From a virus (taxonomy: Duplodnaviria > Caudoviricetes), in IMG/VR virus record IMGVR_UViG_3300048611_000078, positions 1 through 42,660 of that record: a DNA stretch of 42,660 nucleotides; one strand, written 5' to 3'. A program made the translations under genes and the position numbers. Positions 1 to 42,660 of the stretch are shown in pieces. Position 1 is the stretch's first letter, and every line of letters starts with the position of its first letter. The notes beneath the pieces were generated by a model, which saw only the letters and a list, made by a program, of their open reading frames with translations, did no database searches and was not told the origin of the DNA.

Positions 1-1
1 C

Positions 2-385
2 CTGTACGGTGCCAACCTGCGCGGTGCCAACCTGTACGGTGCCAACCTGCGCGGTGCCAACCTGTACGGTGCCAACCTGCGCGGTGCCGACCTGTACGAT
101 GCCAACCTGCGCGGTACCAACCTGTGCGATGCCAACCTGTACGGTGCCAACCTGTACGATGCCGACCTGCGCGGTGCCGACCTGCGCGTTTTTCAGGCCG
201 GAAGATATACAGCCTGGGTCCAAAAAACACACACCAGAATCGGGTGCCAATATCATAGCAATAAAGAGTGGAAAGCATTTGACGATGCGAAAATATCTTC
301 CATGGCTAGTGATGCTGTGGAGTGGTGGTCCGAAAACAAGAAGATTATTTTTATGATGATGGCCTCTGTCGGCAAGAAGAAATGA
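2..385 (+). CDS. Pentapeptide-repeat protein, 3' part, with DUF5758-like C-terminal domain
   Basis: Frame 2 (absent from ORF track) reads [10 protein letters not shown]...[56 protein letters not shown]...; TGA at 383-385. Confidence 0.85.
7..132 (+). repeat. Terminal direct overlap (nt 7-132 = nt 42535-42660) inside a 15-bp tandem repeat; circular assembly junction
   Basis: 126-nt identity by manual comparison; mismatches at nt 5-6. Confidence 0.85.
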
Positions 386-552
386 GCCACAACTTATTCA
401 ACGACCAAGCAGCAAAGAAACGCCGCACCACGGACGCCATTGCTGCCATATTCCTGCTATTGTGGGCGGTGGTAATATTCGGCAACCTGTTTGTGTGTGC
501 GGATAAGACTGCGGAGATTCAGGAGAGAAAGATCACGGAGGCCACAAGATGA
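382..552 (+). CDS. Small membrane protein
   Basis: ATGA overlap with upstream stop; one hydrophobic helix ([20 protein letters not shown]). Confidence 0.6.
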
Positions 553-776
553 AAACGGCGGAAGATAAAGCAATTGCCTTGCTGGAAAAAACACCCGTAC
601 ACGATATCCAATACAATCGTTTGCTCCGGGCAATTACTATGGCCCTGAAAGAGCAAGACAGAGAGACTAGGCACGCTTGCGTAGAGGCAGTAAATTCACT
701 ACATCCCTCTTCTGATGGTGGGTGGATAAGCAAGAATGTAGCGGCTTCCGCATGCATGAATGCGCGGGCAGTATAG
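549..776 (+). CDS. Hypothetical phage protein
   Basis: ATGA-coupled 75-aa ORF. Confidence 0.6.
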   Translation: MKTAEDKAIALLEKTPVHDIQYNRLLRAITMALKEQDRETRHACVEAVNSLHPSSDGGWISKNVAASACMNARAV

Positions 777-783
777 TGCAACA

Positions 784-990
784 ATGAACCCAGACAAATT
801 ACTCACCGCCCTATTCCTAGCCCTGTCCCTTTTCGCGGCAACCTACGCCCACACAAACCAGGGGCTGGAGCTGGCACGGGCCGAGGAGCGATTGCTTGAT
901 GAACGCCGGTTGATTGGTTGGTGGATGATGGACGATAACGGGCAACTTTATTTTGTAAAAAGACAAAGAAAAGGTTGTGCAATAAATTAG
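784..990 (+). CDS. Small membrane/secreted hypothetical protein
   Basis: MNPDKLLTALFLALSLFAA hydrophobic N-terminus. Confidence 0.55.
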   Translation: MNPDKLLTALFLALSLFAATYAHTNQGLELARAEERLLDERRLIGWWMMDDNGQLYFVKRQRKGCAIN

Positions 991-1051
991 TTTTGTGGTA
1001 TACATTAGACAACAGGGCAGCACGACGCAGCCCATAACCGGGAGAGAAATC

Positions 1052-1228
1052 ATGGCTAAATATGCTTACGCAAACAACACCGGCAAAGACATTCGCGGTT
1101 TTGAAAATGTGATCATGGCGGCCATCGAAAACGGTGGGGTCTTTGACGACGATTTTTCCGACATTTTTACCCTCACCCCAACCCCGGCTGGCTCTGCTGC
1201 CGAATATATCCTTAATTTCGCAGACTAA
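1052..1228 (+). CDS. Hypothetical protein
   Basis: GGGAG SD, ATG 1052. Confidence 0.55.
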   Translation: MAKYAYANNTGKDIRGFENVIMAAIENGGVFDDDFSDIFTLTPTPAGSAAEYILNFAD

Positions 1229-1245
1229 TCAGGAGGATTAACAAG

Positions 1246-1425
1246 ATGCACTTTTTACAATTACACCTAACCAATAACTGCGAAATATGGATAAACATGC
1301 ATCAAGCTGAATCAATCATCCCCACAGAAGATGGTGGGAGTTTGATTGTAACATCAATCGGCAATAATTTTGTCAAAGAGTCAGTCTTAACCATCCTATC
1401 CATGTTACCCGAAGACCTGGCATAG
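1246..1425 (+). CDS. Hypothetical protein (59 aa, weakly FlbD-like)
   Basis: AGGAGG SD; MHFLQLHLTNNCEIWIN...VKESVLTI; below ORF-track cutoff. Confidence 0.55.
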   Translation: MHFLQLHLTNNCEIWINMHQAESIIPTEDGGSLIVTSIGNNFVKESVLTILSMLPEDLA

Positions 1426-1443
1426 GCAGCAGGAGATTAGAAC

Positions 1444-1788
1444 ATGCCCGAACTTGATTATTGGAAAGAATGTATTTCCATTGGCGCTGAAGAACTTGGC
1501 CCATCAATGACCGATGAGCAGCTTACTGAAATTGCCAAAAGCGTGGAAGGTGGGCATGATAATTTCGGGATGGCATTCTATTCCCCTCCGTCGAGCGAAA
1601 GGATGGACGTGATTAGGCGAGAGGCAGATGACAAACTGGCACGATTGCAGGCGGAATTTGATGCATACCGGACAAATGCCGAAACCGCAGTGAAAAAGGC
1701 ATTGAGACAATATAGCGATACGCAAGTGTCGATACACTCCGATGGTGAAGTGCTCCGCCATGGAGGGCGAACCGAAAAGATACAATAG
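1444..1788 (+). CDS. Hypothetical protein
   Basis: AGGAG SD, 114 aa. Confidence 0.7.
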   Translation: MPELDYWKECISIGAEELGPSMTDEQLTEIAKSVEGGHDNFGMAFYSPPSSERMDVIRREADDKLARLQAEFDAYRTNAETAVKKALRQYSDTQVSIHSDGEVLRHGGRTEKIQ

Positions 1789-1837
1789 CTCCGGCTCTGC
1801 GCAAGCATCCGGGCATAGGCAGCAGGAGGACACGACG

Positions 1838-1990
1838 ATGGACGACACAATGTGCTGGAACTGCGACAAGGAATACCCCCTTTTCTATCACAAATGCCCT
1901 GAATGCGGGGCGACAAACGCAAATGTCCATTTTGACGTAGCCATGCAGGAGAAAGAAGATAAAACGCTTATCACGAAGGACGCCCCATGA
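1838..1990 (+). CDS. Small zinc-ribbon protein
   Basis: AGGAGG SD; CWNC...CPEC. Confidence 0.6.
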   Translation: MDDTMCWNCDKEYPLFYHKCPECGATNANVHFDVAMQEKEDKTLITKDAP

Positions 1991-2289
1991 AAATTTCCCT
2001 TGAAATGCTGACCATGACCCCAACCCCGATAAGCAGGCGCTCAGAAATGATGTTCTCCGTAGAATGCCACATGGACATGGACCAAGCGGCAAATGCAATT
2101 CGTGCAATTCGTGACGCAATGGCCCCGGCAATCTGGGAGGCCATGCTTGACGAGGTGAACAAGGAAATCTCCGACGATCTTGCCTCTTTCCCGATCCCGG
2201 CGAACCCGGACGAAGAGGCACAATGGCAGCGCGACCGGGCGCAGTTGGTGCGGGAAGAACAGGCGCTGGCTGAGGCGGAGGGATATTAA
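1987..2289 (+). CDS. Hypothetical protein
   Basis: ATGA-coupled, 100 aa. Confidence 0.6.
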   Translation: MKISLEMLTMTPTPISRRSEMMFSVECHMDMDQAANAIRAIRDAMAPAIWEAMLDEVNKEISDDLASFPIPANPDEEAQWQRDRAQLVREEQALAEAEGY

Positions 2290-2447
2290 TGGCAGACTAC
2301 AAAGAGCCTTTTTGCAAATGCCCAGACGAAGAACCAGAAACCCCTGAGGAAATGGGGAAATATTACGCTGACAAGCAAGACGCGGCAGACCGGCGCGGTG
2401 AGGAAATACGTGACGAGAAGATGCTTGCGATTTGGGATAAAGACTAA
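2289..2447 (+). CDS. Small acidic hypothetical protein
   Basis: TAATG coupling; MADYKEPFCKCPDEE..., 52 aa. Confidence 0.5.
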   Translation: MADYKEPFCKCPDEEPETPEEMGKYYADKQDAADRRGEEIRDEKMLAIWDKD

Positions 2448-2467
2448 TAACCACGGGAGGAATAGAC

Positions 2468-3169
2468 ATGGAAACACCGGAAGAGACAAAACACACCGGG
2501 CTTGCCAAGTTGCGGGAACCTTTTTTACCAGAACAAATAAACAAGCTGCCCAAGGGAACGAAGGCACAGAACGAGTGCCCCGCCAACGAAAAGAAAAATT
2601 GCGCTATTTGCGGCGGGTGGCACCATCCAAAGATTAACCACCTTGATTATGTCGGACACGCCGCGCTCACGGCAAGGCTACTTGACTCCGACGAAGAGTG
2701 GACGTGGGATTTTCTTTCCCTCGGCCAGGACGGCTACCCGGTAATCGACAAGGACGGCGGCATGTGGATTAAGCTCACCGTCTGCGGAGTGACCCGCCTT
2801 GGCTATGGTGATGCCCAGGGCAAGGCGGGCGGGAACGCCATGAAGGAGCGGATAGGGGATGCCCTGCGCAACGCAGCTATGCGGTTTGGCGCGGCCCTGG
2901 ACCTGTGGCACAATGGCGAGACTCCGTTGTTTTCTGACGATACTGGTGATGATGCACCGAAAGGCAAGCCAGCCGCAGACCCCGAAGCAAATGCCGCGTG
3001 CGCAGAGTTAATCGAGGAAATGGAAAAGGCCGACAGCCTTGAATCTTTGGCGGCATGGGCAGCGGCAAGCAAGCCCCAGATAGATGCACTGCCTGAGATT
3101 CAGAAAAACAAGGTGCGCGGGTATTATCGGCAAGTTGAAGCGATGATAAAAGAGAAAACAACTAAATAA
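2468..3169 (+). CDS. Rad52/Sak-like single-strand annealing protein
   Basis: LDYVGHA...RL...W.W...LTVCGVTRLGYG...KERIGDALRNAAMRFG pattern; GGGAGG SD. Confidence 0.8.
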   Translation: METPEETKHTGLAKLREPFLPEQINKLPKGTKAQNECPANEKKNCAICGGWHHPKINHLDYVGHAALTARLLDSDEEWTWDFLSLGQDGYPVIDKDGGMWIKLTVCGVTRLGYGDAQGKAGGNAMKERIGDALRNAAMRFGAALDLWHNGETPLFSDDTGDDAPKGKPAADPEANAACAELIEEMEKADSLESLAAWAAASKPQIDALPEIQKNKVRGYYRQVEAMIKEKTTK

Positions 3170-3182
3170 GTGAGAGGAAGCC

Positions 3183-4151
3183 ATGGAAATAGCACTGTTA
3201 CCCGACAAAATCAACGCAGTTGAAGTGTTTACCGGCGAGAAGTTGGACGTTATCCTCACCCAGATCACCAAGGAGGCGAAAAACTTTATCCCAGACCCCA
3301 CCAATGAGAAGGGCCGGAAAGAAATCGCATCCATGGCATACAAGGTGGCCCGCTCCAAAACCGTACTGGATGATCTGGGCAAAGATCTTGTTACCGACTG
3401 GAAGTCTAAGGCAAAGCTGGTTGACGAAGCCCGGAAGAAAAGCCGCGATTATCTGGACGCGCTGAAAGACGAAGTGCGCGAACCGCTGACTAAGTGGGAG
3501 ATTGCCGAGGAATCCCGCCTCGCCGCTGAGAAGCTGGCCGCAGAGATTGACAAGGCGCGGGACGAGGCCGACATGGAAAACGCCTTGATTCAGAAGCAAA
3601 AAGAGCTTGCCGCCCGTGAATCCGAACTCTTGCGGAAAGAAGAAGAGGCGAAGGCCAAGGCGGAAGCAGAAGCCGCAGAAAAGGCCCGTATCGAGAAAGA
3701 GGCGGCAGACGAAAAAGCCAGGGTTGAACGGGAAGAGAGCATCCGCAAGGAGGCAGAGGCCCAGGCAAAGGCGGATGCAGCCGAAGCCCTGGCCAAAGCG
3801 GAACGCGACAAGGTGGCAGCGGAAGAGCGGGCCAAACTCGAAGCAAAGCAGGCAGAAAAGAACCGTATCGCCGCTGAACTCAAAGCCAAGGCTGACCAAG
3901 AAGCGGCAGTCAAGGCGGCGCAGGAAGCCGAACGGGCAAGAGTTGAACAGGAGCGCAAGGAGAAAGACGCGGCAGAGGCAAAAGCCAAAGCCGAGGCAGA
4001 CAAACTTGCCGCCAATCGCGCCCACCAATCGGCAATTAACAAGGAGGCCCTTGCTGGGTTGGTGGATAACGGTTTTACCACCGAGCAGGGCAAGGCAATT
4101 ATCACCTTGATTGCTGGCGGAAAGGTCAAGCATGTTTCGATTAAGTATTAA
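3183..4151 (+). CDS. Long coiled-coil (TolA-like) phage early protein
   Basis: GRKEIASMAYKVARSKT motif, E/A/K-rich coil; adjacent to annealing protein. Confidence 0.75.
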   Translation: MEIALLPDKINAVEVFTGEKLDVILTQITKEAKNFIPDPTNEKGRKEIASMAYKVARSKTVLDDLGKDLVTDWKSKAKLVDEARKKSRDYLDALKDEVREPLTKWEIAEESRLAAEKLAAEIDKARDEADMENALIQKQKELAARESELLRKEEEAKAKAEAEAAEKARIEKEAADEKARVEREESIRKEAEAQAKADAAEALAKAERDKVAAEERAKLEAKQAEKNRIAAELKAKADQEAAVKAAQEAERARVEQERKEKDAAEAKAKAEADKLAANRAHQSAINKEALAGLVDNGFTTEQGKAIITLIAGGKVKHVSIKY

Positions 4152-4176
4152 CCGCTAGGCTGGCGGGGGAATAAAC

Positions 4177-4629
4177 ATGGCAAACGACAAACAGCCGGAA
4201 CTGGTTGCGACCATAACCGATGATCTGCAACTGGCATACTCCGTCCCGCGCCTGCTGACGTATCACCTGGGCACCATAGGCAAGGGTCAGACGGTAACGG
4301 TTGCAATCAAGAAATACCGCAAGCCCTCTACCAACAAGCAACGGGCCTACCTGTGGGCGGCTGTCTACCCGGCTATTGTCGCGTACATTCTCAGCACCAC
4401 CGGACAGAAATTCACGACAGAGGATTTGCATACCCGTTACAAGAAGAAGTATCTGGGGTACGACACATGCGACTTGCCGGGGATGACCGATTTAATGCGG
4501 GTCCGATCTTCAACGGAAACCGATACCCAAGAATTTTGGGAGAACATGATAGAACCAATATGCCAGGAATGGGCGGAACTTGGGCTTTACATTCCTTTAC
4601 CAGAGAAGAAAATTGATGTTCATGTGTAG
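4177..4629 (+). CDS. NinB/YbcN-like recombination accessory protein
   Basis: STNKQRAYLWA...LH...KKYLG...SSTE...LYIPLP pattern. Confidence 0.6.
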   Translation: MANDKQPELVATITDDLQLAYSVPRLLTYHLGTIGKGQTVTVAIKKYRKPSTNKQRAYLWAAVYPAIVAYILSTTGQKFTTEDLHTRYKKKYLGYDTCDLPGMTDLMRVRSSTETDTQEFWENMIEPICQEWAELGLYIPLPEKKIDVHV

Positions 4630-4638
4630 GGAAAAGTC

Positions 4639-4935
4639 GTGAGTAATAATCCAACAGCGGCACAAAGGCGCAGATGGTCAAGGGTTGTCGCCCTTGGGTG
4701 CCTACCATGCAGACTTGATGAAATATACGGCACCCCTGCTTGCGTCTGTCATTGTCACGGGCATGGATATCGCAATCACGATAGGGTTTTCCCTGGATGC
4801 CCAGCTCACCACCAGGACCAGTTTGCGGTAAAAGGAACACCAAACCAAGAGAAAAACCCGCTTGAATTTCACGAACGATACGGGTCTTTTGATGAACTTC
4901 ATCGCATGACTTGTGAACTTTTAGGGGAAAAATAA
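4639..4935 (+). CDS. Ref-like / DUF968-like HNH nuclease
   Basis: GCLPC...H...CPAHH...FHERYGS. Confidence 0.65.
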   Translation: MSNNPTAAQRRRWSRVVALGCLPCRLDEIYGTPACVCHCHGHGYRNHDRVFPGCPAHHQDQFAVKGTPNQEKNPLEFHERYGSFDELHRMTCELLGEK

Positions 4936-5147
4936 TGTGCATCGGAATCCGATACCGCGCGGATATATCAACCCGCACCACCAAGCGGGGAATACAGCGA
5001 ATTGTTCACCTCCGATTCCTTGTGCGAAAATCATGCCCTGGTTGCTCCGCATGTCTCCAGGTGTTGGCATGGGCGGATCAGGGCGCATTCGTTCATCGGT
5101 TCAATGAGGTTGAGCATGGGCGGGTGTACCGGCTCGATAAGGAGTAA
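4935..5147 (+). CDS. Hypothetical protein
   Basis: TAATG coupling; CPGCSAC. Confidence 0.5.
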   Translation: MCIGIRYRADISTRTTKRGIQRIVHLRFLVRKSCPGCSACLQVLAWADQGAFVHRFNEVEHGRVYRLDKE

Positions 5148-5349
5148 AAACACCACTGGCAGTGCTGATCCAGCCAAGCGCAACCTCCCTCGAGAATCTC
5201 CCGCGCTGCTGCCCTGCACAGCAAAATCGGCACATGCAGGATTATAACCCGGAACGCCCAAAGAAAAGCGGGATTGTTAGCATACGCGGGCGCACCATTC
5301 TGAATCGAACTGACGATTATCGCCCTATTTTGGGAGTGGGTTTTTTTGT

Positions 5350-5378
5350 TTGCTTTTTCGGACGGTCGGTGATACGCT
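5350..5378 (+). promoter_or_regulatory. Putative sigma70 promoter for the replication operon
   Basis: TTGCTT-N17-TACGCT, preceded by a T-tract. Confidence 0.5.
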
Positions 5379-5382
5379 AGTG

Positions 5383-5590
5383 ATATCTGGAGGCTCAACA
5401 CTTACCAGATATAAAACGTGAACGAGGACAAAAAATGATCCTGAATTCCCACACAAGAACCGATTTGTTGAGCTTGGAGAAAGACCAAGCGGCCAAACAA
5501 GACCCCCGCCTTGCGTCATCCTTGATGCTTGTCCTCGTTCACCTTGTTTTGTCAGTTGAGCAGCAAGTCGGTTCTTTTGTGGGTGTTGAG
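5383..5590 (+). ncRNA. Structured cis-regulatory leader RNA (interleaved long-range helices)
   Basis: 5418-5431 is the exact reverse complement of 5529-5542; 5448-5470 pairs with 5561-5583 (20 WC, 2 GU, 1 mismatch); hairpin 5383-5412. Confidence 0.55.
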
Positions 5591-5602
5591 GTGGTCCAAT
5601 GA
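5435..5602 (+). CDS. Putative leader peptide (55 aa), translationally coupled to the next gene
   Basis: GAGGA SD inside helix A; ends in an ATGA overlap with the 5599 start. Confidence 0.4.
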   Translation: MILNSHTRTDLLSLEKDQAAKQDPRLASSLMLVLVHLVLSVEQQVGSFVGVEVVQ

Positions 5603-5799
5603 GTACACCTATCACAGAAGCAGAACTCGACCAGATGTTCCCGCCTGACCCCCCGCGTCAACACCCCGCGATATCGCCGTGCAAGTATTGCGGAACCATG
5701 CCACCACATCCTGTAGAGATAGGACCATTTGGCCCACATTATGGGAAGGTTATCTGCTCCGGGTGTGAAAGATTTATTTGCTGGATGCGCAAACCATGA
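5599..5799 (+). CDS. Zinc-finger protein
   Basis: CKYC...GPHYGKVICSGC...W; GAGGTGG SD. Confidence 0.65.
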   Translation: MSTPITEAELDQMFPPDPPRQHPAISPCKYCGTMPPHPVEIGPFGPHYGKVICSGCERFICWMRKP

Positions 5800-6077
5800 A
5801 GAATCTGCACGTACACGATTGGGATATATGGCAGACTTTTCGTAAAGATCGCGGTACGCCCTCATGGATAAAAATGCATCGGTCCCTGATGACGTGCCAG
5901 AAATGGGCCACTTTGTCAGACGCAGAAAAGGGACAGATGGTGTCAATATGGATTATTGCCGCAGACAAAGGCGGATATATTTCTAAAGACCCCGTTGTGA
6001 TTAAGAAAATATGCCAACTGGACTCTACTCCCGATATAGAAAAATTTATTGAATTACAACTACTTGATGTGTGTTGA
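5796..6077 (+). CDS. Phage replication initiator / replisome-organiser N-terminal domain (truncated)
   Basis: W..FRKDR..PSWIKMHR.L...W..LSD..KG pattern; stops before the linker repeats. Confidence 0.6.
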   Translation: MKNLHVHDWDIWQTFRKDRGTPSWIKMHRSLMTCQKWATLSDAEKGQMVSIWIIAADKGGYISKDPVVIKKICQLDSTPDIEKFIELQLLDVC

Positions 6078-6078
6078 C

Positions 6079-6148
6079 AACCACATGGTAACCACATGGT
6101 AACCAAACGGGGTCAAAATGACGCACCAGAGTAGAGTAGAGTAGAGTA
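6079..6148 (+). repeat. Iteron-like repeats (AACCACATGGT x2.5; AGAGT x4); candidate replication origin
   Basis: Repeats seen directly; located right after the initiator domain, as in lambdoid origins. Confidence 0.45.
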
Positions 6149-6178
6149 CAACACACCAGGGGATGTAGGGGAAAGACA

Positions 6179-7006
6179 ATGAAGATTTCTGAATCGCAAA
6201 AAAAACAACAGAAACTTTTCGAGTCTTTTTTAAATGGCGCGATTACTTGGCAGACATTCCCAGACAAGGAAGCCGACAAGGGTGACAAAAGGTTTAAGCT
6301 CACACGGGTTGAGCACGGCACCTTGACGCAATTAGGTGAAAAACTGAATTACCTTAACGGGCAAGGCGCCGGGGTGTACGCTGTGGTGAATGAGACAAAC
6401 GGCAAAGGGAGAAAGGCCGAAGATGTGGTGAGGGTTCGGTGTGTGTTCGTTGACCTTGATGGCGCACCACTTGACCCGGTGCTTGACGATATGCCGGACA
6501 TGGTGGTGGAAACCTCAAAAGGGAAATATCATGCCTACTGGCGCATTGCTGATTGTCCGCTGGCAGGATTCAAACAGGTGCAACAAAGTATCGCGGCGAA
6601 GTACAACGGAGACCCGAAGGTTTGTGATCTTCCACGGGTGATGCGTTTTCCAGGATTCTACCACCACAAGCATGAGCCTTTTTTATCCACAATTGTTTAC
6701 CGGCCCGAGCCAAACATGATAACCTTTGCTGAGGCGTGCGAGAAGTGGCCGCCACCAGCTCGAAAATTATTTTCCGCCCCCAAGTATGCTCCGACTGCCA
6801 GCGTCGATTTTAAGGGGTCTTACGGTGCCTCCGCTGGCAATAGAAATTGCCACGTTACGCGACGCTTATGCGGTGCCATATCAAGAGGGGTCAGGGGGAG
6901 CGACCTGTGGAACGAGGCGTTGCGGGAGGGGCTGGCGTGTGATCCTCCTTTGCCAGAGCACGAGATACAGTCAATTTTTAATTCTGTTTCCAGATATGGC
7001 GGGTGA
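6179..7006 (+). CDS. RepB-type DNA primase with PriCT-like C-terminus
   Basis: VFVDLD, VETSKGKYHAYW, DLPRVMRFPG motifs; GNRN...CDPPLPEHE C-terminus. Confidence 0.85.
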   Translation: MKISESQKKQQKLFESFLNGAITWQTFPDKEADKGDKRFKLTRVEHGTLTQLGEKLNYLNGQGAGVYAVVNETNGKGRKAEDVVRVRCVFVDLDGAPLDPVLDDMPDMVVETSKGKYHAYWRIADCPLAGFKQVQQSIAAKYNGDPKVCDLPRVMRFPGFYHHKHEPFLSTIVYRPEPNMITFAEACEKWPPPARKLFSAPKYAPTASVDFKGSYGASAGNRNCHVTRRLCGAISRGVRGSDLWNEALREGLACDPPLPEHEIQSIFNSVSRYGG

Positions 7007-7007
7007 A

Positions 7008-9359
7008 ATGTTTAAATTTCCAGAAACAAAATTACGCGATTACCAAGGAGAAACCGTGCGGCAGGCGCGGGAATTTTTTAGGCAAGGGAAGAAGAGGCTG
7101 GTTATCATGCTGGCGACGGCGTCGGGAAAGACGGTTATCAGTACCCACATGATAAAGCAGGCGGCGGCTAAAGGCCTGCGGTGTGGGTTTGTATGTGATA
7201 GGATAGAGCTTATCAACCAAACATCCGCACGGCTGGATATGGAGGGCGTGTCCCATGGGGTAATTCAAGGGGATCATCCGCGTTATGATCCCGCAGAGCA
7301 AGTACAAGTTTGTTCTATCCAAACACTGGCCCGTAGAAAGACGAAACAGTTTGACCTGATCATTGTGGATGAATGTTTTGATGGCGAAACATTGGTGCAG
7401 ACAGTGAGCGGCCCGAAGCCAATAAAACTTGTGCACAGCGGAGACATGGTATATAATGCGCTTGGAGTAGGGGAAGTAATATCCGTAAGCGCCCGGCCGC
7501 TGGGTGAACGCAAACTTTTTAACGTGAGGTTTTCGGATGGGACACAATCCAGGTGTACAGGAGAACACAGATTTTTTACAGGCGGATCATGGGTGCAGAC
7601 CAGGGAGTTGGAGGGAAAAAGCGTTGTCAGCTTCCAAGACTTGTCCTGTGTGCGGGGTTGTGTTCAAGCCATGGGCGAGACAGGGGAAAGACGGGAGGAT
7701 GAACATACTGTCACAAAAACAGTGGGTTGTGCAAACGTGTTGCTCGAAGTCTTGCTCGAAGAAGCTGACAAACCCCATGTTTTCAGAGAAGGTCAGGGAA
7801 AAACAGTCGGCCACACTCAAAAGAATAGGACACAAGCCGCCGGTGCGAGGGGGAAACGGCATGGGGATGACAAAACCACAAGGGGAATTACTCAAGGCGC
7901 TGGGACCGGGGTGGGTTGCGGAACATGTGGTGAAAACCCACCTAAAAGCAGCAGACGGGTATCCCCATCACTACAAGGTGGATATAGCAAATCCGAAAAA
8001 GATGATTGTTATAGAGGTGGACGGGAAGTCGCACAACTTGTTATCAAGAAGGGCGCAAGATGCGAAAAAAACTGCGCTATTGGTGAAATTAGGGTGGTCA
8101 GTGTACAGGCTGAAGAATGCAGCCGCACTACAGTTGTCTACAATCTCGGAGTCAGCGGACACCCTTCTTATTTCGCTAATGGCAAGCTAGTCCACAATTG
8201 CCAGACCTTCCATACTGCCCACAAACGTCTAATGGCAGACAACGAGGGAAGTTTCATCATCGGTCTTTCCGCAACCCCATTCACAAAAGGGCTTGGCAAA
8301 CATTTTGACGGCCTTATCTCGCCGGTGACAGCCAAACAGCTCATCGCGCAGGGGCACCTGGTGGGATTCAAGGTATTTGGTCCTCGGACCATTGACGTGA
8401 CGGGGATAAAAATAGTCGCAGGGGATTACGACCAGACAGAACTTGGCGAGCGAGCCGACAAGCCAAAGATCGTTGCGGATATCGTCAAGACGTGGCTGGA
8501 AAAAGGCGGAAACCGGCAGACGATATGTTTTGCCACAAACGTGGCGCATTCAAAGCATATCGTGCGGGAGTTTCAAAAGGCGGGAGTGCTGGCGGAGCAC
8601 ATCGACTCATTCACCGATAAAGACACCAGGGCGGCGGTATTAAGGCGGCTGGCAAACTTTGAAACCCGGATTGTCTCATGCGTGGACATTCTGACAAAGG
8701 GTTTTGATTGCCCGGTAGTTTCCTGCATCATCCAGGCCCTGCCCACAAAGTCATTGATGCGCCATATTCAGCAAATCGGGCGGGGGCTTCGCACGTCACA
8801 AGGAAAAACAGAGTGCTGCATTTTGGACCACGCCGGGAACCATGAACGGCTCGGCTTTATTGACGATATAGAATTTACCGAGCTTGATGATGGGAAAAAG
8901 AAGGAGGCAAGCTCCAAGAAAGCAAAGGATAAGCCGGAAAAGTTGCCGTTAGTGTGTCCATCGTGCGACTACATGAAGCCAGCGGGGGTAAGGAAGTGCC
9001 CGGCGTGTGGATTGATAGCGGAACATATTGCAGACGTAGAAACAGAAGAAGGGGAACTGCGAGAGGTCAAGAGAAACCGGAAGGGGTATACTCTGGCGCA
9101 AAAGCAAGCGTTCTTGGCCGGGTTGAACTCATATGCAGTTGAAAAGGGGTTCAGAATAGGGCGGGGAGGGGTGTATGGGTGGAGCCTGCATAAGTACAAG
9201 GACTTTTTCGGTTGTGATCCATGCTCAAAAATAGAATGGGGGGCACGGGGTCCGATTGGTGAAGATGTGCGGAAATTCATCACACATGTAAATATAAAAT
9301 GGGCAAAATCAAAAGAGAGAAAACCAGAAAGCGCATTAAGCGGATGGCAGAACGATTAG
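7008..9359 (+). CDS. SF2 (Res/RadD-like) DNA helicase containing an intein
   Basis: LRDYQ, ATASGKT, VDE-[intein]-CQ, LSATP, GFD, QQIGRGLR, C-terminal zinc ribbon; start 7008 (or 6996). Confidence 0.9.
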   Translation: MFKFPETKLRDYQGETVRQAREFFRQGKKRLVIMLATASGKTVISTHMIKQAAAKGLRCGFVCDRIELINQTSARLDMEGVSHGVIQGDHPRYDPAEQVQVCSIQTLARRKTKQFDLIIVDECFDGETLVQTVSGPKPIKLVHSGDMVYNALGVGEVISVSARPLGERKLFNVRFSDGTQSRCTGEHRFFTGGSWVQTRELEGKSVVSFQDLSCVRGCVQAMGETGERREDEHTVTKTVGCANVLLEVLLEEADKPHVFREGQGKTVGHTQKNRTQAAGARGKRHGDDKTTRGITQGAGTGVGCGTCGENPPKSSRRVSPSLQGGYSKSEKDDCYRGGREVAQLVIKKGARCEKNCAIGEIRVVSVQAEECSRTTVVYNLGVSGHPSYFANGKLVHNCQTFHTAHKRLMADNEGSFIIGLSATPFTKGLGKHFDGLISPVTAKQLIAQGHLVGFKVFGPRTIDVTGIKIVAGDYDQTELGERADKPKIVADIVKTWLEKGGNRQTICFATNVAHSKHIVREFQKAGVLAEHIDSFTDKDTRAAVLRRLANFETRIVSCVDILTKGFDCPVVSCIIQALPTKSLMRHIQQIGRGLRTSQGKTECCILDHAGNHERLGFIDDIEFTELDDGKKKEASSKKAKDKPEKLPLVCPSCDYMKPAGVRKCPACGLIAEHIADVETEEGELREVKRNRKGYTLAQKQAFLAGLNSYAVEKGFRIGRGGVYGWSLHKYKDFFGCDPCSKIEWGARGPIGEDVRKFITHVNIKWAKSKERKPESALSGWQND
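7374..8198 (+). mobile_element. Intein (275 aa) inserted in helicase motif II
   Basis: Block A CFDGETLV, block B TGEHRF, block F VYNLGV, block G SYFANGKLVHN followed by Cys+1. Confidence 0.92.
7537..8190 (+). CDS. DUF559/Vsr-like PD-(D/E)XK endonuclease overprinted in the +1 frame of the intein
   Basis: CPVC...CCSKSC zinc motif; YKVDIA...IVIEVDGKSH...D..K...L..LGWSVYR; likely start TTG 7624 with GGAGG at 7610-7614. Confidence 0.8.
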   Translation: MGHNPGVQENTDFLQADHGCRPGSWREKALSASKTCPVCGVVFKPWARQGKDGRMNILSQKQWVVQTCCSKSCSKKLTNPMFSEKVREKQSATLKRIGHKPPVRGGNGMGMTKPQGELLKALGPGWVAEHVVKTHLKAADGYPHHYKVDIANPKKMIVIEVDGKSHNLLSRRAQDAKKTALLVKLGWSVYRLKNAAALQLSTISESADTLLISLMAS

Positions 9360-9368
9360 GAGCAGAAA

Positions 9369-9596
9369 ATGAAAATGGGGATTTCGGTCAAGATGGACGT
9401 GACAAAGCTCGACAAGACGAAGTTTTTTGTTGGGAAAAAAGGGACGTATGCCGACCTTACTGTTTTCTTGGACACCGAGGAAACAAGCGAATACGGGGAT
9501 AACGGCACCGTGGCGCAATCGGCCAGCAAAGAAGACCGTGATGCAGGGAAGAAGATGCCGATACTGGGAAATGTTAAGGTTTTTTACAAGGCATAA
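9369..9596 (+). CDS. Small conserved phage protein, possibly ssDNA-binding
   Basis: AGGAG SD; KLDK...GKKGTY.DL...YG...Q..SKE.R...PILGN pattern. Confidence 0.65.
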   Translation: MKMGISVKMDVTKLDKTKFFVGKKGTYADLTVFLDTEETSEYGDNGTVAQSASKEDRDAGKKMPILGNVKVFYKA

Positions 9597-9702
9597 TCCG
9601 CAGATTACTAGCGGGGGAACTCACCACCGACCAGGCGGAAGCAATACAACGCATGACGAATCGGGAAATAGCGCATTTGATAAGGAGGGAGGGGAGATAA
9701 TG
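9512..9702 (+). repeat. 191-bp inverted repeat, copy 1 (partner 38901-39091)
   Basis: Ungapped manual alignment, about 31 mismatches (~84% identity). Confidence 0.9.
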
Positions 9703-10056
9703 GACGCTTGCATGTCACAAGAAGAAAAAATCATCTTGTTGTCCGAATTCGCGGCAGGCACCATTTGCGAACTAAGCCACGGACCATGCGACAACACCGA
9801 ACATGCGGCCATTGATTACCTTGTTATCCCGATGGGCACCAAAGACCAGCACGGGATAGAAACCATAATTGACAAACTCACGATCCCCATTTGCGAAGAC
9901 TGCCAGAAGGGGCTGAACGACGGGGAGTGGTATTTGCACTACTGCTTGCGGTGCGGTGAGAGTGCCTGGGAGATAAAGGAGTTGAGCCGCAGGAAATACC
10001 CGGACACGCTGGTTTTGATGAAATATTGCCATAGCTGTGTGACATTGCAAGATTAA
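9700..10056 (+). CDS. Cys-rich hypothetical protein
   Basis: GGAGG SD; CEDC, CLRC, CHSC. Confidence 0.65.
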   Translation: MDACMSQEEKIILLSEFAAGTICELSHGPCDNTEHAAIDYLVIPMGTKDQHGIETIIDKLTIPICEDCQKGLNDGEWYLHYCLRCGESAWEIKELSRRKYPDTLVLMKYCHSCVTLQD

Positions 10057-10062
10057 TAGGTT

Positions 10063-10149
10063 TTTCGAGGGGGGAAGCCAGGCGACCGCGCCTGTGAACT
10101 ACGAAAATGCCCGGTGCTACTCGCGGTCGCATGGGGTGATTGGTTAAAC
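10063..10149 (-). mobile_element. attC-like site A1 (R' box degenerate)
   Basis: Minus strand: GTTTAAC-caatc-ACCCCAT-GCGACCGCG...CGCGGTCGC-CTGGCT; no GTT at the R' position. Confidence 0.65.
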
Positions 10150-10158
10150 TGGAGACTT

Positions 10159-10482
10159 ATGAAAATTGACATGATTTATGTGTGGGCTGCCGGTTTGCTG
10201 CTGGTGATGTTGTTTCAGAATTTTTTCACCGTTAAAAAGACTGATTATGACGTTTCGTACTCCTACACCACAAACGAAATGGGCTACATCGCCTACGGGC
10301 AGACAACGATTGTTTGCACCGGTAATGCCGATCTTGATTGGGCATCGCTTCGCGTCTGGCTGGTGAAGGACGTTAAAGCTCGGACTGGCGAGGATTCGGC
10401 CGTTGTGACGGTGCTTGGAACAAATAAGCGCGATAGTGACAGATATTGGCGGCCATTCTGGATGGTTATTTCTTCTGTTTAA
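10159..10482 (+). CDS. Cassette-borne membrane-anchored protein
   Basis: GGAG SD; N-terminal TM helix; stop TAA lies within the R' box of site A2. Confidence 0.7.
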   Translation: MKIDMIYVWAAGLLLVMLFQNFFTVKKTDYDVSYSYTTNEMGYIAYGQTTIVCTGNADLDWASLRVWLVKDVKARTGEDSAVVTVLGTNKRDSDRYWRPFWMVISSV

Positions 10483-10564
10483 CGCCTAAATTACCGCGAC
10501 CGCGCCACCGTTGGCTGGTGATATGGCAGGGCTACTCGCGGTCGCGCTGAATTTTTTGTTAAAC
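10477..10564 (-). mobile_element. Intact attC-like site A2 (88 bp)
   Basis: Minus strand: R'' GTTTAAC-aaaaa-L'' ATTCAGC-GCGACCGCG...CGCGGTCGC-L' GGTAAT-ttaggc-R' GTTAAAC, matching canonical attC spacing. Confidence 0.85.
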
Positions 10565-10578
10565 GACTAGGGGAAATC

Positions 10579-10782
10579 ATGAGTAACAGCAGAACGTTGG
10601 CCGCAGCAATGACAATGATGGTGGTGGGTGCAGGAGCTTTAGAAGTGCTTCAATACCAGGCGCCATACCGCGATGTTTCCGATCCGTACAGCCATAAGAG
10701 CGGCAGGAAAAGGAACAGATGGAAAAAAGACTTATTGATTAAGGGCAAACGATTAAAAAGCAAATACTGCCTGCCTCGGTGA
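10579..10782 (+). CDS. Cassette-borne small basic protein
   Basis: AGGGG SD; stop 1 nt before the R' box of site A3. Confidence 0.6.
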   Translation: MSNSRTLAAAMTMMVVGAGALEVLQYQAPYRDVSDPYSHKSGRKRNRWKKDLLIKGKRLKSKYCLPR

Positions 10783-10783
10783 C

Positions 10784-10817
10784 GTTTAACGACAGAAATA
10801 ACGGGCGGCTTTAGCCG
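10784..10817 (-). mobile_element. attC-like half-site A3 (L'-R' arm only)
   Basis: Minus strand: CGGCTAAAGCCGCCC-GTTATT-tctgtc-GTTAAAC. Confidence 0.6.
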
Positions 10818-10847
10818 GACACCACCAGCCGCCGAAAAGGAGATTGC

Positions 10848-11168
10848 TTGAGCCGCAAGAAACCAATTACCCCGAATAGCCAAATACGCTCCGCGCTCCG
10901 GCAGCTTTTTCTCCGCAGCCGCGAACGGGCGAAGTGCATAAAAGATGCGCAGGGCACATGCTCCTGTGGAAAGAAGCAGAGCAAGGCCAAGGGGCGCGAA
11001 GTGAAGATCAACGTGCATCATGTCCATGGGATAGATTGGGATGGCCTGATTGATTTGGTGCGTGAAAGGCTACTTAGTGGAGAAATGGTGGTCAAGTGTT
11101 TGGATTGCCATGACAGGGAGCACACGGAAAAGGCCGGGTCAGATTGCGGAGAACCTGACCCGGCTTGA
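10848..11168 (+). CDS. HNH-type (NinG-like) nuclease
   Basis: CSC...VHH...CLDCH..EH; AAGGAG SD, TTG start. Confidence 0.6.
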   Translation: MSRKKPITPNSQIRSALRQLFLRSRERAKCIKDAQGTCSCGKKQSKAKGREVKINVHHVHGIDWDGLIDLVRERLLSGEMVVKCLDCHDREHTEKAGSDCGEPDPA

Positions 11169-11351
11169 TTATCCAGCCAAATGCAACAGATGATCCCGCA
11201 GCAAAATAATAGCCGCCGACTGTTGCTTGGTTGGCCCCCTGGTGTTTTCAATCCTGTTTATTGCCTGCTGAGACATTCCGAGGGTAACACCAAGCTCAGC
11301 CTGGGTGAGCCGCATTTCCTTGCGGATGGCCCTGTATTCTTCCCCGGTCAT
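11169..11351 (-). CDS. XRE-family HTH protein
   Basis: RAIRKEMRLTQAELGVTLGMSQQAINRIEN. Confidence 0.8.
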   Translation of the reverse strand: MTGEEYRAIRKEMRLTQAELGVTLGMSQQAINRIENTRGPTKQQSAAIILLRDHLLHLAG

Positions 11352-11623
11352 TTTGTCACCATCGCGAACCTGGGGGTGGTCTCGCAAGACAATTTGCCGG
11401 TTGCGCGGTCCAGGCTCCGGTCAATCACGAAAAATACATCGTGCAAAAAGTCCTTATCGCTGGCATTGAGCAACCCGTCAAGATCCAGCGGGCAGCCGTT
11501 ACAGTGACAGGCCGTAATGTACATTTGCATGGCGAGGCGGTCACGGTGTGCGCATTTAAGGGCGCGGTCTGCGATGAGAGAAATCAGGGTTTGCTCCTCG
11601 GGTGTGGCATCGTACTTGATCAT
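11348..11623 (-). CDS. Conserved phage protein (DUF6874-like)
   Basis: TACHCNGCPLDLDGLL...FLHDV...LDRATGKL...PRF. Confidence 0.65.
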   Translation of the reverse strand: MIKYDATPEEQTLISLIADRALKCAHRDRLAMQMYITACHCNGCPLDLDGLLNASDKDFLHDVFFVIDRSLDRATGKLSCETTPRFAMVTK

Positions 11624-11635
11624 AGCGTAGTCCTC

Positions 11636-11818
11636 CTAGGCAACTGTCCGTAATGGTTTGATCCGGTAGGCCCCGACAATTTTACCCCTTGCGTCATACA
11701 AGTTAGGGTAGCATCCAGGGCCTGGGACCCCCTCTTTCTCCAGGCGATCCGCTAAGGCTCTGAGCGCACGGATAAGCTCCTTTGCCGTGGAAAATCTCAT
11801 GGTCATTACCAGCCGCAT
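11636..11818 (-). CDS. Hypothetical protein
   Basis: AGGAGG SD; LRALADRLE...LYDARGKIVG. Confidence 0.55.
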   Translation of the reverse strand: MRLVMTMRFSTAKELIRALRALADRLEKEGVPGPGCYPNLYDARGKIVGAYRIKPLRTVA

Positions 11819-11821
11819 GAG

Positions 11822-11932
11822 TTACCCCTCCTGTTCAAGGTCGTTGATTGCAGAAACCACGCTGGCTACGATAACCAACGCAGCGAAGAAAACAGCCGCG
11901 AAAACATAATACACGAAAAATTCGCACCACAT
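11822..11932 (-). CDS. Small membrane peptide (36 aa)
   Basis: AGGAGG SD; single TM helix. Confidence 0.5.
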   Translation of the reverse strand: MWCEFFVYYVFAAVFFAALVIVASVVSAINDLEQEG

Positions 11933-12074
11933 AGTTACCCCTCCTGATAATATTGGAGACAAAGCACCTGTGCCTTGACACCGGACAGGCAGTAAGAATC
12001 GGTTTGAAACAGGCGACCATGAAACCAGACAACGTGCAGCGAGTGCGTTCCTGTGTTGATCTGGGTTGAGAATT

Positions 12075-12242
12075 TCATGGTTTATCCTTGCCCGGTATAG
12101 GCTCCGGACTGGCCCGGCTCCCCGCCATTGCGTCAAGCTCGGCCAGGAGATCGCGGGGCAGCAAGATAGAAACCGGCACTTTCTTTTCTTTCTGTGCCAA
12201 GAGAGGTCGGCCCGCCCCCGGTCGTCTGCCGCCCTTACTCAT
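12075..12242 (-). CDS. Ribbon-helix-helix (CopG-like) DNA-binding protein
   Basis: GGRRPGAGRP...VSILLPRDLLAELD. Confidence 0.65.
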   Translation of the reverse strand: MSKGGRRPGAGRPLLAQKEKKVPVSILLPRDLLAELDAMAGSRASPEPIPGKDKP

Positions 12243-12477
12243 CTCGCAACGCCTTAAGAACAAGATTAACTGCCTGGGCTTTATTGTAATTCGCCGTTTC
12301 GTCATCTACGATCTCGTCAATCCACGCCTCATAAGCGTCTACGCTTTCAAAGGTTCTTTCGCCAGCATCTTCAAAATCGGAGTGTTCAGCGACAATTCGC
12401 ACACACTCACCATCCGTATATTTTGCGATACTCCACCCGTTCAACGCTGTTCCGAATATATATTTTTCGAATTTCAT
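12235..12477 (-). CDS. Hypothetical protein
   Basis: AAGGGGG SD, 80 aa. Confidence 0.55.
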   Translation of the reverse strand: MKFEKYIFGTALNGWSIAKYTDGECVRIVAEHSDFEDAGERTFESVDAYEAWIDEIVDDETANYNKAQAVNLVLKALRDE

Positions 12478-12491
12478 AGTCTTTCCCCCTT

Positions 12492-12809
12492 TTAAGAAAT
12501 TTGGCAGTGAGAACAAACGCCACGGCTATCAAGCATACTGTTCGGGAACCAGTCTGTGCAGACACAACAAAGCCCGCCTTCTGTCTTATTCTTTTTGCTT
12601 TGTTTCCGTGCGTTTTCGTCCATTGCTTCGCGCATGCTTTTAACAGACATCAAATTTTTATTTCCGAACATTGTCCGCCCGCCCTTAATCGCCTTTTTAA
12701 TCTTGTCGCCGCGCTCAAGCAGAATCAGCACGCTGTTGTCAAGACCGTCTATGCTTTCTATTTTTCCTATTTCAATTATTTCGTTGTTTCTTCTCTCTAC
12801 AACTTTCAT
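12492..12809 (-). CDS. Hypothetical protein (possibly two fused small genes; internal SD + ATG)
   Basis: First gene after the leftward promoter; C-terminal CCVC...CSHC. Confidence 0.5.
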   Translation of the reverse strand: MKVVERRNNEIIEIGKIESIDGLDNSVLILLERGDKIKKAIKGGRTMFGNKNLMSVKSMREAMDENARKQSKKNKTEGGLCCVCTDWFPNSMLDSRGVCSHCQIS

Positions 12810-12856
12810 TTTTCCGTCTCCCGGTTACGGCCAGCTATATGCTTGCCTTTGATTAT

Positions 12857-12955
12857 AAAATACAGCCGATGGATGTTTATGTCAAGAATAAAAATGCAAC
12901 TTGTGAAAATATTTTTAAAATATTATTTGCTAGTATGATTACACGGTGTTACAAT
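12857..12955. promoter_or_regulatory. Divergent sigma70 promoters in AT-rich intergenic region
   Basis: Leftward TTGACA-N17-TATTTT (12885-12857); rightward TTGCTA-N17-TACAAT (12927-12955). Confidence 0.65.
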
Positions 12956-12973
12956 GTTTTAAATGGAGCAATC

Positions 12974-13171
12974 ATGGGTAGAGCGTGCAAGATATGCGGG
13001 AAGAGTCTATCGCGGTACAACACCGGGACGGCCTGCTATTGTCATACGCACAACCCAGACGACCCGGAAAACATAGAACCACCTGCCGCGATATGCACCA
13101 GTCGGACATGTTATGGTTTTGAGCAAGCGTATCAAGACTACTATGGATTCGGGAGCAACAGGGGGAGATAG
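12974..13171 (+). CDS. Zinc-finger hypothetical protein
   Basis: GGAG SD; CKICGKSLSRYN...CYCH. Confidence 0.6.
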   Translation: MGRACKICGKSLSRYNTGTACYCHTHNPDDPENIEPPAAICTSRTCYGFEQAYQDYYGFGSNRGR

Positions 13172-13504
13172 ATGAAAAAGCTCGCAACATGGGTAATGCT
13201 ATTCTTCACGGTGCTGTTCGGCAGTTGTTCCACGGCGGCGGCTGGTAACTGGCGGCAGGCCAACGAAACAATCGAGCGTAGCGGCTTTGATGATGTTGTC
13301 CACGCAGGGGTAGGCCTGGGCGTATCGTATTTGGTCCACAGGTACTCAGGGCTGACCGGACGAAAAGCAGATGTGGTGGCGATACTGGCGGCAATCGCGG
13401 TTGGGACGGCCAAGGAGTTGACGGACAAGCACTTTGACGCTGGAGATGTTGCCGGTTATGGGATCGGCGCGGGGATTGGATGCGTGTTGACTTGGGAGTT
13501 TTAA
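13172..13504 (+). CDS. Membrane protein (YfiM/DUF2279-like)
   Basis: Signal-like N-terminus; HAGVG...GTAKELTD...FDAGD. Confidence 0.55.
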   Translation: MKKLATWVMLFFTVLFGSCSTAAAGNWRQANETIERSGFDDVVHAGVGLGVSYLVHRYSGLTGRKADVVAILAAIAVGTAKELTDKHFDAGDVAGYGIGAGIGCVLTWEF

Positions 13505-13505
13505 C

Positions 13506-13931
13506 ATGACCTGTATCGCATGGGACGGGAAAACACTGGCCGCAGACAAGATGTTTGTGCGTGGAGACACAATAGGGTCTGTGTTGAAAATATGGGCGTA
13601 CAGGGACGTTACGTTTGCCAGCTATGGCGATCTGTCTTTGGGAATACAGATGCGCGACCACCTTTTGAGTGATGAAAAGCCGTGGCCCAAGCCAGATGCG
13701 GAATGCTTTGCCGGGCTGGTGGTGTTGGACGGTAACGGCATCCATTTTTACGAGAGCGGGTCCAGCCCGGTGCCGATATATCCAACCGACAATATTTGCG
13801 CCTGGGGAGTTGGCAGAGAGGCGGCTCTTGGCGCAATGGAAATGGGGGCTGATGCAGTTAGGGCGGTAGAGGTAGCTAGTAAATGGGTTGGAGGATGTGG
13901 GCGCGGTGTTGACTCGATAACGGTGAGGTGA
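13506..13931 (+). CDS. Ntn-hydrolase, proteasome-beta/HslV-like protein
   Basis: N-terminal MTCIAWDGKTLAAD; AWGVG...ALGAM..GADA..AV..A. Confidence 0.7.
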   Translation: MTCIAWDGKTLAADKMFVRGDTIGSVLKIWAYRDVTFASYGDLSLGIQMRDHLLSDEKPWPKPDAECFAGLVVLDGNGIHFYESGSSPVPIYPTDNICAWGVGREAALGAMEMGADAVRAVEVASKWVGGCGRGVDSITVR

Positions 13932-14168
13932 GATATGGGCGCAATTTTCGCTATAGGTGGCTGTATTTGCATGGGGATGGCATTTGGCCCGTGGGTTGGT
14001 GCCGGGATTTTACTTTTTCTTCTTGCGGCGGCGTGGTAAGCAATGAACACGGAAACAGTTGAGTGGTGGGTACTGGTTATATCCGGCTGCATTTGTGCTG
14101 GTATGCTGCTCGGCTGGTGGTATGGTGCTGCCGCGTTGTCAATTATTTGTTGCACACAGGATTAAGAC

Positions 14169-14690
14169 ATGACGCAGCGTAAGACGAGAGCCAAGGCGCA
14201 AACCGTAAAGCCGTTGACCAAGAAGGGCAAGGAGACAAAGCGGCCAGACCTGATCGGCAATCAATTCTGGAAAGCCCGATCTTCCCATGGACGCAAGCCT
14301 ATCTTTTCTGATCCCGAACAACTCCGCAGCGCATCTCTTGAATACATCGCATGGGTAGAGAACAACCCACTACAAGAAGAAAAGGTGTTTTGTTACCAGG
14401 GTTTTATCACTCGCGCAAACGTAAGCAAGCTCCGCGCTATGACTATTAACGGGTTGTGTCTGTTCCTGGACATTGACCAGATGACGTGGGCAGAGTACCG
14501 CAAGCGTGATGGTTTTACTGGTGTCACACGCGAGATAGAGGCTGCAATCTATGAGCAGAAGTTCTCTGGGGCCGCAGCAGAAATGCTTAACGCGAACATT
14601 ATTGCCCGCGAGTTGGGCTTGGCCGATAAGAAGGAGCTTTCTGGCGGGGTTACGCTGAAATTTGGGGCAGATGACGAGGGGTGCTTGTAA
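14169..14690 (+). CDS. terS: Terminase small subunit (P22 gp3-like)
   Basis: GNQFWKARSSHGRKPIF...RAMTINGLCLFL...QKFSGAAA.MLNANIIARELGL. Confidence 0.9.
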   Translation: MTQRKTRAKAQTVKPLTKKGKETKRPDLIGNQFWKARSSHGRKPIFSDPEQLRSASLEYIAWVENNPLQEEKVFCYQGFITRANVSKLRAMTINGLCLFLDIDQMTWAEYRKRDGFTGVTREIEAAIYEQKFSGAAAEMLNANIIARELGLADKKELSGGVTLKFGADDEGCL

Positions 14691-14814
14691 GTTTGCTCCA
14701 TTCCGTTCTTTCTGTGCGTTAGGCGGCATTTTTAGGTATTTCGGAAAAACAACAAGTTAAGTTTTATAGGTGCCGCGAAATGCCGCAATTATACTTCGAG
14801 TCAATCCTAACAAT

Positions 14815-16143
14815 ATGGAACTAACCAACCGGCAAAAAGAAGCGGTTCGTCTCTTGGGTGGGGATGAAACGCATTGCTTATTGTTCGGCGGGTCACGGTC
14901 CGGCAAGACGTTCATCCTTATGCGCACGGTTATTCTCCGCGCTCTAGCCTCTACTGGTTCACGCCATGCGGTCTTGCGGTACAGATTCAACCACGTTAAA
15001 AGCTCAATTGTCCTCGACACATTTCCCAAGGTTTTATCACTTTGCTTCCCTGGTGTCTCCGCCCACGTTGATAAAACAGACTGGTATGCAGAATTCCCAA
15101 ACAAAAGCCAGATATGGTTTGGCGGGCTTGACGATAAGGAGCGCACCGAGAAGATTCTGGGGCAGGAATACGCCACTATTTATCTTAACGAATGTAGCCA
15201 AATACCGTACAGCTCCCGCAACCTTGCCATAACACGACTGGCTCAAAACGTGCAAAGGGACGATGGGAAGGGCGCATTACGGCTCAAGATGTTTTATGAT
15301 TGCAACCCCCCGAGCCAGGCCCATTGGACATATCAACTATGGGTAAAGGGGCGTGACCCGCAAGACAAAAAGCCGGTTGACCGAGGCAACTATGCCAGCA
15401 CGATTATAAATCCATCGGATAACATCGACAATCTCCCCCCGTCATATATACAGAGCCTCGAATCCCTTCCGGCCCGTCTACGCACCAGGTTCCTAGATGG
15501 TAAGTTCATGGATGATACCGTGGGGGCACTGTGGACGATTGAGGGGATTGAGACCTGGCGGAAGGTCAACAATCTCCCCGACATGCAGCGCATAGTGGTT
15601 GCGGTTGATCCGTCCGGCGCGGGTGATGCTGACAACCGGGACAATGACGCAATCGGGATTATTGTGGCTGGCTTGGGTTTAGATGGGAACGGGTATGTTC
15701 TGGCCGACCTGACATGCAAGGCTGGCCCGGCAGTGTGGGGCAACGTGGTAACTACCGCTTACGAGAGATACCGGGCGGATGTGGTTGTGGCGGAAGGGAA
15801 CTATGGCGGGGCCATGGTTGAGCACGTTATCCAGACAGCCAGGAGGAATACCCCGTTTCGATCAGTGACCGCGACAAGGGGTAAGGTTGTCCGGGCGGAG
15901 CCGGTTGCCGCCCTGGCCGAAAAGGGGAGAGTACGCCATGCCGGGTATTTCCCAGAGCTTGAGGACGAGCTATGCGCATTCACTACGGGCGGGTATATGG
16001 GAGAGGACTCACCGAACCGGGCAGACGCATATGTGTGGGCGATTACTGAGTTGTTTGGGGAGATTGTCAACGGGGCAGAGGAAGAAGACGAGGACGAATA
16101 CGACTTCAAGGCCAACACACGTAATTCAGTGACGGGGTATTAG
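14815..16143 (+). CDS. terL: Terminase large subunit
   Basis: GGSRSGKT Walker A, YLNE Walker B, CNP, VAVDP nuclease, DA motif. Confidence 0.92.
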   Translation: MELTNRQKEAVRLLGGDETHCLLFGGSRSGKTFILMRTVILRALASTGSRHAVLRYRFNHVKSSIVLDTFPKVLSLCFPGVSAHVDKTDWYAEFPNKSQIWFGGLDDKERTEKILGQEYATIYLNECSQIPYSSRNLAITRLAQNVQRDDGKGALRLKMFYDCNPPSQAHWTYQLWVKGRDPQDKKPVDRGNYASTIINPSDNIDNLPPSYIQSLESLPARLRTRFLDGKFMDDTVGALWTIEGIETWRKVNNLPDMQRIVVAVDPSGAGDADNRDNDAIGIIVAGLGLDGNGYVLADLTCKAGPAVWGNVVTTAYERYRADVVVAEGNYGGAMVEHVIQTARRNTPFRSVTATRGKVVRAEPVAALAEKGRVRHAGYFPELEDELCAFTTGGYMGEDSPNRADAYVWAITELFGEIVNGAEEEDEDEYDFKANTRNSVTGY

Positions 16144-16207
16144 TGGAACCAAAGCAAGAGAACGACAAGAAATTCGTTGACGAGCACATAAGGATTGCAT
16201 TTTCTTC

Positions 16208-16236
16208 TTGCTTTTTCGGTGAAATTCGTATAAAAT
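16208..16236 (+). promoter_or_regulatory. Putative promoter upstream of portal
   Basis: TTGCTT-N17-TAAAAT. Confidence 0.55.
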
Positions 16237-16315
16237 TTGAACACGGTAAGGTGGTACAGCTTAAAAAAGAGCAGTGCTTCAAACCTAAAAACTAGATCGG
16301 CTATCAAAACAATTG

Positions 16316-16353
16316 AGGCCAGCTTCTCCATAACGGGGATTGCTGGCCTTTTT
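16316..16353 (+). terminator. Intrinsic terminator-like hairpin just before portal
   Basis: AGGCCAGC...GCTGGCCT stem followed by a T-run. Confidence 0.6.
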
Positions 16354-16369
16354 GCGTTTAAGGAGCAGC

Positions 16370-18433
16370 GTGGACGGATCGACGATAGAAAACCTGCTTA
16401 GATTTGCCAAGATGGACAATGTGTCCCCTGAGATTAAAGATGAGAATCTCATCAAGATCGGGCGCGATGTTGTCCGCCTGTACAAGATAGACGAAGATAG
16501 CCGCGAAGACTGGAAGAAGCGGTCCCAAGATGCGATGGCCCTTGCGCTGCAAGTTACAAAGAAGAAAGATTTCCCCTTTGAGAACGCCTCACAAGTTAAA
16601 TATCCCCTCCTCACCACCTCCGCACTTCAATTCCATGCCAGATGCTACCCGGCAGTAATCCAGGGCGATAAGGTAATAAAGTTCCGCGTTACCGGCGAAG
16701 ACCCTGAAGGCGAGAAGAGCAAGCGGGCCGTGCGGTGCGCTCAGTTCATGAATTGGCAGCTACTGTTCCAACAGGAAGAATGGGAAGAGCAGTTCGACCG
16801 GCTCCTGCTGGCCCTGCCTATCGAGGGGTGCGAGTTCAAAAAATCGTTTTATGATCCCACCCTTGGCCGAAATGTATCTGAGTGGATCAGGCCGGATGAC
16901 TTTGTAGTCCACAACAAGACAAAGAGCTTGGCCGTTTGCCCCAGGATGACCCACAGGCTGTATTTCTACCCGCACGAGATAGAGGTGCGGCAATCGTCTG
17001 GGTTATGGGTTGACGTAAACCTGGAAATCAGTAAAACGGACGAAGATGAAGAGACTCAGCAATGCTTCCTTGAGCAACACTGCTTGTTGGACCTTGACGA
17101 GGATGGGGTCAAAGAGCCGTGGTGCGTGACCGTCCACGAGCAATCGCAGAAGGTTGTGAGGATCAAGGCCGGGTTCTACCCCGAGGATATCTGGATCAAT
17201 CTGGACGAAATGAAACGGCTTGGAGATATTGACGCATCTGTCCCTGCTGAAGCGGTTTTCGGTGCCCAGGTTGTTAAGATTGACCGCATTCAGTATTTCA
17301 CCAAGTATTCGTTCATCCCCTCGCCCGATGGAGGCTTTTATGATGTTGGGTTCGGCCAGCTTATCGGGCCGCTGTCAGACACCATTGATACCACGATAAA
17401 CCAAATCATCGACGCGGGCACGTTGGCTAATACTCAGGGCGGATTTGTCCGTGAGGGGGTTAGTGTCGGTGGCGGGCGTGGCTCAATCCGGTTTGCCATG
17501 GGCGAGTTTAAGCAGATTCGCATCCCCTCGGCCATGCCTATAAGTCAAGCGATGCAGCCAATGATTTTCCCTGGCCCGTCCGCCGTTCTATTTCAGATGT
17601 TGGAAATGCTGATTCAATCAGTCCGCGATATTACCGGGGTGCAAGACATTAACGTAGGCGCAACCCCGCAGAACGAGACCGCCACCACCACCATGATTCG
17701 GGTGGAAGAGGGAGCGAAGGTTTTTACCGCAATTTACAAGCGCATCTGGCGGGCGATGAAGGAAGAGTTTGCGAAGCTGTACAAGCTGAACAGTATTTAT
17801 TTGCAGCCGGAAACGTATTTTACGGTTCTTGATTCCAACGAACAAGGGGTTGTGTCTCTCCAAGACTTCAGGGGAGAATCTACCGACATACAGCCCGTTG
17901 CAGACCCGACCATCGCGACCACTCAACAGAGAATCGCAAAGGCCGAGTTGTTGATGGGGCAAATGGGTAACCCGCTCACCAACAAAGAGGAAATCACTCG
18001 CCGCTACTTGGAGGCCGCAGAGATTAGTGGCGTTGACAAGGTAATTATCCCGGAAGATCAGCGGCAAGTCCCGCCCGATCCAAAGATAGAGCTTGCCGCC
18101 ATGAAACAACGCGACGAGGCAAGAGAGTCAGAGGCGCGGGTGCTAAACCTGTACGCCAAGACGCTTGAGGCGTTTGCAAATGCGGAATCAAAGGAAGTAG
18201 GGAGCCAGCTTGATCAGTACAGGCTGGAGCTTGAAGCATTAAGAACCCAGATAGAGGCAGGCGATGCTAACAAAGGAAGAGTTGCAGGAATGGAAGGCGC
18301 ACCCGACGACCAAGGCGGTGTTCCACCGGCTGAAGAGTTACCAGCAGGTATTGACGCAGGAATGCTTGGAGGCGGGGAACCTGGACAAGGACCAGGCATG
18401 GCGATTGGTGGTGGAGAACAAGGCGAAGTTTGA
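16370..18433 (+). CDS. Portal protein (P22-like podovirus)
   Basis: ~690 aa after TerL; FPFENASQVKYPLL, FYDVGFG, ATTT motifs; C-terminal coil; AAGGAG then GTG 16370. Confidence 0.85.
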   Translation: MDGSTIENLLRFAKMDNVSPEIKDENLIKIGRDVVRLYKIDEDSREDWKKRSQDAMALALQVTKKKDFPFENASQVKYPLLTTSALQFHARCYPAVIQGDKVIKFRVTGEDPEGEKSKRAVRCAQFMNWQLLFQQEEWEEQFDRLLLALPIEGCEFKKSFYDPTLGRNVSEWIRPDDFVVHNKTKSLAVCPRMTHRLYFYPHEIEVRQSSGLWVDVNLEISKTDEDEETQQCFLEQHCLLDLDEDGVKEPWCVTVHEQSQKVVRIKAGFYPEDIWINLDEMKRLGDIDASVPAEAVFGAQVVKIDRIQYFTKYSFIPSPDGGFYDVGFGQLIGPLSDTIDTTINQIIDAGTLANTQGGFVREGVSVGGGRGSIRFAMGEFKQIRIPSAMPISQAMQPMIFPGPSAVLFQMLEMLIQSVRDITGVQDINVGATPQNETATTTMIRVEEGAKVFTAIYKRIWRAMKEEFAKLYKLNSIYLQPETYFTVLDSNEQGVVSLQDFRGESTDIQPVADPTIATTQQRIAKAELLMGQMGNPLTNKEEITRRYLEAAEISGVDKVIIPEDQRQVPPDPKIELAAMKQRDEARESEARVLNLYAKTLEAFANAESKEVGSQLDQYRLELEALRTQIEAGDANKGRVAGMEGAPDDQGGVPPAEELPAGIDAGMLGGGEPGQGPGMAIGGGEQGEV

Positions 18434-18476
18434 CGTGGTTCAGGATATTTTCGACACGGAGGCAGACAATGAATAA
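18264..18476 (+). CDS. Small head-module protein overlapping the portal 3' end
   Basis: GAGG SD; MLTKEELQEWKAHPTTK; overlaps GroES start. Confidence 0.6.
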   Translation: MLTKEELQEWKAHPTTKAVFHRLKSYQQVLTQECLEAGNLDKDQAWRLVVENKAKFDVVQDIFDTEADNE

Positions 18477-18780
18477 AAGCGGCATCAAGCCTATGGAGTA
18501 CAAAATCCTCGTTGAGCCTGTGAAGGTTGAGGAAAAGACAGCGGGCGGTATTTATCTCCCCGACCAGGTGAAGGACAAGAACAAGTTTGCCAATGATGAG
18601 GGCACTATTATTGCGGTTGGCCCTATTGCATTCACCGACCCGCACTGGCTGGAATGCCCGAAGGTTGGCGACAAGGTAATGTTTGATCGGTACGCAGGCA
18701 TTCTCGTTAAAGGAAAAGACGAGAATGAATACCGGATCATCAACGACAAGGAAATTTGTGCAATATTGGAGGAAGTATGA
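18469..18780 (+). CDS. groES: Co-chaperonin GroES (Cpn10)
   Basis: IKPMEYKILV...EEKTAGGIYLP...GTIIAVGP...KVGDKVMF..YAG...YRII.DKEI.AI. Confidence 0.92.
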   Translation: MNKSGIKPMEYKILVEPVKVEEKTAGGIYLPDQVKDKNKFANDEGTIIAVGPIAFTDPHWLECPKVGDKVMFDRYAGILVKGKDENEYRIINDKEICAILEEV

Positions 18781-19517
18781 GCGAAGACATTGAAAAAAGG
18801 GCCAAAGAAATGGGCCATGTTTCAAAAGAAGAATGGAAAGGCGACCCTGATAAGTGGCGGCCAGCAGATGAGTTTGTAAAGCGTGGCGAAGAGATTGTGC
18901 CTATCCTCAAGGACCGGCTGGACAAGACGGAACGCGAATTAAAGGCCGCTCTTGCCATGAACAAGCAGGAGCTTGAAGAGGTCAAGAAGGTTGCCTACGA
19001 AACCGCCAAGAAAGACTACGACCGGGAGCGTAAGGAGCTTGAGAAAAAAGAGCTTGAGGCATTCCAGACCGGCGATGCCGACGCATACCACGCGGCGAAG
19101 AAAGAGGCGGCAGCACTAAAACCGCCCGATCAGCCCAAGGCTCCTGCGCTAAATCCTGTTTTTGAAGATTGGCAGGACAAAAACAAATGGTACAGCGATG
19201 AACCTGAGCTTGCGGAGTATGCCGATTTCCTGGGGGATAAACTTTTCAAGGAAAATCCCAAGCTACCCCTGTCTGACATTTATGACAAGGTTTCTGCCAA
19301 GGTAAAGAAGCAGTTCCCCGACAAGTTCACCAATCCTCGCCGGGAAGATGCCGGTTCGGTTGAGGGTGGAAGCCCCGCAGCAAATGGTGGGAAGGGCAAT
19401 AAGTTTTCAGACCTCCCGGCAGCCGCGAAAGAGACATATGCCCGCCTTGCAGCAAAAGCAGAGAAGCAAGGCCGGAAATTCACCAAAGAACAGTACGCGC
19501 AAGCGTATTTTGAGTAA
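18777..19517 (+). CDS. Capsid scaffolding protein
   Basis: Charged helical protein between portal and capsid; W..ADEF, NKWY. Confidence 0.7.
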   Translation: MSEDIEKRAKEMGHVSKEEWKGDPDKWRPADEFVKRGEEIVPILKDRLDKTERELKAALAMNKQELEEVKKVAYETAKKDYDRERKELEKKELEAFQTGDADAYHAAKKEAAALKPPDQPKAPALNPVFEDWQDKNKWYSDEPELAEYADFLGDKLFKENPKLPLSDIYDKVSAKVKKQFPDKFTNPRREDAGSVEGGSPAANGGKGNKFSDLPAAAKETYARLAAKAEKQGRKFTKEQYAQAYFE

Positions 19518-19530
19518 GGAGACAAGGAAG

Positions 19531-19989
19531 ATGGCCAGAAAGGAAAGAACTACAAGGGTTGCATTCGGTGTTCCGCGTTTGAAAATGAACCTGGATGCGA
19601 AGACGGAAGCACGGTTGAAGAAGGAAGGTGTTGTTCCGCGCTGGATCAACGACGAAGACCACGGCCAGCGATTGAAAAACGCAATTGACGGCGGCTATGA
19701 GTTCGTTAACGCGGACGGGACGGAAGAAGTTGGAACCTCAAAGGAAGTCCAGGACAGGGATCGGCGCATCAAGAAGCTGGTGGGGGCCAACAAGGATGGC
19801 TCTGCGAAGTATGCCTATTTGATGGCTATTCCAAGGAAGTATTACGACGAAGACCAGGCGAAGAAGGAAGCAACAAACCGCATGGTTGACGATGCAATCC
19901 GTGGGGGCAGCCCCGGCGGACTTAAACCGCATGGGGTAGCGCCTGATAAGGGCGGAACCTATGTAAAGAATGTTGATTACACGCCTTAG
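19531..19989 (+). CDS. Conserved head-module protein
   Basis: RWIND...GYEFV...AYLMAIP..YY.ED; AAGGAG SD. Confidence 0.65.
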   Translation: MARKERTTRVAFGVPRLKMNLDAKTEARLKKEGVVPRWINDEDHGQRLKNAIDGGYEFVNADGTEEVGTSKEVQDRDRRIKKLVGANKDGSAKYAYLMAIPRKYYDEDQAKKEATNRMVDDAIRGGSPGGLKPHGVAPDKGGTYVKNVDYTP

Positions 19990-20005
19990 GGCGTAAGGAG
20001 TTCAT

Positions 20006-20608
20006 ATGGCTAACGCTACCGCCGCTTTCGGTTTGCGGCCTTCAAAAAACCGAGACGGCAGCGCGTGGAATGGCGCGACCGTCCCTATGTACGTAAGCGC
20101 GTCTTACGCAACCGCCATGTATATTGGCGAACCTGTTCTTCTTTCCCCGACCCTGGCGGAGAAGGACGCAACCGGCAAGAAATTGACCATTAACGCCTCT
20201 GCTGGCACCGATGCCACTATTATCTTTGGTGTTATCACCAGCTTTGAGCCGTTGGTCACCGACCTGACCAAGATTTACAACCCGGCCAGCACTGAGCGTA
20301 TTGCGAATGTGTGTCTGGCCAAGGACGCCATTTTTGAGGTACGCGGCTCCGGTACTGCGCTGACCAGTGTATGCCCCGGCCAGAATGCCGTATTGACTGG
20401 CTCCGGTGGTTCTACTGTGACAGGCCTTTCTTCCAAGTACCTGGCGGAAAGTGGCACGGTCCCTGCAGCAGACCAGAGCTACCCTCTCTTTATCCTTGGT
20501 CTCAAGGATGTAGAGGACAACACCCTCGGCGCAAATGCTGTGTACGAGGTTCTTATCAACACCGCCGAGAACGCCACGGGTGCAATCCTGGGCGTGACCG
20601 CTTCTTAA
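20006..20608 (+). CDS. Head decoration / cement-like virion protein
   Basis: MAN...FGLRP start; immediately upstream of the capsid gene. Confidence 0.6.
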   Translation: MANATAAFGLRPSKNRDGSAWNGATVPMYVSASYATAMYIGEPVLLSPTLAEKDATGKKLTINASAGTDATIIFGVITSFEPLVTDLTKIYNPASTERIANVCLAKDAIFEVRGSGTALTSVCPGQNAVLTGSGGSTVTGLSSKYLAESGTVPAADQSYPLFILGLKDVEDNTLGANAVYEVLINTAENATGAILGVTAS

Positions 20609-20623
20609 TAGAGGTGATATGAT

Positions 20624-22371
20624 ATGGTTATGTCAACTGGTACCCACCCTTAAATCTTAGGGGCCTTGTGGGGTAATCCACAAGTAAACTGTGCGTGAAT
20701 TGCTGGGATATCTCTATGAGACAATCAGCAGCCAAGCCAAAAAGAGAAAATAAATGTTTTCAGTGTACGAAATAAAGAATCAAACTAACGGGAAGAAATA
20801 TATCGGCATTACTTCTCGCACGATTGCAGAACGATTTGAAGAACACAAATCGCGAGCAAAGTGTGGGCAAAGAGGAAGCCGGTTATATGACGCAATGCGA
20901 AAGTATGGCGTTGATAATTTCTGTGTAAAGTTGGTTCTTGCGGTTGAATCCGAGGATGATGTTAGAGAGATGGAAACTTTCTATATCACCAAGGAAGATT
21001 CGTACACAAACGGGTATAATTGCAATTACGGAGGCCATGGATTCTTAAAAGTCCCTGACCATGTCCGGGTAAAAATTGGCAATGCAAATCGTGGACGGGT
21101 TATGTCTCTCGATGCACGCAAGAAAATGTCTCAAGCAAAAAAAGGAGATAGTTCTTGTTCTGCCAATTTCGGTGATTATGTCGGCAAGGGGGCCAAAAGT
21201 CCTCTTTCTAAGGCGTATTTAATCCAGTTTCCAGACGGCCACACGGAAACAGTTGTTGGGCTTAGAGCGTTTTGCCGGGAGCATAAAATCGCTGGTTGCA
21301 AATTATACACCAGAGGAAAGACAAAAGGATTTCTCTTGCTGGAAGGTCCAACGACTATCCCTTCGGGGAGTACGCTCAAGTGAGCGGAAGCGCGCACCTA
21401 CCCACGCGGTAGAAGATATAGTCTGATCTCATGGGCGACTATGAGCTGCCGAAAGGCGGGCTAAGATTAACGATCTTAGCTGAACATAAATGAAAGATTT
21501 ATGGCCGGGAATTAAGGCCCACTTTGGACATACTTACGACGAGCACGCAGAGGAGTTTTCTCAGATTTTCGACGTGCAGACCTCCGACAAGAACTTTGAA
21601 GAGCGTATTCAGTACAAGGGCCTCGGCCTCGCCCCTGTGAAAGCGCAAGGGGCATCTATCTCTTTTGAGGACACTCAGCAGGGCTATATCAGCCGGATTA
21701 ACAACATTACCTACGCTATCGGCGGTATTGTGACCCGTGAAGCAATCGAGGATGGGCAGTACGAAAGCACGGCCACTCGGCTTTCTGGCCATATCGCTTT
21801 CTCTATCCGGCAGACGGAAGAGAACGTGTGCGCTAACATCCTGAACCGCTTCACCACTTCCGGGTATAACGGCGGGGATGGGGTTGTACTTGGCTCCACC
21901 GCGCACCCGGAGGCCACCGGCAATCAGAGCAACATCCTTTCCGTGGCTGCTGATCTTTCTGAGGCATCCCTTGAGGACATGCTGATTCAGACTATGAATG
22001 CCACTGACTCCAAGGGGCTGAAAATCTCCCTTATCGGTAAGAAACTGATTGTTCCCCCGGCCTTGGCCTTTGAGGCAACCCGCATTGTTAAAAGCCAGCT
22101 CCAGAGCAACACGGCCAACAACGATATTAACGCCCTGAAAGCAATGGGCATGCTGCCTGATGGTATCGTTACCTGCCATTACCTGACTGACACCGATGCA
22201 TGGTTTGTGAAGACCAACGCAGTTGAAGGCCTAATCAAGCAGGATCGCCGGTCTGTAGAGTTCGCCAAGGACAACGATTTTGACACCGAAAACGCCAAGA
22301 TGAAAGGCTCAATCCGGTTCGGTGCTGGTTGGGCAGATTGGCGCGGCGTGTTCGGCTCTGCTGGCGCATGA
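20624..22371 (+). CDS. Major capsid protein, spliced: exon 1 20624-20650 + exon 2 21493-22371 (301 aa)
   Basis: GAGGTG SD; spliced N-terminus MVMSTGTHP|KDLWPGIKA; GGDGV.L.S.AHP, LIVPPAL, YLTDTDAWF, DFDTEN, DWRG motifs. Confidence 0.88.
20651..21492 (+). mobile_element. Group I intron (IA2-like, 842 nt) in the capsid gene
   Basis: P1 CCCU|UAA..UUAGGGG with U-G at the splice site; P GAAUUGCUGGGA; Q AAUCAGCAGCC; R CAACGACUA; S AAGAUAUAGUCU; terminal G; P10 complementarity. Confidence 0.92.
20754..21383 (+). CDS. Intron-encoded GIY-YIG homing endonuclease
   Basis: VYEIKN...KKYIGIT...RF..H...E...GYN; NUMOD3-like RKKMSQAKKG. Confidence 0.9.
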   Translation: MFSVYEIKNQTNGKKYIGITSRTIAERFEEHKSRAKCGQRGSRLYDAMRKYGVDNFCVKLVLAVESEDDVREMETFYITKEDSYTNGYNCNYGGHGFLKVPDHVRVKIGNANRGRVMSLDARKKMSQAKKGDSSCSANFGDYVGKGAKSPLSKAYLIQFPDGHTETVVGLRAFCREHKIAGCKLYTRGKTKGFLLLEGPTTIPSGSTLK

Positions 22372-22406
22372 TGAAAAAGAAAGGTAAGGGCGGCAAGGGC
22401 TGCTAA
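22368..22406 (+). CDS. Possible 12-aa basic micropeptide MMKKKGKGGKGC
   Basis: ATGA overlap with the capsid stop; followed by a GC hairpin. Confidence 0.35.
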   Translation: MMKKKGKGGKGC

Positions 22407-22464
22407 CCTACAATCTGGGCGGGGTGGAATATCCCCGCCTGCTTCCACTCAGGAGGTGGATTAA

Positions 22465-23439
22465 ATGGCATTAACTAATTTTCCCAACGGCATTTCTTCT
22501 TTCGGTGTTCCCTTGATGGGCGGCGGCGGTATCCCTGCTGTAGCTGGCAATGTGATTTTCGTTGATTATGGGGCAGGCGACGATGGGCGCAGCATCAAGA
22601 GCAATAGCGCCGCTCGTCCGTTCAAGACCATTGATAAGGCCTACAGCCTTGCTACCACAAACAAGGATGACTTGATTGTGTTGATGGGTAACAGCACTCA
22701 CACGCTTACGGAAATGCTCGATATTTCCAAGAATCGTGTTCATTTCGTCGGCATGGATGGCTCGATGCGGATGTATGGCCAGAACGCCAAGGTTTCCCTT
22801 GGGGTGACCACGGCTGCAACCGACATTGCCACCATCCAGAATACCGGCGTTCGCAACTCGTTCAGTAATATAAAATTTCTGAACAGCAATACCGTTACCG
22901 AGGGCATCTATTGCGTAGCAGAGGGCGGAGAATACACCGTCTATGACCACTGCGAGATTTACAAGGATACCGACTTGGACGAGACTACAGCAGCTGAAAT
23001 GCTGCACAACGGCGATTCGGTGCAGATGTTCAACTGTACCATCGGTAGCCTTGCAAACATCGTGGCGGACAACGTAATCCGCCCATGTGTGAAGGTAACG
23101 GCCACCCTGGACGGCAAGAAATTCCGGGACGGCTACTTTGAAAACTGCATGTTCTGGCGGAAGGCTGGCGGCACCGAAACCATGATGATTTATGGCGCAA
23201 ACGCAACCGATGTAGAGCGGATGCTTTTGGCGAAGAATTGTACCTTTGTAAATAGCACCCTTGCTGCTGCTGACCCTGCTCATGCGGTAGGTTTTGCGGC
23301 GGCTCAGACTGAAGGTGTTGTCTTGCTCCAAGACTGTGCGTCTGTCAATTGCACCGTTATGGCAGAGGCGGCAGTCGGCATCTATGTCGCCGGTGCTGTC
23401 CCGACCTTCGCCACAACCGGAGTTGCTGTAGCTGCTTAA
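22465..23439 (+). CDS. Virion protein with pectin-lyase-like beta-helix (head fibre/spike)
   Basis: MALTNFPNGISSFGVP start; PFKTIDKA; beta-helix periodicity. Confidence 0.65.
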   Translation: MALTNFPNGISSFGVPLMGGGGIPAVAGNVIFVDYGAGDDGRSIKSNSAARPFKTIDKAYSLATTNKDDLIVLMGNSTHTLTEMLDISKNRVHFVGMDGSMRMYGQNAKVSLGVTTAATDIATIQNTGVRNSFSNIKFLNSNTVTEGIYCVAEGGEYTVYDHCEIYKDTDLDETTAAEMLHNGDSVQMFNCTIGSLANIVADNVIRPCVKVTATLDGKKFRDGYFENCMFWRKAGGTETMMIYGANATDVERMLLAKNCTFVNSTLAAADPAHAVGFAAAQTEGVVLLQDCASVNCTVMAEAAVGIYVAGAVPTFATTGVAVAA

Positions 23440-23445
23440 TAACCC

Positions 23446-23472
23446 AGGGGGTGATTCGTCACCCCTTATTTT
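23446..23472 (+). terminator. Intrinsic terminator
   Basis: GGGGTGA-TTCG-TCACCCC followed by TTATTTT. Confidence 0.65.
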
Positions 23473-23483
23473 AAAGGTGCCAT

Positions 23484-23639
23484 ATGCCTCTGTACAAATG
23501 TGAAAAATGTTCCGCCACAGATGATGAGGCGGTGCCGTGTTTGACATGCGGGAGAATGCTCCTTCCTGTTCTCGAAGAAAGGCCAGAAAAAAGAGTTGTG
23601 CCGGTGAAAGGCAAGAGGGGGGCGAAAAATGCGGCCTAA
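23484..23639 (+). CDS. Small zinc-ribbon protein (51 aa)
   Basis: AAGGTG SD; MPLYKCEKC...CLTCG. Confidence 0.5.
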   Translation: MPLYKCEKCSATDDEAVPCLTCGRMLLPVLEERPEKRVVPVKGKRGAKNAA

Positions 23640-24240
23640 ACAGTTCGATATTGATCCTGCAAACGCGAGCCTTACCGGGTTTCGCAGTAACGCAACAGGG
23701 GTTGACTTCGCGCTAACAGCGACTGATTCCGGTGACGGGCTGGCGCATCGGGTGAGTGTGCGCAACGATTCCGCAACAGACCATAGTGCTAAAACCCTTA
23801 TTCTTGTGGGCACTGACCCGGACGGGAAAGCGCAGACGGAAACCATTGCGGCCCCCGACACATCGGCAACGGTTGAATCTTCTGGATATTACCTCACCCT
23901 TACCAGCGTGACACCCTCCGCCACGATCGGGGCGGATACATTTGATATCGGATGGGTTGACGAAGTGGCAACGCAGACTATCCCGGTAAATTCACGCTGC
24001 CAGGTTGGTGCAGCTGTTGGTTCATACGTGACCGGGACGATGAGCTACAGCATTCAGGAGACGTTTTCCGACCTTGCCACGCCAAGCGATTTAAAGTGGT
24101 ATTCTGGATCAACATTCCCCGCCACCGATGATGTGGTTGTAACGTCAACGCCTGGGGCTACAGCTATCCGGCTGGTGATTCACAGTTACACGGACACGGC
24201 GGAAATTCAGCTTAACGTGTCTCAGCCGTTTGGGGCCTAA
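23629..24240 (+). CDS. Virion structural protein
   Basis: T/S-rich, 203 aa, in late operon. Confidence 0.6.
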   Translation: MRPKQFDIDPANASLTGFRSNATGVDFALTATDSGDGLAHRVSVRNDSATDHSAKTLILVGTDPDGKAQTETIAAPDTSATVESSGYYLTLTSVTPSATIGADTFDIGWVDEVATQTIPVNSRCQVGAAVGSYVTGTMSYSIQETFSDLATPSDLKWYSGSTFPATDDVVVTSTPGATAIRLVIHSYTDTAEIQLNVSQPFGA

Positions 24241-24242
24241 CC

Positions 24243-24887
24243 ATGACAACCATATCAGAAAAAGTATCTGATGCAGAGATTGCGTTTTCTTCGTTGCCAG
24301 CGGCAAGCAACAACACGGGAAGAAAAGTCCGGTGTTCACCCCTCGTTTCAGGGCAGAATTATTTCTACATGGTTTCAGATGGGACGTACTGGAGACCCGT
24401 AGGCGGGGACCAGATACTTTATAACCTATCTGCCCAAATTGACATGGCGGTTAATAATTCGGATCAGCTTCTTGTCTCTGTCCCTCTTCCGACAGGACTG
24501 TTGCCAGACGGCAGGAGCACCATAGAAGTGGTGCAAGGATGGGATAAGCTTTTGGGAACGTCGGACACCCTAACCACGACCACCAGAATCGGCGCCGCGA
24601 ATACCACCTCAGACGCTACTGTTTTTCCACCCAGTGCTATTGCGTCAACGAATATCACGATAGGTTTTGGTCATCGGTTTGCGCGGATATCTGCTACGGA
24701 GGTGCGAAAACAGGGAAGCCCAACGGTAACCGCGTTTTCCAGTGTATCGGCAAACGTGCGAACAGCGGCGGTGACGGTAGGGAGCATGGATACAGTTACG
24801 AATTATCTGGGAATCTATGGGAGAATGACCACCGGCTCAACTGAAAAAGGCGAACTGCATGCACTGACTGTGAGGTTAATAGGATGA
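24243..24887 (+). CDS. Virion fibre-like protein
   Basis: SDGTYWRPVGG; T/S-rich. Confidence 0.55.
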   Translation: MTTISEKVSDAEIAFSSLPAASNNTGRKVRCSPLVSGQNYFYMVSDGTYWRPVGGDQILYNLSAQIDMAVNNSDQLLVSVPLPTGLLPDGRSTIEVVQGWDKLLGTSDTLTTTTRIGAANTTSDATVFPPSAIASTNITIGFGHRFARISATEVRKQGSPTVTAFSSVSANVRTAAVTVGSMDTVTNYLGIYGRMTTGSTEKGELHALTVRLIG

Positions 24888-25018
24888 AAACGAATCTTAC
24901 TCTGGCAGAACGAGAGGCCCTCCCCCGTAAAGTCCTTTGCGTGGCTCAAGATGCACCCGAAGGTCAAGAGCAACTTTGGACCGTGTACGAAGAAGGCGAC
25001 GAGATCCCGGCTGAATAA
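24884..25018 (+). CDS. Small hypothetical protein (44 aa)
   Basis: ATGA/TAATG coupling on both sides. Confidence 0.5.
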   Translation: MKTNLTLAEREALPRKVLCVAQDAPEGQEQLWTVYEEGDEIPAE

Positions 25019-25614
25019 TGAGAGAAACATCCCCCAATAGCGGCGGCACTTATCGTCCTGGCGACAATAGGGCGGTTTGCGATGAATGCGGCCTTGTTTA
25101 TTTACGCTCTGAAATGCTTATCCGGTGGGACAAAGCCCTTGTTTGCCGGAAAGATTGGGAGCCTCGCCACCCGCAAGATTTTGTGCGCAGTAAGGCTGAC
25201 AAGATCGCGGTGAAGAACGCACGGCCCGATTATTTCGCAGCCACGCTATACGATGACGCGGAAGATTCTACGGGGTGGACAGTAGGGTCAGGATGGACGC
25301 AGAATATTGACAAGTTCGACCACGCCACCGGAGGCGCAGCCCTTGACCGGGCAATTACAGGGCTTTCTGTTGGAACACAGTACCTTGTCCAGGCTGATAT
25401 TGTACGGGATGGCGGGACACTGGCCATTTCGCTTGTGACGGCAACAGGAGAATCAGGAGATATTTCAGTAACAGAGAGCAAAGAGGCGAGAGTCTTCTTT
25501 ACCGCGACAGCCACAACTGACACCTTGAGATTTTCCCCGTCAAGTTTTACCGGGTCTGTTGGCGTTGTTTCAATCTGGGAATATCCAACCTCTATCACGC
25601 AGGCTAATTTATGA
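25018..25614 (+). CDS. Virion-associated protein (N-terminal Cys motif + carbohydrate-binding-like domain)
   Basis: AVCDECG...LVC..DWEPRHPQ; GWTVGSGWT. Confidence 0.6.
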   Translation: MRETSPNSGGTYRPGDNRAVCDECGLVYLRSEMLIRWDKALVCRKDWEPRHPQDFVRSKADKIAVKNARPDYFAATLYDDAEDSTGWTVGSGWTQNIDKFDHATGGAALDRAITGLSVGTQYLVQADIVRDGGTLAISLVTATGESGDISVTESKEARVFFTATATTDTLRFSPSSFTGSVGVVSIWEYPTSITQANL

Positions 25615-26291
25615 CCAGCAGCGGCAGTTCGGACTTTACAGCGACAGAGTCAAGCATCATCCAAGACGCTTTTCTGTTGGCCAGCGCATATGACCCGGAA
25701 GAAACACTTCCGGCAGCGAATTACAACATTGCGCGGCGCATGCTGAACATGATTTGCAAGACGCTTGCCGTTACCGCCAACCTCTGGGTAACGAAGGACA
25801 CGGCCCACACTTTGACGCCTGGGACGCAAAGCTACACGGTAGGCACAGGGTTGGATATCAGTATTGCGCGGCCCGGAAGATTGAAGGCGGCACGTAGAAC
25901 GGCAAGCAGTGTAGATATCCCCCTGGAAGTTGTCTCCCGGCAAGAATACATGGATATCCCCAACAAGGGCCTGCAAGCCCCGCCCTTGATTGCTTATTAC
26001 GACCCGCTGGTGGCAAACGGGGTCTTATACGTGTGGCCCACAGGAAGCACTGGGAACACCTCTATAACCCTTACCTTCCAGCGGTACATTGAAGACTTTG
26101 ACGCGCAGGGAAACACTCCTGATTTACCCCCGGAATGGCACCTTGCGCTTGTTTACCAGCTTGCTCTGGTGTTGGCTCAGTCTTACATGGGCAAAATCCC
26201 GCAAGAGTTGAAAATGCAAGCAGACATGATACTTTCTGCCGTATCTCAAAATGACGAAGAAAATATGTCCATGAGGTTTTCGGTAAGATGA
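25611..26291 (+). CDS. Head-to-tail adaptor (P22 gp4-like)
   Basis: II.DA...LN.I...LYVWP...LP.EW..AL.Y.LA pattern; synteny. Confidence 0.7.
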   Translation: MTSSGSSDFTATESSIIQDAFLLASAYDPEETLPAANYNIARRMLNMICKTLAVTANLWVTKDTAHTLTPGTQSYTVGTGLDISIARPGRLKAARRTASSVDIPLEVVSRQEYMDIPNKGLQAPPLIAYYDPLVANGVLYVWPTGSTGNTSITLTFQRYIEDFDAQGNTPDLPPEWHLALVYQLALVLAQSYMGKIPQELKMQADMILSAVSQNDEENMSMRFSVR

Positions 26292-27676
26292 AAATACCCC
26301 TTTCCTTTGGAAATTACGCAGGCCGTAATTCCACCAATGCTCAAGAGCTTGTCAATATGATGGCAGAGCTTGACCAGCAAGGCGGGAAAGAAAAAGTTTA
26401 TCTTGTCGGGACACCTGGGCTTAAAGAGTGGAAGATTGTCGAGTCAGGCAAAGAGACGCGGGGAGGGTATATCCTGGACACCGTTGTTCTTGCGGTTGTT
26501 GGCACCACCCTATACTCAATAAACAGATCGTCAAAGGTGCAGACAAACAAAGGCACAGTCGCTGGTTCCGGGCCTGTTCAGTTTACCGAAAATCCGACGC
26601 AAATAATGATTACCACCAGCGCGCTTGGGTATATTTACACCAAGACTTCCGGCGCGCTCACGCAGATAACAGACACAGACTTTCCCGTTCCTAAGTCGGC
26701 CACATTCCAGGACGGATACGGGATAGTTGTGCAAACCGGCACAGGGAAATTCTATATCTCCGGGTTAAATAATTTTGCCACTTGGGACCCCCTGGAGTTC
26801 ACGACAGCAGAGGCCCTCCCAGATAACCTTGTTGCGGCCCTTTCAGACCACCAAGATATGATTGCCTTTGGTAGCGAGAGCATAGAGAATTACATAAACT
26901 CAGGGAACGTAGATTTCCCGTTTACTCGCAGGGCTGGTGCAATCCTTGAAATAGGGTGCGGTGCGCCTCTTTCCCCGGCGAAAGGCGAAAACGTGGTTTT
27001 TTGGGTTGATAACCACGGCCTAGTGCGGAAGATGGAAGGTTTCACGCCGGTTATTATCTCGACCCGACAGATAGAATACCAGATTTCACTACAGGATTAT
27101 TCGCAGGCCGTGGGCAATTGCTATACCCAGGAAGGGCACACGTTTTACGTGCTTATGATGCCCACTCTTACCCTTGTTTATGATGTGGCTACGCAGCAAT
27201 GGCACAAGAGGGCCAGCTACCCGGACAACGGGAAGTGGCGCGGCACCTGGATCGCTCAACGTGACGATTTTGTCTTGGCTGGCGATTATGAGAACGGGAC
27301 AATCTACGAGCTTGATCTTGACACATATACTGACAATTCGCAGCCTATCCATTGGGTTGCGACAACCCAAGAGATTCACCACGACCGGAAAAGAGTTGCC
27401 CATAGAGCGTTAGAGCTTCATGTGGAATCAGGGGTTGGCCTTATATCCGGGCAGGGAGAAGACGCCCTGATGTGGATGAGCTACTCCGATGACCAGGGCC
27501 GCACATACGGGAACGAGCGGATTAGAAGCATGGGCAAAATTGGCGAATATATCAAGCGTGTAATATGGAGAACGCTCGGCATTCCCCGTAGCAGAATATA
27601 CAAGTTTGAGGGAACAGACCCGGTAAAGCGCGTTTTAATCTCTTCCCATGTTGATGGTGAAGCCTTTGGCGTTTAA
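26288..27676 (+). CDS. Tail hub / DNA stabilisation protein (P22 gp10-like)
   Basis: AEALPD, FGSESIE, QEGHTFY, TLVYD..TQQWH, SDD.G.T, GKIGEY motifs. Confidence 0.85.
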   Translation: MKIPLSFGNYAGRNSTNAQELVNMMAELDQQGGKEKVYLVGTPGLKEWKIVESGKETRGGYILDTVVLAVVGTTLYSINRSSKVQTNKGTVAGSGPVQFTENPTQIMITTSALGYIYTKTSGALTQITDTDFPVPKSATFQDGYGIVVQTGTGKFYISGLNNFATWDPLEFTTAEALPDNLVAALSDHQDMIAFGSESIENYINSGNVDFPFTRRAGAILEIGCGAPLSPAKGENVVFWVDNHGLVRKMEGFTPVIISTRQIEYQISLQDYSQAVGNCYTQEGHTFYVLMMPTLTLVYDVATQQWHKRASYPDNGKWRGTWIAQRDDFVLAGDYENGTIYELDLDTYTDNSQPIHWVATTQEIHHDRKRVAHRALELHVESGVGLISGQGEDALMWMSYSDDQGRTYGNERIRSMGKIGEYIKRVIWRTLGIPRSRIYKFEGTDPVKRVLISSHVDGEAFGV

Positions 27677-28736
27677 ATCTATACCGCCGCCACTACAGCA
27701 GTCTTTCGTTGACGCAAGGGGTAATGTTTCTCGGCCCTGGCTTGACTGGCTGTACAATGTCTATTTGGGGGGGGAGCAGCAGGAAATAACGGCTTTAGAC
27801 GACCAAGCACAGGACAGTGGAGCATCCGCCGTTGGCTTTCTGGCTGATCTTATTTCGAGCATTCACTTTGATACGAGCCTTGCCAGGGAAGAGGCGGCCC
27901 AGGAATTACCAAGTGACCCAGTTTTCAGGGAAGAGGCGGCCCAGGAATTACCAAGTGACCCAGTTTTTTCGCAAGAAGACAGGAACGAAGAACAGACACA
28001 GGCTCTCCTGGGCCGCATAGAGGCTCTTGAGGCCCAGGCGGCACAACGGTTAAATTGGGTTGATTTGCCCCTCAACCTTCAGAATTTTATTGTTGAAATA
28101 ACAGGAATAACCGTACTGCCAAAGGCGTCTGGGATAGGAATAAAAGTAGACGTTGTTTCTCCGACATTCGGTTTCCGCGATTTGCTCGGCGAAATAAAAA
28201 TACTTTCACCTGGAGCGAATGACCCAACCCTAGCTGTTTTCCGGGACAGCATACGGGCGTTTTCGTTCAGCAACGCCGTAATGAATGAAGCTAATTTTCA
28301 CTATCATATTCCGCACGATTATGTGCCAGGAAGCGACATTTTCTTGCATTTCCACTGGAGCCAAAACGTTGTTGATAGCGGCGGGCCAGCCGGTGTCCCA
28401 GGTGATGTGAAGTGGCAAGCGGAATGCAGTTACGCAAAAGGACACGATCAAGCAGCCTTCCCTGCGACATTTACCACCAGCACGACACAAACCGCCAGTG
28501 GTACACAATACCAGCACATGCTTACAGAGGTTCAGTTGTCGGCAGCAAGCCCGTCTGCCACGGAAATTGATTCTGACATATTGGAGCCAGATGGGCTGAT
28601 TATACTGAGGGCCTTCCGAGACCCGACAGACGTAGCGGACACACTGGACCAAGTTCCGTTTTTACACCAAGTAGACATTCATTATGAATCGACAAACATT
28701 GCCACCAAGGCAAAGGCCCCTGACTTTTATACCTAA
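27648..28736 (+). CDS. Tail-associated protein
   Basis: PPP...D.RG.VSRPW N-terminus typical of the gene after gp10; internal 14-aa duplication. Confidence 0.6.
   Translation: MLMVKPLAFKSIPPPLQQSFVDARGNVSRPWLDWLYNVYLGGEQQEITALDDQAQDSGASAVGFLADLISSIHFDTSLAREEAAQELPSDPVFREEAAQELPSDPVFSQEDRNEEQTQALLGRIEALEAQAAQRLNWVDLPLNLQNFIVEITGITVLPKASGIGIKVDVVSPTFGFRDLLGEIKILSPGANDPTLAVFRDSIRAFSFSNAVMNEANFHYHIPHDYVPGSDIFLHFHWSQNVVDSGGPAGVPGDVKWQAECSYAKGHDQAAFPATFTTSTTQTASGTQYQHMLTEVQLSAASPSATEIDSDILEPDGLIILRAFRDPTDVADTLDQVPFLHQVDIHYESTNIATKAKAPDFYT
27884..27967 (+). repeat. Perfect 42-bp tandem duplication (REEAAQELPSDPVF x2)
   Basis: 27884-27925 identical to 27926-27967. Confidence 0.95.
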
Positions 28737-28747
28737 AAGGAGAAGAT

Positions 28748-29089
28748 ATGCCCGCAATATATAAAGAGATTATCAACGCACAAATTACCGACGCTTCCGG
28801 CGCAATTGCCCATACCTGCCCAGCGGGTGTACGGGAAAAGGTTGTTGCCGCCGCCATATGTAATACCGAGACAGCAACGCCCTACACGTTCAATGCGTAT
28901 AAGGTGCCCTCTGGCGGTGCCGCTGGAGCGACAAATAAGATCATCAACGCCAGAACCGTGCAGGGCGGGGAGACATACCCAGGGTATCACCTGATCGGGC
29001 AAGTCCTTGAGCCGGGGGATATTCTTGATTTTGACGCATCTACAACCCTGAAGCTGAACTGCATCGTTTCCGTGGTGGAATTGCCGTAG
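28748..29089 (+). CDS. Small tail-associated protein
   Basis: AAGGAG SD; LIGQVLEPGD motif. Confidence 0.6.
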   Translation: MPAIYKEIINAQITDASGAIAHTCPAGVREKVVAAAICNTETATPYTFNAYKVPSGGAAGATNKIINARTVQGGETYPGYHLIGQVLEPGDILDFDASTTLKLNCIVSVVELP

Positions 29090-29098
29090 GAGCCACAA

Positions 29099-29569
29099 AT
29101 GAAGATTGTGCCTATCGAGCATAAGCATTATGCGGAATTATTTCGCGTCACCTCCATATGCGAACCGTGGTGGGGACTAGATAGAAATACCAGCGATAGG
29201 CTTTTTTCAAAAAGGGAAGGATTTGTACTTATTGCAGAATCTGGATCAGACGAGGGGAAGGTGGTTGGGCATATAACACTGTCTGACTACACTGTAAAAC
29301 TTGATGTTTTTATTCATTGCTCAATATTGCCTGAATACCAAAGAAGATGGCTTAACAAGACCATATATCGAACAGTTTTCGATTATGTTTTCAATGTTCT
29401 TGAGTGTGTAAGGGCAACCGGGTGGGCAACAGAGGGGCTTAATGACCTTACCTTCCATGAACGATTGGGGTTTAAGAGAGAAGGAGTTCACCGGCAGAAT
29501 TTACGAATAAAAGACAAATATTACGACATGCACTATTTTGGGATGCTCAAAAATGAACGCCGCTGGTAG
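29099..29569 (+). CDS. GNAT-fold acetyltransferase-like protein (P22 gp14 position)
   Basis: FDYVFNVL...ERLGFKREG..R...FGML..E. Confidence 0.75.
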   Translation: MKIVPIEHKHYAELFRVTSICEPWWGLDRNTSDRLFSKREGFVLIAESGSDEGKVVGHITLSDYTVKLDVFIHCSILPEYQRRWLNKTIYRTVFDYVFNVLECVRATGWATEGLNDLTFHERLGFKREGVHRQNLRIKDKYYDMHYFGMLKNERRW

Positions 29570-30590
29570 AATTTTATTTGTTATATACGCTGCCCCAATA
29601 GCGTATAGTCACGGAGTTGCGGTGTTGTCTAGTATTTTAAAAAAAGCAGGATTTCATACTGATATTTTTATAGCGAACGGGAACCTTGAATTATTCAAAA
29701 CAATTATTTCTGAAAATTGGGCTGCTATTTGTTTTTCTAACTGTATAAAAAAAGATTTTGATCTTAGTATTAAATATATTGATGCGGCTATAGAGTCTGG
29801 GCATGAGACAATACTTGGTGGTACATACCACAGAAGAAACAACCCTAATAAATATGACGGGGTATTGAAAATTTGTCGAGGAGACGGTGAAACATTAACA
29901 GATTATTTCATTGGTGGAAATGCAGCCGTTTTTGACAAAAGGTTAGTTCAACAGGACTTAGACTGTTTGCCAATGGCAGACTATGAAATATTTAAAAATA
30001 TCCCATTTGACGGACATATAAAAGACTTTCCAGAAATGAAAAAATTACCGTACACCGTTTCTCGTGGTTGCATCGGTAAGTGCAAGTTTTGCGAAGTGCA
30101 ACACCAAGAAGGGGGAGTTAGAATACGCAGAAGCTCGGTAGATGATATTAAATACTTAACAAACAGATACAACCCCGATCTTTTGTTTTTCACAGATGAG
30201 CTTTTCCCATATTACGACCAAAGATATATGGAAGATTTTTTGCCCTCAATAAAAAAACCATATTTTGCTTTTATTAGGGCAGACATTAAGGCCGACATGC
30301 TAAAAAACATGATTTCGTCGGGAATGATTGGTTGTGCATTTGGTGTGGAATGCGGGGATGAGAAGTACAGGAACGATATTTTGTGCAAGGGGATTACCGA
30401 TGAAGAAGTACACAGAACGGCAGGTATATTAAAAAGTAACGGAACGTATTTTGCCCACTTTTATATGATAAATATGGAAGGCGAAAGTTTTATGATGAAG
30501 AAAAAAACTGACGATATGGCCATGTCTTTAGGTGGCACACCGATGGTTTTTGACTATACAGCAGTAAAATATCAAACGAGAGGTTGCTAA
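29553..30590 (+). CDS. Radical SAM protein, B12-binding (class B)-like
   Basis: ILGG.Y, RGDGE, LD.LP, SRGCIGKCKFC (CxxxCxxC), FTDE, FGVECG; AT-rich. Confidence 0.85.
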   Translation: MNAAGRILFVIYAAPIAYSHGVAVLSSILKKAGFHTDIFIANGNLELFKTIISENWAAICFSNCIKKDFDLSIKYIDAAIESGHETILGGTYHRRNNPNKYDGVLKICRGDGETLTDYFIGGNAAVFDKRLVQQDLDCLPMADYEIFKNIPFDGHIKDFPEMKKLPYTVSRGCIGKCKFCEVQHQEGGVRIRRSSVDDIKYLTNRYNPDLLFFTDELFPYYDQRYMEDFLPSIKKPYFAFIRADIKADMLKNMISSGMIGCAFGVECGDEKYRNDILCKGITDEEVHRTAGILKSNGTYFAHFYMINMEGESFMMKKKTDDMAMSLGGTPMVFDYTAVKYQTRGC

Positions 30591-30591
30591 C

Positions 30592-31317
30592 ATGGGAGCA
30601 GCAGCGGTGGTTGGTGGAATGGTTGTCGCGGCTGGAGTTGGCGCATACGCTGCAAGCTCTTCCGCAGACACGGCAGCAGACGCACAAATGCAGGCGGCTG
30701 ACACTCAAGCGGCCTCGGCAGATGCCGCCACGGCAACACAGTGGAATATGTTCCGGCAAAGCAGGGAAGACCAACTACCATGGTTACAAATAGGGGCAAG
30801 GTCATTATCTGCGCTTGAGAAGAAAATCACCGCTGGCCCAGGAAAGTTTACCGAAGATCCAGGATATCAATCTAGGCTTGCAGAAGGAAACAAGCAAATT
30901 GGCAGAACCGCATCGGCAACTGGTGGTATTGCTTCTGGCTCAACCCTGAAAGCACTGACCAGATATGGCCAGGATTACGCCTCAAACGAATACGACAAGT
31001 GGCTGCAACGCTATTACCAAAGCCTCACCCCATACCAGAGCCTTGCAAGCGTTGGACAAACAACCGCATCTGGTCTCGGAAAAGAGGGGGCATATACTGG
31101 TGCACAAGTAGGGCAAAATACTATTGCGGCAGGAAACGCCAGGGCAAGCGGATATCTTGGGCAAGCGGCTGGGTCAATAAACCAAACCAACGCATGGACA
31201 GGGGCGGCGCAAGGTGGATTAAATGCTCTTGGAACATATTACGGGAACCAGCCCACCACCCCATCGTATACACAGCCGACTGTCGGCCCGACCTCTTCAG
31301 GCGGATATTGGACATAA
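30592..31317 (+). CDS. DNA ejection protein (P22 gp7-like)
   Basis: Hydrophobic G/A-rich N-terminus; PGYQ.RL..G, ASA.GG..SG.TLKAL..YGQ..AS.EY. Confidence 0.8.
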   Translation: MGAAAVVGGMVVAAGVGAYAASSSADTAADAQMQAADTQAASADAATATQWNMFRQSREDQLPWLQIGARSLSALEKKITAGPGKFTEDPGYQSRLAEGNKQIGRTASATGGIASGSTLKALTRYGQDYASNEYDKWLQRYYQSLTPYQSLASVGQTTASGLGKEGAYTGAQVGQNTIAAGNARASGYLGQAAGSINQTNAWTGAAQGGLNALGTYYGNQPTTPSYTQPTVGPTSSGGYWT

Positions 31318-31326
31318 GGAGCAACC

Positions 31327-32655
31327 ATGCCACTCCCAGAACTTCGCACCCTCGACGTGAGTCAGCCTGTTGATAGATATTACGCAGGCCAAGAGCAGCA
31401 ACGAAAGCGAGGACTTGCAGACTTGCAAATACAAAATTCCATGCAGGATCGGCAGTTTTCTCAGAAAACAAAGGCGACAGATGCGATATTGTCTTTTTCT
31501 GAGAAACTCCTGATTGGGCTTGACCCCAACGACCCTGATTTCGACCAGAAAAAATTTGCCGTTACCGAGGAAATAGGGAATTACGCGCATAGTTTGGGAG
31601 TACCGGCTGACGAAATTGTCTCAGGTGCAGAGCGATTTGTCAACTCATTTGACAGAAACGCAGCCAGGGTATACCGCGAAAAAATGGGCCTTGCCGAGGC
31701 CCGCCCAAAGCCGACCATCAAAGACGGGCAGGTAATCAGGCAGACCCCTGAAGGCAAATATGTTGCCGAGGGGATAGAGGGGTTCGAGCGGAACCAGAAG
31801 TTGACCGGAGAGGCGGCAAACCTTGAGGTTTTGCTTGGAAGGAAGCCCACCCTTTCGGAGGTCAGAGATTTCAAGAAAAGAACAGAGTCTGGAGGCGGCG
31901 GCAACCCATATTTCACCCCAGTTCAAACCGCACAAGGGGTTATGGCCTTTAATGCCCGCACAGGAAGAATGGAGCCTGTTCTAGTCGCTGGTGGGCAAGT
32001 TGTTGGCTCGGCCAGCGATCCGGCACTTCAGAAAGATATAGCCGGGGCAAAGAAAGAGGGGGCGGCAGAGGTTGCAAAACAGGTCCAGTTTCCAAAAGCC
32101 CGCGAATCGTTTAACGCACTTAAAAGGCAATGGACTGTTGTTGAAAACAGCATTGACAAAGCCATAAAAGAAGTGGGTCCATTTACCGCTGGAGCTGGTT
32201 CATGGGTGAGTTCAATCCCCGGCACCCCACAGAAAAATCTGCGCGAAACCCTGGCATCAATCCAAGCGAATATTGGCTTTGATAAGCTGCAAAACATGCG
32301 GGAAAACTCCCCGACAGGCGGTGCGCTCGGGCAGGTTAGCGATTTCGAGAACAAACTGTTGCAGGCGGTACAGGGGAGTTTAGCACAAGATCAATCACCT
32401 GCGCAACTTAAGGAAAACCTGAAAACAGTCAAAACGCTTTTGCAGCAATTAAAGGTGGACAAAAAGAACGCCTACAATACTGATTTTGGCGAGTTTTTAA
32501 CCGGTAAAGCTGAACAGATCAGAGCCGGAGGCGCGACACAGACGCCGGGTGGGGAGCCACAACCCAAGCCAATATCTACCGAGGCAGACTATAACGCACT
32601 CCCAGCAGGCTCTGAATATATCGCCCCCGATGGCAGTAGACGGAGGAAAAAATAA
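31327..32655 (+). CDS. DNA ejection protein (gp20-like position)
   Basis: ANIGFDKLQNMRENSPTGGALGQVS.FE motif; synteny. Confidence 0.65.
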   Translation: MPLPELRTLDVSQPVDRYYAGQEQQRKRGLADLQIQNSMQDRQFSQKTKATDAILSFSEKLLIGLDPNDPDFDQKKFAVTEEIGNYAHSLGVPADEIVSGAERFVNSFDRNAARVYREKMGLAEARPKPTIKDGQVIRQTPEGKYVAEGIEGFERNQKLTGEAANLEVLLGRKPTLSEVRDFKKRTESGGGGNPYFTPVQTAQGVMAFNARTGRMEPVLVAGGQVVGSASDPALQKDIAGAKKEGAAEVAKQVQFPKARESFNALKRQWTVVENSIDKAIKEVGPFTAGAGSWVSSIPGTPQKNLRETLASIQANIGFDKLQNMRENSPTGGALGQVSDFENKLLQAVQGSLAQDQSPAQLKENLKTVKTLLQQLKVDKKNAYNTDFGEFLTGKAEQIRAGGATQTPGGEPQPKPISTEADYNALPAGSEYIAPDGSRRRKK

Positions 32656-33956
32656 TGGGCTGGCAAGACGACGAGGTTGTTTCTTCTGGGGGTGGGTGGC
32701 AGGATGACGAGATAGTCACCCCAACCGCAAAAGGCCGCTCTGTTGAAATTGTCTCTGTTGACGGTAAAGAACCTGATGTTCCAGCGTGGGGGCAACAGCA
32801 CCCGAACATATATGGCCTTTATGGGGCTGGAAGAGAGCTTGTGCAAACAGGAGCAGAGGCCTTCGGTGCCGCTGGTGGTGCGGCCGCTGGTTTTGCCACC
32901 CCCGTTCCTGGTGGTTCGTTGATCGGCTCCGGCGTGGGCTACGCAGCGGGAAAGAGGGTTGGAGAAGGCCTTGTCTCCGCTATGGATACATCCGTAGGTG
33001 ATCCACAAGCGCGACCAGAAGAAAGCGCGGGAAGGGTGGCGGGTGACATTGCCTTTGGTGCCGTTGCCCAGGGGGCCGGGAACCTAGTTACAAAAGGAAT
33101 ATCGAAACTTATCCCACAGTCTGTAATTGATAAAATGTACGCTTCTTCGCTGAAACTTCCTACCACCATGGAGAACAAGGCAAGGCAAGCCGTGATAAAA
33201 CGGGGGCTTTCAGAAAAAGCCGTTCCCTCTTCTGACGTAGGGACAATAGGACGGTGGTTGGGGATGAAAGGGCATGCTCAGATTGTCCAGAAAATAGATA
33301 TACTAGATGATCAGGTATCGAAAATAATCAAAAACTCGTCTGAGGCAGGGGATGTTGTCGATTCCCAAGTAATAGTGAAATACTTAGACGATTTTCTTGA
33401 AAAAGGAAAGCGTGTTTCACGGGTTGACCCTAACTTTTCAGAAGCAATACAAAAAGTGCAGGCAGAATTTATGCAGGGGCCACGAAAAATACCCGTTTCG
33501 GAGGCCCAAGAAATGAAGCGGCACATTTATAAGGTGTATCAAGACTATTATGGAATGCCTGACGCTGTTGGTGCCTATATCCAAGGCAAAAAAACCATTG
33601 CGAGAGGCATAAAAGAACAGCTTGAGACAAAATACCCAGACATTAAGGCCCTGAATATGGAAGAGGGGGAACTGCTCACGTTCCTGGACCCTTTCAACAG
33701 AGCAATCGGAAGAATACAAAACCGCGATATTGTCGGGCTTGGAATGCAAACGGCCCCCATGGCCGGGGCCGCTCTTGGGGGAACGGGAGCTGGCCAGGTT
33801 GCAGCCGCACTAAAGGTCGTTGATACCCCGTCCGTGAAAGCAAGGGTGTCTATTTTATTAAACCAAGCGAAGAGAAAAACCCCAGGCCCACTAAGGCAAA
33901 TTGTGGGCAAAACAATTCCAACCGCATCTATTGCAACCCGCGAGGAGAACCAATGA
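32655..33956 (+). CDS. DNA ejection protein (gp16-like position)
   Basis: GWQDDE repeats; G/A-rich membrane-like segments; synteny. Confidence 0.6.
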   Translation: MGWQDDEVVSSGGGWQDDEIVTPTAKGRSVEIVSVDGKEPDVPAWGQQHPNIYGLYGAGRELVQTGAEAFGAAGGAAAGFATPVPGGSLIGSGVGYAAGKRVGEGLVSAMDTSVGDPQARPEESAGRVAGDIAFGAVAQGAGNLVTKGISKLIPQSVIDKMYASSLKLPTTMENKARQAVIKRGLSEKAVPSSDVGTIGRWLGMKGHAQIVQKIDILDDQVSKIIKNSSEAGDVVDSQVIVKYLDDFLEKGKRVSRVDPNFSEAIQKVQAEFMQGPRKIPVSEAQEMKRHIYKVYQDYYGMPDAVGAYIQGKKTIARGIKEQLETKYPDIKALNMEEGELLTFLDPFNRAIGRIQNRDIVGLGMQTAPMAGAALGGTGAGQVAAALKVVDTPSVKARVSILLNQAKRKTPGPLRQIVGKTIPTASIATREENQ

Positions 33957-36151
33957 AAAGACTTTTAACACTGTGGGCGTTAATTCTACTCTACGCCATT
34001 CCAGCCCAAGCCGGATCGTATATCACCAACCCGAAGTTTACCCTGCTGGATGATAACGGGGAGCTTGCTTCCGGGGCCTGCGTTTATTTTTACGAGCCAG
34101 GGACCACCACTAAGAAGACAGTCTACACCGATGTTAGCCAGTCTGTTGCAGCCTCAAACCCGATTACCCTTGATTCACGGGGAGAATATGCCGTTTTCGG
34201 GACCGGATCATATAAAATCGTTGCCAACGCAGCGGCCTCACCCTGCCCCACCACTCCAGACGATGTAATCTGGTCCGCTGATAATGTGTTTCCGAACGGC
34301 AATTATATAGCTGGTGACACATCAACCGTTGCGACGATTGCAGAACTAAGGGGAGTGACGGGAACGGCTGGATCATCCGCTATTCCGCTCGGGTGGTATG
34401 CCGTTGGTGATGGCGGCGGCGGGCCTCTTCGCACCTGGGATACCGCTTCGACTTGCACCGACAACGGGGGTAATTGTGTAAAACCGACCGTGATTGGTGT
34501 AGGAGACCCTGGCCGGTGGGTATGGGATCATGTTGGCCCGGTAAGCCCCCGCTGGTTTGGTGCAAAATGTGACGGGACAACCGATGATGGCGCGATAATC
34601 AATACTGCTCTGGCGCATAAAGAGGGCGCACAGGTTTGGATTGAGGAAGAAGCTTGCGCTACATCTGTTACCATTGAAGGCCCGTCCGGAAGCGAACTGA
34701 AAGGAATTGGCGGTGGTCAGTACCCAACACCTGCAAATTATGCTAGCGCAAACTTCATCGCAACACCGAAATCTCGCATTGTCGCCCTAGCTGGTTTTAC
34801 AGCTGGTGCACCTGTTATTCGGGTAAAGACCCCAGATGCTGCTGCATACACAAAAGAAAGCGTCTCTGTGAAAGGGCTGATGATAGACTGCGCTGGTATC
34901 GCTGACTATGGTATAGATGTTATTTCAGTTAAACGATCTAAGTTTAAAAATCTGCTGGTGTATCGACCTCTTTTAGTGGGCATTCGTGAGAATGTCCTCT
35001 CGGGTGCAGCAGAAACAACTGAGGGGAATAATGCAACTCAGTTTAATGTTTGGGAAAGTGTAACAGTTTGGGCAGCTTATAGCGCAGACAGCACTACTAC
35101 CATAGGTTGGCAACAGATTGGAACCGAGTTGCATGATTGTAACGAAAGCACATACACAAACATTGTTATAGTTACTATTCATGGTGATGCTCTCCAGGTA
35201 CAGGGTGGTGGAAATAATACCTGGATAGGCATGTACACTTATACTTATGGTAAGGGAGTTGCAGTACGGTTATATGGTCGGGATGTTGCAACAGGGGCGA
35301 GTGTCGCCAAAAACAATACATTTATCAAACCGGACTTAGGGGGGGCTTCACATACAGGAACGGCACAGGCCGGAGGTGCAAGCACAATAACGCTTGCTGC
35401 TACAGCAAGCACGGATGATTTACAGTACGAAGGGAGAAACATAAAAATTACGGGTACTGGAACAGGCGCAGGGCAGCTAAGGAATATTTCAAGTTATGAT
35501 GGAGCAACTAAAGTTGCTACCGTTAGTGAGGCTTGGACTACTCAACCAGACAATACCTCTACGTATACAGTTTATACAGGTGGAGTAGTTGCAGAATCTG
35601 GCACGAATACTTCATCATTTGATAACATCATGTATAGTTACATCGGCGCGAATGGTGCAAGTGAGCCGATTATAGAAAGTGGAGTGAGGTTTACTTACAT
35701 TATGGCGGGTAACCCGTCTTATGGCTGGCGACGTTTTACACCTGCAGTTACTTTTGTAACTCCTGGTGATTTATCTGTCACCTATGCCTATGCAGAAGGT
35801 CGGTATTGGAGAACTGGCCATACAATAAATTTTATTATTAACATAACTTTTACCCCAACATTTACCACTGCTTCGGGGTCTATACTCATAACTGGATTAC
35901 CCTATCTTGCCAAGAATGATTATAGTGGTGCACCAGGAGTTTATGCGGCTTCTGTTCATTATTCAAATGATGCCTGGAGTTGGGGAACCGGCAAAACTCA
36001 AATATCAGCTAGGGTTTTGCCAGGTGCGGATAGTGTTCGGCTTGTAGGTATGGGAAATGGTGTAAATGACGCTTATATAACGGAAGCTGAAATGCCTAGT
36101 GGGACAGAGAAAATAATACATATATCCGGAGAATACGAGGCTGGATCGTAA
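33953..36151 (+). CDS. Tailspike / receptor-binding protein with beta-helix
   Basis: GACVYFYEPGT...NPITLDSRG particle-binding domain; GDGGG; WFGAKCDG beta-helix start; signal-peptide-like first 20 aa. Confidence 0.8.
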   Translation: MKRLLTLWALILLYAIPAQAGSYITNPKFTLLDDNGELASGACVYFYEPGTTTKKTVYTDVSQSVAASNPITLDSRGEYAVFGTGSYKIVANAAASPCPTTPDDVIWSADNVFPNGNYIAGDTSTVATIAELRGVTGTAGSSAIPLGWYAVGDGGGGPLRTWDTASTCTDNGGNCVKPTVIGVGDPGRWVWDHVGPVSPRWFGAKCDGTTDDGAIINTALAHKEGAQVWIEEEACATSVTIEGPSGSELKGIGGGQYPTPANYASANFIATPKSRIVALAGFTAGAPVIRVKTPDAAAYTKESVSVKGLMIDCAGIADYGIDVISVKRSKFKNLLVYRPLLVGIRENVLSGAAETTEGNNATQFNVWESVTVWAAYSADSTTTIGWQQIGTELHDCNESTYTNIVIVTIHGDALQVQGGGNNTWIGMYTYTYGKGVAVRLYGRDVATGASVAKNNTFIKPDLGGASHTGTAQAGGASTITLAATASTDDLQYEGRNIKITGTGTGAGQLRNISSYDGATKVATVSEAWTTQPDNTSTYTVYTGGVVAESGTNTSSFDNIMYSYIGANGASEPIIESGVRFTYIMAGNPSYGWRRFTPAVTFVTPGDLSVTYAYAEGRYWRTGHTINFIINITFTPTFTTASGSILITGLPYLAKNDYSGAPGVYAASVHYSNDAWSWGTGKTQISARVLPGADSVRLVGMGNGVNDAYITEAEMPSGTEKIIHISGEYEAGS

Positions 36152-36153
36152 TC

Positions 36154-36399
36154 ATGGGACCACAATCATTCGCAGACCTGGGTTGGTGGGCATTGGGCGG
36201 GGCTATCTTTGTAAGCGTCTCAGCCTGTGCCCTACTTTTGAAACTCCTTCTAGCCAAACTAAAGGAGATTTGCAAGCTGTTGAGCGACTTCCAGAAAATA
36301 ATGAGCAAGCACGACAAGGCCATCGTGGAACTCCAGACACGATGCGCGATGAACCACAGGGCACCCCTTGCAAACAAGATTCAAGGGGATGAAGAATGA
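36154..36399 (+). CDS. Putative holin / single-TM lysis protein
   Basis: One TM helix plus coil; at the start of the lysis block. Confidence 0.45.
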   Translation: MGPQSFADLGWWALGGAIFVSVSACALLLKLLLAKLKEICKLLSDFQKIMSKHDKAIVELQTRCAMNHRAPLANKIQGDEE

Positions 36400-36773
36400 C
36401 CGTTCTTTTTGCGCCGCCTGATTATTGGATGCTCACCAAAGACCAACGCGCCGACATTTCTAATGGTTGCGGGACCAGGGGGCTTCTTGGTCTTTTGGTC
36501 CCGGATACGGTATATTTTCTATCAATAAAAAGTGCTTGCGATATACACGATTTCATGTACGCTATTGGTATAAACATTAAAGACAAGCAGGAAGCAGACC
36601 GGGTTTTCCTTAACAACATGATGCGCATCATAGACCATGAAACAAGATGGGACTGGCTAAAGGTTTTAAGGTTGCGCCGGGCGAAAACCTACTATCAAGC
36701 CGTGAAGAATTTTGGAGGGTTGGCATTTTGGAGTGGAAAAAACGCACCAGAGAACAAGGGAGGATACGCATGA
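36396..36773 (+). CDS. DUF1353-like / phospholipase A2-like protein
   Basis: NGCG...ACDIHDFMY...ADRVFL...YYQAVKNFG. Confidence 0.65.
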   Translation: MTVLFAPPDYWMLTKDQRADISNGCGTRGLLGLLVPDTVYFLSIKSACDIHDFMYAIGINIKDKQEADRVFLNNMMRIIDHETRWDWLKVLRLRRAKTYYQAVKNFGGLAFWSGKNAPENKGGYA

Positions 36774-36967
36774 ACCAGCTTACCATCGACCACGACAAGT
36801 GCAACAGATGCGGGGCGTGTGAATTCACCCTGAAAAACCTCCACGAGAAGGCCATAGACGGTCGCTTGTTTGTTTCCGACACAAACCTACGAAAGCATGC
36901 AACAGAGATCACCACGGCTATCGTATCGTGCAAGAATGATGCGCTATACCTTTCGCTGGCACTGTAA
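36770..36967 (+). CDS. Ferredoxin-like single-cluster Fe-S protein
   Basis: IDHDKCNRCGAC...AIVSCKNDAL; GGAGG SD. Confidence 0.6.
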   Translation: MNQLTIDHDKCNRCGACEFTLKNLHEKAIDGRLFVSDTNLRKHATEITTAIVSCKNDALYLSLAL

Positions 36968-37356
36968 TGGCTACCAGCAAGGACCAGGCCGCTTTTCTCC
37001 TGGACGTGTGCAAGCTGATCCAATTCGCAACTTCCCTCGGCTGGCGAGTAACTGAGGGGGAATTCAAGCGAACCCCAGAACAGCAGAAAATCTACTTTGA
37101 CAAGGGCCTGTCAAAAACCCTGAACAGCAGACACCTTGTCGGCATGGCCGCAGACCTCAACTTCATTCGTGAATCTGACGGGCTGTATATCGGGGCGCTG
37201 AAAACCAGGGCGGCGCTCGGGATGCTCCGCCCTGTTGGCGAATTCTGGGAGTCGCTTTCACCGCTTAACAGGTGGGGCGGGAACTTTGACCGGGATTGGT
37301 CAAGAGACGATAGCTTTCATGATGCACCTCATTTTGAGCGTTTTGATTCAAGATGA
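36967..37356 (+). CDS. Endolysin, M15 L-Ala-D-Glu peptidase family
   Basis: RTPEQQ, SRHLVGMAAD, RWGGNF, DAPHFE. Confidence 0.88.
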   Translation: MATSKDQAAFLLDVCKLIQFATSLGWRVTEGEFKRTPEQQKIYFDKGLSKTLNSRHLVGMAADLNFIRESDGLYIGALKTRAALGMLRPVGEFWESLSPLNRWGGNFDRDWSRDDSFHDAPHFERFDSR

Positions 37357-37429
37357 GCAGTAAAGCCTACCGGCAAAAGCACCAGGAGCAGGGCCATTTT
37401 AGGACCACTCGCAATAACCAAGGACATTA

Positions 37430-37518
37430 TAAATACAAGGCACTTCACCGGAAGCCGGGAAGCTGGGCGTTTTTATCTGGTCATTCATTGGCGGCTCCGG
37501 TGAGTTGCCTGGTTATAA
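37430..37518 (+). mobile_element. attC-like site B1 (R'' AAC changed to TAC)
   Basis: TAAATAC-aaggc-ACTTCAC-CGGAAGCCG...CGGCTCCG-GTGAGT-tgcctg-GTTATAA; two extrahelical bases at canonical positions. Confidence 0.8.
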
Positions 37519-38196
37519 TGCCTGTGCCAGCACGTGGTTTCCGAGCCGCGAGTCAACACAATTCCTCAAAACTTGTCGCTTGTTCGGTATCCTGTATATA
37601 TCGAGCGACAACCCCAGTTCGTTTTCCCAATCACTTATTTTGTTCTTGTCCCTAATCCCTGCCGCTGGTAGTTTAATGTCAGGTATATCAAAGTTTGCCC
37701 AAAAATAATGTCTCGCTACTTTTTGCGGATTCACCAGCGGCTCGTAATAACTGATTGTGTTTTCTACAACCCACTTCCCTTCATGGTGGTACTGCAAAAA
37801 TATAATTTCCTCGTACAAAGCCATATCCGGGAAAACTCCCTTGTAGCCCTTTGCCCTCACACCCACGTTATAGCGATACTGCCCATGCGTAGGACACGGC
37901 GGTGATGTCCATATCAGGTCAAACTCTGCATAGTGTTCAAGCAGGTAAGCGTGTGCATCTCCAACAACAACAATATCATCGGGGAATCTATCTTGATAGG
38001 CTCTTGCAATTTCAGGCTCTCGCTCTACCGCAGTTACTTTTACATTGCCAGGCCACAACGCCCTATTGCCGCCAATTCCAGCATATAGGTTAAGCGCATT
38101 ATAACAAGGCGCTACACCTGAAAACATGGGGCTGGCGTTCTCGGGTTGTGCGGCGTTCGGTGTTTCCGGTGTTTCAATCATGTCCATTTTCCCCAT
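37513..38196 (-). CDS. DNA (cytosine-5) methyltransferase, cassette-borne
   Basis: NLYAGIGG (motif I), WTSPPC (IV), VVEN (VI); stop in the R' box of B1; start inside B2. Confidence 0.85.
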   Translation of the reverse strand: MGKMDMIETPETPNAAQPENASPMFSGVAPCYNALNLYAGIGGNRALWPGNVKVTAVEREPEIARAYQDRFPDDIVVVGDAHAYLLEHYAEFDLIWTSPPCPTHGQYRYNVGVRAKGYKGVFPDMALYEEIIFLQYHHEGKWVVENTISYYEPLVNPQKVARHYFWANFDIPDIKLPAAGIRDKNKISDWENELGLSLDIYRIPNKRQVLRNCVDSRLGNHVLAQAL

Positions 38197-38222
38197 GTTT
38201 CAGGTGACCAGCAACGTTAGCT
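38099..38222 (+). mobile_element. Intact attC-like site B2 (124 bp)
   Basis: TTATAAC-aaggc-GCTACAC-CTGAAAACATGGGG...CCCCATGTTTCAG-GTGACC-agcaac-GTTAGCT. Confidence 0.85.
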
Positions 38223-38450
38223 ATCAAATCCAAAAAGGATTGCTTCGTTAAATTCAACCATTTCATCAAAAGTTTTAACCAGCTTGCCGTTTGAAAGCAA
38301 AAACATTATCGGCATTAGCACAACCCACGAAAGAGGGATAATCCACCACCCCAAAAGACAAAATCGAATGCAAAAAAAGAAACAGCTAACCATGCGTTCA
38401 AGAATCGACGCGCGAATCTCCGGGTTTGTTTGTCGTGGTCTGCAAGTCAT
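38217..38450 (-). CDS. Cassette-borne small membrane protein
   Basis: GAGGAG SD; hydrophobic core; stop TAA in the R' box of B2. Confidence 0.65.
   Translation of the reverse strand: MTCRPRQTNPEIRASILERMVSCFFFCIRFCLLGWWIIPLSWVVLMPIMFLLSNGKLVKTFDEMVEFNEAILFGFDS
38384..38420 (+). mobile_element. attC-like half-site B3 (R''-L'' arm only)
   Basis: AGCTAAC-catgc-GTTCAAG; R'' is the exact complement of GTTAGCT at 38216. Confidence 0.7.
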
Positions 38451-38465
38451 AGCGTTCTATCTCCT

Positions 38466-38711
38466 CTATTTCTTCTTGGTTGCCTTTGTCTCTTCTTTTT
38501 TGAGCTGATTTTTTTCATTGAAACAACCACGGCAAAAATAAGGATGATAGATAAACTCCGTATTAATTGGGAGAGATACAACAACAGTGTTCACCCATTC
38601 TACCCTGTGGCGAATTTCGCTTGATCCTTCAAAAGAAATTGCCTTTCTCACCATGCATCCGCATATTTCACAGTCAACCGTTTCAATTAGCTTCTCTTTT
38701 TTGAAAAACAT
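38466..38711 (-). CDS. Zinc-finger hypothetical protein
   Basis: AGGAGG SD; CEIC...CRGC. Confidence 0.6.
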   Translation of the reverse strand: MFFKKEKLIETVDCEICGCMVRKAISFEGSSEIRHRVEWVNTVVVSLPINTEFIYHPYFCRGCFNEKNQLKKEETKATKKK

Positions 38712-38723
38712 AATCCCTCCTTG

Positions 38724-38903
38724 TCAAAACAAATCATGTTCATCGTCAAAAACGCCATCCACCAGGCAGGCTTCCATCGCGTCCCACCATTCATCGTCGC
38801 ACTGCTTTTCCCAACACTCTTGACACCCGCCCCACAAAATATCGCCCCCAATGCTGAGCGGCCAGTTGTCTGTGTTCTCTTTCAAGCAATTCGGGCATAT
38901 CAT
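38724..38903 (-). CDS. Small acidic Cys-containing protein
   Basis: AGGAGG SD; CPNC...GCQECW. Confidence 0.6.
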   Translation of the reverse strand: MICPNCLKENTDNWPLSIGGDILWGGCQECWEKQCDDEWWDAMEACLVDGVFDDEHDLF

Positions 38904-39091
38904 TGTCTCCCCTCCTTGTGTATCATCCACGCAATCTCACGATCAAACATGCGCTGCAAACCTTCCGCCTGGTCGGTGGTGAGTTGTCCGGCCAGTAATC
39001 GGCGGATTATGCCTTATAAAAAACCTTAACATTTCCGACTATTGGCATCTTCTTCCCTGCATCACGGTCCTCTTTGCTGGCCGATTGCGCC
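38901..39091 (-). repeat. 191-bp inverted repeat, copy 2 (partner 9512-9702)
   Basis: Reverse complement aligns without gaps to 9512-9702. Confidence 0.9.
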
Positions 39092-39253
39092 CCGCCTGTG
39101 GTCCCTCCCCACAAGTGCGGGGCGGTTTCATGATTACGGCAAATGTGAACCATAAAAGAACAGGAACAACCCAATTAAAAGACCGCATATAATTGCTACA
39201 CAGATAGTAAACGAATTCAAAATCCACCCTCCCCACTTGTGCTGGGCTGTTTT

Positions 39254-39451
39254 TTACGCGCTTTTCCAACCGTTTTTTCTGCACGCGACGATGGCCGCGA
39301 CCGCCTCTTGAACATTTTCAGGCTTTATATTTTGGCATGTCAGCCCTGCCGAACCAATATCCGCCCACAAGGCAATTTCTGCCCCATCAAAATTTATTTC
39401 AACCTTGTTCAATTTTGAAAAGTTGCGTATTTTTACCAACTCTTTTATCAT
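39254..39451 (-). CDS. Hypothetical protein
   Basis: AAGGAG SD, 65 aa. Confidence 0.55.
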   Translation of the reverse strand: MIKELVKIRNFSKLNKVEINFDGAEIALWADIGSAGLTCQNIKPENVQEAVAAIVACRKNGWKSA

Positions 39452-39466
39452 TGCCGTAGCTCCTTT

Positions 39467-39679
39467 TTATGCTTCATTTCCCACCAGAAAAACGGTAATC
39501 CCGCCCTTGCATAGCCGCGTCGTAACCCGCACCCCGTTTTTCTTAGCCCAAGCCGAGGCGCAAGATTTTATATTACAGATCCGCTTTGCGTCGGCCTTGT
39601 AAAACTTCTTTTTCTTCGTGAGCAGGTCCGCGAATTTGTACACGGTTTTGCGGCCTGTTTGCTTGGGGGGGATTTTCAT
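39467..39679 (-). CDS. Small basic, probably DNA-binding protein
   Basis: IPPKQTGRKTVYKF...; AAGGA SD. Confidence 0.6.
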   Translation of the reverse strand: MKIPPKQTGRKTVYKFADLLTKKKKFYKADAKRICNIKSCASAWAKKNGVRVTTRLCKGGITVFLVGNEA

Positions 39680-39730
39680 TGTTTATTCCTTTGCATCGCT
39701 GGCGGCCTGCCGCAGGGACACGGCTTTAAT

Positions 39731-40330
39731 TTATCGCACATGGGTTATCTCCTTCCTAATATGCTGTAAAGCAGGGGAGCAATCATCGCAACCACTCCAA
39801 TCAAGGGCTTGCTCTCCAGCAAGTCTATGGCAAACTGCCTCAAAAAAGTCCAAATGATAGCCCAAGTAATATTGTTTACCATTTACCATGATATTTGCAT
39901 GCCACTTACCTGCTTCCGCATTCCAGCAAACACCCTTAACGCCACTTGTATTGGTTGAGTGGTTGGTGGTGTTGCGTTGATTACAAACATCCCCGACCTC
40001 ACGTAAGTTTTCAATGCGGTTGTCTGCCCTAATTCGATTCAAGTGGTCAATATCATTCTCCGGCAAATACCCATAGTGCCAAAGCCAGATAAGGCGATGC
40101 GCTCTATAATTCACATTGTTGATTTTTACTTGCACATATCCATGGCTCACACTTCCGGCTATATCACCAACATTTACCCCGCCCCTCGATATTTGCCATA
40201 CCAGATGACCATCAATGTAATCAAACAGTTCCCTTACTCTTTCTTGTGTCAGCTGTTTTCTCTTGGTCGAACCTTGCGCTTTTGCACTTTGGGCAGATTC
40301 TGACATTTGGCTTTCTGGGGAACCACTCAT
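39731..40330 (-). CDS. Free-standing HNH endonuclease with AP2 domain
   Basis: AHRLIW...IDHLNRIRADNRIENLR; NTSGVKGVCW...W.A.I...YLG. Confidence 0.92.
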   Translation of the reverse strand: MSGSPESQMSESAQSAKAQGSTKRKQLTQERVRELFDYIDGHLVWQISRGGVNVGDIAGSVSHGYVQVKINNVNYRAHRLIWLWHYGYLPENDIDHLNRIRADNRIENLREVGDVCNQRNTTNHSTNTSGVKGVCWNAEAGKWHANIMVNGKQYYLGYHLDFFEAVCHRLAGEQALDWSGCDDCSPALQHIRKEITHVR

Positions 40331-40379
40331 GGCCGCACCTCTTGCATTGGATTATCGTGATGTTTGTTTCCATGAGCTT

Positions 40380-40408
40380 ATTATACTCCTTATGGGTAAA
40401 CCTGTAAA
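40380..40408 (-). promoter_or_regulatory. sigma70 promoter upstream of the HNH-AP2 gene
   Basis: TTTACA-N17-TATAAT on the minus strand. Confidence 0.65.
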
Positions 40409-40450
40409 GAACTGTTATTTCTTCGTCACAGGCACTATCGCAAGGTTTTT

Positions 40451-40699
40451 TTAATCGTCCTCCGTGTCCGGGTCTTTATCTAAACCAGCACACCGCCACC
40501 AGGTACAGAGATTCGCGTCCTCCGCTCCTGTGTCGTCTTGCTTCCATATAGGGCAGTCTGGGCCGGGAAGCTTGTCGTGCCACTTATCGGAATACGCGTG
40601 GCAACATCTTCCTTCATTCCACGAACACTCCCCACACACCGGATTACCATCATCATCCGTGTATTGGTCAACCTGGATTGTCTTGGGTATCTTTTTCAT
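40451..40699 (-). CDS. Cys-containing hypothetical protein
   Basis: GGAGG SD; coupled to upstream gene. Confidence 0.55.
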   Translation of the reverse strand: MKKIPKTIQVDQYTDDDGNPVCGECSWNEGRCCHAYSDKWHDKLPGPDCPIWKQDDTGAEDANLCTWWRCAGLDKDPDTEDD

Positions 40700-40908
40700 C
40701 TTGCGGACCTCCAGTGCCCACACCACCCGAACCTGCCCTTATTGGTAACTTTAAAGCGTAGCTCTTGGCAGTATAAATACGCCACCGAATAAGGGCTTCT
40801 CGGCTTGCAGTTTCTGCACGTGCCACATAACATTGAGCCTCGGAGGGTGTCATCGATAAACCCCGCAATGTCTTTCCGCTCTTTTATTCGATCAACCTTA
40901 TTCGGCAT
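40696..40908 (-). CDS. Cys-containing hypothetical protein
   Basis: AAGGAGG SD; CGTCRNC...C...WCGHW. Confidence 0.6.
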   Translation of the reverse strand: MPNKVDRIKERKDIAGFIDDTLRGSMLCGTCRNCKPRSPYSVAYLYCQELRFKVTNKGRFGWCGHWRSAR

Positions 40909-40986
40909 AATTCCTCCTTATAATCTGCAACGCACACCGAATGGTAATGGCTTTGCCGTTTACATATCTGATTAGGTCGATGGTGT

Positions 40987-41154
40987 TCAATCGGTGGAAT
41001 CCTGTACGTTTCTGACAACTTTTTTCAGCGCGGAAGAGGTGTATGGTTCGCGCTTGTCAGTTAAGACCCCGCCCATGGTCGCAATATCAGACACAATGGC
41101 AATTGGTGTTTCAATAACAACTCCGACAACAGCCTTCAATAAGTTTCCGAACAT
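40987..41154 (-). CDS. Small conserved phage protein
   Basis: AGGAGG SD; MFGNLLKAVVGVVIETP...D..T.GG.L.D. Confidence 0.6.
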   Translation of the reverse strand: MFGNLLKAVVGVVIETPIAIVSDIATMGGVLTDKREPYTSSALKKVVRNVQDSTD

Positions 41155-41295
41155 GTTAATTCCTCCTGTTTTAATCTGTAAAGGGGCGGGGTCAAAATCA
41201 AAACAGTTTTTGCATACCATTTTCAGCCTTTCCACGAACACCCCCCCCGTTACTTCTGGCGTTGATCTTCCAAAAAACTATCACCATGTGAAATC

Positions 41296-41385
41296 AGCAT
41301 ACAGAATCCACGATATTCTGTCAACCAAAAAAACAATAAAACATTGCGAATAAAATATTGACAAAGGTTGTTTTTGTGATAAGGT
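41296..41385. promoter_or_regulatory. Divergent early promoters with a palindromic operator candidate
   Basis: Leftward TTGACA-N17-TATGCT (41324-41296) containing CAGAAT-N7-ATTCTG; rightward TTGACA-N16-TAAGGT (41358-41385). Confidence 0.65.
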
Positions 41386-41430
41386 TAATAAAAAGCAAGA
41401 TGATTTTTAATACAAACATGGAGCCAAACA

Positions 41431-41799
41431 ATGGGAAGATTTAACGCCGATCACTGGCTACGCACAAGAAAGGAAATGCTCATGCAAATAGGATGGATCG
41501 AGCCAGAAAGCCTGCATTTTTTCTGGAATATCCCGGACGAATACCGGGCCATGCTTGCGGCCCTGAGCAAGGAGTGCCAGTTGCAGGAGATAGCCGATAT
41601 TTTCAGGTGCTCGGTGGGCACAATCCAGCTGGACAAGAAACGTGCCGGGCTGACAAAGGCCACGCCGGGCGGCAGCAACCGGAAGAAGAGAATGTTTGCA
41701 TACAAGGGCCAGCTCCTACCCTGCGCCGAGATCGCGGCACTTGAGGGGGTTGGCTACGATACAGCCTATAATTGGCTTACAAAAGGGAGGTTAAGCTAA
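41431..41799 (+). CDS. HTH DNA-binding regulator (two HTH-like segments)
   Basis: LQEIADIFRCSVGTI; AEIAALEGVGYDTAYNWL; first gene of the rightward arm. Confidence 0.65.
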   Translation: MGRFNADHWLRTRKEMLMQIGWIEPESLHFFWNIPDEYRAMLAALSKECQLQEIADIFRCSVGTIQLDKKRAGLTKATPGGSNRKKRMFAYKGQLLPCAEIAALEGVGYDTAYNWLTKGRLS

Positions 41800-41957
41800 T
41801 GTGTGGTTTGAGAATGGTTTGCGTAAAAACAGGAGAGCCAACGATGAACGGGGTACTGTGCCGGAAATGCAAGAAGCATTGCGAACATGCCGGGCGGATC
41901 AAGATGCTCGACGCAATGTTGCGCGAAGAGTTACGGCCAAATGTGGAGGTGGTATGA
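41799..41957 (+). CDS. Small Cys-rich protein
   Basis: GGAGG SD, TAATG coupling. Confidence 0.5.
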   Translation: MCGLRMVCVKTGEPTMNGVLCRKCKKHCEHAGRIKMLDAMLREELRPNVEVV

Positions 41958-42054
41958 TCTGGTGGAACAATTTTTACAACTGGTATTTTCATGGATATGG
42001 GTGGTTTTCAGTCTCGCTCATTATAGGGATAGTTTGTTTTTTAAGGAGGAATAA

Positions 42055-42297
42055 ATGATCCCCCACCGATCCGGCACCACGACCCAAGTATGGCGGGCAC
42101 ATGTCGAAATATGCCCGATAACATCCGGCCTTGAAACGAAGATGCTCCGCGCAACCTTTGAAAAAATGTGCAGGGACAGGCGCATGGCTGCAAAGGCAAA
42201 GGAAGTGCAGAACAGCGGAGACCCACATGCCAAGTTTTGCCAGAGGTGCAAGGGGCAGATTGTGCCGGCAGAGCTTACTTTTATCGAGATTAACTAA
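42055..42297 (+). CDS. Hypothetical protein
   Basis: AAGGAGG SD; CP...C...CQRC. Confidence 0.6.
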
Positions 42298-42307
42298 GGA
42301 GACAACC

Positions 42308-42660
42308 ATGCAATTTGAGATTAAAAACAGATGGACAGGGGATATACAGTTTACGGCAGAAATAAGCGCAACCGAGGACATGTTGCCAAGTGTAAAAACT
42401 GGTCTTGCTGTTAAGTGGGCGAGAGAGAACGGTGCCGACCTGTACGATGCCGACCTGCGCGGTGCCAACCTGCGCGGTGCCAACCTGTACGGTGCCAACC
42501 TGCGCGGTGCCGACCTGTACGATGCCGACCTGCGCGGTGCCAACCTGCGCGGTGCCAACCTGTACGGTGCCAACCTGCGCGGTGCCAACCTGTACGGTGC
42601 CAACCTGCGCGGTGCCGACCTGTACGATGCCAACCTGCGCGGTACCAACCTGTGCGATGC
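42308..42660 (+). CDS. Pentapeptide-repeat protein, 5' part (continues across the circular junction into nt 2-385)
   Basis: ATG 42308 after AAGGAG; [15 protein letters not shown]... followed by A(D/N)L(R/Y)(G/D) pentapeptide repeats, open to the contig end. Confidence 0.9.

Follow-up and report, generated by a model that had tools for sequence, protein, structure and literature searches.

The window analyzed here is the complete 42,660-nt stretch of the IMG/VR record IMGVR_UViG_3300048611_000078 (Caudoviricetes), which is rated 91% complete. The genome is podovirus-like and contains two short rows of gene cassettes, array A and array B, whose opposite genomic directions had already been described in a first-pass annotation of the sequence (Table 1). 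Array A carries two small genes and lies beside a 106-aa backbone ORF that is 93–96% identical in four IMG/VR contigs. Neither this ORF nor the 67-aa cassette ORF has a match in PHROG or Pfam, and no phage matching array A was found in GenBank. Homologs of the 107-aa cassette ORF are 56–71% identical, and those in L154–L159 have no attC on their flanks. Array B carries a methyltransferase-like gene and a 77-aa ORF for which no relatives were found among viral contigs. The methyltransferase ORF also matches PF00145 (E 2e-4), slightly short of the family cut-off. It starts within the loop of B2, reads across L'' and R'', and ends at a TAA in the R' complement of B1. Its close homologs carry N-terminal extensions that vary but finish at the same place. 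The gene likely has an anti-restriction role.

Table 1. Features of arrays A (10063..10816) and B (37430..39094) and of two recombination genes. Covariance-model (CM) scores are from the bacterial/prophage model and the phage model, in that order.
Feature	Position	Strand	Description
Single-strand annealing protein	2468..3169	+	phrog_3290, E 7e-50
NinB-like gene	4177-4629		phrog_72, E 7e-11
A1 attC	10063..10149	-	R'', L'' and stem intact, no R' (no GTT); CM 29.6, 38.6 bits
Cassette ORF, 107 aa	10159..10482	+	No assigned function; antisense to attC; stop TAA within A2 R' complement
A2 attC, intact, 88 bp	10477..10564	-	CM 59.8, 64.3 bits; bottom strand z -3.9
Cassette ORF, 67 aa	10579..10782	+	No assigned function; antisense; stop 1 nt before A3 R' box
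A3 relic attC half	10784..10816 (end approximate)	-	R', spacer, L' and part of stem; fused to backbone
Conserved backbone ORF, 106 aa	10848..11168	+	Cys/His-rich; directly downstream of array A; anchor common to relatives
B1 attC	37430..37518	+	L pairs 7/7, R' intact, R'' triplet broken; CM 28.9, 46.0 bits
Cassette ORF, C5-cytosine DNA methyltransferase-like, 227 aa	37513..38196	-	Antisense; phrog_363, E 2.5e-10
B2 attC, intact, 124 bp	38099..38222	+	Contains methyltransferase start; CM 25.6, 34.2 bits
Cassette ORF, 77 aa	38217..38450	-	Hydrophobic; antisense; start inside B3; stop TAA in B2 R' complement
B3 degenerate attC relic	38384..38460	+	R'', spacer and L'' recognizable, remainder eroded; fused to backbone near 38460
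Array B lead-in	38460..39094	-	Resembles rightward early arm; includes 84% inverted copy of 9509-9702

Six sites of canonical attC geometry had been proposed. The full arrangement, R''-5-L''(8)...L'(7)-6-R', is present in A2 and B2, whose L boxes pair at 6 of 7 positions once base 4 of L'' is dropped. It is partly preserved in A1 and B1, which have lost R' and an intact R'', respectively, and does not hold for A3 or B3. When the geometry scan is run with a strict cut-off (L ≥ 6, inner stem ≥ 7), A2 alone passes, as compared to none in 20 simulated genomes; B2 passes the loose cut-off only. Two home-made covariance models, one built from 22 bacterial and prophage attC sites and the other from 48 phage sites, recover four of the six named sites, each on the strand originally assigned to it, with the next matches at 12.3 and 12.2 bits. 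Both models miss A3 and B3. Training sites for covariance model R1 were gathered with an A2-derived pattern, and the model therefore favors this attC family. R1 finds nothing in three of five published CALIN phages searched, a limit of its sensitivity. Its lack of matches at 58 distant methyltransferase loci (41–55%; one 30-nt-scale partial set aside) is weak evidence, given the same bias. The 48 phage sites show covariation: in their alignment, which was fitted to the model, 89.6% of cells are paired versus 69.6% after shuffling and 28–37% after sliding. In an approximation of pfold, the recombinogenic bottom strand folds with p of 0.046 for A2, 0.046 for B1, and 0.25 for B2, as compared to 0.08–0.72 for bacterial sites. 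By the same approximation, A1 (p 2e-5) and B3 (p ≤ 5e-5) fail; B3 retains R'' and L'' yet hardly folds. Both covariance models, together with folding, rule out A3 and B3 as full attC sites.

The cassette boundaries and the polarity of the genes agree with the earlier description. The GTT heptamer at the cassette start is the exact complement of that cassette's own R'' in all four window cassettes, against a background of 43 of the 662 GTTR heptamers in the window. Among cassettes elsewhere, exact R'/R'' complements are found in 21 of 27 from viruses and 27 of 32 from bacteria. All four ORFs run antisense to attC rather than in the canonical co-orientation; three of them stop at the TAA within the R' complement, and the remaining one stops 1 nt short of it. 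In this arrangement the attC lies ahead of its gene, to which it can contribute the start, and the stop codon comes from the crossover triplet.

Gene orientation, which the first-pass annotation had proposed tabulating in related phages, was compared across bacterial and viral loci. Per site, with loci that are not independent, 49 bacterial sites are sense, 7 antisense, and 10 unclear (n = 66), whereas 7 viral sites are sense, 21 antisense, and 9 unclear (n = 37, window excluded). Purine-strand and SD tests were added because the longest-ORF test, which leaves 14 of 27 viral cassettes unclear, is too noisy for short phage genes. The purine-strand test reads 28 of 32 cassettes in the attC sense for bacteria but 6 of 25 for viruses (Fisher p 1.6e-6; loci not independent), which marks the inversion as phage-typical; it miscalls the T-rich 77-aa gene. 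The inversion is not universal in phages, since the array of phage TJE1 is in normal orientation. Sense cassettes also occur in the phage arrays L084, L092, and L106. Conversely, the bacterial integron L133, otherwise mostly sense, contains one phage-family attC with an antisense gene. The earlier suggestion of a phage-adapted cassette pool is supported.

Breakpoints in relatives had been proposed as a further check, and the points at which gene content changes do coincide precisely with the G|TT in both A3 and A2. Relatives G002, G003, and G004 leave window identity at the A3 G|TT, and a different gene adjoins this point in three of the four close relatives. At 10480/10481, in A2, five contigs from runs X3 and X4 part from the window sequence, and copies of A2 at 95–96% lie between other flanks in L080, L087, and L089. 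A3 is the 3' half of a short attC, and the cassettes upstream vary at its junction; the intact form is found at L085 1610–1667, with kin in L159. The damage to A3 is common to the relatives and is therefore older than the cassette turnover. Circle or excision joints at any G|TT are absent from the assembled contigs of five runs (X1–X4, X8), but contigs drop rare forms, so their absence is not demonstrable from these data. G|TT breakpoints could also come from homologous exchange inside attC halves.

The outer ends of the arrays have a different character. In A1, attC-derived sequence stops at ~10080 and is joined there to phage backbone; G003 matches the window to 10080 and then runs on into a plain gene. 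In run X3, an A1 variant that retains R' is seen as a loose end at 10074, and A1 kin (74–76%) are found in the IntI-bearing arrays L090 and L096 and in L106. The left end of B1, which has kin at 76% in L088, is likely fused to the backbone near 37438, and a joint from 37438 to 39249 is present in contigs of runs X2, X4, and X8. At the other edge, identity between G003 and the window begins at 38460. In run X1, which may be the source, the array B lead-in is spanned by overlapping contigs of comparable depth. The arrays are in part immobilized fragments, probably grafted in at micro-homologies, for which the annealing protein, with the NinB-like gene, is a candidate agent. With the outer ends being grafts inside attC arms, only two cassettes retain their own intact attC.

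As had been noted, no tyrosine recombinase is encoded. PF00589 has no match in the window or its four relatives (0/5), whereas all 14 control genomes are positive; two relatives rated 100% complete are likewise without a match. The window thus lacks the intI gene of a complete integron, while A1 with A2 and B1 with B2 each form a group of at least two nearby attC sites without a PF00589 match, as in the definition of a CALIN. Neither the window nor G001–G004 contain the attI-like core known from IntI-bearing phages. Phage arrays of the same attC family end in this core and an IntI (TIGR02249, ~400 bits). The core was found in four of six IntI-bearing loci, and the arrays precede the terminase gene in 3/3 tested. 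The phage IntIs form a distinct clade and are 41–57% identical to host IntIs. Use of a host IntI had been suggested, and IntI is indeed common in the likely host order (above cut-off in 71 of 121 genomes); however, the enzyme need not be the host's, because other phages with this attC family carry an intI themselves. In sigma-70 scans, whose overall counts are at shuffle level, no promoter is listed at either A3 or B1.

These data support the sites as genuinely of attC type, their junctions bearing IntI-type footprints and their genes lying in inverted polarity. The window probably contains a phage-type integron cassette array in two fragments, with its genes lying backwards to attC and its inner junctions likely made by IntI in trans. 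Either the host or an IntI-encoding phage would supply the integrase, whose chemistry would be ordinary, with bottom-strand attC and crossover at G|TT. The inversion concerns the gene, as its transcription likely comes from phage early promoters entering at the far end, not from Pc beside attI. Both fragments were likely grafted into the genome at micro-homologies within attC arms, leaving A1, A3, B1, and B3 damaged. Only the cassettes owning A2 (67-aa gene) and B2 (methyltransferase) are predicted to be excisable still. New cassettes likely enter at the A3 half-site, which would act as a double-stranded acceptor. Against this inferred role, A3 is unable to fold into an attC, and the attI core is missing from both the window and G001–G004. 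A model for such acceptance may be attG, where IntI places cassettes into double-stranded GWT sites distinct from both attI and attC (bioRxiv 10.1101/2022.09.11.507474). Unlike attG as described there, A3 is an attC-derived half-site reused repeatedly as a putative acceptor, not a random genomic GWT.

The sites could instead be true attC relics on which IntI never acts in the window lineage, although we consider this unlikely. Segments would then be traded by homologous or micro-homologous recombination between attC sequences acting as homology islands, the cassettes having been assembled in IntI-encoding phages or hosts. Such exchange would account for outer ends fused inside attC arms and not at G|TT (A1 at 10080, A3 at ~10816, B1 at ~37438, B3 at ~38460), and for a block B that is missing from G002–G004 and opens with a paralogous early-arm segment. 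The genome also encodes the annealing protein and NinB, and intact donors for the A3 half are known. However, four different genes abut one 30-bp A3 half-site, which would require four donors, each with an identical short attC, and the bottom strands of A2 and B2 are still foldable, near the bacterial range. Relic exchange and trans IntI action agree on attC identity and on the inversion.

If the enzyme acted on the opposite strand, the genes would be normal for that enzyme and the bulge alone would look reversed. The A2 copies in L080, L087, and L089 show the same attC core joined to different genes at the R'' end too; top-strand events could yield such joins and the variable methyltransferase N-termini, and the phage IntIs are divergent from those of hosts. 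This reading is nonetheless very improbable, as the attI-like core between intI and the first cassette of IntI-bearing phages keeps normal polarity to the bulge, the entry heptamer of that cassette complements its own R'', and the PH101 sites were more active in recombination as bottom strands (PMC9892861). It is scarcely credible that the hairpins have nothing to do with integrons and represent terminators, RNA processing signals, or chance repeats. Neither model does recover two of the six named sites, and A1 has no folding advantage over shuffled sequence (z -0.5). Yet the sites match a model trained on bacterial attC, the single-base bulge is conserved, R' and R'' are complementary over long range, breakpoints fall at G|TT, and the attC family is linked to IntI. 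Rfam gives no match, and the sites are not listed by terminator scans.

Beyond trans action of IntI on this window, a wider joint reading is possible, and we give it somewhat less than even credence. Phages would run a mirror-image integron system as a source of new cassettes, bracketing ordinary phage genes by reversed attC sites, with the hairpin as start signal and the crossover as stop. The phage IntI clade and host IntIs would shuffle these cassettes, reaching IntI-less phages such as the window phage, with two-way flow between phage arrays and bacterial integrons.

Phage CALINs are already known: Qi et al. 2023 (PMC9892861) describe phage attC clusters without intI, with methylase cargo, and IntI1-active attC sites in phages TJE1, PH101, and P12002L. 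The window shares with them the attC clusters, the missing intI, and the methylase cargo. In our own mapping, annotated genes of PH101 and MW202573 are antisense to attC; in PH101, attC lies on + and the genes on -. The consulted text of Qi et al. 2023 makes no mention of antisense, opposite, or reverse orientation and treats the sites as sporadic, and no remark on ORF-versus-attC inversion was found in the literature searched; two phages of that study nevertheless show it. Relative to the CALINs presented there, this system shows systematic inversion, G|TT polymorphism between closely related genomes, and linkage to a phage IntI clade. Also new are outer array ends as grafts in attC arms, with only two cassettes having their own intact attC; a cassette gene family with plain, attC-free phage homologs; and a phage-form cassette lying backwards within a bacterial integron. 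Sedentary chromosomal integrons of deltaproteobacteria such as Hydrosulfovibrio ferrireducens (L095, L133, L142) share the attC family and geometry of the window and its R'/R'' footprint (27/32 cassettes). However, their genes are co-oriented with attC (28/32, purine strand) and intI is present, whereas the window is inverted and has neither intI nor the attI-like core. The phage-encoded complete inverted integrons L090/L121, L122, L096, and L100 have the same attC family (A1 kin, 74–76%) and antisense phage-type cargo with many methylases. They differ in retaining attI and intI, directly before the terminase gene where tested; the window, in contrast, holds only grafted, partly eroded array fragments.

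Integron cassettes are regarded as bacterial, with genes positioned for reading from Pc. If phages maintain a reversed cassette pool, IntI also serves phage accessory-gene turnover, here of a methylase, and phage and host exchange cassettes that one partner expresses and the other keeps silent. The origin of integron cassettes is a long-standing open question. This locus gives two test pairs for it: one gene family that occurs in phages as a plain gene as well as in cassette form, and a single attC core with different genes attached. The orientation would predict high cassette mobility, provided that the coding strand serves as lagging-strand template (PMC5371416). GC skew tracks the coding strand and cannot locate the replication origin. 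With regard to the host, the capsid protein matches none of 301 genomes of the likely host order; DNA matches consist of pentapeptide repeats and one 174-nt stretch of the helicase gene.

The cassette boundaries carry the footprint of cassette insertion described in the first-pass annotation. The starting GTT heptamer is the exact complement of the cassette's own R'' in all four cassettes of the window, against a background in which such a partner, at a distance of 150-700 nt, exists for only 43 of the window's 662 GTTR heptamers. Gene polarity is also as claimed: 4/4 ORFs lie on the attC bottom strand, opposite to attC, with three stop codons formed by the TAA inside the R' complement and the fourth lying one base earlier. 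The C5-cytosine methylase-like gene starts within site B2, and the 77-aa gene starts within B3. Among 22 of the 120 listed proteins, the nearest methylase homologs (73-85%) carry unrelated N-terminal extensions that all end at one point, and most of the remoter homologs begin near the catalytic motif. The reported lack of a tyrosine recombinase holds, with PF00589 matching 0/5 genomes (the window plus its four related contigs, of which two are rated 100% complete; controls positive 14/14) and PHROGs showing no integrase among the 78 window ORFs. From sequence, we assign the feature to real CALIN-type integron cassettes (attC clusters without integrase) that have phage polarity, are partly eroded, and lack an integrase of their own.

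Coordinates and state of the attC-type sites in arrays A and B
Site	Position	Strand	State
A2	10477-10564	-	complete attC geometry; extra base is position 4 of L''
B2	38099-38222	+	complete attC geometry; extra base is position 4 of L''
A1	10063-10149	-	damaged attC, without R'
B1	37430-37518	+	damaged attC; L pairs 7/7, R'' triplet broken
A3, B3	10784 to ~10816, 38384 to ~38460	-, +	relic sites, rejected by both covariance models

By geometry, covariance models, and fold estimates, the six attC-like sites originally proposed are best described as two intact (A2, B2), two damaged (A1, B1), and two relic, the last pair (A3, B3) being rejected as full attC sites. A covariance model trained on 22 sites, drawn from bacterial arrays plus one prophage integron, scores A2, A1, B1, and B2 on the expected strands at 59.8, 29.6, 28.9, and 25.6 bits (next match, 12.3). 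Another model, trained on 48 phage sites that include none of the window's, gives 64.3, 38.6, 46.0, and 34.2 bits, respectively (next match, 12.2); both models are biased to the A2 family, since their training sites were gathered with an A2-derived pattern. Our own estimates for the recombinogenic fold place A2 (0.046), B2 (0.25), and B1 (0.046) near five bacterial sites (0.08-0.72), with A1 (2e-5) and B3 (<=5e-5) far lower. Among the phage attC sites, 15/19 pairs within the structure show covariation, in an alignment fitted to the model.

A search with the A2 pattern returned nine viral and 16 genome loci, eight of the latter titled as deltaproteobacterial or Desulfo- taxa. Tabulating ORF against attC orientation, as had been suggested, largely separates bacteria from phages. 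Polarity was scored over 123 matches to our own attC covariance model, excluding three opposite-strand duplicates and one partial match. Scored by the ORF whose stop lies at the site in question, the 66 sites of bacterial loci comprise 49 sense, seven antisense, and 10 unclear cases, versus seven, 21, and nine for the 37 sites of viral loci without the window and three, six, and two for the 11 sites of phage-like MAG contigs. The purine-rich strand, which is correct for 14/15 known window genes, yields attC-sense cassettes in 28/32 bacterial, 6/25 viral, and 2/8 phage-like cases (bacterial versus viral, Fisher p 1.6e-6, the loci not being independent). Cassette exchange between phages and bacterial integrons appears to run both ways, because sense cassettes also occur within phage arrays L084, L092, and L106, and the bacterial integron L133, otherwise made up mostly of sense cassettes, carries at 6416-6895 a phage-family attC together with a 91-aa gene in antisense. 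No attC flanks the homologs (39-64%) of the 107-aa gene of array A in five loci (four distinct sequences), and we therefore conclude that this family includes plain phage genes as well as cassette genes. At L129 5770-7296, a long ORF inserted next to an attC runs in the opposite direction; judged by eye, it is possibly a group II intron.

Seventeen phage CALINs, with IntI1 activity for five sites, are reported in the text of Qi et al. 2023 (PMC9892861), which makes no remark on inversion; its figures and Dryad annotation may display it. In our own mapping, two of these published CALINs resemble the window, with annotated genes antisense to attC (KR534323 75919-77987, MW202573 2069-2703): PH101 has four attC matches on + and genes annotated on -, with a broken + frame also within one interval, and MW202573 has attC on - and genes on +. 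TJE1, in contrast, has the normal orientation. No description of inverted phage cassettes was found in the literature listings and papers searched, with most subscription journals outside coverage.

Integrases do occur in related arrays. In L090, L096, and L100, phage arrays of the window's attC family end in a gene scoring ~400 bits on TIGR02249. A conserved attI-like core lies directly before the IntI gene in 4/6 such loci and was not found in the window or its four relatives. Because intI and attI keep their normal relation to attC polarity in these phages, we judge that the genes alone are reversed. A 100/100 branch divides the six phage IntIs from 22 other IntIs (41-57% identity); because three of the six were found by likeness to L090, part of this grouping was built in by the way they were chosen. 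The next gene after IntI is the terminase large subunit in 3/3 tested; where tested, this clade and its attI-like core lie directly upstream of that gene (L121 5900-7000, L122, L096, L100). IntI also exceeds the cutoff in 71/121 genomes of the candidate host order, that of Hydrosulfovibrio, which we take to be Desulfobulbales.

The gene downstream of A3 is common to the four related contigs at 93-96%. As predicted for related phages, breakpoints fall at G|TT: identity with the window begins at the A3 G|TT in G002, G003, and G004, each with a different upstream gene, and G001 has another half-site in place of A3. Cassettes of G001-G004 show 8-10 nt end complements. Copies of A2 (95-96% over 10480-10561) have other flanks in G003, L087, and L089, and at least five contigs of metagenome runs X3 and X4 depart from the window at 10480/10481. 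In L087 and L089 (40-127 in both), the A2-type site and cassette start abut stop codons of a YqaJ-like and a DnaB helicase gene, reflecting either secondary-site insertion or a contig-end assembly artefact.

The outer array ends are of a different kind from these inner junctions. G003 tracks the window to 10080, within the A1 L' box, beyond which it continues as a plain gene; its identity picks up again at 38460, within B3. A3 corresponds to the 3' half of a 58-bp attC that is intact in L085, and past this half it is fused to backbone. Block B (array B with its lead-in) begins with a paralogous early-arm segment and was not found in G002-G004. A joint from 37438 to 39249 bypasses it in runs X2, X4, and X8, and overlapping contigs of similar depth span it in run X1, a possible source. 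Both arrays were probably grafted in via recombination at micro-homologies.

The sequences show that the sites are of attC type, that the genes are inverted, that breakpoints fall at G|TT, that the array ends are grafted, and that other phages as well as likely hosts encode IntI. In our proposed mechanism, IntI acting in trans would have made the inner junctions, with A3 as the putative acceptor; the sole cassettes still excisable would be those of A2 and B2, and read-through from phage early promoters may have selected the reversed genes. The main rival, that array pieces were traded in the window's lineage solely by homologous recombination, strikes us as unlikely; the breakpoints fit such trade and IntI-made junctions alike. 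Published accounts describe attC recombining as the bottom strand at rates higher on the lagging-strand template (PMC5371416), cassette insertion at double-stranded GWT sites (bioRxiv 10.1101/2022.09.11.507474), and expression of promoterless cassettes from Pc (PMC8946536).

The window is an entire virus record of 42,660 bases (completeness rating, 91%). PHROGs over its 78 ORFs indicate genes like those of a podovirus (terminase, portal, capsid, ejection proteins, endolysin) plus an annealing protein, NinB, primase, and helicase. Rightward early genes start at ~41.4 kb and continue across the record's ends as far as 11.2 kb; the leftward ones extend from 41.2 kb to 37.5 kb. A pentapeptide-repeat gene spans the ends (1-248 and 42349-42660); the record probably represents a circular genome in which the repeat has collapsed where the ends meet. 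Each cassette-bearing arm opens with one member of a 194-nt inverted paralogous pair (84%; 9509-9702 and 38901-39094), at which the intervening 29 kb could invert. In G003 and G004, the array is headed by a truncated attC that closely follows promoter-like sequence containing a short repeated motif (L080 ~7730-7860, L062 ~3490-3620), which suggests that the array has a promoter of its own at the far end. Homing-endonuclease-like GIY-YIG and HNH genes occupy 20754-21383, before the capsid gene, and 39731-40330. The virion module also holds GroES-like (18430-18780), acetyltransferase (29099-29569), and radical-SAM-like (29538-30590) genes; the window is AT-rich at 29-30 kb (39% GC), and a structural gene contains a perfect 42-nt tandem duplication (27884-27967).

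Follow-up and report, generated by a model that had tools for sequence, protein, structure and literature searches.

Known phage arrays and related systems

The closest described systems are the phage CALINs of Qi et al. (2023), who reported 17 such arrays, with five methylase cassettes, and recombination by IntI1 at five of the six sites tested (PMC9892861). Like the locus described here, these arrays have attC-type sites without a phage integrase and methyltransferases among their cargo, for which an anti-restriction role was proposed (PMC9892861). In PH101, two sites recombined with IntI1, the bottom strand more than the top (PMC9892861). We located four sites in this array (KR534323, 75921-77987; our locus L248), and their bottom strand is the strand of all 12 annotated genes there, i.e. 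these sites are also antisense to the genes. In P12002L attC1 is inverted and attC2 canonical, and the TJE1 array is canonical. P12002L attC1 was the only site to fail with IntI1, and attC2 worked (PMC9892861). By our analysis the failure of attC1 would count against an action of IntI on inverted sites, whereas PH101 would count in favour of it. The published arrays differ from ours in that the tested sites are short (PMC9892861), while here a methylase gene has no start outside its site. The text of that article mentions neither genes antisense to sites nor starts inside sites. Our literature searches, which mostly did not extend to subscription journals, found no description of inverted phage cassettes or of starts inside their sites.

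The cassettes of class 1 integrons and of chromosomal arrays share several features with this locus, namely the R''-L''-loop-L'-R' layout, extrahelical bases in one arm and a TTRRRY start complementary to the cassette's own R''. Here, in contrast, the coding strand is the bottom strand, so that the site precedes its own gene, with the stop codon supplied by the core and the start codon by the loop. Top-strand insertion can flip a whole cassette, but the gene does not thereby become antisense to its own site (PMC5027507). In ORF-11 and ORF-18 of attI1 and in the short ORFs of attC sites, a recombination site likewise lends translation signals to a cassette gene (PMC8876359). Those ORFs are, however, separate top-strand leader peptides lent by the platform or by the upstream neighbour (PMC8876359), unlike the start described here, which is fused in frame, lies on the bottom strand and belongs to the gene's own site. 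Lastly, orphan phage C5 methyltransferases (PHROG 363, PF00145) have the same fold and catalytic-type motifs as the protein of this locus; the subgroup with the junction described below differs from them by taking its first residues from a recombination site.

A phage array of inverted sites

The stretch of DNA analysed, called the window, is the whole 42,660-base phage record IMGVR_UViG_3300048611_000078, which is 91% complete according to CheckV. Its ends overlap by 132 bases with two mismatches, within a pentapeptide-repeat gene. The 69 ORFs scanned include genes for terminase, portal, capsid, head-closure, primase, helicase, single-strand annealing and lysis proteins, and the phage also encodes NinB. 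No Rfam family was detected anywhere in the window. Other observations are a weak intein match in the helicase ORF (6726-9359; PF14890, residues 262-491, under the cut-off), a GroES-like gene adjoining the portal gene (18430-18780), an acetyltransferase and a radical SAM gene amid virion genes (29099-30590) and a small ferredoxin-like frame beside the lysin gene (36772-36967). Small genes run leftward from 41241 to 37513 and converge on the endolysin gene; the methylase gene and its array, which we call array B, stand at the far end of this run. The region has the following features:

36967-37356, plus strand: endolysin (peptidase M15), converging on array B
37430-37518, plus strand: site B1, with a damaged R'' (37430-37436), L'' (37442-37449), L' (37499-37505) and an intact R' (37512-37518)
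37513-38216, plus strand: cassette 1, 704 bp, made of the core TTATAAT, the inverted methylase gene and its own site B2 through the G of R'
37513-38196, minus strand: small C5-cytosine methyltransferase-like ORF, 227 aa from its first ATG, with its stop codon (TTA) at 37513-37515
38099-38222, plus strand: site B2, a complete 124-nt attC-like hairpin, with R'' (38099-38105), L'' (38111-38118), L' (38203-38209) and R' (38216-38222)
38179-38181, minus strand: likely start codon of the methylase, at residue 6, in the B2 hairpin loop
38217-38450, minus strand: cassette 2 and its 77-aa ORF, which reads through L''/R'' of B3 and ends at the core TTA (38217-38219)
38384-38460, plus strand: site B3, with R'' (38384-38390), L'' (38396-38403) and a bare GTT at 38454
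41296-41324, minus strand: Sigma70-like promoter match heading the leftward small-gene run that ends in array B (matches by consensus only, with 6 found against 7.1 expected by chance)

Sites were called with a purpose-written scanner of attC anatomy and with our own model of the B2 family. The scanner found three sites in the window, B1 and B2 on the plus strand and a site of a second array, array A, on the minus strand (10477-10564); 100 dinucleotide shuffles of the window gave 17 matches in total and never three. Polarity was assigned from the 5-nt R''-L'' spacer and the two unpaired bases in the left arm, a rule that placed TJE1 attC2, used as a control, on the strand implied by the published bottom-strand oligonucleotide. 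B1 and B2 each have this 5-nt spacer, an 8-nt L'' with one extra base, a 6-nt L'-R' spacer and GTT. The second unpaired base is in the same arm as the extra L'' base, which gives both sites the two extrahelical bases in the R''/L'' arm that mark the bottom strand. Both of these columns vary within the B2 family. The first extrahelical base in L'' of B2 is T and not the usual G, which we counted against the site; PH101 attC2 shares this T.

B2 follows the attC layout throughout, with an RYYYAAC R'', a GTTRRRY R', spacers of 5 nt and 5-8 nt and six of seven pairs in the L box, while B1 departs from it at R'' and B3 at L'/R'. The loop of B2 is 59 nt long; the start codons are on the bottom strand of the site, which is also the coding strand. 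At 124 nt the site falls inside the published length range of 57-141 nt (PMC5371416). Lying 580 bases apart, B1 and B2, as called by the scanner and the model, correspond to the definition of a CALIN, i.e. at least two attC sites on the same strand within a few kb and no intI. In the window record no intI and attI were found beside the array, nor was a Pc. No PF00589 match indicative of a tyrosine recombinase was present in this 91%-complete record, and no tyrosine recombinase was found in five related, incomplete records. By its anatomy B2 is a putative attC site, and array B is a CALIN, not a complete integron.

Folding of the bottom strand gave z-scores of -4.1 for B1 and -1.7 for B2 (11 of 200 shuffles were as good), and that of the top strand of B2 gave -2.8. 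The fold energies of the bottom and top strands are -19.3 vs -23.1 kcal/mol for B2 and -18.4 vs -18.9 kcal/mol for B1, so that at neither site is the bottom strand at least as stable as the top. A more stable bottom strand is usual as a statistical trend (PMC5027507) but is no strict rule, and B2 runs opposite to that trend.

The outer sites are damaged. B1, in the gap between the lysin and methylase genes, which converge on it, has its crossover G|TT at 37512/37513 and scores 29.9 bits against the B2-family model. An ATG in its loop opens a 29-codon frame on the minus strand, which is probably the remnant of another inverted cassette. The initial annotation took the damaged R'' of B1 for an AAC to TAC change. 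This is one possible reading; a 3-nt insertion, with a predicted fold that bulges three nucleotides and then resumes pairing, or a junction with moved DNA would also fit. For B3, reported to lack its right arm, we found no pairing arm anywhere downstream, be it absent or decayed, and no fold above chance (z 0.8 and 0.3). The loss of outer arms at array ends likely reflects their lack of coding content.

The methylase and its start codon

By profile, motifs and predicted fold, the ORF of cassette 1 is a small C5-type methylase. It matches PHROG 363 (E 2.5e-10) and PADLOC MTase_II (E 1.5e-5), and its PF00145 score, 21.3 bits, is just under the cut-off of 22. In an alignment of 40 sequences, G40/G42/G43, P99/P100 and E145/N146 are invariant and C101 nearly so. 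We take the glycines to be the SAM-binding motif, and P99/P100/C101 and E145/N146 the catalytic Pro-Cys and Glu-Asn motifs. Foldseek matched the structure model (pLDDT 82) to DNMT3A/B, DNMT2 and M.HhaI, and the best folds were those of C5 methylases, with TM about 0.5. The model shows disorder at residues 8-28 and a first beta strand that begins at residue 32, which R'' encodes. The core has about 195 residues, and a target-recognition domain would find little space in the protein, which counts against a methylase. We nevertheless regard it as a likely orphan cytosine methylase whose role would be to guard the phage genome against restriction.

B2 encodes residues 1-32 of the ORF. Between this site and the first methylase motif there is no ATG in frame; as the gene has no start at the usual place, its translation likely begins within B2. 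Among the four candidate ATGs in the predicted mRNA, that at 38181 is the most unpaired (0.84) and has the best anti-SD pairing (-5.5 kcal/mol), while the first ATG of B2 is fully paired. Since the second ATG is the most accessible and the best placed for a ribosome-binding site, about 27 residues are likely encoded by B2, not 32, for a protein of 222 aa. The initial annotation, which had the ORF begin inside the B2 loop, is supported as to the site and less so as to the codon, as the sixth residue is a likelier start than the first. The TTA at 37513-37515 is indeed the methylase stop codon on the minus strand, supplied by the core site, and the next ORF does read through L''/R'' of B3, both as first described.

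Alternatively, the hairpins might be RNA elements, for translation control or termination, that merely resemble attC, and the paired first ATG would fit this. B1 lies between converging genes, has kept its stem despite its damaged R'' and may end transcription there, and B2 may link translation to that of the ORF upstream; effects of attC sites on translation have been reviewed (PMC8876359). Nevertheless, no terminator was called at B1, B2 or B3, a role as terminators only being among the findings that the initial annotation named as refuting it, and an RNA function leaves unexplained the fixed spacers, the extrahelical bases and the complementarity with a sequence 600 bases away. We regard this explanation as very improbable, though an RNA role secondary to the recombination role may exist.

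A family of B2-like hairpins

Using B2-derived patterns, we collected a family of seven sites on six contigs, the window included, with 84% column identity (L214/L217 and L218/L227 were counted once each). Each of the seven sites has two ATGs, 15 bases from each other, whose frame continues through the stem and into the adjacent gene; at two of the sites the loop is one base shorter and another frame is used through the stem. The genes that follow code for the C5 methylase described above, two PHROG 67 methylases, a PHROG 874 protein, a protein with a weak PHROG 8828 match and two unknown proteins, so the same hairpin is found in frame with unrelated phage genes. The PHROG 67 methylase profile match begins at residue 35. 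On one contig (L231, 2982-4500) two PHROG 67 methylase cassettes stand in tandem, with near-identical B2-family hairpins and first 60 residues and different middles.

The arms of the family sites are paired in 93.8% of cells, compared with 28-44% when the arms are slid against each other. Covariation among the four distinct sites amounted to one double change, which is not above the shuffle control (131/500). A crude ORF-cover rule applied to 32 sequences called 18 of 21 sites inverted, which is no unbiased rate since the contigs were picked by likeness to B2 or to the methylase; the exceptions were TJE1, B1 and the array A site, the latter a near tie. Of 14 loci retrieved with a B2 stem pattern, 11 were unmatched by the model and discarded as chance finds, and the scanner found no site in three of the four loci of another search set. 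A generic arm pattern gave no matches.

Methylase homologues

The methylase was compared with its closest homologues, the best 120 of 7,631, one of which is the window protein itself. Among these 119, the top 16 (P0002-P0017) have a junction like that of the window, and 15 of the 16 share its C-terminal end residue. Their N-terminal extensions upstream of the junction are mutually unlike, and in three of the 16 the first motif is reached within 8 residues of a start. Of the other 103 sequences, by contrast, 98 begin no more than 8 residues ahead of that motif and none has the C-terminal end of the junction group. The extension is thus not common to homologues that lack the sites. The observation named at the outset as one that would overturn the proposal, homologues without flanking sites that nevertheless share the extension, was not made in this set. 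L113 agrees with this: it is 90% identical over residues 33-99 and has no hairpin but a short ATG start of its own.

Junction DNA was examined for few of the homologues. In L059 and L060 a different, 113-nt hairpin occupies the same junction with the same polarity, and L116 has the same 3' core. In these three contigs (L059 1020-1045, L060 1330-1355, L116 1490-1515), the methylase stop codon is followed by an R' core and a short A/T-rich box without a hairpin, an end that looks attI- or attG-like.

Vibrio, Gordonia and Flavobacterium phages have relatives with a methyltransferase annotation, and the methylase family and the hairpin occur in viral contigs, phage records and unclassified metagenome contigs. 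The methylase gene was not found in plasmids. In GTDB genomes, a scan with exact peptide words, which is not exhaustive, gave five matches that are 42-49% identical, with no site detected at them. Searches of plasmids with B1 and B2, and of phage records with B2, returned nothing of use. The scanner detected no site in any of 58 viral methylase loci outside the junction subgroup (297 kb), nor in 81 methylase loci (594 kb), a set that included P12002L, whose published sites it missed, which indicates a limited sensitivity. A C-terminal junction pattern retrieved five loci, none of which encodes the methylase.

These searches bear on the origin first proposed for the cassette, namely that it was an inverted bacterial cassette captured whole, with decay of B1 and B3 selected as a lock and B2 left open for docking. 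Its outer sites are damaged and the inner one intact, bacterial cassettes with antisense genes exist (10.1101/2025.06.18.660453), and phage CALINs do carry methylases (PMC9892861). However, capture from a bacterial array found no support in the plasmids or in the distant, site-less GTDB matches. Locking and docking fared no better: B1 retains its crossover arm and its fold. Selection and drift are indistinguishable here, and outer arms of array A are missing at both ends as well, which plain decay of non-coding arms would explain. We consider this origin improbable.

The arms of the junction group are common within subgroups (P0012/15/16 and P0007/8/9). P0005 and P0013 are sisters (99/90; 93% core identity) whose arms are unrelated and whose junction is shifted; P0003 and P0121, with 98% core identity, have 12 junction residues in common and diverge above them. 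Such sister methylases with differing arms suggest, from protein sequence alone, that hairpins seem to be exchanged at times. A swap in the lineage of the window itself is not claimed: the branch joining the window to P0003 (99/95) fell to 87/55 in a smaller tree, and an AU test did not reject the grouping of the window with P0002, which shares its arm (p 0.39).

Cassette ends and mobility

The first ten bases of cassette 1 are the reverse complement of the R'' end of its own site B2, compared with four matching bases in B2's partner in the array. The two complementary ends would come together only once the cassette is excised as a circle. In a modelled circle junction of cassette 1, B2 reaches -24.0 kcal/mol vs -16.4 in the array, a gain of 7.6. 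Together with the scanner sites, this match upholds the inverted cassette at 37513-38216 that the initial annotation had delimited. Cassette 2 has 7-base complementarity between its own ends, and its ORF has no homologue or family match. Both cassettes thus show the complementarity to their own R'' that typifies integron cassettes; the usual, though not universal, placement of the gene, on the top strand upstream of attC, is not seen, as both ORFs are on the bottom strand. Over 21 sites of related contigs, the match to the own end was better than that in the array in eight cases, equal in five, lower in five and unscored in three, one of the lower cases being a canonical control and the rule picking ORFs crudely. 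No second locus with cassette 1 intact was seen; homologues share both junctions but carry different hairpins.

The feature of array B is real and, as judged from these data, would work like an integron cassette built backwards. We think it probable that the hairpin and the methylase gene form one self-starting cassette moved by a host integron integrase. As the start likely lies in the B2 loop, hairpin and gene would move as one unit. The bottom-strand AAC of R' would be cleaved, as at known attC sites, releasing both, and the first bases of the cassette would supply the methylase stop codon. Reinsertion could take place at another G|TT core of a phage operon, where the cassette would put a ready ribosome-binding site and ATG under a phage promoter that transcribes the array starting at its far side. 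In the protein, R''-encoded residues would stand in for those that normally open the first beta strand, and the remaining extension would be a disordered tag. The integrase would probably be that of a host integron, acting on the phage cassette.

Alternatively, the sites might be fossils of integron cassettes, kept as translation-start leaders and shared linkers on which no integrase acts now; cassettes would then be exchanged between phages by homologous or single-strand-annealing recombination at the linkers. The lack of an integrase in the window record and its five incomplete relatives fits this explanation, as do the single-strand annealing protein and NinB of the phage and the loss of outer arms at both ends of both arrays. 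The pattern of P0003 and P0121 looks like an exchange inside the hairpin, and one related contig joins B1-like to B2-like arms (see below). On the other hand, the non-coding arm of the B2-family sites has been kept paired. Complementarity between own ends follows the cargo (10 bases for B2, 8 for L222 and 8 for L231), which homologous recombination would not select, and the inverted sites of PH101 are active with IntI1 (PMC9892861). On balance we find a fossil status unlikely, and favour a cassette mobilized by a host integrase.

A broader and more tentative proposal is that phages keep their own pool of backwards cassettes, in which new cassettes arise when phage gene bodies are joined to attC hairpins at R'', and that host integrases shuffle the units between phages. 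The hairpin would then be a portable recombination site and translation start in one, and the gene would lose its own start. In that case the methylase subgroup, where a single pair of junctions goes with several hairpin arms unrelated to one another, would document how cassettes arise and how hairpins are exchanged. To our knowledge, how genes become integron cassettes is an open question. A single gene family would here offer a before-and-after comparison, with 103 ordinary, free-ended homologues and 16 cut back to the two junctions among the best 120 of 7,631. If IntI moves such units, phages would be users of integrons for counter-defence genes and not mere carriers of cassettes from bacteria, and the design would function from a phage promoter in the absence of an integron platform. 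In phages, annotation pipelines built on the assumption of sense-strand cassettes will link sites to the wrong gene.

Variation among related contigs and the second array

Contigs of four runs (X1 to X4) were compared with the window at 85% likeness; X1 may not be independent of the window record. The contigs depart from the window on either side of array B, at 37393 (X1, X2 and X3) and at 38463 (X4), and the block between thus differs among kin:

37394-38462, no strand: block varying among related contigs

In X3, the new sequence past 37393 opens with a GTTRRRY core at 37394. X2 and X3 have no cover over the methylase, an absence to which we attach no weight. One X4 contig passes from 37461 to 38192 via 31 other letters that resemble a B2-family loop, thereby joining B1-like to B2-like arms; it could be a site without the methylase or the site of another phage. 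Joints in X2, X3 and X4 set 37391-37438, which includes the damaged R'' of B1, beside 39246-39249, weakly, as their sides are 45-48 letters long with unknown gaps. They suggest that the flank of B1 may be a moved piece rather than the result of a point mutation. A hydrophobic frame without a start codon is found at 39137-39253 in the window phage, and its kin place it beside 37391-37438; a small membrane-protein gene may thus have been split.

Array A (10080-10860) has the same inverted polarity as array B, with its full site on the minus strand (10477-10564) between plus-strand ORFs. Of its outer sites, that at about 10080-10149 has no R'/L' arm and that at about 10781 no L''/R'' arm; in array A as in array B, the outer arms at either end are gone. 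A 194-base inverted duplication, with copies 84% alike, is found at 9509-9702 and 38901-39094, one copy upstream of each array. It comprises the final 29 codons of the ORF at 9369-9596 plus the DNA that follows.
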